DNA of 62,467 nucleotides, filler included, from Dugesia japonica (Eukaryota): the NCBI GenBank assembly GCA_001938525.1. It is 5 parts of 5 records of this genome, joined end to end, with 100 filler letters (N's around TTAATTAATTAA, not from the genome) between each part and the next. Parts side by side here need not be neighbours in the genome. Positions count along the whole stretch, not along the records: positions 1 to 11,959 come from MQRL01597750.1; positions 12,060 to 26,208 come from MQRL01343855.1; positions 26,309 to 34,969 come from MQRL01540293.1; positions 35,070 to 53,979 come from MQRL01607045.1; positions 54,080 to 62,467 come from MQRL01639829.1. One strand, 5' to 3'. Numbering within the stretch: the first letter of the stretch is position 1; each line of letters starts with the position of its first letter. Below, one piece after another: positions 1 through 62,467 of the stretch. The notes beneath the pieces are model-generated. The model did no database searches. It was not told the origin of the DNA and was given only the letters and a program-made list of their open reading frames with translations. A program made the translations under genes and the position numbers.

Positions 1-959
1 TTGAAATATTGTTAACTATTTCTGCATGCCACTTTTAAAATCCGAGTGCTCCAAATTTCGACGATATCGTGCTCCTGAATAGAAAATTATGGCAAAATAT
101 TCATCAAGAGTTGATTGAAAATGATGTTTGAGGTAGTCTAGAAATGCACAGAAAATTATGGCAAAATATTCATCAAGAAGAAATTTAAAATCGATCGCAA
201 ACTTTAGTTAAAAAGTCCCCNNNNNNNNNNNNNNNNNNNNNNNNNNNNNNNNNNNNNNNNNNNNNNNNNNNNNNNNNNNNNNNNNNNNNNNNNAGATCCT
301 AGAGAGTTATTGTGATATCAAACTAGAAACTTGCAGTGAAATTGTTTCCACACGAGGGCAAAACTGTCATGAGGACTATAGAGCACGACATGTGAACGAG
401 ATTATCGGATAATGAGGAGATCCTGGAATTATAGGAAATTAAGTTGTGGGCATAGTAGTAGAGTTGTGCGGGAGCTCGATAACCTAAATAGATTACATAA
501 ATCACAATTTGTTATTTTATCTTTAATAATTGTTTTTATTTATTATTTATTTTTATTTCATTTTAACTAGTTATGACATAATGTGTAAATCGGAAAATAT
601 TATGTACTGTTTTATTCCTTTTATTATTATATTTTAATAATTTTTATGAATTAGGTTTGCTAAAATTTCACCTAATAATTAATATTTAAAGATGAAACTT
701 TTTTATTTAATAATCGGATCATTAAAACATTTCAATAGGGTGAATAGTCTAAATAAAAATCGTTGATTATAGGGACATCTTCTCAGAGTTCCGAAAGATG
801 GAGGACGAGAAAAGATGGTAATTTCCAACTATCATCTTCTCTGGTTCACCTTCTAGGAACAGGAACGAAGATAAATTAGGCCACAGGCTGAAGATCTCGT
901 TTATGTTTAATAAATTTGGGTTCTGTTTATATCGTGCTCATTTTATAACTTTTTATTAG

Positions 960-1382
960 ATGCATCAAAATCAGGAAGTAGACTCGAAAGCCGAGGCAGC
1001 CGCATCGTCATATGTAGATCAGGACCACAGCTACTACCTTGAATGGAGAGAAGTGCAAGCAATGCTGGCTCAGATGAGGAAGAAGCAGGCCCTAATAATG
1101 CAAAGTTTAAAGGCGGATTTGGAGGCAGCTCAGTAACAGATAACCATTAAAGATGCCAATTTGCACATGGCGGAGTACCAGCGAAGATGCCTGCAAGAAG
1201 AAAAGGAACGAGAGACGAAAGCGCGTCTGGCACCCGCGGAGGTGGACCTACTCCTAACCAATGTACGGACTCTGACCGGAGTAGGTGTAGAAGAAGATGA
1301 AGCCGAGGAGGCTCGTATCATCCGGGACCTCATGCAAATAAGGGATATCGCACCGTTAAGTATAGACCGTGTTTCTTATTGA
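960..1382 (+). pseudogene. GC-richer coiled-coil ORF of unknown origin with one in-frame TAA
   Basis: ATG at 960 to TGA at 1382 is in one frame, with a single TAA at 1134-1136 (AAQ*QITIKD). The protein is E/Q/K/A-rich. Confidence 0.45.
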
Positions 1383-1710
1383 CGATGATATAATGTTATT
1401 AATAGAAAGTTTTGTAAGCTCAGTTTGTCTTATCATTTCTGTTTTGATAGATTGTTGAAATAATAATACTGATTTAGTGATATGTATGTCACAACCTTTT
1501 TTAGCATGATAAAGTAGTCTGCAGAGGCAGTATAACACTGAGTGAATATTTTATTTATGCTGGTGCAAGTTGTAACGATTAAGATACTTTTACATCAAAT
1601 TTATTTATACAACTTTAAAGTATGACGTAATGATTATAATTGACGTTTATATATCAGTGAATGAAAGTAATAAAGAAACCGTGTCAAGAAAGGAGGTAAT
1701 CACAATTCAG

Positions 1711-2025
1711 AAAACTAGAGAAGTTTAATTATATAGCTCTTGTAGTTCTAAATTCAAATTTTATTTTTAATAATATATTAATTTCTATAAACTTAAAACA
1801 TTGATCACTATAATCTGTTTTCGTTTTTATCTACCATTGGCAAGGTTTAACAATCTGGATATATGTATATATATACATATATTGTTAAAACTTGCCAATG
1901 GTAGAAAAAAACGAAAACAGATTATAGTGATCAATGTTTTAAGTTTATAGAAATTAATATATTATTAAAAATAAAATTTGAATTTAGAACTACAANNGCT
2001 ATATAATTAAACTTTCTCTAGTTTT
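1711..2025. repeat. ~315-bp near-perfect palindrome (foldback)
   Basis: Arms of about 145 bp (aaaactagag...ttaacaat / attgttaa...ctctagtttt) surround an AT palindrome centre. Confidence 0.95.
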
Positions 2026-2117
2026 AAAAATATATGAGAACCTTATTATGGTTTTCTAAATAATATACCTAATTCAAGATAACACAAAATATGTTTTTAA
2101 AGATTTTAAAACCTTAC

Positions 2118-2684
2118 TCCATTCGCATATTCCATAAATATATAAAGTTTATTAGAAAATTCAACTGCTCCGAAATATTGAACAATTCTTTTGTGTAGCA
2201 TCAAATTTTGATATTTGTTAATATCTTGTTCCACATATTTACAATCACTATCCAACTCTACTTTCATTACTTTATATGCAAACTCTCGATCTGTTCCAGA
2301 TTCTTTAATTTTAAAAACTTTTCCAAAAGTTCCACGGCCAATTAATTCACCTTTTGCAAATTTATTTGAAGGTAAAGCTAGAAATTAATTATCTAAAAAT
2401 TATTTTAATAACATAAATTTACAATCTAAACACAATTTATGATCACAATCAGTTTGACAGCCCAGATTCATTAAAACTGCAATATTGACAGCCTAAATTA
2501 TTTAAAATTTCACGAAATTAATCAATGAAATTATTTAAATACACTTAAATACACTAAATACGCATTATAGATTTAGCTTTGATGTTTTCCTGATTTGATT
2601 TTGGAACCTGTCTACAAATAATACTGATATTATATCCATTTATTATGTATTATCGCGATAGTGGACTGTAACATAATTTTCCAT
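2118..2684 (-). pseudogene. Truncated STE11/MAP3K-like protein kinase (N-lobe)
   Basis: Exon 2377-2118 encodes KGELIGRGTFGKVFK...FAYK...HKRIVQYFG...LYIFMEY. Upstream exon 2492-2423 has matching GT-AG phase; exon 2684-2562 contains stops. No C-lobe follows. Confidence 0.75.
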
Positions 2685-2759
2685 GATTTTTTAATAATAA
2701 CTTAAAACATTTATTTAGAACAATTCTTTTTACAATAACAAGGTAATCAATAATGTTCT

Positions 2760-3060
2760 CCGTCTTTATTGCTGTTCATTTTTCTGGCCAATTCCCTGCA
2801 TGCTTGACGGCTATCCTACTTCAATAGAACAATTAGATGGTCCTTATTGAACTTGGATGGTCGACTGGAGTTGTCAGTATCATGAAGATCGAATATGACA
2901 TTTGGGAAATTGATGAACTAACCACTTACAATATTCCAAACCATCGCACCTTTTTCATACACAGTATAAATATTTCGAACCGCTTCTGCAACCTTTAAAC
3001 CTCAATTAAAAGCGAATTAAAGTAAATGTCTAAAATATTTACATAAAATTTCTTGACAAA
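2760..3060 (-). mobile_element. Mariner transposase 5' fragment (HTH)
   Basis: YFRHLL*FAFN*GLKVAEAVRNIYTVY...SSRPSKF...RQACRELARKM. Confidence 0.75.
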
Positions 3061-3764
3061 AATTAGTGGAATTTTGTATAGCACAAAAAGGGATTTCAAA
3101 TAATATTTATTTTTCTAAAATAAAATAGTTCGGTTTAGTAAACTACAATTTAAAAAAAAATTAAATTAAGGAAAATTATAATACAACCTAATATTACTTA
3201 GCAGCATTTGGATATTTTTTGTTTTCATTAAAATGGCGAAATTGTGTTATAATTTAATAGCATAAAGTTCAAAATTGACTCCAACTTTATTTGACAATTT
3301 TTAATTTATTTAAATTATTTACACCTCATAAATTGTGCCTGCATAAATCTGCTAGCTAAATACAGTTGATTTCCAACTTTAATAATACAATAAACAACAA
3401 TGCAATATAATTTACATGTATTTCGATTAATAGAGCTTAGTCTATAATGTTAAAATAATTACAAGGAAATTTATCCAAAAACTAAAGATAACGGTCTTCA
3501 TCGTTGGAATATTTGTAAAATGAAAAAAAGTGATTAATAAAAATATTTGAAATATAATTAAATCAATTTTCAAATTCCTTTACGAATTTGAGATTGATAT
3601 CCTATGTATTTTTAAATTTAGTTCAAGTGTTAGACAATTTAAGATCGGGTAAACCGAATTAAATTAAATAAACTATTAAATTTCAAAAAAATAATTATAT
3701 ATATATTATAACACGAGGAAAATAATAAAAAATACCTTAATTAATTAAGAATATAATCAATAAA

Positions 3765-3892
3765 GTCAAAATATCGAATTAATCTCAAAAANNNNNNNNN
3801 NNNNNNNNNNNNNNNNNNNNNNNNNNNNNNNNNNNNNNNNNNNNNNNNNNNNNNNNNNNNNNNNNNNNNNNNNNAATAATTGCAATTGTAAA
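3765..3892 (+). mobile_element. Hammerhead/tail element copy F (5'-truncated, partly in gap)
   Basis: Starts GTCAAAATATCGAATT and ends aataattgcaattgtaa. Flanked by ataatcaataaa at 3753-3764 and 3893-3904. Confidence 0.6.
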
Positions 3893-4079
3893 ATAATCAA
3901 TAAAATTAACATTCTGTATTAATATCGCTTTTATAGCGATTTCCTTAAAATCAGTTAATCAAACCATTGAAAGCTCCATTAATTATGTATGATTAGTGCT
4001 GTCAGGTATGCAAACTAAGTTTCCAATAACTAAATTATGGAGATTATTTTGCAATTAAAGATTATTTATAAATTATAGA

Positions 4080-4460
4080 TTTTAAATTATGGTTCGATCG
4101 TAAAACCACAGTTAAAGCAGATTCATTTCAAAAATTTCTAATTGAATACGATATTGAATTATATCATACAAAAGGAACTCTTTGTCATACAACGGGTTTT
4201 AGAGAAAAATCCGTATTTGTATAAAGATTTAACAGAACATTGAAAAATAAAATGTGGAAATTATTTATAAAACAAGGATTTAAAGTAAGGAATGTTGATA
4301 TTTTAAATGATTTGATAAATAATTATAATAATGCAATTCATTCAGAAATTAACATAACTCTAAATAAAACATCTTTTAATCCAGAAAACGTTTTAAGTCA
4401 ATAAATACTTTAACCAAATTTAAAGGTAAATTTGAAAATGGTGATTATGTTTATCTCAGG
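4080..4460 (+). mobile_element. Decayed Maverick/Polinton-type retroviral-like integrase
   Basis: LWFD...FQKFLIEYDIELYHT...EKSVFV*RFNRTLKNKMWK...DILNDLINNYNNAIHSEI...KFENGDYVYL matches the Polinton integrase motif series (ERFNRTLKxKMWK, YNNxxHS, KFxVGD). Confidence 0.75.
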
Positions 4461-4474
4461 AACAAAGACATAAA

Positions 4475-5060
4475 GTGAGTCTTTCAGAAGTTATGAGATG
4501 GCAGAATGAGAGAAAAGGGGGGTTTATAAATTTGATTGATCAATCACGGCAACACCTGAGACAGCTGGTACAACTGACGGAAAACGAAAGGGTCACGACT
4601 CTGGAACTAGAAGAGTATAAGAAACAGGCGGATAGACTAATGTCAAGGATTGAGATTACCTTATAACAAATCCAGCCGTCGATGGAAGAGGATTGTGTAA
4701 AAAGAACTGATGTATGAACTCATTGATGTTTGTGTGTTAAGGAACCAATATATTTTACTGAATTTTGTGTTACTATTTAATTAGATTAAAGTAATGAAAG
4801 CAAATCATCAACGAAAAAAACAAACATCAGCCAGAAAAGAAATAGAAATTCAAAGACAGGATACAGCATAGTCCCGCATATGCTCGGGGTAGATGGAACA
4901 ATGTATAAGGCATTGTCAAATTTCTGCCGGCTTCGGGATATCTACCCCTAGAAGATATTAATATGGTAACAACATAAAGAAGGAACAGAAGAATAACAAG
5001 GAGAAAGTGTCAATTAGAAAGCAACATTGAAAACTTTGTAGCCAAGCACATATATTAATT
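4475..5060 (+). pseudogene. Two-ORF cassette 1 (coiled-coil ORF plus KTGY ORF), decayed
   Basis: ORF-A 4475-4716 has an in-frame TAA at 4664. ORF-B from about 4853 reads KTGYSIVPHMLG...FCRLRDIYP*KIL. Confidence 0.4.
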
Positions 5061-6164
5061 AATTAAAAGAAAAGATTTATAATAATCTGTGAGGAAAGAT
5101 TATTAATAATAATATTAGTAAGCCGAATTGTTTTAATATTCAGAAAACGATTATTAATAAATTACCGTATTTAGTGAAATTTAGAATTATTATTAAAAAG
5201 TTATTATCGTTATTGTATCGTTATTGGATCCAAGAAACAATCGATTGATTAACTGAAATTATTTGATTTTGAGAATTATACTTTAACATTTTCATACTTT
5301 CTATTTTCCGTGATCCCTTGACAATTCAATCTTATTATTTTATGTGAATAATTTATTTTATTACCTTTTAGAATTAATTGTAAATATTTGTAAATTTTTT
5401 TCTAACTGTAAATCGATAAATAATATTAGCAAATCTTTTGATCATTTTAAGTAGTATCGAATTTCATTGACTTTTATAAGTGTTTTTTACTATAAACCTT
5501 TTTTTATTATCTGATCTTATCTATGCGTGTATGGGCTACAAGACATTAAAAAAGTATTAATACCCGGCATATTTGGTTTATTTTCACCCGTTTTAAAAGT
5601 CTTAAATAGATCTAACTTTTCTGTAGCTGCCGATCATAGACTCAAAATAATAACATGTATTGTAACATTTGAATTCAAATATAATTTTTTAAATTTAAAT
5701 TTTCTACTTAATTGAATAAGCACATTATATAATTTATTTATGTTGAATATTATTTTATCTATAGTAATTATATTAAGATACAAGGCAACACNNNNNNNNN
5801 NNNNNNNNNNNNNNNNNNNNNNNNNNNNNNNNNNNNNNNNNNNNNNNNNNNNNNNNNNNNNNNNNNNNNNNNNNNNNNNNNNNNNNNNNNNNNNNNNNNN
5901 NNNNNNNNNNNNNNNNNNNNNNNNNNNNNNNNNNNNNNNNNNNNNNNNNNNNNNNNNNNNNNNNNNNNNNNGTATTACTCAAATCGGGTATATACCCCAG
6001 ATTTTAGCGATCATGGCAGTTCAGTTAATTCACTACAATCACTTATCTATATAGGATTTAATTCAGTTATTATGGTAATCATGGTTCTAATGGACTAATA
6101 ATAATTGTTTTTGGAAAGTGATCAATAAAGTAATAGTAGAACAGACAGTAAAGGCGAAGACCTA

Positions 6165-6725
6165 GCCTGAAAGTCGTTGGTGATTCAGAGCAGCTAGTGA
6201 AGTAACTGACGATTCTGCAGCAAAGAAATGAAATACTGGCCTCGCAAAAATAGCCTGTTACGGGAAAGACAATTGAATATTTGGATGACGTGCTGCATGT
6301 TGGCGGACGTTGTGAAATCTTACGCCGAAAGCGAATAAGTGATTATAGCAAATACCACAACTTTATGTAGAAGCTATAATGACGAGCTGGAATCAATCCA
6401 AAATGGGATTTTCGACATGATCACGATTGACAACACAGACCTCGAGGAGATTACCAATAACAGAAAAAGTTGATTAACTTTGTACAGTGATGTGGCATAA
6501 TTTAAATAAATATTTTGTGTATTTGTCTTAATCTGAATTATCATAGGTAAGCTGAAACTTGCTAAGAGCCAACTACGACGATCTATTTTGTAAGACAGGT
6601 TACCATGAACATCCGCTGAATTTGGGAAAGAGAGAAAACTGCACAGGGGTGCACCAAGTCTTGTGGTTCTCAGGTATACCTCTAGGCAATTCTAAAGATG
6701 TACTTACGTAGGATACCGTAAAACC
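6165..6725 (+). pseudogene. Two-ORF cassette 2, paralog of cassette 1, decayed
   Basis: VVGDSEQLVK*LTIL aligns to LIDQSRQHLRQLVQL. KTGYHEHPLNLG aligns to KTGYSIVPHMLG. Confidence 0.4.
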
Positions 6726-6751
6726 CAGATATAAGACAACTAGTAACTTAG

Positions 6752-7132
6752 CTAATCAAACATCAAAAACGTGAAAAATATGATAAATTAATTTCTGAAG
6801 GCATAATTGATTCAGTTGCATTAGAAGAAGTCTTAACTCAACAACAAAAATCTACAATTGAAGCTATAAAAACAATTACAGAAAATCAATTAACAGTTAT
6901 ATCTACTATGAGAATCATGAAGAGAACCAAGAATTTCAAATAGAAAAAATAGGAAATCCAATTCAAATAAATCTTAATATAACTGATAAATACAAATTAT
7001 CAGATACTTTAATTCTTTCAATAATAAAATTTAAAAGTAAAATCGGAATCTGGGAAGTAACAAAAATTAAAAACATACATTTACCAGTTGATGTTTTACT
7101 TAACACAAATGAAAGAGTTATAAAAAATAATA
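6752..7132 (+). pseudogene. Frameshifted ORF resembling a Maverick/Polinton-associated uncharacterised protein
   Basis: REKYDKLISEGIIDSVALEEVL...IEAIK...KSKIGIWEV. The resemblance is recalled from Polinton accessory ORFs and is unverified. Confidence 0.3.
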
Positions 7133-7459
7133 NNNNNNNNNNNNNNNNNNNNNNNNNNNNNNNNNNNNNNNNNNNNNNNNNNNNNNNNNNNNNNNNNNNN
7201 NNNNNNNNNNNNNNNNNNNNNNNNNNNNNNNNNNNNNNNNNNNNNNNTTTATTGAATTCTCATTTATATAAAGCACTAAAAAGCGATTTAACAATAAAAG
7301 AATATTTAAAAAATGTAAAACAACAAAAAAAAGCTACTAAAAATAAAACACTTTAAGAAATTTCTCATGATAAACCCGAACCAAAGACGATAAAACCAGA
7401 AGCAGATATTGATGTTAAACCTAGAGAAAGATCGAAATGTGAAGAAAATAAGCATTGTA

Positions 7460-8560
7460 TTAATTTTTCAGCGAGTGACGGATAGCTTACAAAATTCAAA
7501 GAACGTCACGGGATTAAGATATTACGAATATCTGATGAGAAACTGTACTACGATAATTCTACAGCAGTTGTGTTTAAAGAGAAATTTACAAAAATTATTT
7601 TAGGAAATGGATTTTACCGGAATAAATTTATAATTAAGATGAAACTAGCCTCGTATACAAAACTTTACACAAATTAAATAATTTTGCCGATTTCGAATTA
7701 ATGATGATTGGGAAAGCAAAATCACTTTGCTGATACGAAAATATACATATTCCACTCTATTATAAGTCATCTAAAAATGCATGGCAAACGAGTTCATTAT
7801 TTACGAAATGGTACAAACAAAGATCTGTTACACAAGTAATTCAACATATACAGTCCAACAAATTAACTGTTAGGGCGATATCTTTGGTAGATAACACGAC
7901 TTGCCATAGAACTGAAAATATGTTTACTAAGAATGAGAGCTTTAAAGATTATATTTTTTTCACCAAAAAACACCTCATTATTACAACCACTAGTCCAAAA
8001 TGTGATCAAATCCCCGAAACAGTGCTACATAAAACACGTCCTTACTAAACTGAATGATTTATCTGAAAACCAAGAAACATTCAATAGTCTCCACTTTGAA
8101 AAGAATTAATTTCAAGGACGTTGCATATTTAACTATTCAAGAATGAGATGATATCTCACAATCATTAATTTAAAATTCATTTAGACATTTGTTTACATCA
8201 GTTGAAGAAATCCAATTTAGCACATTAGATAAGAAGCTCTTTAAAAGAAAATAACATTCGACTGGCTGAATTATCCAAATTTGTTTTCACAGGTAGCACT
8301 TCTAGCGAGAATGAAATCATGGAATGGGCAGGTGGGTCTCATGAGGAAACAGTGATATAAACAATTGTAGAATCTGGCAATGATGACATAAATCATGTTT
8401 AAGAAGACCATGACGAGAATTTAGACATAATTAAAAATGTCATAGACTCATTCCATACTGTAATTGAATGGGACGAAAGAAATAATATTCGATCTAATGG
8501 AAATTTTGATGTTGTATCGTATAAGAAAGAAAGCTGTAATCAAGAAATATTATAATTAAA
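7460..8560 (+). mobile_element. Decayed pogo/Tigger (DDE_1) transposase
   Basis: FSASDG*LTKFKERHGI, DETSL, MIGK, YKSSKNAW, LVDN...H, TSLLQPL..NVIK. Confidence 0.85.
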
Positions 8561-8960
8561 AATTTTGGTTTTATTATCATTTTTGAATTGTTATCAATGA
8601 ATTTGAAATTCTTTTTCTAAATAAGCAATTATTTTTAAAAATTGGTTCAGTCAAATTGCTGATAAAAAACAATTAAATATATTAAATATATTAATTAAGA
8701 ACCAAGACTAAATTATGATAGTTATTTTAAAAATATTGATTGTTCCCATTTTTTAAAGTTATCAAAAGAATCCTAAATGAATTTAAGTTTAACCGAAATA
8801 TCACCAGCTGAATAAACGAATAATAAATTATTTACAATGGTTATGAATTTCAAGGTCATACGTATGCGTCACAAAAACATTACATTACATGTTAAAAACA
8901 TTATTTGATTAATTAGAATTTTTGTTGAGATAATTACACAATTGATTGTATAAATATAAT

Positions 8961-9004
8961 TTTGCTTGAAGATGACAATTAATCTGTCGAAACATGTTGA
9001 AATA
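8961..9004 (+). ncRNA. Type I hammerhead-like motif (PLE-type, slightly decayed)
   Basis: tttgc-TTGAAGA-T-GACA(attaatc)TGTC-GAA-ACATGT-T-gaaa, with palindromic stem III ACATGT. Confidence 0.65.
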
Positions 9005-9824
9005 TATATTGTTGAGAATCGGATAACACAACATACACTGCTAGCATTACATCATTTAACAAACATAATTCAAAGTGACAACAAACAAGAAATGGTAATA
9101 ATAGAAAATAACAATACAACCTCAATCCTTCAGAATTTATGTGAATCTGATATTTTACTGTTTAAAGCGATTTGACAACTCAATATTATCATATAGTATA
9201 TATAGTATATATAGTATATATAGTATATATATATATATAGTATTGCCTTATATTACATTANNNNNNNNNNNNNNNNNNNNNNNNNNNNNNNNNNNNNNNN
9301 NNNNNNNNNNATAGTATTGCCTTATATTACATTATAAGTTCCATGATAAATTATAATAACCATCCTATAACTTTATGATAAGGTATTCCAAATTTTGAGT
9401 ATTTTTTAGTGTCATGTATATAAGGTAGTTCTATAAGAAAAGCAAACCTTTAAATTTTATTAATTTTAAAAGTGGTCTTTAGAATTTTATTTCTAGCGCC
9501 CATAAAAATTAATTGCTGAGTAGAAATATAATTTGTAATTTGTCATAATCTAAAATATAAAAATTCCATAGTAATTGTTTTATTTAATTATAAGGATTTA
9601 CTAGAATTAACTAAAAGTTAATATTTATATAATCATTACATAGGCAACACGTTGATAAGACTTTATTTAACTAATTATTAATAACATATAACAGTCAATG
9701 GTTGTAATTAATATATACGGCAGAAATTATATTATTCTCAACAATCTAAATTATTATAATACAATTAATTTCGTGTTTGTTTTAATATTTCAAAAAATTT
9801 CGTCATTTCAATTGAAGATTTCAT

Positions 9825-10835
9825 GACAAAAACTAAATGCATGTCATTTATCTTTACGAGTTCAAATTGGATCACAAGGCTGTAGAGACAAGAGAAATAT
9901 CATTCGTGCATTCAACCAGCTTGATGAGGAATTAGTTCCAGAATATTNGAGATGAAGATGAGAGCATGGAAGATTTATACGGTCGTGGACATCTAATTTC
10001 CGTGGATAACTTAACTCAATTTGGTTAAGGTGGATCCTCTCACTACTATTTGTCCAAGAGTTAAATGTCAGTCATGTAGCAATTCTGAATCATCTCAAAC
10101 AATTAAACAAGATAATAAAACTTGATAAATGGGTAAAACATAACTTAAACAGAAAACAAAAGTACACATTTTGAAATCTGTTCGTCGTTTCTCCGAATAT
10201 CTACGACCCTTTCATCGATCGGATAGTGACAGGTGATAAATAATTGGTAGCTGAACCATAAACAAGTTCCACAACGACTACCAAAACCATAACTTCATCT
10301 TAAGCAAGTTATAGTAAGTGTTTGTTGGTATTCTGGAGGATTTATAACTTTCTCTCTTCCGGTGAATCGATTACAGCGCACAAATACTGTACAGAAATAT
10401 ATGACATGCATAAAAATTTGCAACTTCTTCATTTAGTTTTGGTCAACAGAAAACGTCCAACTGTTCTCCATGAAAATGCTGTACGAATGACAATAAGAAG
10501 GTTACATGACTTAGTCTACGAAATTTGGCTTCATCCACCGTACTCGCCAGACCAATCCTCTACTAACTATTAATTTTTAAAATATTTTGCTGTTTTACAA
10601 GACGTAAAAATTTTTTAAAAACCAAGGTTCTGACGAAAATGCCTTCCGTGACTTTATTGAATCCAGAGCAGAGAATTTCTAAACAACTTGAAGGAAAAAG
10701 CTTGTTTCCCGTTAGCAAGAATGTGTTGATTGTAATGGTTGTTATTTTAATTAATAAAGTTCAGTTGTTTTTTGAGTATTTTCAGATTAGTATTAAAAGT
10801 CAAAAACTGAAATTAGTTTCTTGCCAGCCTAATGT
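9825..10835 (+). mobile_element. Decayed near-full mariner
   Basis: LYEFKLDHKA, RIVTGDK, LHENA, HPPYSPDQSSTNY. Right TIR-like end ...gccagcctaat. Confidence 0.85.
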
Positions 10836-11279
10836 TTAATAGTATTTGAAAATAAAATTTATTGAATTTATTCATTTTTATTTTACTACGAACACATTTT
10901 GTCATTGTTAGATTTAAAAATAGAATAAGCAGAAAATATATATTTTAAGCACAAAATGACANTAACAAATATAATGCTTTTGAAGAATCTGTTATGTAAT
11001 AATGTCTGAGCACTAAAATCATACACACATTTTAACAGTCAATCAGGCATTCACCTATTATCACTTACATATGTCAATTTATTTAAATAAAGGTCAATAT
11101 GAAAATATTATATTATTCTTNNNNNNNNNNNNNNNNNNNNNNNNNNNNNNNNNNNNNNNNNNNNNNNNNNNNNNNNNNNNNNNNNNNNNNNNNNNNNNNN
11201 NNNNNNNNNNNNNNNNNNNNNNNNNNNNNNNNNNNNNNNNNNNNNNNNNNNNNNNNNNNNNNNNNNNNNNNNNNNNNNN

Positions 11280-11959
11280 GGACTTTCTCTTTTAATTAAA
11301 ACTTTGTCACCAATATTAAATTTTCTAATTGCATTATTCATTTCTAAATATTTCGAATTTTCATAGTTATTTAAATTGTTTATTATTCTTTTACGCTTTA
11401 GATTTCTTTCAGATATGTTTTTATATCTTTATAATGTTGCACAAAATATATATCGCTAGAAGCTCTTTTCTGGTTCAAAACTAGTATCTGTATCTAGTAT
11501 GAATTCTTTGGATAAATCTGGATAAATAAGTATAGGAGCCTTCATTAATTCTNNNNNNNNNNNNNNNNNNNNNNNNNNNNNNNNNNNNNNNNNNNNNNNN
11601 NNNNNNNNNNNNNNNNNNNNNNNNNNNNNNNNNNNNNNNNNNNNNNNNNNNNNNNNNNTAATGAATTTTCTGTAATAATTTGTAAGCCCTAAAAATCCAC
11701 GACGTTTTTTCAAACACTTGATATTTTAAAATTCTTTAATTGCTTTTATCTTTTCTGGATCTGTTTTTAAACCATCTTTTGAAATAATATGGACCTGAAA
11801 CTTAATCTCACTTTTCATAAACACACATTTATCAGAACTTAATTTCAAACCTGAATTTTTGATTACATTGAAATCATTTTCCACCCTTTTTGTATGCTCT
11901 TTCTCAGTTTTAGAAAATATCAGTATATCATCAAGATAAACAATTGCTTCCTTCCAATT
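11280..11959 (-). mobile_element. Gypsy pol fragment (RT/RNase H/integrase end)
   Basis: VYLDDILIF, FLGLTNYYRKFI, APILIYPD...FILDTDTS, KFNIGDKVL. Confidence 0.9.
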
Positions 11960-12059
11960 NNNNNNNNNNNNNNNNNNNNNNNNNNNNNNNNNNNNNNNNN
12001 NNNTTAATTAATTAANNNNNNNNNNNNNNNNNNNNNNNNNNNNNNNNNNNNNNNNNNNN
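11960..12059. other. Artificial scaffold spacer
   Basis: N44-TTAATTAATTAA-N44, a six-frame stop linker. Confidence 0.95.
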
Positions 12060-12511
12060 AATCGTAATGGTGTATATTTCTACATATTCATAATTAATTC
12101 GGGGGAAACTCATTGAACACTCTATATATTCTGTATGTATTGTTTGTCATGAATCGTAATAGTATATATTTTTACGTATTCATAATTTTCCGTAATTTTA
12201 TTTCAATATTTTGTGTTAAACAAGATGTCAACATTAGGATGATTTAACTTTTGACCGTGATAAAAATTTTATTTTCAATTAAAATCATTGAAATAGCTAT
12301 AGAATGTTTCAATTCGTCAGTAATTAAATGAATAAATCCATTTAATAACTGAGATTTATTGCTAGGATTTCCAAATATTTTTATTATTAGATTTTCCAAA
12401 TAAACTTTTCAAATGTTTTTATTTCTAAAAATGTTGTCATATGTTTCGATAAATAGAAGAAATTGGTTTACGATTAACTTGCCATCAACATTTTCTAATA
12501 TTAAACAAATA

Positions 12512-12730
12512 AATTTCATTAAATTAAAAGCATCGATCTAAATATTGTTTTTTTTATAAATTATTGTTTAGTTGTTAATAGTATTTTGACTTTGTCTTCG
12601 TCAGGGATTGACTTCAACTAAAAAAATATATATAAAAAAAAACAATATTTTATTCGAAACTTTTAAATTGATTAAATCTTAAATACGATCAATGGTTAAG
12701 TCTAACATTTATTCTCTCAATAATTCTTGT
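12512..12730 (+). mobile_element. Hammerhead/tail element copy A (5' inversion, ribozyme core in the inverted arm)
   Basis: Inverted arms. The minus strand reads CTGACGA-A-GAC(aaa)GTC-AAAA. Tail cgatcaatggttaagtc is present. Degenerate TSD at 12497-12511/12731-12745 (13/15 match). Confidence 0.7.
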
Positions 12731-12837
12731 AATAGTAAAAAAATATTCAGTTAATAATATGGATTGAGTTTAATATTTCTTTGTGAAAATGAACATTTTC
12801 AAATTTATAAAAAGTAAATAAAAACAACTCTTCGAGT

Positions 12838-12918
12838 ACAAATCGAGTTTATTGATTTGGACAAATCGCGTTTATTGATTTGGACAAATCGAGTTTATTG
12901 ATTTGGACAAATCGAGTT
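12838..12918. repeat. 23-bp tandem repeat, about 3.5 copies
   Basis: Unit acaaatcgagtttattgatttgg. Confidence 0.9.
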
Positions 12919-13564
12919 ATGTTTTTGTTTAAAATGATTTAAAATGTGATTACGAAAAAATCAATAGGATATTATTAAGAGATTGTTTATTATTAATTAT
13001 GATTCAGTGATTCGTTAAATCATTTCGAGTAAAAAAACATGGAAAACTTTTATTTTCTGTTTCGTTTCCAATGAGTATTTATAAATTGGGATCAGTGTCG
13101 CCGTAAGCGGGACTTCAAAGCCTGTGTCGTACACGGATGCCACTGTGGATAGGGTGTCATGTCATCAATTTGATTATCAAATGATTTACATAAGTCATAA
13201 AATGAAACAATTAAAATTTAAATAGAGAAATTCTTTGAAATTAATTTTTTTTAGTTTTAAACAATAAATGAAGAAATAATGTTAAAATTAACTGCTATTA
13301 TTATACTGAAAACCTTCAATTATGATAACAACACAGAAAAATATTGAGTAGCATAGTCAGAGCATGCAGCCTGGCGTACTATGCTTCGTTGACGCAAAAT
13401 AAAACTAGTTTTAAATAATCTGATAAATTTATTATTATGTAGATAAAGATCGGCGTTGAATTGTTTGATTTATTGTTGTGTTAATTTGGAACTCATTAAT
13501 AATATCAATAAATTTGATATTTGTAGTATTATTCGAAAATTATTTGTATGATATTGTTTATTAG

Positions 13565-15451
13565 TTTGAAAAAGTTTCTAATCAATTGCGGGATTGCGAC
13601 CGGAAATTCCGTGAATTGATTAGTGAAAAGGATGATCTCGATGAAACAATGAAAGTAAAAGAGCAAAAGCTGTCTGTGTTACAATCGGAACTTCAAATGG
13701 TAAATGCTAGAAAGTCGGATTTATCTTCGGTATTTCATATTAAAAATGAATTACACTGAATTATCAATTGTTAGACGGCAGAGGCAAATATAATCAGTGA
13801 TAATAGAAATAAAATAATTTTGCTTGAACAAGAATTGATAGTTAAAGGTGAAATGTTAGAAAAACTCGAAGCAGACAAGTTGAATTGGCAGAATAGTATG
13901 GATGATGCTAAAATAAAATTGGTTGGTTTATTGAATTAATCTTTGATATTTTTATACTATTTAATTATATTAATTAATTAATTTGAATTGATTAATTTAG
14001 CGGGAATATTTTCAACAATTTATCGATATTTCACAATTTATTGATTAATTTAGCGGGCATATTTTCAACAATTTATCGATATTTCACAATTTATTGATTA
14101 ATTTAGCGGGNNNNNNNNNNNNNNNNNNNNNNNNNNNNNNNNNNNNNNNNNNNNNNNNNNNNNNNNNNNNNNNNNNNNNNNNNNNNNNNNNNNNNNNNNN
14201 NNNNNNNNNNNNNNNNNNNNNNNNNNNNNNNNNNNNNNNNNNNNNNNNNNNNNNNNNNNNNNNNNNNNNNNNNNNNNNNNNNNNNNNNNNNNNNNNNNNN
14301 NNNNNNNNNNNNNNNNNNNNNNNNNNNNNNNNNNNNNTTTATCGATATTTCACAATTTATTGATTAATTTAGCGGGCATTTTTTCAACAATTTATCGATA
14401 TTTCACAATTTATTGATTAATTAGCGGGCATATTTTCAACAATTTATCGATATTTCACAATTTATTGATTAATTTTATTAATTTGAGAATACACAGAATT
14501 TGTGTAAAATTTTTAAATTTTTGAGAATTGTTAATAAATAAAATTATTTTTAATAAACTTTCACAATTTGATAATAAAAATTTTACACAATGGAGAATAT
14601 CATATATATAGAGACATAAGAACTAATAGATTTGTGTGATGCATTTTCATTGGTGTGCGTTTTTTGTTTTTGATTCTGTTAATACTGATGAGAGGAAATA
14701 CTCGAAAGGTGCCCATTAATGGATTGTACATATTCTATTGATTCATTCAGGTACATCTGTCTCGTAATTCAGTGGTGGACATGATTACTACTTCTCGTTT
14801 TGTTGTTCGGAAACAGTAACGAGTTGATTTGTTTGTAAATCTAGGTAAACCAAATTGTCGTTTTCTCATCATTTTATTAAAAATTTTTATTATTACTAAT
14901 TTCCGGTAAAACTTTAATATTAACATTCTTCTGAATAATTCTGCACTCGAGAGTGGATGATGTGTTCTATTTCGATCGCTCAATATTTCTAATAAGTGTT
15001 CAGTTTAGTGAAACATTATTGATTATCAGAGAATCTTACTCTATTAAATGGCATCTTGTGCTTTAGAAATATCGGAACAACAAAATTTGAATATGTGGAA
15101 TTCTTCCACTCTTCAAACATAATTTTCAATTTTGATCGTTACTCTGATTATGCTAACTATTTCAAGTTCTATTATACTTTCAAGCTTAAAAATGTTTTTT
15201 ATTTTATAAATATAAAATGTAAATTTTAACGTAATTAATAATAATCAATAATAATAATAATCAATGATAATAATCAATAATAATAATAATCAATAATAAT
15301 AATAATCAATGATAATAATCAATAATAATAATCAATAATAATAATCAATAATAATAATAATCAATAATAATTATAATCAATGATAATAATCAATAATAAT
15401 AATCAATAATAATAATCAATAATAATAATTATTATAATAATAATCAATAAT

Positions 15452-15487
<36 letters not shown>

Positions 15488-18400
15488 CAATAATAATAGT
15501 TATTATAATAATAATAATGATCAATAATAATAACCAATAATAATTATAANNNNNNNNNNNNNNNNNNNNNNNNNNNNNNNNNNNNNNNNNNNNNNNNNNN
15601 NNNNNNNNNNNNNNNNNNNNNNNNNNNNNNNNNNNNNNNNNNNNNNNNNNNNNNNNNNNNNNNNNNNNNNNNNNNNNNNNNNNNNNNNNNNNNNNNNNNN
15701 NNNNATAATACTGTCAAATATTGATTAGTAATTTTAATTAGCTTGATTCTTCTACATAATTTTCATCGGATATATTCTATTTTCATTTATTAACAGTTCT
15801 AGACACTCATCAGGCGTCATCATAAAATAAATTTAATAGTCTATACAGAGTCGATAACTTTGTCCGATAATCCAGTGTTTATTATTTTAGATAAATTTTT
15901 TGGAAAAATTCACTATTAAACATTTATTGAATTTTTTAATTGAATAGGCGCAAACAATAAACAATTATGAGAAATTGCGGGTAGATGATAGACGTCGCAT
16001 CGATATGCTGACTGAAAAACTTGATGTTGCTAAACAAAAAGCAAACTCTATCCAAAAAGATCTGACAGAATATAAAGTAAAAGCTGCTAATATTCTTCAA
16101 ATGAAAGAAAAGGTAATTAAAATATGAATTATTTTTTCGTTATTCGAGTTTTTAATAATGTAAATTGATTTTTTGGCTATAATTCTCCCAGGAGTTGAGT
16201 TAATGGAATATATATATATATATAACAGAGAATCCATTTCGATATTTAATAATATTTATCATAATTGTTGTATTCGATGAATTAATAAGGACTGCTGGAA
16301 TTTATCTAGTCAGTTATGATGGTATTTATGGATTATTTCTCGGGTAAATAAGTGCTATTATAGTAATTATGTTTATGTATCGATCCTATTACAAATATTT
16401 GGGTTATTTTGCTACACATTTTTACTGTCAAGCCTTAATAACACAACATTCTGGTAACATCGTTTCTTTAATACGTCTTCAATTGTTTTCAGATTGCCTG
16501 TTTTTTTTTTTTACGAGTGTTACATTTACTAATAATAACAATAATCAATAATGATAATCACTAATAATAATAATTAATAATAATCAATAATTATCGATAG
16601 TGATAATTAATAATAATAATCAATAATGATAATTAATAATGATAATCAAAAAAATAATCAATAATGATAATAATAATAATTATTATTGTTGATAATAATA
16701 ATTAATAATTATTGTCGATAATAATAATTAATAATCAATAAAAATAATCAATAATAATAATAATAATCAATAATGATAATCAGTAATAATAATATATAAT
16801 AATCAATAATAAAATCAATTTCATTAAAATAAGAAAAACTTTCGATCAAAATAAAATTTCTTTGTAAAAAGATTCAAATTTTCGACATTAGTCTTCTTCG
16901 GGAACATGTTGGCTTCTTGAGATACTCAATGCAATAGATCTTTGTTACTCAATTCTTTAAATTTTATCGAAATTTTATTGGTTAATTTTTTTTAATTAAT
17001 ACAGAAAAGTCTTTTAGATATTTTAGAAATATTATACTAAGTATATTATATCTAAGTATAATATATCTAAAAGACTTTTCTGTATTAATTAAAAAAAATT
17101 TTTGAAATTTTTTGAGTTTAGTTGATTTAAAAATAAAAATTAAAATCATTAAAATTAAAAGTTTAAAAAAATTAACCAATAAAATTTCGATAAAATTTAA
17201 AGAATTTGTTAACAAAGATCTATTGTATTGAATATCTCAAGAAGCCAACATATTCCTGAAGAAGACTATTGTCGAAAATTTGAACTTTTTTGCAAATAAA
17301 TTTTGTTTTGATCGAAGCTTTTACTTATTTTAATGAAATCTCAAATGCGATCAATGGTTAAGTCCAACAATTATTTTCACAATAATTGTAAATATATAAT
17401 AAAATCAATAATTAATAAAATTATTTATTTATAAATTCATTTATTTATAAGTTTTATAAAACAATAAATTATTCTTAGTTTTATTATTAATCGATTTTCG
17501 TGATTTTAAAAGTATTTGTATTGCTATTTTAAAAAAATTATATTTTATTTAGTGGTAATTTTTTAAATTTATTTATATAAAATTTTACTAGTGAATATTT
17601 ATTTGTGTAATTGTGGCTGCGTAAATAGAATTTCAGTAATTGTTAATCACCAAAGTGAAGATAAATCATATGTTCTATTTAGTAAAAATTGATGTTGATG
17701 ATTAAAGGGGATAATTCTTTTTCATGGGTTTGTACATTCTGCAGCATTAAATTTTATTCTTATTTAACTTATTTTACAAATATTCAACTCGTGTCATATG
17801 GATTTCAAATAGCGTTTCATTGGTTATTGCCAAGTGAAATTATTTTGTCATAAAACTAAAATATCTACAATTATGCATGTTTTCAAGTGGCACATTAAAA
17901 TTGTTTATAAGAATACATTTTGTGAGATTGATTTCCTTTAACTGAACAAATAAAACTAAATAATTATAATGAATTGTAGACTTTATTGAAAAAATCATTT
18001 ATGTTAATCTACGAATTTCTTTCGCCCACGAAAAATTCTTAATTTATATATTGATATATTAGTAAATAAGGAACATTTTACCTGGTTTCTTTTTTCTTTT
18101 TGATATTCATTTAGGTAATTGCCAGTCTTAAAGGAAACGGTGAAAGAATTGATGATAAATATTCTTATGGATCGTACTCTGAAGATTTGCAACAAGAATT
18201 ATCTAACATGCGCCATGAATGTGATTTGCTAAGGGAAGAAGTGGCCAGATGTCGTGTTGAATCGGAGCATAAAGATTTTGATTTACAGGAATTAGATCAT
18301 CAAATGCACACTGAAACAGAATCGTTACGAAAAAATCTCGATCTTATGGAAGAGCAATTAGAACGTGAAAGACAAGTCAGTTTTTTTTAGTTCACTTGAT

Positions 18401-21400
18401 TTAATTTTCATCTGACTTTATCACCTTATCAAGAGTGTTTCCTTACTTTATAATCATATTAACAATAAATTTATTATAAAACAATAATATCATTAACTGA
18501 ATAAAATATATTATAAATACATTTCAGAATTTTACAAAATCTTCTCTAGATTTATGAAAATTATTTTCAATATCTCTTATTTTTCATGAATAACGAACAA
18601 GAAAACATTGAAAATGACATTATTTGTCATGGAAATTGATCATTTGGTTGTTCAAATAAAATATTAGAAAGATTAAGTGTATGTGTGTGTGTTAAGTTAT
18701 TTCAGAAGTTCGTTGATTAAAAAAGTAACAATGCATAGAGATTATTTCAAGCGAAACGGGAACGTAAAATAAACCACAAAACTGCGTTTCGTATAGTAAA
18801 TTCTTAATACAGAATATTTACAGCTAAAGTTTCTAATGAGAACATCAAAAATATAAATGAGGAAATGATTTATTTAGTGAAATAAAGAATATGAAGTCAA
18901 AATGGTGTGAAATTTCTAGGGAAAATCCGAATTACAATGGAAAAGCATTTATTGATTGATAGGATGAACAATGTTGTTTGGGTTGAACTAATACGAGAAT
19001 ATATACCATATATTTTGTGATCAATTTCTTAGTAGATGATTGAAAAAATTGATTTGTTGATGAATCCGGATTTGATCTTTATCCGAGGAGTACCAGAGAA
19101 GTGAACGAATTTGTGTTGTAGTCCAAACAATAAGTTGTGTGGATATTACATTATTGACTACGATAAATGACTGTTGTGTGGTTCATTATTCAGAAACATT
19201 TCCAGGAATTGGACGAAGTTTTAATATAAGAGATGGAACAATTGTTTGATAATGTCAGTTTGTCATTTATCTTCATTATATAAAATTACAATAGCATGAG
19301 TAGTTAATATTATAATTATAGTTTGTGGCAAAATTATTCTGCACAGTTTTATTTGCGAATCACTTATATTTCATATTTTCAATGCATTTTAATCATGTTT
19401 AAAATAAATTTCATATTTAACTTGAAATATTTATCAGAATTTTTACTTTTTGTACAAAATATTTTGTGGAAAAATTAAACTGGATACTTATAGAAAATTC
19501 ATTGAAATAAAAGCTTCGATCGAAATTTGTTTTAGATCGAAGCTTTTATTTTAATGAATTTTAAAAAACGATCAATGGTTACGATTGTCCAACAATTATT
19601 CTCGCCTCAATAATTGTAATTGTGAAACTTATAGAAAAATTGGATGTAAACTGCATCATGAACCTTTTTCACCAATTCATTTGTATTTTTCGGTGGTTCA
19701 TCAGAATAAATTAAATCTGAAATTAATTTCCATACGTTCTCACGATTTCGTGGACTACTCAAAAACTAAAATGTTTTCGATTGCCATTCAACGTCTAACA
19801 ATGTTAGCAGTATGAATCCTGCTATTGTCTTGTACGATAAAGAAATTGCTATCACTCTTTGACTTCTTAAGTGGTAAAAGATGCTTACTAAGAATATCTA
19901 TATATTGAGGAGATTTATAAACTTTTTGGATTTGAGCCACAAATATGAGTCTATTTGACATTTGACATTCCCGAAACCATTGACGTCATTTTGGGGGACA
20001 TAGGGGGGCTGCTGTTCTCTAAATTTAGAATTAGTATGAATTTATACAATAGTATAATTTACATTTGTTACCATTGATCACTGGAAGTGAACCAATGATC
20101 AAAATACCAAATATAATTGGTTATTAGAATTCTATTGACATAGAATTATTGGTTAGAAAATATCCTTTTCAAATATATAAAAGAGATATTTTAAATAAAA
20201 AATGTCTAAAAAATTTTCTACTTGTAAATCCTAAATTTATCAATAATTGAGAATTAAATATTTTCATAAACAAATATTATACCTAAATTAGAAATAATCC
20301 TGTATTCTATTACCATATCATATATGTATTGATATGTCGATCTTAATTTCCCAATAATAAGGAAAAATATTTTTTCGTTTATTTAAATATTGAAAAAACA
20401 CAAGTATTTTATATTAGAAAGCATTGAAAACAAAATTTTTCCACCGTTGCATTTTCTTTAAATTTTTAAGTTTGGCGGCCCATATGTACAGCTGTAATAA
20501 TAAGTATTAATGAGATAACAGTGTATTCCTAGTGAGAATTATTTATAATTAAAACATAGAAATTATCTGGACAATCTAGAGAGAACATTTTTTTCGTCAC
20601 TGAAGAAAGTATAGATCCAGTTTCGCTTCTTGCATAATAAAATTCTAATTTTCTTTTCATTTAAATTTTTTCACGGTGTTTTTTTATTTTAATTGCCAAA
20701 TCTTTAATTATTAACTGGAAATTTACTTTTTTACTGGAAAATTTTTTTTGTTTATAGGTTTCTTTGGTTCAGGTTTCATTTTTATATTCTTGTATTTATG
20801 AGATAATATAAATCCAAACTAGATTTTTCCATTTTCATTGGGATTGCAATTTTTCTTATGGAATAACCAGCTTGTGATAATTTCTTCACATCATATCGGA
20901 ATATATTTCGAAAACAATTAAATTTTAAAAATTCACCAAAATATTAAGTGTCAAATGTAATTGTCCCTTCAAAATTTCCAAATAATATAATAAATAGAAA
21001 ACAACTTATTTTAAAGACTATTAAAAATGAAGTATAATTATTATTTAAATACGAATGAAAAGTGTATTCCCGGTGAGAATTATAGAACTAAAACTCTCAA
21101 GAATAATTTAGCAACAACTATAAATTATCCTTATATTAATTCTCTTAATACTCTTAATTCTTTTGAATTTTACTTTGAAAAGTGATATTAATTGTATAAA
21201 AGTTATTATCTGAAAATCAAAATAATTTATGCCTTCAAAATTCACTGAGATTGCAGTTTGATTAATTACGAAAGATTATTTAGAAAGTTGGTTTATTACT
21301 ATTAATGTATGATTATCAAAACACCTTTAAAACTCAATATTAAAATAAATGAAAAACAATTCATTCAAATATTAATTAAAATTTCTTATAACTATACATT

Positions 21401-23495
21401 TTTAAAAGTTTCTTATATTGGGTTGGAACAAAAGTTTTTAGAGTTTTTACAATAATTGTGTTTGAACATCTAAACGAGATTATATTGTTGTGTGAATATT
21501 TGACTTATTTTCTGAAAGAGCTTGTTTTATTGCTACATTTGAAATTATTAATAAAAATTAATTTTTAATTTCGAAATTACATAATCATCAAACAAAATGT
21601 AAGAAAATAGAGTCATTTCAGGCACTTGATGTTATATATTCTTCCTAAAGAAAAAAATGGTTTCCAAACGAAAAGGAAGATTTGTTCTGTTTACGGAGAT
21701 TATGCTTTTGCTGATAGCACAATTTATAAACAATTAAAAAAACGGGAAATTTTGATTTTGAAGACCAAGATTGTCGTTGATGCAATGGAACAGACAATTC
21801 GGTTTTGATTTCTATTCTATAACATGCTGGAAGGCGTTTAAAATGACTTGAATACATCAATCGTTATGGTGTTTCGATTCCGTATCGGTTGATGAGAACA
21901 AATAGTTTTTTCGTGATTCAATTTGCGATTCCTTTTTAAAAACAGAAACGATCTGCTTTTGATAAAGAGATTTACAAGTAATGAAAAATGGATTATATTT
22001 AACAATCCCAAGCGTAAATATGCCTTCAAATAGTAGTACAGGACGCGGTGCACATCCCGATAAAGAAATGCTCTGCCTTTGGTGCGATTGAAAGGTCATT
22101 TATATATATTATGAACTTCTTACACACGGCTAGACCTTAAATCTCACAAAATACTGCTCCAAATTGGATCCATTAAAACCTGCCATTGTTATAATTGTTA
22201 TTGTATTGGCTAATGGAAAGGATATTCTTTTTCATAAAAATAATTCAGGTCTTTGATGACTGGACAGAAAATTGCTAAATTTGATTGGAAACAAATAAGT
22301 CACCCACCATATTAACCAAACTTAACGCCTTTCGATTTTAATTTATTTGGATCGCTGCATAACTCTCTAAGTGGGAAAATTTCAAAACTCCAGAGGTATA
22401 CAAAAACCTCCTTGACCAATTTATATCCCAAAAACTTCTTGGAGGTTCACTTTATGAAGCTTCCTCAAAAAAAGTTACAATTAGTCGGACAAAACGGTGC
22501 ATGTTTGACCGATTAGATATTGGTTTAAAAATTTTATTTGACTTTAACTTAAAAACTATAGACGTTTGTTCCAATCCAATATTCGACTCGTTTTTTAATT
22601 GTTTCATCTTTAATACAAAAATTCAATATTTTAAGTGTTTATAAAATCGCAAATAATATTAGTAGAAATGAATAGTAATTATTAATTTACATTAATTGAC
22701 TATTTAATTACTTAAGTATTATTTCGGCTATAATTCGTGTATTCAAAGTCAACTGGCAATACCGATTAGAATCGGTATTAGCTAAAAATTATTCATTAAA
22801 TTAAAATTTTAAATATAAGTTGCAGAATTTTTGTTTTTAAATAGATTTGTTAAAAATTTGTACGAGACATTAAACTTCATATCGTGGTGTTTAAATATTA
22901 ATTTATATTCTAACTCGTTGTGTGTGGCATGGCGCCAAATATTTCCATTTATTTTCCTTTGATTCCTGGGTTGGAATATATTGTTTCTGTGATGTTAACC
23001 CCAAAGCGCCTTGCTGATAATACGGTTCATTTTAACTGCATGGAATATACTTGGCCATGTTGCCAATTTTAAATATCAAACGGTCTTCTACGATAGAAAT
23101 TCGAATAATATTAATATAATTTAAATTTTAAAGAGTATTTTCTTTATTTTTGAGATTTGAGAAAATGTCTCTTTTTTGTAAAATACATTTTTTTAAAATG
23201 TTTTTTACTTTTGACATTTCAGTTACGTGAGGATGTTGACAGTGATTATCGACAATTAACAAGAGAAAATAGGCATTTACAAGACAAATACATGAGGGAG
23301 AAAGCTGATTTCCATGATCATTTGGCTGCCAAAGATGAAGAAATTTGTCGTATGAGACAAATGATTTCGACAAAACAAGCCAACCAGACTGACCAAGTTA
23401 TTGAACTTGAAGCTCGAGTGCGATCTTTGACAGACACTCTTATTCAAAAACAAGCCGTTTTGGAAGCTAACAAGGCTGATTATCACTCCCTACAA
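13565..23495 (+). CDS. GOLGA5: Golgin-84 (golgin A5) ortholog, partial; exons 13565-13729, 13775-13921, 15948-16112, 18115-18375, 23223-23495
   Basis: All junctions are phase-0 GT-AG and give one open frame. DDLDETMKVKEQKLSVLQSEL, LTEYKVKAANILQMKEKVIASLK and ELEARVRSLTDTLIQKQAVLE match golgin-84 motifs. The 5' and 3' ends are not in this scaffold. Confidence 0.85.
13988..14472. repeat. 53-bp minisatellite in GOLGA5 intron (spans a gap)
   Basis: Unit ttgattaatttagcgggcatattttcaacaatttatcgatatttcacaattta. Confidence 0.9.
14675..14723 (+). ncRNA. Hammerhead-like motif with damaged cleavage site
   Basis: tctgttaat-a-CTGATGA-GAG(gaaata)CTC-GAA-AGGTGCCC-attaatgga, with a 9-bp stem I. Confidence 0.55.
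15235..15710. repeat. (AAT)n/AATC microsatellite
   Basis: Seen directly; a second tract lies at about 16530-16815. Confidence 0.95.
16820..17395 (+). mobile_element. Hammerhead/tail element copy B (longest; ~170-bp inverted arms, each with a ribozyme core)
   Basis: CTGAAGA-A-GAC(tatt)GTC-GAA-AATT-T-GAA at 17256-17284. Tail at 17348-17392. TSD ataataaaatcaat at 16806-16819/17396-17409. Confidence 0.85.
18720..19270 (+). mobile_element. Decayed IS630/Tc1-like transposase
   Basis: FVDESGFDL...R and LFDNV motifs; many stops. Confidence 0.55.
19498..19626 (+). mobile_element. Hammerhead/tail element copy C (shortest inversion, no ribozyme retained)
   Basis: Inverted arms of about 25 bp plus the tail. 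TSD acttatagaaaa at 19486-19497/19627-19638. Confidence 0.85.
19650..19960 (-). mobile_element. Tc1-like transposase 3' fragment
   Basis: YIDILSKHLLP...FIVQDNSRIHTA...ENVWKLI. Confidence 0.75.
21418..22579 (+). mobile_element. Full-length decayed mariner in GOLGA5 intron
   Basis: TIRs ttgggttggaacaaa / tttgttccaatccaa flanked by TA. Motifs include TSNEKWIIFNNP and HPPY*PNLTPFDF. Confidence 0.9.
22925..23066. repeat. Small element with imperfect ~25-bp inverted ends
   Basis: tggcatggcgccaaatatttccat / atggaatatacttggccatgttgcca. Confidence 0.5.
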
Positions 23496-23699
23496 GTAAG
23501 TAGTGAAGTAATTTGTGTTGAATTAACTATTTCTATTCATCAAAAGAAGTTCTTTATATATAAGTTTAAAATAAATATCTAAATCAGTTCATCTTTTAGG
23601 TTTTTCAAATTAAAAGTTTGTTTTTTAAAAAACTTTAAATTTATTTATACAAATATCTTAAAGAAGTCAATCAAATTTATGTTTGCTATTTTTATCTAC

Positions 23700-25060
23700 A
23701 TCTTCCCAATATTTCCCCCAGATTTCGATACCATCCCTATATCAGACACTCAGTTTTAAATTGATAAGCCGAGTTATCGTGTTATTTTGCCAAACATTTT
23801 GTTCTCAAGGAAATATTGAAGAGATCTGAATAAATATTATCTAGCCTAACCTCTTGATGATGGAAAATTATTTTGTTACTATTGATCAAAGCATGCCTTT
23901 TTACAATTAGTGCCTCTCTCATAGAAAAAACGGTTAAGAATATCACATTAGAGCTCTGAGTTTATTGTCTGACCCATTTCCAGCAATTCCAAATGAATTA
24001 CTCCTTGATTATCCCAGAAAACACTCAATAATACCTTTGGATGAAGTCCTCATTTGGACATTGGCATTGGAGTTTGTCCTGGAGATAGCCTTTGGTCTTT
24101 ATGTGAATTGTTATGTATTATCCATTTTTCTCTACAATCACAATCCATTTGAAGAATGCTTCATTTAGATCTCTATTGACTAGTTAATGGTATATCTGGG
24201 CTCACGAGGAACCGAAATACCGTACCTATTTCTTTTCAGGATCTTTTTATTGTGGTTCCATACACTATTGACATTACTCTGTTGTAGAACAGATAATTCT
24301 TGTAATGCTTGTTTTGGGTCTCTTTCGATAATGGCATTGAACACATCATTATCCGCCACAGATTGTCAATGCCCGTTCGGCTTTTTATCCACACTAAGAC
24401 TGACAGTACGAAATCTGTCGAACCATTTTTACAATTGTATTACTATTGTTATCAATTGTTATCAGAAACACTCGTTGACAGTTGACTATTTAAACCAATA
24501 ACACTAATTTTAATAACATTAAATTTAAAAAATCGGTCAAAATATTGTTTTTATTTTATTTTATATTTGTATTTTTAGTTCTTGATAGTATTTCTAATGT
24601 TCTACTTTGTTTTTGCCAAGAATTGACTTTTCACGAGATTCTGGAAACCTCTCTCTATTAAAACAACATCTTCCAAATATTTCATTGATGTCATTGGTTT
24701 TGGTCTCATCGTCTATATTCTATCTTCCGTCATCACTGCTTGGGTGTTCTTCTTTTTACTGGCGAATTATTTATACGTTCTTTCTGTCTATCCTCTTCCA
24801 CTCTGTTTATGTATGGTTTCACTACATTTCCATAACTCATCTTTTTTTGGTATCATACAGATATCTTCCTTATCTGTGATTCGTGGATAATGTTCCTTAT
24901 CCTTGTAAATCTGCGATCTTGATATCAGAACGTGTCGTTAATGTTTCTATCAAGTTTTATTTTTCACTTTGAGAGTACGTCATTAACTGTTTTATCTTTA
25001 CTTAATCCTTAGTATTTCTATCCGGTAACATTATCTATCCGATTTCTTAATCTCATTTCG
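23700..25060 (-). mobile_element. Highly decayed LINE (RTE-like) RT remnants
   Basis: Residual IKR.VR..I.SDLFNI.L and LINL..SDI motifs; purine-rich minus strand. Confidence 0.35.
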
Positions 25061-25494
25061 AAAGTTGCAAATATTTTTTTCAGTTTCTTGTTTCACTATA
25101 ATTAATTCTACAATCAGCTCTGAATACGATTTTTTTTAATCATAAATATGTCTGTAAAGCATCTTTTGGCTTCCTTTAATGTAACCTCAATTTTTCTGAG
25201 ATCTTTGCAAAGAATTCCTACTCCACCTGACAATAGTAAATCGAAAATATCCAAAAAATTGAAATCGTTAATGATAGCCCATTCATCAATAGCCATAAAC
25301 CATTTAAAGCTTCTTTTGCATCTTTGCTATCATAGCTTTGGACATTGAAATTGATTAATTCTTGTGCTTTGTTGGTTACACATCTAAAATTGCTTTCCGT
25401 TGATGTTGTTGTCTTAATACCGCATTCATAGTTCTGGCGTGGTCGTCAGTTACATTACTCTTGTCATCTATCATAATTTAACAATAACTAAATA

Positions 25495-25577
25495 CAGCCG
25501 AACTTCCCTATAACTTCACGCATCGAGACAGGAACTGTGTGACGTTATAAAGAGGTGACGTTAGGGAGGTCCGACTG
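25495..25577. mobile_element. 83-bp pogo/Tigger-type MITE
   Basis: TA-cagccgaacttccct...agggaggtccgactg-TA. Confidence 0.75.
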
Positions 25578-25629
25578 TACTTAGAATATTTACAGAGTTT
25601 CCCACTTTTTAAAGTAATCATTTCAAAAT

Positions 25630-26030
25630 GTTAAATAAGCAAGGAGTTTTTTCGGTTCTGCTGCAATATGATTTCATGGAATTGTCCTTCAAACAGCACA
25701 ACCTTTGCCATTCAATATCCAAACATTTTGAAAATTTTGTAACTGAATTATGCGACAAATTTGAGATAAACGGCGTAACCAATGACATTCTTGCCTTACA
25801 TAAAACACCAGTTGTAGAAGAAATTGTACGCTGGGTCGGTGTTCTTGCCTCCATATAGCCCGCAACTAAATCCTATTGAGAACGTATTTGCTAAATGAGA
25901 AGTCAAAACAGTCAAACACAAGTTGAATTACTAAGATACATTCCAGAGTGCCACAATGAGATCACCAGCAATAATATATTCGGTTATTATTCCAACTTGC
26001 GCAATTACTTGTTAAAAGCAATTTTAAGAG
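25630..26030 (+). mobile_element. IS630/Tc1-like transposase 3' fragment
   Basis: LHKTPVVEE...VFLPPYSPQLNPIENVFAK. Confidence 0.75.
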
Positions 26031-26094
26031 AATAATTCTGAACAGAATTTTTTTCTTTTTGTAAATGCTTTGTTTCTTTGTTTTAGGTTTTATT

Positions 26095-26208
26095 GATTTC
26101 ACATTTGAAATGATTATTTACCATTTTGGAATGATTATTTACCATTTGGAATGATTATTTCACATTTGAAATGATTATTTACCATTTTGGAATGATTATT
26201 TACCATTT
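26095..26208. repeat. ~20-bp composite tandem repeat at scaffold end
   Basis: gaatgattatttaccatttt variants. Confidence 0.85.
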
Positions 26209-26308
26209 NNNNNNNNNNNNNNNNNNNNNNNNNNNNNNNNNNNNNNNNNNNNTTAATTAATTAANNNNNNNNNNNNNNNNNNNNNNNNNNNNNNNNNNNN
26301 NNNNNNNN
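26209..26308. other. Artificial scaffold spacer
   Basis: N44-TTAATTAATTAA-N44. Confidence 0.95.
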
Positions 26309-26790
26309 TTTGAAAAATTAGTGACGAGTGAAAAAGAGAAATGGCGTCATATATGAAAGGCAATAATTGATGCTATATTTTTCTGTACCTCAAATAATTT
26401 AGAAAGTAAAGGTTTCAATGAAGTTGTTGGAAGTCATGGATGTGGAAAATTTTTAAATGTCATTGAGCTTATAGGTAAATATGATTTAATTATGAAACAT
26501 CACATTAAAAGATACAATAAAAAAAAGGTTACATACTTTTCGTGTAAAGTTCAAAACGAAATTGTGTCATTGATGGGTGAGACAGTAAGAAAGACAATGA
26601 TAACAAAAATAAAAAATTCAAAATACTTCTCAATTAGTTTTGATTGTACTCCTGATATGACAAACAGGTGTCATAGATAATAAGATATGTTGATATAAAA
26701 TCAAATTGAAAAAAACTTTGTAGATTTTATAAAAACCAATATTAAAACAGGTAAAGGACTTGCTAGAGAAATTCGTAAAAAATTATGAGA
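26309..26790 (+). mobile_element. hAT (ZMYM/DUF4371-type) transposase fragment
   Basis: GKFLNVIELIGKYD, TYFSCKVQNEIV, YFSISFDCTPD, IIRYV, KTGKGLA. Confidence 0.9.
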
Positions 26791-27374
26791 TATATTTTAA
26801 TTATAGTAATTTTTAAATATATTGAAATTCAAATTATTTGAATATTTAAAATTAAATATTCAAAATAGTAAAACGAATTTGATTTGTTTTAACATTGTTA
26901 TTTTATTACAAATTAATATCCACATTTATATAACATGACGTCAAATGAGCAGAAACCGTCCTGCAGAAATTTATGTTTAAAGAAAAGGAAGCTAAGCTGT
27001 TCAAGTTCAGAAAGGATAATGAAAGCTCAGTCAGTATTTGAGAACACCTAAAAAACGTCAAAAAATTTATCAATTTATTCGATGCTTGTAGCATAACGGC
27101 AGAAGAGAGAATTACTATATTTATTAAATATTTGGACGACAACCTAGTGAAGAAAATAAAATGTGATCCCAGTGTAAGGATTAAAAATTGAAAATTACAA
27201 TTAAAAGTTTGAAAACGAAAATGTTAAAAAAGATTTCAAGAAATTTTTAAAATATTAAAAAAACATTGTTTGAATATTCAGCATTTTAAAAATACTTTTT
27301 GAAGATGTGAAATTTCGTTTTATAAATAAAATTATTTTGAATTTAATAGACTTTACGGATAGTTTATCTGTAAC

Positions 27375-27605
27375 TAACATGGCGATCATGCCAGTACCTC
27401 ATTCGAGATGCCCTACACCCATGAATATAGCGGTAAGGTGACGACATTGAACAGTTCATCAATGGTTGCACCAAATACTTTGAATGTATTGGTGTAAAGA
27501 AAAAGGATAAAAACCTCTTGAAGGTTGTCTTAATTGATTGAGAATTAAGAGAAACATATGAATGCCAATATGAATCATTAGATTCTGAGGAACAATTGAG
27601 GAAAG
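27375..27605 (+). mobile_element. Mini-LTR family PBS plus gag start (decayed)
   Basis: aaca-TGGCGATCATGCCAG is a tRNA-Arg-like PBS. GDDIEQFINGCTKYF...ELRETYE...EEQLRK is homologous to the gags at 37.8 and 42.4 kb. Confidence 0.7.
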
Positions 27606-28029
27606 NNNNNNNNNNNNNNNNNNNNNNNNNNNNNNNNNNNNNNNNNNNNNNNNNNNNNNNNNNNNNNNNATATTTTTAGAAGTCTGAAAAATGTGAAGCT
27701 GATAGGAACAAATCCATCGTATTCATGAAAAAGACGAGCAAACTGATAACACCCCAGTTCCAGATATGGATGGATTACTTTACCAGCTGAGACATGGAAC
27801 TAATATATTATGAATATAATTTATTAATTAAACATTACCACGATGAGTCATTTGCAGAAATTTGGATTAACGATATTAGTCAATTTAAAATTTAATTCAC
27901 CTTTTGTACACTTTATAATTACAAATCCCTATACTAATAACAAAATAATTTGGATTACTAATAATTGTATTATCATTACTAAAATTCGAGTATCTATAAA
28001 AACATAAATTACATAAAACAAACAAAGAC

Positions 28030-29125
28030 TGACGTGAGCCATCCACCAATCTGGAGCGAGCACATAGGAATCCTTGCGGTGATCAGATTAACATTTCGTC
28101 GATCATCCTCTGTTAAATCTTCTAAGTCGGGAACCGTTGCAATTGAATTTATGATAAATTAATTACCTTTATAATTTCAGTTAATGATTTGATTAAATTT
28201 TCACTTCAAATTTTTTTGATTGATTTTCTTCTGAAATTGAAAAGGTATTAATATTAATTTGCCTTTACGCCCCCATTATTCCTATTGGCTAAGGGGCAGC
28301 GTTTGATCCTTCTATCGTTCTTATTAGCTAGATTGTCATTTAATTTTTTCTTATTGACCAAAATTCTGGAATTTCAAAATTACTAAAACCCTTGCAACTT
28401 TTTTCTTGGTCTAGCTACGATTTTCTAACTTAAATTTTCAAAATTACAGATTTTTTCTTGAATAGAATTTTCTGAAACACTAATCTCTTTCCTACAGGAA
28501 AGTTCTCGTTTTGCAATATTTTCATATAAATTTAATTTATTTTTATAATAAATCATTTTAATTTGTCCGATTTATTTTATTGAAAAAAATACTTATTTAT
28601 TTTCTTTTCTTTTTAATTTATTAATTACATTGATATTTTTTATTTCTAAGCCGAAATTTTATCTAATTTTCATGTTCTTCAATAATTAATTTATTTCCTG
28701 TATGTTAATTATTAATTTCATTCGATTTTCTTTCATTTAGTGAATTACTTTCTTTGATTATTTTTTGTCCTTTCTTTTTTTATCAGTCTGTTTGGGTCTT
28801 CTATTCCTTTTCTTCTTTGGTGACTCAAGAATTTATTGATCATTTTCTATGTTTCGCTCCCTAATCCTGTTTTTTTCTTTAATTATTCCTTTCATTAACT
28901 GGTCTTTAACCTTCTATTTTTCGTGTTCTTTGTTTATTTTTCGCGTATCACCCTCCTTGATTTTGGCCTTACATATCGCCATTATTAACTTCTCATATTG
29001 AGTGTTTCACACAACAATTTTTTAAAGTGATGATTTTAGGGGGTGTATTGATGACCTATCTACTTACTAGATTGTTCTTCATTTTTCGATATGAAGAAAG
29101 CATTTTTGGCCATAAGTTCTCTACC
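28030..29125 (-). repeat. Triple-CCAAT repeat family copy (K-rich ORF end, spacer, promoter-like block, ORF start)
   Basis: Colinear similarity to 44100-44790, 44885-45100, 45110-45480 and 46110-46765. Confidence 0.65.
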
Positions 29126-29149
29126 CAATGTATAGATGGTTTTTGATTT

Positions 29150-29640
29150 TCGTCCGAATGATGGTGGTTTTAACTCAAAAAATTGGAACCAACTACCCTA
29201 GGGTCAAACCTTTTGTTTTATTTGAACCTGCTTCGATCATTACCTTTAAATCGTCCTTGCTAACTTCTGATGGACATCCCCGACCTTCATCATCTCCAAG
29301 GCTCCCATCTCCACTCTTGAATTTTTTAAACCAAAGTTGCACCGTTCTTTCTTTTGCAGTTTCGTTACCGGATGCTTTTTGACTTTCCGAGTCATCTTGG
29401 CTGCTTTAGATCCCAGTTTAAATTCATATAGGAATATTGCTTGTATTTGATATTTATCCAACATGTTTTCTAAAAATAATATTTCACAATAAAATAGTAA
29501 TAAAATAAAATATTACTCGTATCATGTAGAATTGAATATCCGCTTCAAAATGACATATAGATCAATATATTAAAACAAATGGTTCTTTTAAATAATTACT
29601 TTTAAAGTAATATTTTATAAAACTGCAATTATTTTACACT
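29150..29640 (-). mobile_element. Mariner 5' half
   Basis: MLDKYQIQAIFLYEFKLGSKAA...TVQLWFKKFKSGD.SL.D.GRG.P. Confidence 0.85.
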
Positions 29641-30099
29641 TACATCTGAATAAAATTAAAACAACAGCATTGTGTTTGTCCTCCCAACAATATCAAATTT
29701 GCTCACAAAATATGATTTCAAGTGAACTTTAATGTATAAAATCAATATGTACTTTTAGACACTATTTTGAATAGGAAGGAAGCTTTTTCATAAATGTTGT
29801 ATGTATGTATTCCTATCTTACTTTTTAAAGTCTTTATTTCTTTTTCTGTGCGTCTATCACCTGTACAGTGAATCAACATATTTTCCATCATGTTTTCCTG
29901 CGTAAAAGTTTTTTTGAAAAAAAGTTATTTATCAGTTTTTCTACTTTAGCAATATACGTTTCCACATCTTCATAATTTCGCCTGAATTCTAATAGTTCTC
30001 TGAAATCTCGTATCATACTTTTTTCCTTTCTACATACTTCACTACTAGTTTCTCATCTATTAGACACGTTACCAAACGCATTTAAACTTTTTATTGTGT

Positions 30100-33000
30100 A
30101 TTCCCTTGACTCCAAAATGCATTTCGCACTTATATCATATCGATATCATCTTGTTTTCTGTATATTTTTTGCTTTTATCTGTTTATCTTCAACTACTTCC
30201 GTATTGGTTGGTATAAATTTCTTACATCGATTTTCATGTACAAATATCGGTCCATGATTTATTTTATTTTTTAGTTGTAACAGAACATTCGTCTCTGTAG
30301 TTTTTACAACTTCGCATGTTCCTTTAAACGGCCTCAGTAATTTTGGTGATAACCCTTTTTTATTTGAATGTCCTACCAGCATCACTAGATCTCCGACTAT
30401 AAATGAATTTTCTTTAGTTGTCCTGTCCTATCTCTCTTTCATTGATTCTTGATTGGATTTAACGTTCAATCCTGCTCTGGAACACGCCTCTGGTAATCTT
30501 TCTCTCAATACTATTGCATAATCTTTTTCATCCATGTATTCCAAAACCTTGAAATAGAAGATTAAATCAACTGACATATTTGCAATTTGGCCATACATTA
30601 TAAAGAATGGTGATTGTCCTATACTTGGTTGAATCGCATTTCTGTATGCAAATAAACATGAAGAAATATGTACATCCCAGTCAGTTTGATTTGTATTGAC
30701 ATATGATGCTAGCATGTTAGCAAGTGTGTCATTAAATCGCTCTACTAGACCATCTGTTTGTGGATGGTATAGTAAAGTGTTTAACTTCAGAATTCCGAAA
30801 TAATCGTTTATTATTTTGATAGGATTACTCATAAAATCGGTTCCTCGGTCAGATAACAATTTTTTAGGAACTCCACTTTTGAATATTATTTGTTCAACAA
30901 ATACTTTTGCTATGGTAAATACTTCGTGACTTGGTAAGGAAAAAGCTTTGGGCTATTTTGTAAGTTAGTTACAAAATACTAAGATGACTTTGTTTCCGTT
31001 ATTTGTTAATGGAAATCTACCAAGAACATCCACTGCTAATACATCCCACGGATGTAATGAAACTGGCATAGGTTTTAATGAAACTTAGCTTTCTTTTCCG
31101 TGTTTCTTCTAGTGGCACAAATCTGACAAGATTGACGCCAAGTTTTGAGATCTTGTTTCATAGACGGCTAGAAATATTTGACTTTTAACCTGGAAAATGT
31201 CTTCATGGCGAACAAATGTCCTCCTAATGCTCCATCATGGTATTATAGCAATAATGAATCTCTTAAGACAGTAGATACCACAATCGTTGAGAGTTCAGCA
31301 TTCATGAATTTCATAATACCTTCGTAGATTATGCCGATGTTTGTACCATCCTTTCGGTAATTCAGTTATTTCACCTTTGATGAAACTGTTGACTAATTTT
31401 AACTCCGCGTTCTCTTGTTGCGCTTGTTTAACATCGATTTCACTGTTAGCCTTTTTCAACACTGTAAATGTAGTAGATATGGTTTCATTGGGCTCATACT
31501 TTAATCGAGATATAGCATCTACTTTTGCGTTGGCTCGTCCTTTTCGGTATCGTATTACGATATCATACTATTGTAACTCTAATGCTCACCTGATAAGTTC
31601 GGACATATCATTTTTGTGTTTCATTAGCCAATGTAATTGACAGTGATCAGTTAGTACTATTATTTTTCTTCCCCATAAATATTGTCTGAACGTCTGTATT
31701 GCAGAAATTATTGCGTACGTTTCTGATTCAATAGCTGCATAGTTTCTTTGATGTTTCTTAATTAGCTGGATTGCATAAGCTATGTCATCTCTTTTCCATC
31801 GTCATCTATTTGTCCTAAGACTGCTGCGACTGCTAAGTTACTCGCGTCAGTCATTACGTAAAATTGTTTTGGCAAATCTGGATGTAGCAAGATTAGCTAG
31901 GTAATTAATTTCTCTTTTAGTATTTCAAAAGCTTTCTGCTGTTTGGCACCCCAAATAAATTTTATATTTTTCCTAACCAATTTGGTTATTTNNNNNNNNN
32001 NNNNNNNGAAATTCTCTATAAAGTTTCGATAATAACTTGCCAATGTTACAAATGATTTGGTCTCCTTTTGATTTATCTGTACTGGGTAATCTATTACTTT
32101 TTAATGTTATTTGTATCTGTTTTAACCCCATTTTTTGATATAATATTGCCAAGGTATACGATTTCCTCTTGATACCATTTGCATTGTCTTGGTTTAAACC
32201 TGATTCCCGTTTGACTCGTGTGTTGAAACACTACCTCAATCTCTTGGAGATGTGATTCAAAATCTTCTGAAAATATTATATCCTTATTGATATACACGAT
32301 GGCATGATCTACATTCATTAATGCGTAATTCATCACTCTCTGAAAAGAAGTTGATGCTCCGGTTAAATCAAAGGGCCTAACATTGTAATCAAACAATTCT
32401 TTGTCTGTGGCAAATGCAGTTATTTCTTTGGCTTGTTTTTCCATATCTACTCGATGAAATCCCATATTTGCATCTAAAGTTGAGAGTTTTTTGGAGTTTT
32501 GTAATCACCGTATCTGTACGTTTTGCTGATTTTTCATCCGTTTGCCTTATTGAACTTTTTGAATTTGGAAACAACAATTTCTTTCTTTATCCAAATTGCA
32601 GATTCTGATCGAATGTTCCTATTTTTTGGTCTACTTATGCAATTGCTGATTAGAATATTATATTTTCTAATGAATTCCGGATTTGGTTTGAATATTAAGT
32701 CTTCGGTAATTTCTTTATCTACATTGACAGAGCAGATTTCTTCTGTTCTTTTAGGAATTTTGATTCTGTTTGAAATAATTAATTGATCTATATCGTATAC
32801 TATCCTTTTATCAGGAGTAGTCTTTACCAAATTACCGCTAGCGCAATCAAAATTTACATCTTGTAATTGTCTTAATACATCCATTCTCAATATTGTTTCA
32901 CTTGGACACTTTTCCATTACTCTTGCTAGATTAATAGTAGGCGTATTTTCTAAACTGTTTTCAATTAATATGGCTTTTTAATTAATTCATTATAGAGTTC

Positions 33001-33616
33001 ACCTATATAAAAAAAACAAACTACGTATATTCGCTTTTAATCTAGTCCACAGCTTATCTTTTACTACCGCTCTAATTTGCTCATTCCAGGCGTCTCAGAC
33101 ACGAAAATCTTTCTTGGCTACTGTAGTTAATTGATAGAATAACTCTCCAAAGACTTCATCGACTTTTTGCCTGCACTGATAGAATGCATATCTGAATATT
33201 CTAGGAACATCTCCAGGAAATCTTTTACCTTGGAATGCATCTTGGAAGTCAGCCATATCTCGCCGGTGGTTCTTGTCCTCCCATTATCTCGTAATATACA
33301 TTGCGCGCCATCCCATTTAAATAGATAGGAAGCCGCCGTATCGTCTGAGCCTCGTTTACACTGTAAGCTTCAGAAATTTGATATATTCAGACATAAATTC
33401 TGAGCAGTCAGTCGAATTCCCTATATAAATTTCTATGGGTAACTTTGAAATCTTTATATTAAGAGCGTTCTAGTTGATTAAATTATTTTGTACTACATTT
33501 AATACATTTACATCATTAGCATTAGCAATATTTTTCCCACCAAATCTCTGCAATATTTAAATGATCGTTTATTTCGTAACCAAAGCAGTAAATTATCTTA
33601 CCGTTTCTTAACACCA
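30100..33616 (-). mobile_element. Decayed Gypsy LTR retrotransposon internal region (gag-PR-RT-RH-IN)
   Basis: GFHRV, PFDLTGA..FQRVM, TDASNLAVAAVL, TDHCQL, GHLF, LSDRGTDF, YHPQTDGLVERFN; PBS-like TGGTGT at 33616. Confidence 0.92.
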
Positions 33617-33617
33617 A

Positions 33618-33866
33618 TGTATTTTAAATAATTTTACTAACTATAATTCATGATATTTAAGATGAGGTCAGGCTCAACAAATATTTGAGGTTTAAAAATC
33701 GATTATATGTATCACGAATTTCCATTTAAATGTCCTCACAATATGTACTCAATCTGACGAGACCAAAATCAGTTAATTTCCGGTTGCGGTAAATTAATTA
33801 AGACAATGATTTATTTTTATGTGTCGTTTACGTTCAACTATATATTCTATAACTTTAGATATTACA
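33618..33866 (-). repeat. Probable 5' LTR of the Gypsy element
   Basis: The minus strand begins TGTAA and ends TACA, followed 1 nt later by TGG. Confidence 0.6.
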
Positions 33867-33869
33867 GAT

Positions 33870-34187
33870 CATAGGTTCCCAACCATTTTTGGGTGGCGAC
33901 CCCTTTTCATAAAATCCATGCGACCCGCGACCCCCATACAATCCGAAAGCCATTTATGAATAAAGTAATTAAAAAAACGACGAAAAAAAATTTTTTGTTA
34001 GTATAATTTTATTTTAAATTATGTATGTTTAATAATTAATTTAATCATTAAAATTTAATGCGATAGTTGAAATTGCATATTGTCAACCAGTCTCAAAATT
34101 CGTGGATGAGTTTTGGTTAACGCCAACTTCGTGTCATGTTCAACATTTAATTGGTTTCTTACTTTTGTTTTTAAATGAAGAAGAGTT
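33870..34187 (-). mobile_element. hAT Buster/Charlie 3' end (duplicated at 34652-34969)
   Basis: KTKVRNQLNVEHD.KLAL...QLSH*; terminus cataggttcccaac. Confidence 0.8.
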
Positions 34188-34969
34188 NNNNNNNNNNNNN
34201 NNNNNNNNNNNNNNNNNNNNNNNNNNNNNNNNNNNNNAAGAGCGTTCTAGTTGATTAAATTATTTTGTACTACATTTAATACATTTACATCATTAGCATT
34301 AGCAATATTTTCCCCACCAAATCTCTGCAATATTTAAATGATCGTTTATTTCGTAACCAATGCAGTAAATTATCTTACCGTTTCTTAACACCAATGTATT
34401 TTAAATAATTTAACTATAACTCATGATATTTGAGATGACGTCAGGCTCAAAAAATATTTGAGGTTTAAAAATCGATTATATGTATCACGAATTTCAATTT
34501 AAATGTCCTCACAATATGTACTCAATCTGACGAGACCAAAATCAGTTAATTTCCGGTTGCGGTAAATTAAGAGAGTTAATTAAGACAATGATTTATTTCG
34601 ATGAGTCATTTACGTTCAACTATAAATTCTATAACTTTAGATATTACAGATCATAGGTTCCCAACCATTTTTGGGTGGCGACCCCTTTTCATAAAATTCA
34701 TGCGACCCGCGACCCCCATACAATCCGAAAGCCATTTATGAATAAAGTAATTAAAAAAACGACGAAAAAAAATTTTTTGTTAGTATAATTTTATTTTAAA
34801 TTATGTATGTTTAATAATTAATTTAATCATTAAAATTTAATGCGATAGTTGAAATTGCATATTGTCAACCAGTCTCAAAATTCGTGGATGAGTTTTGGTT
34901 AACGCCAACTTCGTGTCATGTTCAACATTTAATTGGTTTCTTACTTTTGTTTTTAAATGAAGAAGAGTT

Positions 34970-35069
34970 NNNNNNNNNNNNNNNNNNNNNNNNNNNNNNN
35001 NNNNNNNNNNNNNTTAATTAATTAANNNNNNNNNNNNNNNNNNNNNNNNNNNNNNNNNNNNNNNNNNNN
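34970..35069. other. Artificial scaffold spacer
   Basis: N44-TTAATTAATTAA-N44. Confidence 0.95.
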
Positions 35070-35143
35070 GAGTTTCAATTGAGAGTTGCAATTGAGAGTT
35101 TCAATTGAGAGTTGCAATTGAGAGTTTCAATTGAGAGTTTCAA
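35070..35143. repeat. 13-bp tandem repeat
   Basis: gagtt(t/g)caattga, about 5.5 copies. Confidence 0.9.
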
Positions 35144-35349
35144 AACTGTTCACAATAAATTTTAATAAAGTTGATTAATGAGCTATCGTCAGATAATCTC
35201 TTCAAATTCTTCTAAGGAAATTATTTATTTGAAAGAGAATTCAGTGTATAATTAAAGATATTAGGTTGAGGAAAAGGTTTGTGCGTCGTGGTTAAATTAC
35301 GATTTTTTATATAATATGTACCTTATAATATTTTTTGTTTTATTAATGT

Positions 35350-35722
35350 TACTTTATTGCAAGCAACTTGATCGAGTTTACAATGCGCTAGTTAGAAAGT
35401 ACACAAGTTTTTTTCGCGTTTTATTTAAACAGGACAATAAAAAACTAGGAAGACCTACAATAAGTTTGAAGAATTGAATGGTATCGATGATCTACTGCAT
35501 CCTGCTTATAATTCCTACGTTGCTGGACCTCATGACGGTGTCTTCCGATCAATTCACCATTTTATGAATGGTAAGCGATTTGAATTTTTCAATGATATTG
35601 AAGAAGCATGTCAAGAATTCTTCGATTCAAAGCCGATGGAGTGGAAATTTGATTAAATCCGAAAGATTGTAGATTATTGACAGAAGGTCGTGGACAATGA
35701 TGATATTTACTTTGAAGAATAG
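35350..35722 (+). mobile_element. Mariner 3' fragment
   Basis: YCKQLDRV...QDN...HPAYNSYVA..D.VFRSI.HF..GKRF. Confidence 0.8.
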
Positions 35723-36489
35723 TTCTTTTTTAACAAATTCTTGCATAAATAATCTTTATTTTAACATGGCGCACGGTGTTTTCTACATGATAATCTACTT
35801 CCAATTTTTAAAAAATTTCTTCATATAAGCCAAATCTATAATATAATTTTCCACGCACAGGAAAAGTTAAAAATCAAATAATTTCTAAAAGCAATTCCTT
35901 TTTTTGTATTTATTGCTTGAACAAAAACACAAAATAATAAATTAATAGTAAAAAATCGAATCCTCCGTTTATAGTGTTGTCCGATATAACAACACCGAAT
36001 ATTAGTACTACTTTAAGGATAAATTAAAAATGTAAATTTTATTTTGATAAATTTTATAATATTTTAACATGTTGAGTGCCGCAATGTTAAAAAAATATAC
36101 TCTTAGAGACACCACATTTTGCTTTTAATTCACTCAAAATGAAGTCAAAAATAATATTGCATCGATTTTCATTTATTTTTGTGTTTATTTATATCTTTCA
36201 ATTGTGAATTACCTGTGCACCACGCGGCCTAGAACAAANNNNNNNNNNNNNNNNNNNNNNNNNNNNNNNNNNNNNNNNNNNNNNNNNNNNNNNNATAAAA
36301 ATTGGGTAAAATAATGTTTAATAGAAGACTGGTTCTATAAGCAATATGTCCATAGAAGAATCGTACAAAAATGAAAATTGTTAGAGTAGCAAATTAGATA
36401 ATTTAATCAATATTCCAGATTACATGCAGTTTAAATCTATGCACATTTTATTTTACACAATTTTTTTAACAAGCTATTTTTTATTTTAG

Positions 36490-36565
36490 TTCATCCTAGA
36501 TTGGGTACATCCGATCTCGATCGACCTCGGAAGTTAAACAGCACTGGGCTTCGTTATTATTATAA
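36490..36565 (+). pseudogene. 5S rRNA-derived fragment (pseudogene or SINE3-like head)
   Basis: ccgatctcgatcgacctcggaagttaaacagcactgggcttcgttattatt parallels 5S CCGATCTCGTCTGATCTCGGAAGCTAAGCAGGGTCGGGCCTGGTTAGTACT. The 3' third diverges. Confidence 0.75.
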
Positions 36566-36859
36566 CGTGAGCGGTGTCGACTGAGCTTGTTTGGTATTTG
36601 GTTAGAGATAACCTTACATATTTCCAGTACAAGAAAGAGCTTACCACCTTGAACCTGGACTCTTACGAATTTGATGCAGAACGTGTTAGTTCTTTCAACT
36701 TCTCNNNTAGGAGTCTTTGTCTTTAATATTTGAAGCTTTTCAGAACAGATCTTGTCCTGTTATGTCATACCTTAGACAACACATTTATACAACTTAGTAA
36801 TGGGATTTCTTCGGTTTGCTTAATTGTTTATCGGCATATTTATCGCGGCGTGTTTAATA

Positions 36860-37593
36860 TGTGTAGTTCCCTGTACAAAAGAAAGCTCAGTGTGTATCGT
36901 GGTTAGCGAAACTGAAATATTGCCGCTGAAGTCTAAAGAACATTTGCAGGTACTTATGAAACATAACCACCAGTTCGTGAATCAATTTATATATGGAAAG
37001 CTTAGTTTCTGGAAAACGGGAGTGTTGAGAAAGAAAGAAGTACTGGAAGACGGAGAATTTCTAAGGAAAAGTTTGGTCGAATTCGTCAAAGTTTTTCCTA
37101 CAATCCCAAACAATCGGATTCCAAGTGCAAACAAATACNACGTTCCACAGTGNACAAAGTTATTCGTAAACGCATTAATTCAACTTTTGCATAATGACAA
37201 GATTGCTCGCGCTAATTTTGCTGTGAATATCCTGAGAAACCATAAAAGTTACTTTGCTATGATCCAACAAAATCTCGTCAAGAGTCTGTAAGGAAATAAC
37301 ACTTTCATTCTACAACAAGATGGTGCGTTGCGGGCCTTGAGTCTCGTGGTTCGTAATTTCCTTAATAATTGGTTGCCTGGAAATGGATAGGAATGGCGGT
37401 CCCATTGGNTATAATCCCACTGAATTTTTCTCTCTGGAATACACGCGATCTCTGTAAAAGATCGCGTGTATTCCAGCAAGATAAAAACATAGCCACAGTC
37501 ACTCCTGGAATGCTACAAAACACTTGGGCTGAGATTGAATATAGAATCGAAAAGCTACACATAACAAATGTCTCCCGTGTTAAAATTTATTAA
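36860..37593 (+). mobile_element. Decayed rosa/DD41D-like (DUF4817-type) transposase
   Basis: QKKAQCV.W, FWKTG.V, FILQQDGA, VRNFLNNWLPGKWIG, PLNFSLW. Confidence 0.75.
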
Positions 37594-37755
37594 TAATGAA
37601 GCTGCTATGAAATTGGAACTGTCTGCTAGATCGTGAAATTTGCTCCTCTAATAAATATTATGGATTTTTATTTGTGTACGATTCTTTGTATTCACTATTT
37701 TATTATACTACGCTATCTTTGTANNNNNNNNNNNNNNNNNNNNNNNNNNNNNNNN

Positions 37756-38375
37756 ACTGTTCCATTTATGATATTTATGTTCTGCAGAGGAGATGATAAT
37801 GAAAAATTCATTAAGCGTTGTGAATTGTATTTTGATGCTAAAAACATTACCGAGATGAAACAAAAGGAGAGATTAGTTTCTTGTTTATTAGATGACGACT
37901 TGCTGGAAGAATATGCAAAGACGTTGAAAAAGGTTGAAGGGTTTCAGACAAGTTTACGTTTGGCATTTGAGAAAGAGAAAGATTTACAACTACAATCGTG
38001 GAAATGAAGAAACCGATGCTTATTAGAAAAATGTAAAGAATTTAGTAAAAAAAGATTATTTTCAAAGAGTCTACAGAAGGAAAATTACAGCAAAAATGCT
38101 AGTATTTTGTGCAGATAATAAAAAGATTGAAGAAGAATTGACATTAGTAGATGTTAGTAGAAAGAAGAGGTCAAGTTGATGTAGTTAATAGTTACTCCAT
38201 AGTTATAAATCGAGATTATCAGAGACCTGTAAGTTATAGAGTGAGTGGACATGTAGATCGAAGGAAGGAAAAAAGAAATATCGATTGTTTAATGACAAAT
38301 AAAGAATTCAGAGGAAAAAATGACAGCAAGGATGCTAGTATTTTGTGTGGATAATAAAAAAATTGATAAAGAGGT
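37756..38375 (+). mobile_element. Mini-LTR family gag remnant
   Basis: GDDNEKFIKRCELYF...LLDDDLLEEY...FQTSLRLAF; internal ~60-bp duplication at about 38075 and 38310. Confidence 0.65.
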
Positions 38376-38901
38376 GACCTCCTTTAATCATCTCATACAC
38401 ACTGCCACTAAAATGTTATTCTCGCTCTGATATTTATCATTCAAGTACTCTGATGTATGAAATCCACTCCAATAAACATTCTCTACACACCGCTGATATC
38501 ATCCTACTAATAGAATTTATGTTTGATATAAAGATTCATTTTTCATAATTAAATCTTCAAATAATTCAACAATTAAATAAATTCGTGAATTGAGAACGTT
38601 TGGAANNNNNNNNNNNNNNNNNNNNNNNNNNNNNNNNNNNNNNNNNNNNNNNNNNNNNNNNNNNNNNNNNNNNNNNNNNNNNNNNNNNNNNNNNNNNNNA
38701 TCTAGTTTATCTCCATTTAAAATTTATCTCCATCAAAATGAAATAATAAAATATTCATTGATTAAAAATAAATTAAAATTTCGAAAAATCAATAATAAAT
38801 TAAACTATTTAATAAATTAAATTATAAATTAATTATATTAATTTACATTTCATTAAAAACACTGAAAATTAACTAAATAAAATAAAGGAAATTTATTTTA
38901 C

Positions 38902-39418
38902 CTGCAAAGTGGAAAGAAAACGACCCATTTCAATAGGGATATTAGTTTTGTCTTCAAGATTTTGATCTGTGGATATAATAAATCGGTCACAGGTATTACA
39001 GTTTAATTACATCTCACTACTTCCTTCCCCATAAAATGACAATGCTGGAATAAATTTAAAGCGTGCTTCTTTAGACAAATTATTCATTTCTGTACAAATT
39101 GTTGCCAGTGTTACAATAATTTTATTTAGAATTTTATTATCAGAATTAACTAAAGAAAGATATGTGGTTGATTCTGAGTGATCATGAACTAATTCAACTG
39201 GATCAAAAAAACTATCGATATTAGTTGTTCCATATCCCTCCATTACATCGACTTGAGTATCTAAATGTTGTGAAAATTCAGTTAGAAACTGCTCATATCT
39301 TTTAATCACATTATCTTCGGCAGTTTCTATGATAAAATATTAATTTCAGCTTTCAATATTATTTTAATTTACTATATGATCCATCATGAAATCTATCAAA
39401 CTTCCAATCAGTATCCAT
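38902..39418 (-). CDS. WASHC4: WASH complex subunit 4 (SWIP/KIAA1033), first three exons 39418-39373, 39326-39018, 38966-38902; 3' part not seen
   Basis: MDTDWKFDRFHDGS...DNKILNKIIVTLATICTEM...KF...FYGEG...EMGRFLSTLQ matches the SWIP N-terminus. Introns are 46 and about 51 nt, GT-AG. Confidence 0.9.
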
Positions 39419-40449
39419 AAAGTTTTAACAAAAAATTTAATTTAAAAAATTAAATTATTTTTTATCCTAATTAATATATTTAAATAATTCAATTTGATAT
39501 ATTATTTTTAATATCCTAATAAAAATTGAAGTATATAATTAAATAAAATAACTTTTTCAATTACAATTAAATTTTATAAAATATAGCAAATAAATTGAAA
39601 ATTGTAAAATCTCGGTAAAATTAACTGTTCTCTTATTATTATTACAAATATCTTTGCCTAAAACTCGAAATTTATTTAATACTCGAAAATATATAATTAA
39701 CAGTAAGTTATGGAAAATGGTTATAATTATTTTCATTATAAAAATGTAAAATACTTTACCTTTCTGAAAAAATAACATTTCATAATGTTGAAGTATTAAG
39801 TTTTACTTTTTTATCAATTTGTATAAAGCTTTCAATAATTTCGAAAAAGTATTATTACCGTTTTAGTTAAATATTTGATAATGAACGCGAAGAAATCAGC
39901 TGAATGTAAAGCTAGAAACAGAGTAGAAAAGGCCTAATAAATATGCGAAATTTACTGAAGATTAATTGTAATCATCAATTCACTTCTGTTTTTTTATATT
40001 TACTTAAAAATTTGGCATCTATATACTTCTTTTTGCAATTAATAATTAATGTAGTAATTCCCAGAATTACATAATTCCAGTAATGTATTAAGATTAGTAA
40101 TACAGTTACAAACTAATCTCCAATACAACAATATCAAATTTATCATGAAAACAACACAACGAATCACGCCGTACATTGAGCTTCATAGGAATATACAATA
40201 TTTAAAAGTAAGTAGCTCCTTTCAATCGTTTGTAGTTTTAATCCTGGAATATTTTACTATCTTCTCATTCCGAGTTTGCTTCCTGTACCATAACTTCAGA
40301 GCTAAAAGTATTTTTCCTTAAAACTTAAAGTATTTACAAATGTCAAAGGATTTTTTTGGAGTTTCTTACAGAGTGCACGGACTCCTATTTCTGTAATGTT
40401 CAACAAACCAAAATATTAATTGGTCTCATTTACGCATGAAAAGTGTGAA

Positions 40450-41000
40450 TCAGTGAGCATTGTCTTGTCTTCATTAGCTTATTAATATGGACTATTATTG
40501 AGCTCTCTACTGGTGAGTATATTCTTTTATTTACTGACCATCGTTACTTGTTCCTCCGCGATCATAACGAACAATCGTGAATGCTACATGAGCTTTGTAG
40601 CCATTCATTAAGTTTGGTTGGTCTGAGAATTAATATTGTGTACATCTATCTAACATCTTGAAGTTCTCTTCCTTCGTGGTTTTTCATCGCACTGAATTCG
40701 TTCTATGAATTGATTGCAAGTTCATTTTTTGTTAGAATTCGATTTTTCAGAGTATAGGTATTCATAACCCTCTTTAATTTGTGTTTCAATCATGAGGTTT
40801 CTTTTAAGGCTTCGCCTCTTATTTTGGCAACGTGTTGATATCTATTTGTTTTAGCTGCTCCTGGACTACAGCACTTAGCTATTTTTATGATATTGCAACT
40901 ACTCTTTAATGTCAATTTTTGCTAACTCTTGTTTTAGTCTTTGTTTCAACAAATTTCATAGAAGTGTCTTTGTATAAGAAACAAATGAGCATATTTGTAC
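40450..41000 (-). mobile_element. Decayed LINE (R4/Dong-like) RT C-terminal remnant
   Basis: Residual PR.EGR.L.DV motif. Confidence 0.35.
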
Positions 41001-41199
41001 CCTTAGTATTTTTTATTTAATTTATTATTTAGATCTCTCTTTAAATATTGATTATTTAAAACANCTTAATAGGGTCAATTATAGTCAGTTAATATGAACA
41101 TTATAAATTTAAATTTATAATTCAGCAGCTTCTGACAAAACCCATAAATAGTTTTGAGCTCATATTTTTATTTCATGATATCACAATCTTTGTATTCGT

Positions 41200-41588
41200 A
41201 GTACAAATAAAGTTAAGTTGGTTTTTTTGGATCACAATAACACTCGCGTTTATACTGCTAACATCACAAAGGCAGCTATTCAAGATCTTGGTTGGGAAGT
41301 CATTACATATTCAGATTTCACTCTACTAAATCTTTATTTATTCCAATCTCTAACTAACTATAATCAGCCAGTCTCCTTTGTTAACAACATCACTCTACAA
41401 AACTAGTTTGATAGCATCCAAACCAAAACTTTTCTTCACAACTAAAATCAAAAATTGCCAGATTTTTGCAAAATTATTGTAAATAATAAAGTAGAATATT
41501 TTTTTGATTAGTACTTATACTTTTGTGGTTAAAAATCAATAAATTTTTAATAAAAAATACGTTACGTATTTATCCATTAACCTAATAT
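41200..41588 (+). mobile_element. Mariner 3' fragment with TIR
   Basis: FLDHNNTR...IQDLGWEV...YLFQSL; ends aacctaata. Confidence 0.75.
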
Positions 41589-42215
41589 TAAACTAAGTAT
41601 GTGCTGAAGGTCCATCTGGGCAACTCAGTTATTTTTTTGTACAGAGAAATACTAATCAGAAAATACTTTACAAAAAATTAGATTCAGAGTGCCTAATCTG
41701 AACTGTCAGTACAAGGCCATTATCTCTGAGTGAGTGCTCGTATTTTCTTCGTTCAGGAACTTTTACTTAGGATATTTGTTCTTATTCGTTGAACTCATTT
41801 GGTCAACCTATCCAATTATTCATCGTTTTTAATTTTCATCGTGATTACGATAATCTTTGTGGCCGTACTTGACTATTACGTTTTCTTCTTTTCTNGTTTT
41901 ATTTACTGTTTCTCTTTCTTATAATTATTTTATCTCCGCCTGCTTTAACAATCTTCTGTTCTACTACTGTAACTGCACTATTAATTATTAAATTTAAACA
42001 GAGCTTTTCATTATCAGTTCCTTCGTACTTAGTCTTTTATCCGAAATTATTTTGGTGTCAAATACTCTTGAATTTTTCTTTCTTTTACTAATGGCTTTAT
42101 TTTCGATTTCTGATCTACTTATCAATTTTTTCAGTGTTAAGAAAACACAATAAAATATTGTTTTAACCCAGCATATATTTTATTGATAATAAAATACTAA
42201 TACCGTGATTGTGAT

Positions 42216-43967
42216 TATGAGATATTATTTAAAATTGAAAATCGGAATTAAAATAAATGATATTAAATTAATGTTTAATATGTTAATTTTGATATTAAGA
42301 TTTTCAAAGTTGGTAAATATTTTGAATTAATAAATTGTTAATGAATTTGAATTTGGATTTTAATCAAGTTAACATGGTAACCACGCCAGTTGATCCATTG
42401 GCCGAAAGATTATTGCCAAAGATGTTGAGCTGGACGGACGATTTGGAAGTTTTTATCCAACAATGCCAACGGTATTTGGATATTATGGCAAAGCCAAAAA
42501 AGTTGCGTGAAGCGTTTGTATACGCAATGATCGAGGAAGATTTGATCGCCGACTACGAAAGAACCGTAGCACAAGGAGATGGATTTGAATCACGATTGCG
42601 GATCGCATTTGGGAAACCCAAGGACATAATAGCAGATTGAAAAGAGATGCTCGGATATGAGAGACTATCAGAGAGCATCCAGACATACTTTCAAGAAGTG
42701 AAACGGAAAGTTCAAAAATTATGAAAATTAAATAATCGAAGAACAAATAATCGCAAAAATGTTAATACATTGTAGTTGTATTGACGAAATGAACAAGAAA
42801 GTGTGAAATACTAGAAAATGTTAGATTATTCAGACAACCGATGAACTTGGAAGCAAAGATTGAGGAGACCACCATAAATCTATACAAGAACGGAATCATC
42901 AGAAATGCTAATCCTCATGGAATATGTCATTAATCGGTATCTGGAAAAATGACAACAAGGAGGTAAGACTATGTTTGGATTTCAGATAACTTAATGCGGT
43001 GACCAAGAGACCGGCATTTCCGATGCCAAACGTGGATGAAATATTAGACCAGCTTGGAGAAGTGAGATTCTTTTAGCATAATTGATCTGGGTAATTCATA
43101 TTACCAGGTAGAACTGGACAAAGAATCCCAGAATAAGACGACATTCTCGATAAAAAAAGGCCATTTCTGTTTCAATCGGATGCCGTTTGGGATATCGCAG
43201 CAACAGGTATTTTCCCAAAAGATCATGAACAAAAAGTAATTTTGAATAATTGACTGCTAAAGATTGGTTGCTCAAAGCTCATTCCCGTGAACTGTGAACG
43301 GTCCTTCGAGTCGAAGGTAATGAACGAATTATCCAAGAGATGGAACTTAGAATTATGTTTTTCGAGCCTATATCACCATAATACGAATGACCCAATTGAG
43401 ACACAGTACAGTATATGTTAAATTCGACATTAGAAGATATAAAGAGTACAGATTGCGCTGAATTACTTTCAGAAATAGAATTTGCATTAAAATCATTGTG
43501 GCAAAGGTCTATAAATACCAGTCCTGTGAAATTTATCTTTGGAAAAAATAGCAAGAGGAAACAGGAACCAACAGATAACAGTGAAGACGGCACCAAAGAC
43601 GACAACCAAAATAAACTTTCGAAGATGGAGAAAAAGTGTTAGTAAAGACAGAAAACAGGAACAAAGACCAGGAACGTTTTGAGGGCCTTTACCAGATAGT
43701 AAAAAAATTCTCGACCACAGATACTTATTGCGGAGAGATGACGGCAGACGAACAGAAAAAAATGTGGAAAAGTTAAAGAATTTTTTTCGAACGGGAATAT
43801 GAGATATTATTTAAAATTTTAAATCGGAATTAAAATAAATTATATTAAATTAATGTTTAATGTTTGTTTTAATATTTGGATTACCAGAGTTAGTAAATAT
43901 TTTGACTTAATAAATTGTTAATAAATGTGACTTTGGATTTTAATTAGTATTTGATTGGATTATCACA
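42216..43967 (+). mobile_element. 1.75-kb internally deleted Gypsy with ~160-170-bp LTRs
   Basis: LTRs at 42216-42374 and 43798-43967; PBS TGGTAACCACGCCAG; PPT cgaacgggaa; TSD gtgat/gttat. Contains gag, RT (IDLGNSYYQV, RMPFG) and integrase (GPYQIV) pieces. Confidence 0.9.
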
Positions 43968-44099
43968 GTTATTAGCAAATTTGACTCCATTATATTGAGA
44001 TCTACGGTTATTTTGTTCCAGCATACATCAATATATTGAAATATTTCGACATATGAGGCTCTTTTAATTGATTCAGACTTTGTGAAAATTCACTTCTCC

Positions 44100-46765
44100 C
44101 ACTTTAAAAAAGAATAAGGAAAAATAAATTAAATTAATAATTAAAGATATAAGAAATAAATGAAACGAATTATTTATGAAAAGAAATGCTTAAATTAAAT
44201 AAAAAATTTAGCGTGGAAACGAAAAATGACAATTTAATTAATAAATTAATTAGAAACAAAATTAACAATAAATTTTTTAAAATAAAATAAATCATACAAA
44301 TTAAAATGATTTCTCAAAACGAAATTAATTCTATGAAAAAAAGAAAAGAAAAGAACAAAAGCAGAAGCGAATAAGAAAATTATGGTACAAAAACTCTTCA
44401 TATATTTCGAAAATTTAAGCTAGAATATCACAGCTCAGTCAAGAAGAAAGTTACATGTGATTAAGGACAAACAATTTGATTTTATCAGTTTTGAAATTCC
44501 AAAAAACTAGCCAATAAGAAGAATTTGTGTGATACGTAATTAGAAACGCGGCCAATAGAAGTTGTTAAAAAATTAAATGACGCTAATGAGCCAATAAGAA
44601 GAATGGGGCGTTCCAGAAGAGCTCTGTAAATACCACTGCCATTTTCACGAAAAGTCAATCTTAGAAAAATTCAATTTTGAATTAAATTCAAAGTTAAAAG
44701 AGTAATTGATTGAAATTACAAAATGTTCAACGGTTACGGATTTCGAGTTGAACATAAGAAGTTAGAAAAAGAAAATGGGAAGGCGTCCATGGATAGATTT
44801 TTCGTAATGCCTCTCAAAATATGTTACAAAAAATAATAATGATTGTTAGGAGTTTAAAAATAATCCCCTATTTATAATTATCTCTTACATCCCCATTCTT
44901 CTTTTTGGTAAATTAGCATCGTTCAATTTTTCTACAGCTCTCACAGGCTAAGTTATTCACGCCTTATTAAGTGATTTCTTCACATTGGTCAATGTTTTGG
45001 AATTCCAAAGCTGATGGGATTCAATTGACTATCTTTAAAGCCACTGTAATTTCTTTCTAGATTAAGCTATGATTTTCTAGCTTGAAATTTAAAAATCTAC
45101 GACGTTGTTGGAGTAGAACACCTGATATAGGAAGATAATAATAGTGTTACAATTGCAATTATTTCGAGAATAATTGTTGAACGTAACCATTGATCGTTTT
45201 TTAGAATTCATTTAAAATAAAAACTTCAATCAAAATTTGTTTTTTTGGTTTTATGATACCAATTCGATATTTCGACTTTGTCTCATTAAACCAAAAAAAA
45301 CAAATTTTGATCGAAGCTTTTATTTTAAATGAATAATAATAGTGATAGGTAAAGTCGAAATTGAAGAGGATATTATGAGAAATGGAAATGAAGAATCCCG
45401 AAAATGTAAGTTCAAAGACCAGTTAAAGAAAGTCATAATTAGAGAAAAATCAAGATTAGGGAATCAAAACACGGAATGTTCAGTTCATTTGAGTTTTGAT
45501 TAGTAATGTTAATGAAATATTTTTTTACTGTATTCAATGAATATTAGTAATATAATTTTCTTTTACGAATTCTTTTTCTTTAATAAGTAAAGATTTTATA
45601 ATTGAATAATGTTGAATTAATGGCAATCTTGTTAATATTAATAATTAGTAATGATTAATTGAATTGTTAGTAACAAATTATTGTTGTAATATTTAATTAT
45701 TGTTTTTGATATCCGTAATGATTTATAATAATGATTTCTAATCGTAAAATCAAGACGTTACGACATTAATAAGAGGAAAATAATAGAATTACATCTCTTT
45801 TTAAAGTAATCAATACTAAATAACCTCTCAGTAGCGACTTTTAAATTTTCAAAGGCGATAATAATAATGATAGGCTGTGACAATGATAGCGCTAAGATAT
45901 AACGATTAAAATTCAGAAACGCTGCCACCATCGTCAGTGACTAATAAAGCAATAAGGGTTAAGTGTGCCTCATAAAGTAAAGCGAGTATTATGAAACGTG
46001 AATCCAAACCAAAGGAATGCGAAAATACTCTCAAACTACAGGTACGAGTCACTGGCTCCATTCTGAAAATCTAGAGAGGGGACACTAGATTGAATTCCTC
46101 GCCGGATTTTACTAGGCTAGACTATCTTAGACATAACTTAAAATTGAGCTACTTAGATGAAATTCCAACAACGTTTTCTTGACATATTTTTCTTATCCGC
46201 TGCTTTTTTCTTTATGGAAAGTCTTTGACTTTTTGTAAATTTAATTTCGTTTTATAATAAATCATTTTAATTTGCATTATTTATTTTATTTAATAAATTA
46301 ATTTTATTTTTTTATTTTCCTTTCAAATTTATTTATTAATTATAGTGCTAATTTTTGTTTCCAATCTGATATTTAACTTAATTTGAGCGTTTCTTTCCAT
46401 AAATTGTTCATTTAATTTATTTCTTCCCTTTTTAATTATTAATTTAATTCAATTTTCTTTGTTATTCTTAATAAATTATTTGCTCCAGTTATTATTTGAC
46501 GTTTTGTTTGATTTCTCAGTCTGCTGGTCTTTTTTTGTCATTTTCTTTCTTTTTTTAGTTTTCTTCTTTCAAAGTTGTTTCCTTTTTGTTTTACTAGTTA
46601 TTGCCTGTTTTATTCCTTGGTTTTCCTTGAATTACTTCTTTCTTTAACTAATCTTTGACCTCCTGTTTACTGGATTATTTATTTCTCTGTCTGATATCCT
46701 CTTCTTCGATTTCACCTCTACCTATCGCTATAATTATCTTTTATACTAGGTGTTCTACCCCAAAT
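44100..46765. repeat. Cluster of triple-CCAAT family fragments in both orientations
   Basis: gccaat at 44510, 44551 and 44590, followed by ggggcg. An inverted copy lies at 44885-45100. K-rich ORF ends lie at 45110-45480 (+) and 46480-46765 (-). Confidence 0.65.
45147..45332 (-). mobile_element. Hammerhead/tail element copy D
   Basis: The minus strand reads GAC(aaa)GTC-GAA-ATAT-C-GAATTGG. Inverted arms and tail are present. Perfect TSD ataataatagtg at 45135-45146/45333-45344. Confidence 0.9.
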
Positions 46766-47238
46766 TATTTATTTTTTAAATATGTACATTTATTTTTCAA
46801 ATTTATACGTTTATTTATGAAATCCCTGTAGATTCGAGAACCCATGTAAATATTTACACCATAAACAAATATAAAAATTTGCATTTAAATTACAAAAAAA
46901 CAGGAATTCAAACTCAGTATAGATAGTTATTGTTAATTTTTTGATTCACTAGGTAGATTTCGACATTTCTATGTTCATTAAACAACATTTTTATTTAAAT
47001 TATTTTAATTCACTAGAATATTTTATTTAAAATTATTTAGTAATTAATAATTAATGATAATTTTAAAGATGTAATTTGATTCAAAATCTGAAAATACCTT
47101 ACAGTATAATGGAAGCAATTAAACATTCTTCAAAAAAATGTTTATTGGTTATTAAACCTATTATAATTAAAATTCGTTTGAATAATACAAATTAATTAAA
47201 ATTATTTGAAGCCTAAAATTTTTTATTAATATTACAAT

Positions 47239-48678
47239 ATGGTCTTAATAATTGGATTAGAAGGTTCAGCTAATAAAATTGGCGTGGGAATTGTGCGTGA
47301 TGGTGAAGTTTTGTCGAATCCTAGAGAAACGTATATAACTCCACCTGGTGAGGGTTTCCAACCGTCAGAAACTGCTAAGCATCACCAAGCTCAAGTTGTT
47401 GGCCTTATTCAGCGTGCTTTAAAGGAAGCCAATGTGCAGCCATCTGATTTAGATGCTGTAGCTTTTACTAAGGGACCTGGAATGGGTGCACCGTTGGTAT
47501 CTGTAGCAGTAGCTGCACGAACTATTGCCCAACTGTGGAACAAACCATTAATTGGTGTGAATCACTGTGTCGGGCATATTGAAATGGGTAGAGAAATCAC
47601 TAAAGCCCAAAATCCAATTTGTCTCTACGTCAGTGGAGGTAATACACAAGTAATTGCGTATTCTGCAAACTGCTATCGAATATTTGGTGAAACAAATGAT
47701 ATTGCCATTGGAAATTGTTTAGACAGGTAATTTAAACGATTAATGCATTATATTTTCCTGGAAATTAAACTAATTTTATACAAACAGAAATTGTAAATAA
47801 CTAAAAAAAATTTAACTTGTTTTAAAACAAATTATAAATAGTAGTTTCTTGTATTTGAGAATTGAAAATGATTGATTATTGATGATTAAATTAAATTATT
47901 AAATCAATATTTATATATATACCGAATACAATCATTTACTAATGAATTCATAAATTTGTAAGCTTACGAAAAATTCTTTAATGTAAAATAAATCTCGAGT
48001 ATTACATTTTGGATTTTTTTAAATTGAAATTAATCATTTGATTTAATAAAGTTTGATTATGTTGGAATAATAATTGTTCAATTTTATTGACTAAGAAAAT
48101 ATTCTAAATTAAATTATTCTACTCAGTTTCATTGATAATCGGATCGGATTTGCAGGTTTGCACGAGTCATCAAGTTATCAAATGATCCGAGTCCTGGATA
48201 CAATATTGAAATGATGGCAAGGAATGGTAAAAATTTAGCTGAATTACCGTATATTGTCAAAGGAATGGATGTTTCTTTCTCTGGAATTCTGACGCATTTA
48301 GAAGAGAAAGTCGATGAATGGACAAAATCTGGAGAATTCACTCAAGCCGATCTTTGTTTCAGTTTACAAGAAACAATGTTTGCGATGCTTGTTGAAATCA
48401 CAGAACGTGCGATGGCCCATTGTGATTCGAATGAAGTTCTGATTGTTGGTGGAGTTGGTTGCAATTTACGATTGCAAGAAATGATGGCAGAAATGGCAAA
48501 GGAAAGAGGTGCAGTCTTATATGCTACAGATATGAGGTTTTGTATTGATAACGGAGCAATGATCGCAGTTGCCGGCTGGCAGATGTATAAAAGTGGCCAA
48601 TTTACATCTCTAGAAGACTCTTGGATTACTCAGTCATATCGTACGGACGAAGTTTTTGTTGGATGGAGAACAGATTGA
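47239..48678 (+). CDS. OSGEP: tRNA N6-adenosine threonylcarbamoyltransferase (Kae1/OSGEP); exons 47239-47726, 48156-48678
   Basis: [55 protein letters not shown] phase-2 GT-AG intron restores CLDR|FAR. Confidence 0.98.
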
Positions 48679-48799
48679 TTGATTTTTTCATTAATATAAA
48701 TTAATTATGATTTCAATTATTAATTGTTCAATTGTCAAATTTTCTATCTGGATTATTTCTACATTCATTGTTCGATATGTGCTGCTAACAAGTAACAAT

Positions 48800-49680
48800 A
48801 ACTTGTGAGTGTCATACTAATTTTACGAGAGAATCACTTTCCTGGTGTTGTTAAAATGATCTATAGAATTCATCGCATTGATTGTGCATGAGAGAATTTC
48901 CGATATGTGGATTGCTGAACAGAGTGTTTCTATCTAATACAAGTTTCTTGAGGTACGCTTCGATGATGACAAGGTTGCTTAGTCATAGTTGCTAGGCATC
49001 CTATTCAAAGAGTTGAATATCTTCCGTCGTGTTTGATTCAACTGGTCTTTTCCTTTTCCCATTTCTTTGCTGAGTATTTGCAAATTGCAGTATCAAATGA
49101 GCAGTCTATTTCTAGAAGATGGTGTCCAATTTTCCCTGAGCCCAGGAGTGCCCTCTTTTTGCATCGTTCTCCTTCCTAATTTGCACTCTGGATGGAGTAG
49201 AGCTGTGGAATATCGCATCATGGTTTTTAAGATCTTAAAAGTATAAGTTTCTTTTGGATCCATTATTTTTTGTACAGATATCGCACTGGATAATAAAATC
49301 TTCCATGACATACGATTTTTCCTTCCTTTTCCGCATGGTGTGTGTGTNNNNNNNNNNNNNNNNNNNNGCATTTTAATTGTTTTCCGATGCTTAGTCGATA
49401 TGCAATAAGATAGTTCCGAGTGTCTTCACATTGTAAGATGTCGATTTCCTTGCTTTTTAGTGAGTAAGTTTTTCATTGCTGGCTCGAATTAACGCGTTTT
49501 TGTTAGATTCGTCTGTATCGCATTTGTAAGTGGATCAACTACTTTTTGAGCCGATGATTGCCTACTGATCTTTTTTGCATTTGGAATACAAGTTGTTACT
49601 GATAATACTCGTTATATGGTTTCTGTTAAGGAAAGACCCCATTTCATCACATGTCATGTTTTGCACACTGTTTACAAATA
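48800..49680 (-). mobile_element. Highly decayed LINE-like remnant
   Basis: LHP....R..M.KEG.PGL resembles the thumb-region motif of restriction-like-endonuclease LINEs. Confidence 0.3.
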
Positions 49681-50149
49681 ATTGTGTTGCATGGACTCAA
49701 GATTTTGAACAGTGAAACTTCAAACACAGCGCTTCAAATACATTTGAACTTCAAGCGTGCCACGAGCAAGTTGTTAACCAAAAACCACTNATTTAATGCT
49801 AGTAACACTACTAGAAGCANAGAATGACATTATATGCTACTTTAAACATTATTCTATTAATTATTCAGGTCCAAAGTTGACAGAAAATGATTTGTAGAAA
49901 AGGGAGAAATATGTTTAGGTTTTGTAGATATTTTCTTAGGCTACAGAGTTCATTGGTGCAGAAATTTCTGTATTACCACTGTTGTAGACTATAGCGAAGA
50001 GTTTGAATGTTAATGAAAATGATGCTGATTATATAGCACACTTGTAAGTGACCGCTTTTAGTGACTTTCAAAGTAGTGTTGAGATCATTAAGTCACTCGA
50101 CATCTTGAAGGTATCAATGGCATTCTATCCAAGGTTTTAAAATCTGAAG

Positions 50150-50340
50150 AGTATAAATAAAGGGTCTAGAGAGGATGTGTCGAAGTTTCTTGATGTGCAA
50201 ATGAACAATATTGTAACATGCAGACTGATGCATACGAACACCATATGCCTCTTGAAGCTGATTAATAATTTCATTCTTGAAAATTAATTCCCTTGATAAG
50301 TACAAATCAGATCACACTGCAATATTCAACATTACCGAAA
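50150..50340 (-). mobile_element. Internally deleted mariner remnant
   Basis: VEYCSVI*F...KG...EIINQLQEAYG. Confidence 0.45.
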
Positions 50341-51585
50341 ACTTTTAAATTTAAATTATTCTAATCTAGTGCAAACAAAAATTAGCATATTAAAACAAAT
50401 CGTACATTTAATACCTATATATGTTAGTTATTTTACGTGCTAAATTTTATTTAAATATCTTTAATATTTCTGAGTCTAAGGACTTTTTAGCCGAATAACG
50501 TACAGGCCACATCTGTGCCATGTAAAAAACTATTCCGCACATTCGGTTATATTGTTAATAAACTGCGATCATCCTTATCTTCTGGCAGTGTGTAGAAATT
50601 GGTCTGGTTAAACGACTGATTAAAACTCGAAAGCATGTTAAATTACTCAGTGAACTGAACAATAACAGTTATTCTAGGTTTTTAAATAAAATAATTATAT
50701 GACTAAATTTAGTTGTTTTTTTCTATTAATTAGTCGTTAATTACTATGAGATTAATAGTCAAAGAAATTATTAATCGCTAACAGCCCTTATTTTAAAACA
50801 ATATCAATTATAATATATATTAATAAAATTATAAATTCGTTTCTATACTTTTTGATTGGTACTAATGAAAACAGAGATTATTATGATAGAAATAAGTAAT
50901 GAACCATTTTCAATGAAGTAAAAAAAATAATTCTAGATAAAGTGTTAGCAAGTGGCTCAGACAAAGCAATGGATATCGGACTGACTTTAAATTATAAAAG
51001 TGTTAACACTATTAGTAATCATAACCCTAAAGAGAAAAATATGAAATTCAATCAAAAAGTATGTGATAAGTTTTTTAGATTAAATTTAAACCAAAACCGA
51101 CCAAAATTAACTTGATTCTACCATTCCGAAGAAATACTAAAAGCGACCATCTTGAGCAAATTCTTCAGATTACGTATAAAACTTTAAATTTTGGAGCCAC
51201 TTTATCCGATTAGGTTAAGGTTTTTTCCAAACTAGAAATCCAGAATTCAAAACTACTGTATGTAATTGCGTCAGATGGAGGAGGAAAGTGGCTCTGAGTG
51301 CACCAAATGTAGAAAATCTTGATAATTCTCAAAGAAGTAGAATTCTCTGTAGTTACACGGCCCAAACAAGGAAGGCAGTGTAATTAAAAGCGCAGTGTCA
51401 TAAAATTGGCATCGTTAACCTACAATTGATTATAGATTATATCATTTCATTGAATTAGAAAAAATTTGTTCTCGTTTGCTCGATATATTTAGCCCATACT
51501 ATTTTTAAACCCAACTGAGATTATATCCTCAATATAGAAAAGTTTTGTTATAATAAATGAAACCAAGACGATATAGAATTGGTGC

Positions 51586-51878
51586 CAGTGACGTAACTAA
51601 AATTTCCGGCGCCCCGGAAAATTGATAAACCTTAACCTCTTCTCACTCTTAACAATTTTTATCTCAATTTTTACAATCATTTTTTCATAATCAAATTTAA
51701 TTAAAAAATGAAAAAATCTGAAAGAAATTATCAATAATTCGTCAAAATTGAAAACTCTGATGAAATGAAAGTTTACAATTATTGCGAGAATAATTGATGG
51801 ATTTCACTATTTATAGCATTTTTAATAAATAACAAATTTGGTGCTCCAAGAAATTGCCACTATCTAGCTACGCAACTG
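51586..51878. mobile_element. hAT-type MITE
   Basis: TIRs cagtgacgtaacta / tagctacgcaactg; degenerate 8-bp TSD attggtgc/attaatgt. Confidence 0.7.
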
Positions 51879-52259
51879 ATTAATGTTGCTTATATACTCC
51901 TGTTTTAATGAAATAGTTCAAGAACATTTTGTTGGTTGTTAGAGAAAAATATTTTATTATATTCTAAAATTCAAGAGAAACGAGTTTACTATGGAATAAA
52001 TGATTTGTTAAAATCTNTTGCTAACAGTCCAAACCTAGATTGAAAAATCCAATAATATTTAATTCAATGAAATGTTATTAACTCTGAACTACCAATTCTA
52101 TCATTTTAAAAAATTTCAGAATCTTCTTTTTAAATGAATGATTCAATGAAATATGATCTAAACCAATAGGTTAAATAACTGACATTATCAAAAATCTGGT
52201 AACTTNNNNNNNNNNNNNNNNNNNNNNNNNNNNNNNNNNNNNNNNNNNNNNNNNNTTAC

Positions 52260-52740
52260 TCTTAGGCATATTTTTTACCACCGTAAATCTTAATTTTTCT
52301 GTTAATTTCTTAACTTGACATTAATGTGAATTTCCCCTGTTTCCAATTTACTATCATTTCCACATCTTAATAATTCATAAATTTTAATTATTTCTACATT
52401 TTCTAATTTATCTAGGGTTGTTTTTATTGTTATACGTTAACGCGCGCATCTGTATCTAATAAAAAATACTTGAATACTTATCGTTATTCTTGATTTGCTT
52501 AGCATTTTATTATAGGTTATTCGTCATCGTTTCCATTCATCTATTGTAAAAATCTTCTGATCATTATTATCATTTCTACCTTTTGTACATTCATTTTCAT
52601 ATTCATTTACATCAAAATTTTTCTTAATGAATTTATAAATCTTTTCTGTCACCTTCCAATCATTATATTCATAATCGTCTAATATTCTATCTAGTTTATC
52701 ATTCTACTTTGTTCATCATCGTTGTCATCATTATTGTTCA
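52260..52740 (-). mobile_element. Retrotransposon aspartic protease remnant
   Basis: FLLDTDARVNV (LLDTGA-like). Confidence 0.5.
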
Positions 52741-53339
52741 CAAAAAATTTATATTAAGAATTAAAAATATTATTACTATATATATTGTGCTTATTTATTT
52801 TACAAAATTTATTATATGACTTTTTAATATTATTATTACTTAAATTGAAATACTCAATTTTATTTACGTTATTATAGCCAGTAATTTTATTACCTAATGA
52901 ATTGCTTTAACCAATTGCTGGTAAATTTTTATTACAGAACGTCAATTTTTCATATCGGGGTATTTTCTCTGTTATTGGAACCTCACTGAGGAGATGGATT
53001 CAGTGAGTTGCTGATCGTTTTTTAATCCTTATTGTCTGAAGGAACATTGTGTATATACTCTATTTGCTCACAACTGTAAGATAACATAAAATGTTCTTCT
53101 ACAATACACCAATTTTTAGAAATGTAGAATTTCTTATCTGAATTAATTGTCAATCTCAATCATTTCCACATATTAAATATTTGTCTTTTAATGGACCATT
53201 CATTTTTCCATATCTTGTATCTCAACAGTAGAAATATGTTTCCGGTGCTCAAACTTCTTCTCTAGGAAGGGTTTTTCCATTTGGCGTTATAATAAAGCTT
53301 ATTGACTATACACTTCATCGATTACAATCAAATATAGCA

Positions 53340-53855
53340 AAACGATTAGACATTTGTCAGAAGCTGCTCAGCAGGCAAAGGAAAAGTAATTTTTATATCG
53401 CATTGTTACTTATGATAAAAAATGAATTTCTTATGAAAATCCGAAACTAAGAAAATCATGAGTGAAGCCTGGTCAACCCGGAAAGTCAACACCAAAACGA
53501 GACTTGCATGGAAACAAGATGGTGTTATCCATTTTTAGGGATCAAAGGGGGATTATTTATTTTGAGCTTCTTAACAAACGTGAAACTGTTGATGGTAGGC
53601 GTTATCAACAAGAATTAATAAAATTGAGACAAGCATTGAACGAAAAACGGCCAGACTAATCCAATAGGCATGAGGCGGTGTTGTTACAGCATAATAATGC
53701 TCAACTCCACACTTCGATTTTAATGAGGAATACGATAGCAGAATTCGGATGGGAAGTTTTACCTCAACCGCCATACTCACCAGACATCGCACCAAGCGAC
53801 TTCCACTTTTTTCGTTCAATGCGACATGACCTTTGTGAACAGCACTTAAACAATT
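53340..53855 (+). mobile_element. Mariner DDD catalytic fragment
   Basis: RIVTYDKK, LHGNKMVL, LQHNNA, PPYSPDIAPSDFHFFRSM. Confidence 0.92.
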
Positions 53856-53979
53856 ATTATGATTATTATAGTTATATTGTGGTTTATTTTATTACTTTAT
53901 AATACATTTTTTGTGAAGAATTTGTAGGCCCCAAGAGAGTCACCAGAAAACAGTGTATGGACACTTGGGGTGAATGTTG

Positions 53980-54079
53980 NNNNNNNNNNNNNNNNNNNNN
54001 NNNNNNNNNNNNNNNNNNNNNNNTTAATTAATTAANNNNNNNNNNNNNNNNNNNNNNNNNNNNNNNNNNNNNNNNNNNN
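53980..54079. other. Artificial scaffold spacer
   Basis: N44-TTAATTAATTAA-N44. Confidence 0.95.
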
Positions 54080-55835
54080 ATTGTCCGAGAGAGCTCAAGT
54101 CCGTTGTCATCACCAATCGTTATTTGTCAAAAGAAGAGCGACGATATAAGACTGATTATCGAAAACTTAATTCATTAACCAAAAGGTCCATTTACCCAAT
54201 TCCGGACAACCAGCAACTTTTTGACTCATTATCCGGATCCAGATATTTCAGTTCTTTAGATTTATCAAGCGGGTACTACAATATTGAGTTAAATGAACAT
54301 GATAAAGAAAAAACAGCATTTGCAACTAGGAAAGAACAATATGAACTTAACAGATTGCCTTTTGGATTGTTTGGAGCACCTGCAACGTTTTAGAGATTAT
54401 TGCATCTTATTTTACTAGAAGAAATTTTGAAAAATGCGTAATATACGTAGATCACATTCTCATCTTTGGAAAAGATTTTGACGAACATAACGAGAAACTA
54501 AAAACAGTATTAAAGAAAATACGACAATCAGGAGTAAAATTATCACCTACAAAGTGGACTTTTTCAGTTAAATATTTGCGTCATATAATATCTGAAAGAG
54601 GAANNNNNNNNNNNNNNNNNNNNNNNNNNNNNNNNNNNNNNNNNNNNNNNNNNNNNNNNNNNNNNNNNNNNNNNNNNNNNNNNNNNNNNNNNNNNNNNNN
54701 NNNNNNNNNNNNNNNNNNNNNNNNNNCCGTCATAGTTAGACCTTTAGAAGAAATTCTTAGAGAAACTAATATCATTGGAAATAGGAAAAAGATCGTAAAT
54801 CTGAAATGGAAAGAGGAATACACAATGTCATTTTTAAAGCTAAAAGACGCTTTGACAAATTCACCAGTTCTAGTTTTAATGAATCGAACAGACACTTTTG
54901 TATTGGATATTTATGCAAGCTGTCATACTATTAGAGCAGTTCTGAGCCAGTTACAAAACAATGAAGAAAAAGTTATCTGCTATGGATCAAAAAAATTTAC
55001 AAAGACAGAGCAGGTGTACTGTATAACTAGGAAGGAACTCCTGGCAGTATATTATTTTTCAACATGATTTAAACATTACCTTTTAGGCAAAAAGTTTATC
55101 AGACCACAAAGGTTTAACATGGATGCTGAATTGGAAAAGGCCAAATACCTCCCAATATTGCTCATGAATAGCAGGATTCGAGGCTTATGATTTTGAAATT
55201 CAACATAGACCCGGAAAATTTCATCTGAATGCGGACGTTTTATCTAGAGAAAAACCATGCGAACAATGCAAAATAATACATAAAGACCCAAAAAAGAAAC
55301 GGAATATAAAGGGGATAAAATCAATAGTTGAAAAAGAGAAAATAAATTAGCGTGAAGTCAAAGAGATAGAGAAAGAACGAAAAGCCTACGATGTGAATAG
55401 AGTAAATAAATTAATTAATTATTTTCACAATAAATTGGGACACCCAAGTGGAAGACAGACTCTGCATAATGCACAAAGATTCTAACAGTGAAATAACATG
55501 AAAATTGGCATAGATACATTCATTAACAACTGTATTTCATGTGCAGAAAGAAAAGAAGGAAATAAACTAGGATGTAAGATCAAATTAGCATTCAATGCCT
55601 CAGAGCCCTGATAAACAATATGTGTAGACATTACAGGACCATTAACAACAGTAGCCGGTTATTCCTAAATCTTAGGCATAAAAGATGCATATTCCAGGTA
55701 TTTATCATTAATCTCGATGAAAATTATTACCGCAGAGGGGATCACAAAATCTATACTAGAAAGATGGATAGCATATTTTGGAATTCCTAAAATCATTCAT
55801 TCAGATAATGGAACGCAATTTAAGTCGAAAGAGTC
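54080..55835 (+). mobile_element. Decayed Gypsy pol (RT-RH-IN)
   Basis: DYRKLN, LDLSSGYY, PFGL.GAPATF, ELLAV, HRPGK..NAD.LSR, VDITGP, IHSDNGTQF. Confidence 0.93.
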
Positions 55836-56282
55836 AAGTATCTACACAAAAATTATTTAATTGTGTTATACTTTATTGTGTAACGAGATTCTTTAAACTA
55901 TCGGGAAGTGTATAAAAGTATATCTCTATTGATTTACAAACAACTTTCGGTTGCAGTTGAATACGACTTTCTTTCTTTATATAAATCAAAGAAAGATGAA
56001 GTTTAATTCAATATTCATTGCGAATACTTTTCATTCAATTTTTGATTAATTCCATTTATTGGCAAGGTTATTCATTAAATTACACAATTAGAACCTTAAT
56101 AAGCTCTTTGTAGAATGAAGAATTATGTCTGAAGATGGTAATTAATTCAAATCAGCATTTTGTAGTGGAATGGTTTAAAATAGAGTTAGAAATTATTTCA
56201 AAATTTCCAAAAAATTAATGAATAATTAAAAATAAATTTATTTATTTTATTCTGAAATCACAAAATTGAAATGTAACCTTTA

Positions 56283-57246
56283 TCAATAGGTTTTGTGAAG
56301 AAAAGACTTTAGATACAAATCTTTTATATTTACTCTTTCATTTGGATCTCTTTTCAAACAAGAATTTATGAATGATTTCATATCATCGCTACTATTTGAT
56401 GGATAATCAAATTTCACCTGTCCAGCTAGAATATTTGGCACAATTTTACCAATAGATAAACCTGCATGAGGACGCTTCCCTAAATTATTCATAAAGAAAT
56501 AATTTGTTTCAAATTATTTTCATACTTGTTATTATTTCCACCATGGTAGCACCAAATGACCAAATATCACTAGCAGGTCCACATAGTTCATCATTGATTA
56601 TTTCTGGACTCATCCAATTGAGAGTGNNNNNNNNNNNNNNNNNNNNNNNNNNNNNNNNNNNNNNNNNNNNNNNNNNNNNNNNNNNNNNNNNNNNNNNNCA
56701 ACAATATGTTATCTCCTATCAAATATCAACATTATTATGTCAAATAATATTGATTTACCTTTAAGATCTCTGTGCAATATTCTATTATCATGAAGATATT
56801 CCAAACCTTCCAATATTTGTCTAGCATATCTAGCAATTTTGGATTCAGGAAGAGGATCATTATGTTTCACAAAATATCCAAGGCTACCCTGTAAATCAAT
56901 ATAATTATTTTGACTTTTGATTAATTTTATTAATTACTCTATTCATATATTCCATGAAAATATACGATTTGTGATTTTCCATGAAATGTTCTTCATATTT
57001 AATAATTTTAGGATGAGACTTCAATTTGAGATAGCAATCAACTTCTATTTGAAATTTTTTTTTTACAGACGATTTTTTGGACAAATCAAATTTTTTCAAT
57101 GCAAATATTTCATTTGTATTTTTATTTCTATATTTATACACCGTCCCAAATGAACCTTTACCAAGCGTTTTAATTTTCTCAAATTCGTCAAGTCTATAAA
57201 TTGAACATTATTTTTTCTACCCTTGTAAAATTTCTGTTGAATGCAT
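56283..57246 (-). CDS. Compact STE11/MAP3K-like Ser/Thr kinase (~265 aa); exons 57246-57221, 57193-56938, 56888-56759, 56715-56526, 56479-56283
   Basis: [58 protein letters not shown]. The DFG region falls in an N gap. Introns are 27, 49, 43 and 46 nt. Confidence 0.85.
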
Positions 57247-57871
57247 ATCAAATTTCAAATAATTTATATATTTTGTTATTAACAACATATTTCAATATAG
57301 CCTTACACCTCTTGGAATGAGTGCGAACGTAATGGAAGTGGGAATTTCATATTAATTTAAATTTTCATTGTTTTACTTAATTTGTAGTTATAAATAATAA
57401 GTTTATATTACTAAAAGAAACAATATTTCCTAGTAGAAATGAAGACAAAAAAAGTTTATAATAATTGAGTAAATGCATGTATTGCAAAACATTATACGGA
57501 TTATAAACAAGATTATCCGTTTAAATCTGATTCTGAAACAGCTAGAGAATAAAACATTCCAATTACAAAATAAAACATATCATTGAGAGATTTTACGAAA
57601 TGTATTAGTAAAACATAACAATGGAATAATTAAAAATGGAGGTACATAGTAATATAATTTTAAAAAAATATAAAATGTAAAAATTACTTGTTAACATAAT
57701 TAATATTGAAAAAAGATTAAAAATGTTAACGTTATTTATCTCTTTTAATTATTGTTGGATCGATGATAATCCGTACAAAATGGCATATAATGAAAATGTC
57801 GAAATCATAAAACCAACAAAACATCGTATTATCATAATATAATCAACATACTCATATATTACAAGGATATA

Positions 57872-59200
57872 CAGTCCGTTTCAAAAGTCTGTTTGCACCC
57901 ATGTAAATTACAAAAATTACAGAAAAGTCGTTTGAAAAACCAATGGAAAAAGAAAAAACATATTTACAAACGATAATAAATTTATTAATATTTTGTTGAG
58001 TATCCTTTCATCTTGATAATAGAGAACACTCTACGTGGCATGGAATCAACGAGTCTGCGAAATAAGTAATTTGGTATATTATACCATATCTTTTGTAACT
58101 GCGTCCTCATTTCATCAGCATTCAGAGGTCCCAAGGCATTCATTTTGATCTTTATGAAATGCCAGCAAATTTTCAATTAGATTGGCATCAGGAGAATTCG
58201 CAGGCCAATTTAATATATTGATTTGACGTTCACTGAGAAAAGATAATATTGATGCAGATCGATGGCAAGAAGCATTGTCGTGCTGCAATATGAACCTACG
58301 CAGAGGGAAGACCAAGCACTTGTCAACTAGATCGATGTCATTGACAATCTTGTTTTGATAGGTTGCAGAATTCAACGTACTTTGTATTAATTTCAAAATT
58401 CCTACACCGAATCGTGAAAAGCATCCCCAAACATGAATTTGCACACCATCTTGAATAACTTTCTTAGTACAAATATGATTTAATCTTTCATGTTGAAACC
58501 CCCTTATTCTTTCGAAGCGACTATAACTATATGAGCAAAACATGGATTCATCACCGAAGACAACATTTGCTCATTTATCAACGTCCCATAGCTGTTTAGA
58601 TATCGCCCATTGCAATCTTCTTTTCCTTTGCTTATCATTGACCAACGGCTTGCTAACATCCGGATGACTTCTTAATCCGTACTTTTTGAGCATGCGGTAA
58701 ACTGTCCATCTGGAAACATGTTGAATGCTACCCATGTTACAAGTACATGCTATTTCCGTTAACGACATGCTTCTATTTTTCAGGCATACGCATCGAATAA
58801 ATCTGTGACCGTATTGATAATTTAAGTGGTCTTCCACTACATTTCCGATCCACATAGATTTCTTTGGTCTCATATTTATGGACAATTTTTTGAAGGCCAC
58901 GCTTTGGCACATCAATATGATGCCTGTCCGTCATTATTTGCTTAATTGGACAAGTACTATACCCTTCCATCATCAATTCCACAATTATTATTCTGTGCTT
59001 CATCACGACGTTTTGATTATTCATTATATCTAAAATGTGTCATATAATATTAAATACATTTAATATAAGTTGATAACATTTTTAAAAAAATTATTTACTA
59101 TATTTTGCAATTTACATTACTTAAAAAAATTGAAATAAATTTAAAATACGTATCGACTTATGAATTTACATGGGTGCGAACAGACCTTTGAAATGGACTA
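57872..59200 (-). mobile_element. Full-length Tc1 (DD34E) element, frameshifted
   Basis: ~38-bp TIRs cagtccgtttcaaaag.../...ctttgaaatggacta with TA flanks. FGDES, QHDNA and NLIE motifs with 34 aa between D and E. Confidence 0.95.
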
Positions 59201-59629
59201 TACGTGTTTGAATGATTAACTGACAAAAGTTTATAGTTCGGAAAAATAGCGGCTCTCTGGATCACCTCCACCAGTAAAGTGAGTTAGAAATAGGCGAAAA
59301 CTGTAGCCAGTTTCGATTTTGTGCATTTTTATTCCCGGCGAAAATTAGGTAATCAGTATGCTATACCATTTTAGCGATGCAAAATATTACATAACTTCTG
59401 CTCATATTTTTCTGTGCCTATTTCGATTTATTTTAGTATTTCAATTATTCAAGTTTGTATTTTAAGTTTTTAATTTGGCGATTAATTTTTGTTTAATTGC
59501 TTTACATTTATATAGAAATTTGTTTTTTGTTTTATAATATTAAATTAGTTTATTTTATTTGCACAATTTTGAATTTTTGAAATTTTAATAAATTTAGTAG
59601 AGAAAAAAATTTAGTAATTGAAAAAAGTC

Positions 59630-59664
59630 AATTCCTGACAAAGACGAAGTCGAAAATTCGAATT
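59630..59664 (+). ncRNA. Minimal type I hammerhead (family copy E)
   Basis: AATTC-CTGACAA-A-GAC(gaa)GTC-GAA-AATT-C-GAATT; perfect stems, with G8 changed to A. Confidence 0.75.
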
Positions 59665-59739
59665 ATTATCAAAAACATAAAAATTTGATCGAAGATTTTA
59701 TTTAATTGTAAATTTAGAAAAAATTTCCGAAATTTATTA

Positions 59740-60910
59740 AAATGGATAAACGTCTTAGTTTTAAGGATAAAAAAAACTATTGAAGCGATTAAAAAAGAAA
59801 GATTTGAGCATTTGTAAATTTGATTATGAACAAGAATGATTATAACAGTAAAATAATGATGATATTGAATACAAATAAATTTGAACGATTAAATCTAAGA
59901 ATGAATAGCGTACCATCACCAATCAATGATGAGAATCGATTATTAAATATTTTAAATAAATTAAAAAAGTAAATCACGTATATAGTTTAGTTTCAAATTG
60001 CATGGTATATAATGGAAATAAATCTGCAAAGCTTTGTTTCCAACCAAAAAACATAAACCTGAAGTTCCTTTAAGACCGGTTTTATCAGAGATAAACACAG
60101 TGCAATACAAAGTTATTAAAGTACTTGACAAATAGCTTAAACCATTAATATTTATAGATAGAGAATGTAAAGATACTTTTAAATTCGTAAATTGCTTAAA
60201 AAAATTAACAACTGATATCAGATAAGTTTTTGAGTTAGTGAAAATAACCGAAAAACAATTTATAGTAATACATGGAGCACTGTAAAAAAATTGTTTTCAA
60301 AATTAAATAATGACGAAGAAGAAAACATTAACAATAATCAATAAAAGATAACTATAAAGCTACCATTCTCGGAAGGAGCTAAATCATTAAAAGGCTCACT
60401 TGTAAAATATTTTGAAGATAATAAATTTTCATTAATTTTCATTTAAAAAAAACTTCCAATAATTAAAACAAAAAATCTACTACACGAAAAGCTTTGGTCA
60501 CTAACCTAGTTTATCAATTTAAATTGTAACGGGTGTGATGCCACGTACATTGGAGAGACAAAACTTCATCTTTGCACACGTGTTAGCGAGCATATACAAT
60601 TGACAAAATAAGCATTAATAAGTTTACAGTTTTGAACAGCGGTTTTGGCAACTATTTTGAAAAAATTACGTGCTGAGCTTTGAAAATTGGGTCGCATAAC
60701 ACGATCCTTAATACTCAGATTAACACATTCACTTTTAAATTTATTTTAATCTTATTTTATTGGATTGGTTACGTAACAAGTTTTATTGACCAGTATATAA
60801 ACAATTTACTTCTTATTTTACAACAGTAACTGATGATGGACAGGAATTTGTTTAAAACGTGTTATAAATAAAAATTTTAAAAACATTGTGTTCTTTTCAT
60901 TTTATTTAGA
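59740..60910 (+). mobile_element. Decayed Penelope-like element with pLTR-like 3' end
   Basis: IMNKNDY..K, PK.HKPEVPLRPVLS, GIY-YIG VYQF.CNGCDATYIGET...R..EH. TATA at about 60794; decayed hammerhead at 60830-60863. Confidence 0.9.
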
Positions 60911-61639
60911 TCTAAGCAATTTATATATATATATATATATATATGTCTGTGTTTTTCAATAATAGTCCTTCAGGCAATGTACAGGCAGTTTTCAATTCTG
61001 ATTCCAGTGGTATTAGTGATGATTAAAAAAATTGAAACTCATCCACCTAAAGTTGAATTTCTAAATATCTCGAATGTTGAATATCTCGAAAAGGAAGCAT
61101 TTTAATGGAGAACATCGGAAATAGAAAATGTTTAATTCTCTACCAAATGGTAACTGTTTTAAAACTTTCTTTTAAATTAGCAGTTTCATACCATTTTTAA
61201 AAATTTCTGACTAAAATGCAAACTTCATCATCGTGTTCGCTATAAAACTTTACTAGTGACTATAAAATGTCTGTTTCCATAGAAATTTTTATTTTCCCTC
61301 TTGATTGTGAATCTTCGTTATTTAGATTTTGAATAAGTCGGAAATAAATAATAATGATTTTCATATAGAGAGCAAAAAAATAAATTTATTTATATTAATA
61401 ATTTAATTGCAACAAATCGATAGAAAAAAAGTATCCACATAAATGGAATGATGTAGATTCGTTATAAATAACCATATAATGTTGCAATAATCTACATTGT
61501 TAGTATAAAGTGGATAAATCAAATTATTTTCTCACGTGATTTCTACTGTAGATTAGTTATTGGTCAATATTTCAATATTATTAAATATTCAATATTATGA
61601 TTATTCAAAAAAGTTAAAGAATAATGGCAATCTTTTCAT

Positions 61640-62467
61640 AAATAACTTAACACACCATTTAATTAAACATTTATTTATTACGACAAGTTTCGACAGTACG
61701 TCTGTCATCTTCACGCAAACTGTTAAAAACTAAGAATAAAGTATATATACTTAAGTTCCGCATTATGCAATCGATCATATTATAGTCTCAATAAAATTCA
61801 AATTAATTAAAGACCTTCAATAAAGATTTATTGGCATTTATTGGCCAGATTTAAACATTAATTTTTGGATCATATGATCTAATAATCAATGCTTATCATC
61901 AACATGATTCTTTCCCAATTTTTAAAATTTCTGCACAGAATTTTGAAATTATTAATATTTATAATCGATCTACATTGCATATTATGTTCTTCAATATTAC
62001 TGCAACTATCTACCGGCTATGTTCATGATTCCTTTTACAGAGATGACGGGAAGTCTTTCCAATGTATGTGGCATTACACCCATTACACTCATATTGATAA
62101 ATAACATTAGAAACCAATCCATAAGGAGTCTTAGACTTATTACTGAACGCAATTAATATTTTAAAAGACCGGGACACAATCTTAAAATTTGAAGATTAAC
62201 TGAATATTTTAGCAAACCATTTTTAAAATTTTTTAAGCCCTTGGTATACGGAATATTTAAAACATAATAAATTTTATCGCTTTTATTAACATTTTCGTCG
62301 TATAAATTGTTATTCGTGTTCCGAATAATTTTGTAAATCGTTTAGTACGTTAATTTTTCTAGAATTGATTTAGAATATTCACTTTTATTTAACAAAAGTA
62401 GGTGGATACTCGTGCACTGGGCCAGATGATTGACAGTTCACATCACACCTCTTTATGTAAACAACAA
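61640..62467 (-). mobile_element. Penelope-like element 3' part (linker, GIY-YIG, pLTR)
   Basis: LNIPY, SNVIYQYECNGCNATYIGKTSRHLCKR.HEH, NFKIL, PKIN; ORF stop at about 61803. Confidence 0.92.
61677..61719 (-). ncRNA. PLE-associated type I hammerhead
   Basis: ttgc-GTGAAGA-T-GACAG(acgta)CTGTC-GAA-ACTTGT-C-gtaa, followed by AATAAA. Confidence 0.8.

What the first reader, a model, noticed from the sequence alone, without database searches (positions are those of the whole stretch)
3753..59715. Dispersed non-coding mobile element: hammerhead, variable 5' fold-back, constant hairpin tail, 12-15-bp TSDs
Seen: at least six copies occur on four of the five scaffolds (3765, 12512, 16820, 19498, 45147 minus, 59630). 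They share ...gatcgaagcttttattttaatgaa, then a ~60-nt tail (cgatcaatggtta..caACAATTATTctcgcAATAATTGTaa) ending in a 9-bp hairpin. Four copies begin with an inverted copy of the body that starts at the same point just before the tail but varies in length (~25 to ~170 bp). Five copies have 12-15-bp flanking direct repeats. Known: an inverted 5' segment, a 3' tail and minimal hammerheads are hallmarks of Penelope-like element pLTRs. Inference: this is a high-copy, non-autonomous, ribozyme-bearing PLE derivative (retrozyme-like) that inserts by target-primed reverse transcription with fold-back priming.
Basis: partly seen in the sequence, partly recalled or inferred. Interest (0 to 1): 0.8.

Follow-up and report, generated by a model that had tools for sequence, protein, structure and literature searches.

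The report
Truncated ends of a Penelope retrotransposon
These short scattered repeats are real insertions that look like the cut-off ends of a known kind of jumping gene (Penelope-like retrotransposons), so they are ordinary in kind, though their mirrored halves could help test how such elements start copying themselves.

Summary
The family is real: 8 loci on 4 of 5 scaffolds (the six reported plus two diverged ones). Four of 8 have exact 12-14 bp target-site duplications. For one, two paralogous empty sites in the window hold the target once, so the duplication arose on insertion; this counts against a Helentron/HINE. Four of 8 carry a head-to-head inverted arm (27-220 nt) whose outer end is nearly fixed about 60 nt from the 3' end. 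A minimal type-I hammerhead with a 2-nt palindromic loop III is visible, but only one copy keeps an intact core, Rfam does not detect it, and covariation is inconclusive. All of this is the published anatomy of 5'-truncated Penelope-like element (PLE) ends. A second, coding PLE family lies in the window, but no ORF could be tied to this family. 'Retrozyme-like' fails: no tandems, and no 5' end at the cleavage site. 'Non-autonomous' is untested. Pure fold-back priming does not explain copy B without a further deletion; priming from both nicks at two RNA sites fits all four inverted copies. New member of a known kind.

The parts
3753..3904 (+). Copy A: 5'-truncated, no inverted arm; element 3765-3892 (83-N gap inside); 12-bp TSD at 3753-3764 and 3893-3904; starts 11 nt upstream of the predicted cleavage site
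12512..12740 (+). Copy B: old copy; inverted arm 12512-~12617 carries the hammerhead region, forward arm from ~12617 does not; decayed tail; no TSD found
16806..17409 (+). Copy C: ~520-nt fold-back (inverted arm 16820-17039, palindromic centre ~17040, forward arm 17041-17337), 58-nt tail 17338-17395, 14-bp TSD 16806-16819 and 17396-17409, at the end of an AAT-type satellite
17251..17286 (+). Minimal type-I hammerhead in C forward arm: intact CUGANGA and GAAA boxes, one bulged base, 3-bp stem II, 2-nt palindromic loop III, 3-bp stem I; predicted cleavage after 17281
   Evidence: not detected by Rfam
16871..16906 (-). Same hammerhead in C inverted arm (one core change), about 355 nt from the first and on the opposite strand
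19486..19638 (+). Copy D: inverted arm 19498-~19524/19533, forward arm to 19558, 68-nt tail 19559-19626, 12-bp TSD 19486-19497 and 19627-19638; no hammerhead
24429..24645 (-). Copy H (not in the finding): diverged forward copy with decayed hammerhead (U3-A8 core variant) and tail, at the edge of a mariner remnant; left boundary unresolved
45135..45344 (-). Copy E: inverted arm 45332-45283, junction inside the hammerhead's quasi-palindrome, 60-nt tail 45206-45147, 12-bp TSD 45344-45333 and 45146-45135
46616..46781 (+). Paralogous empty site for copy E: both flanks contiguous, target present once (about 46726-46737)
28860..29026 (+). Second paralogous empty site for copy E (weaker on the downstream side)
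51771..51826 (-). Copy G (not in the finding): tail and hairpin only; upstream sequence unrelated
59613..59717 (+). Copy F: hammerhead (59630-59664, G8 changed to A) and body, tail absent; 9-bp flanking repeat only; abuts a PLE ORF remnant
59820..60740 (+). Context, second family: decayed, internally deleted PLE ORF (RT start and GIY-YIG endonuclease); its 3' end (hammerhead-like motif at ~60829) is not of this family
61690..62400 (-). Context, second family: PLE endonuclease remnant followed by a minimal hammerhead at 61714

Best explanation
The repeats are insertions of the 3' terminal repeat (pLTR) of one endonuclease-bearing Penelope-like retrotransposon family, most of them cut short at the 5' end. 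The RNA strand is the one that carries the hammerhead and ends in the tail. Shown here: staggered target cleavage 12-14 nt apart (TSDs, empty sites), variable 5' ends, a fixed 3' end, and a second nearly fixed point about 58-68 nt inside it where every inverted arm begins. Inferred: a PLE RT/GIY-YIG protein nicks AT-rich DNA on both strands; one nick primes cDNA at the 3' hairpin, the other at the inner site, and the two short cDNAs are joined head to head at a palindrome or microhomology, giving inverted arm, forward arm and one-sided tail; where only the first nick primes, a plain truncated copy results (A). The hammerhead is a passenger of the pLTR in these copies and does not set their ends. 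PLE machinery: about 0.85. Source a full-length coding element rather than a dedicated short non-coding master: about 60:40. Two-nick priming rather than fold-back: about 55:45.
For: TSDs exact in 4 of 8 loci, chance 0.0003-0.007 window-wide; two empty paralogues hold E's target once. Inverted arms in 4 of 8 with outer ends compatible with one position and 2-4 nt matches to the TSD end. Arms of one copy are each other's closest relatives in C, D, E (90-91% against 70-78% between these copies) and share private indels. Minimal hammerhead with bulge before stem II, G-C first pair, palindromic loop III, the features listed in PMC4209133 (parts 1-2 of 4 read), which also reports solitary motifs and opposite-strand pairs 100-700 bp apart as probable truncated PLEs; C has such a pair about 355 nt apart. 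Inverted 5'-truncated copy plus one-sided tail is described in PMC8557442 and PMC3846280 (passages). PMC11167929 (parts 1-3 of 4): PLE protein cleaves and extends both strands, starts RT at two internal sites that delimit the tail, and does not need hammerhead cleavage. Coding PLE remnants in the same window show the machinery has been in this genome.
Against: No ORF is tied to this family: sequence upstream of H gave 0 hits, no match to 129 PLE proteins or their profile and a frameshift-tolerant score within the null; the ORF next to F ends in a different 3' repeat (z 1.3), and the N-terminal motif match at F's 3' end is weak (about 0.04). The tail (58-68 nt) is longer than the 30-40 nt in print. 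Rfam finds no hammerhead; no two-sided change in stems I or II among 7 sequences; hairpin folding z-scores -1.5 to +0.8. B, F, G, H lack a convincing TSD. C's two arms end at the same upstream point, which fold-back explains more simply.
Confidence: 0.68

Rival explanations
1. A dedicated short non-coding element (SINE-like, a few hundred nt) that keeps the pLTR and is mobilised in trans by a PLE protein; the first reader's 'non-autonomous' reading without the retrozyme part.
For: 0 of 8 copies reach coding sequence, whereas 2 of 2 copies of the second family do. C has at least 210 nt of AT-rich non-coding sequence upstream of the hammerhead against about 90 nt in the second family. Both arms of C end at one upstream point. 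Non-autonomous PLE partners are described in Chlamydomonas (PMC8557442 passage).
Against: 5' ends differ in every copy and no shared 5' boundary is seen; PLE copies are usually 5'-truncated (PMC8969392 passage). In 2 of 4 copies examined the tail reads open from an ATG, as expected if it is the start of an ORF, but D is frameshifted and B has no ATG.
Confidence: 0.3
2. Same element, but the inversion forms by fold-back: the first cDNA loops onto itself at a palindrome, copies itself back, and is resolved at the inner site by the endonuclease.
For: C has a perfect hairpin centre with both arms reaching the same point; E's junction lies in the hammerhead's quasi-palindrome and its inverted arm is contained in the forward arm. 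Self-priming and endonuclease resolution are proposed in PMC3846280 (Discussion) and PMC8557442.
Against: B's inverted arm holds about 46 nt (the hammerhead) absent from its forward arm, and its forward arm holds the tail, so neither arm can be a copy of the other without a later deletion. D is ambiguous. B is old (11 of 53 mismatches) and C shows that arm deletions occur, so B is not decisive.
Confidence: 0.4
3. Non-autonomous Helentron (HINE/DINE-1-like): subterminal inverted repeats at the 5' end and 38-60 bp from the 3' end, with a 3' stem-loop, moved by rolling circle.
For: The layout matches closely: inverted repeat at the 5' terminus and about 60 nt from the 3' end, small palindrome near the 3' end (PMC4067079 passages).
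Against: HINEs show no target modification and insert in TT (PMC4067079 section 6); here 12-14 bp duplications occur and E's empty paralogues hold the target once. Inverted arms vary 27-220 nt and A has none. Hammerhead motif present.
Confidence: 0.04
4. Non-LTR retrozyme: hammerhead-delimited monomer RNA, circularised and reinserted.
For: Type-I hammerhead, low GC, TSDs longer than 4 bp (PMC7229834 passages); retrozymes are argued to derive from PLE pLTRs and dispersed monomers exist (bioRxiv 10.64898/2026.07.22.740005, parts 1-3 of 5).
Against: No tandem units among 8 loci; no copy starts or ends at the cleavage site; motif is the minimal PLE type, not canonical; a master tandem elsewhere in the genome could not be checked.
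Confidence: 0.05
5. The fold-backs are assembly artefacts of a short-read draft.
For: The draft is gappy and palindromes are hard to assemble (PMC8557442 passage).
Against: Arms differ by 6-21%, start at one position in four copies on two scaffolds, and are bounded by TSDs confirmed at an empty site.
Confidence: 0.02

Closest known systems
pLTR ends of endonuclease-bearing Penelope-like elements (Penelope/Poseidon, Neptune; e.g. Adineta vaga Pen2/Pen2a, Anolis Poseidon_Ac, Schistosoma Cercyon)
   Same: 5' truncation, head-to-head inverted arm with palindrome at the junction, one-sided 3' tail, AT-rich targets, TSDs near 8-10 bp in A. vaga, minimal type-I hammerhead near the 3' end, opposite-strand hammerhead pairs.
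   Different: No ORF linked here; tail 58-68 nt against 30-40 nt; TSD 12-14 bp; stem II only 3 bp against 6-8 bp in Schistosoma and D. virilis; whole insertions only 130-580 nt.
Drosophila virilis-type PLE hammerhead with a 2-nt palindromic insertion in helix III (PMC4209133)
   Same: 2-nt self-complementary loop III (AU in C, F, H; UA in E, A), bulged base before stem II, predicted dimer-only cleavage.
   Different: Shorter stem II, 3-5 bp stem I; activity untested; most copies have core changes.
Non-LTR retrozymes (PMC7229834; bioRxiv 10.64898/2026.07.22.740005)
   Same: Short, non-coding, low GC, type-I hammerhead, probable PLE origin.
   Different: Not tandem; ends not set by the ribozyme; inverted arm and tail are not retrozyme features.
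HINE / DINE-1 non-autonomous Helentrons (PMC4067079)
   Same: Asymmetric inverted repeat plus 3' stem-loop.
   Different: True TSDs, variable arm length, no TT target, hammerhead.

Membership tests
Endonuclease-bearing Penelope-like element | ORF with PLE RT and GIY-YIG endonuclease joined to this terminal repeat | tested here: inconclusive
   No link found in the window; copies are too short to reach it; rest of genome not available
Endonuclease-bearing Penelope-like element | Variable 5' truncation with fixed 3' end | tested here: met
   3' ends fall at two positions about 6 nt apart
Endonuclease-bearing Penelope-like element | Inverted 5' arm, head to head, with one-sided tail | tested here: met
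   4 of 8 loci; tail longer than the published 30-40 nt
Endonuclease-bearing Penelope-like element | Target-site duplication | tested here: met
   4 of 8 exact 12-14 bp; empty paralogues for E
Endonuclease-bearing Penelope-like element | Minimal type-I hammerhead in the terminal repeat | tested here: inconclusive
   Motif and pairing present; Rfam negative; covariation limited to the C3-G8 pair and loop III
Endonuclease-bearing Penelope-like element | Partial tandem (direct pLTRs flanking an ORF) | tested here: inconclusive
   Not seen in the window; F abuts an ORF remnant whose 3' repeat differs
Endonuclease-bearing Penelope-like element | RT initiation at two internal RNA sites; protein-assisted cleavage | not testable with these tools
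   Needs RNA data or in vitro assay
Non-LTR retrozyme | Head-to-tail tandem units, each with a hammerhead | tested here: not met
   0 of 8 loci; window only
Non-LTR retrozyme | Unit ends at the ribozyme cleavage site | tested here: not met
   A and E start 11 and about 18 nt upstream, B and D downstream, C, F, H far upstream
Non-LTR retrozyme | Monomeric linear and circular RNA | not testable with these tools
   No RNA data
HINE / Helentron | No target-site modification; TT target | tested here: not met
   against PMC4067079 section 6
HINE / Helentron | Fixed 12-15 bp subterminal inverted repeats | tested here: not met
   Arms 27-220 nt, absent in A
HINE / Helentron | 3' stem-loop | tested here: met
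   (47 of 52 cells paired, one two-sided change, not above shuffles)
MITE / TIR DNA transposon | Symmetric terminal inverted repeats | tested here: not met
   Tail on one side only in 4 of 4 inverted copies

The most novel reading that the evidence does not exclude
A very abundant (about one per 7.5 kb here) short non-coding PLE partner whose insertions record double target priming: a dimeric PLE protein starts two cDNAs, one from each nick, at two fixed RNA sites about 60 nt apart, and joins them head to head. If so, one genome would hold thousands of natural junctions that decide between self-priming and two-nick priming, an open point in PLE biology, and enough hammerheads to test selection on a 3-bp-stem-II, dimer-only ribozyme.
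Probability: 0.2. Interest if true: 0.6.

Novelty: new member of a known kind. Interest (0 to 1): 0.3.

Why it matters
As a kind it is known: truncated PLE ends with inverted arm, tail and minimal hammerhead are in print. The value is practical and mechanistic. Such copies are easily misfiled as Helentron/HINE or MITE; the empty-site result shows why that would be wrong. How PLEs make head-to-head inversions and one-sided tails is still unsettled (self-priming and endonuclease resolution in PMC3846280 and PMC8557442; two RT start sites and both-strand extension in PMC11167929). A dense family of 130-580 nt insertions with clean TSDs makes that question countable genome-wide. In my 8 literature searches I saw no paper testing arm asymmetry in this way; subscription papers and Repbase/Dfam were not searchable, so the family itself may already be catalogued.

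Tried and rejected
Rfam scan of the window: no hammerhead. By-eye reading of the sequence upstream of H as a decayed GIY-YIG domain: rejected as unsupported (0 hits; none; score 15.1 bits against null top 17.8). Alternative by-eye reading of the same flank as a mariner N-terminus with an 18-bp decayed TSD: also unsupported (null 176 of 3000). F as the 5' pLTR of the ORF at 59820-60740: not supported, since that ORF's 3' end resembles the second family (z 3.5) and not F (z 1.3); a weak motif match remains. Tail as ORF start: open from ATG in 2 of 4 copies; N-termini of related proteins are too variable to test it. Idea that TSDs are too well kept for the arm divergence: joint chance 0.052, dropped. 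Monomer folds do not form the hammerhead and are no more stable than shuffles. Empty-site search succeeded for 1 of 8 loci. The paper on dimeric PLE hammerheads (PMC5785218) was not held; I saw it only as cited in PMC6765202 (passages). Pfam scan of all six frames of the window was not obtained; a PLE profile was run over all six frames instead. Host taxon was not determined. Supplements of the 2026 preprint were not visible and may list related families.


Full report
Setting. The window is an AT-rich (about 28% GC) eukaryotic draft of five scaffolds joined by N-spacers, with host exons (golgin A5, OSGEP/TsaD, WASH-4, kinases) among decayed DNA transposons and retroelements. The host taxon was not determined.

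The repeat is real. Self-BLAST links the six reported places. A nucleotide profile built from 7 arms gives 11 matches at E<1e-4, 7 of them its training set; the reversed window gives nothing better than E 0.65. Two further loci belong: H (24429-~24645 minus, diverged) and G (51771-51826 minus, tail only). That makes 8 loci in 60,375 called bases on 4 of 5 scaffolds. A's middle is an 83-N gap and F has no tail, so 'all share body and tail' is too strong.

Target-site duplications. Exact flanking repeats are 12 (A), 14 (C), 12 (D), 12 (E), 9 (F), 8 (H, at a distant and uncertain left boundary), 7 (G) and 6 (B) bp; window-wide chance for the first four is 0.0003-0.007, but C sits at the end of an AAT-type satellite and is weak locally (0.064). 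The strongest result is for E, which inserted into an older repeat: two paralogues (46616-46781 and 28860-29026) show both flanks contiguous with the target present once (2 of 4655 random windows scored as well for the downstream flank). The duplication was therefore made on insertion. This was possible for 1 of 8 loci.

Inverted arms. B, C, D and E begin with a reverse-complement copy of the body, about 106, 220, 27-36 and 50 nt long. C is a single ~520-nt fold-back with a 73-nt deletion in the inverted arm. In C, D and E the outer end lies 4-5 nt past the A of an ATG in the forward body, and the end of the TSD matches 2-4 further template bases; B, which has no TSD, is compatible with the same point. 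The remaining 58-68 nt form a tail on the 3' side only, in 4 of 4. Arms differ at 19 of 218 (C), 2 of 27 (D), 3 of 49 (E) and 11 of 53 (B) positions. In the shared core the two arms of C, D and E are 90-91% alike against 70-78% between these copies, and share private indels; B's arms are only 70% alike. Junctions: C has a perfect hairpin centre with both arms reaching the same point; E joins inside the hammerhead's quasi-palindrome with the forward arm longer; D can be read either way; in B the inverted arm carries about 46 nt, including the hammerhead, that the forward arm lacks.

Hammerhead. Rfam gives none (6 matches at E<=1). By hand the motif is a minimal type I: 3-5 bp stem I, CUGANGA, one bulged A, 3-bp stem II, GAAA, a 2-nt loop making a self-complementary 4-mer, then UH. 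A descriptor finds one zero-mismatch site on both strands of the window, in C; 0.365 are expected per window and 0.010 in the family's footprint. The descriptor was written after seeing the motif; with one mismatch it gives 14 sites, of which three are the family motif (C forward, C inverted, F) and one is the second family's. On 7 aligned sequences 49 of 56 cells pair; two positions change on both sides (C3-G8 to U3-A8 in H, a variant reported in PMC4209133, and loop III AU to UA in E and A); none does in stems I or II, and the pair count is not above shuffles (185 of 500). So the motif is plausible and the covariation test inconclusive. Only C's forward arm keeps an intact core. No copy starts at the cleavage site. 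The tail hairpin pairs in 47 of 52 cells with one two-sided change, not above shuffles, and folds no better than shuffled sequence.

Search for the motor. A GIY-YIG-like stretch at 62013-62192 minus retrieved 13 proteins, and one of them 2881, of which 120 were listed; they carry RT and GIY-YIG domains. Their profile finds two decayed ORFs in the window, 59820-60740 plus and 62400-61805 minus, and nothing else at iE below 0.2 in 834 six-frame segments. Each is followed by a hammerhead-like motif, and their 3' ends resemble each other (z 3.5) and not this family (F against them z 1.3 and 0.7). F lies directly 5' of the first ORF; a weak N-terminal motif match at its 3' end leaves open that F is its 5' repeat, but an independent insertion is at least as likely. 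Sequence upstream of H looked coding by eye but failed every test. PLEs are thus present in this genome, but the partner ORF of this family is not identified.

Mechanism. Shown: staggered cleavage, variable 5' ends, fixed 3' end, fixed inner point. Taken from print: PLE insertions are 5'-truncated, often with an inverted copy and a one-sided 30-40 bp tail (PMC8557442, PMC3846280, PMC8969392; passages); solitary minimal hammerheads and opposite-strand pairs 100-700 bp apart are read as truncated PLEs (PMC4209133, parts 1-2); a purified PLE protein cuts and extends both strands of AT-rich DNA, starts RT at two internal sites bounding the tail, is predicted to be a dimer and does not need ribozyme cleavage (PMC11167929, parts 1-3). 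Inferred: the bottom-strand nick primes at the tail end and the top-strand nick at the inner site, which gives exactly TSD, inverted arm, forward arm, tail, TSD. Two cDNAs of the same polarity can anneal only at a palindrome or microhomology, so the centres of C and E fit this model as well as fold-back, and B fits it without an extra event. Fold-back (self-priming, PMC3846280 Discussion) explains C most simply and needs a later deletion in B, which is plausible for an old palindrome. Four copies cannot decide; I put it at about 55:45.

Comparison. It works like the terminal repeat of an endonuclease-bearing PLE; membership lacks the defining ORF link. It is not a retrozyme by the definition in use (tandem units each with a hammerhead; PMC7229834 passages; bioRxiv 10.64898/2026.07.22.740005 parts 1-3), though that preprint argues retrozymes come from such repeats. 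It mimics HINE/DINE-1 in layout but fails on target modification and arm length. Differences from described PLE ends are of degree: longer tail, 12-14 bp TSD, 3-bp stem II.

Verdict. Observation partly confirmed, interpretation partly supported. New member of a known kind; interest 0.3. The most novel reading still open, a dense non-coding PLE partner recording two-nick priming, has probability about 0.2.

Noticed in passing
window 59820-60930 (+) and 62467-61600 (-): Two convergent decayed copies of a second, coding PLE family, each followed by its own minimal hammerhead-like motif (about 60829 + and 61714 -); in the second an ATG at the start of stem II opens a short frame, as described for Poseidon_Ac.
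   Followed up: partly
window 1711-2025: Near-perfect palindrome with 147-nt arms (94%) and no spacer around a TA-rich centre; unrelated to this family; Rfam miRNA matches there are below gathering score. Possibly a MITE or fold-back element.
   Followed up: no
window 36483-36588 (+): 5S rRNA-like sequence just below the Rfam gathering score (35.6 against 38 bits); pseudogene or 5S-derived SINE head.
   Followed up: no
3' ends of copies A, D, E against C, F, G: The 3' end falls at two positions about 6 nt apart, with one or two copies of an AATTGY unit; alternative RT starts or reiterative copying.
   Followed up: no
window 17029-17070: Centre of fold-back C lies in a 15-bp tandem of 2.9 copies; could be captured flank or slippage at the junction.
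   Followed up: partly
window 28383-29026, 44107-44523, 45020-45460, 46252-46781: An older dispersed repeat in several copies; E inserted into one of them. Its class was not identified.
   Followed up: partly
window 18115-18387 and 23154-23579 (+): Exons of a golgin A5-like gene; copy D lies between them and copy C just upstream, so they are probably intronic.
   Followed up: no
window 15232-15549, 16530-16819, 13987-14475, 12838-12918, 26102-26208, 35070-35143: Satellite-like arrays of 13, 52-53, 23, 20-21 and 13 bp units; copy C inserted at the end of one.
   Followed up: no
window 33461-34093 and 34238-34875: About 630-nt, 97-98% identical direct duplication split by an N gap; may be an assembly overlap.
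   Followed up: no
window 51826-51912 (-): Upstream of G's tail is about 85 nt unrelated to the family, with a possible 11-12 bp flanking repeat broken by an indel; could be another element sharing the tail.
   Followed up: no
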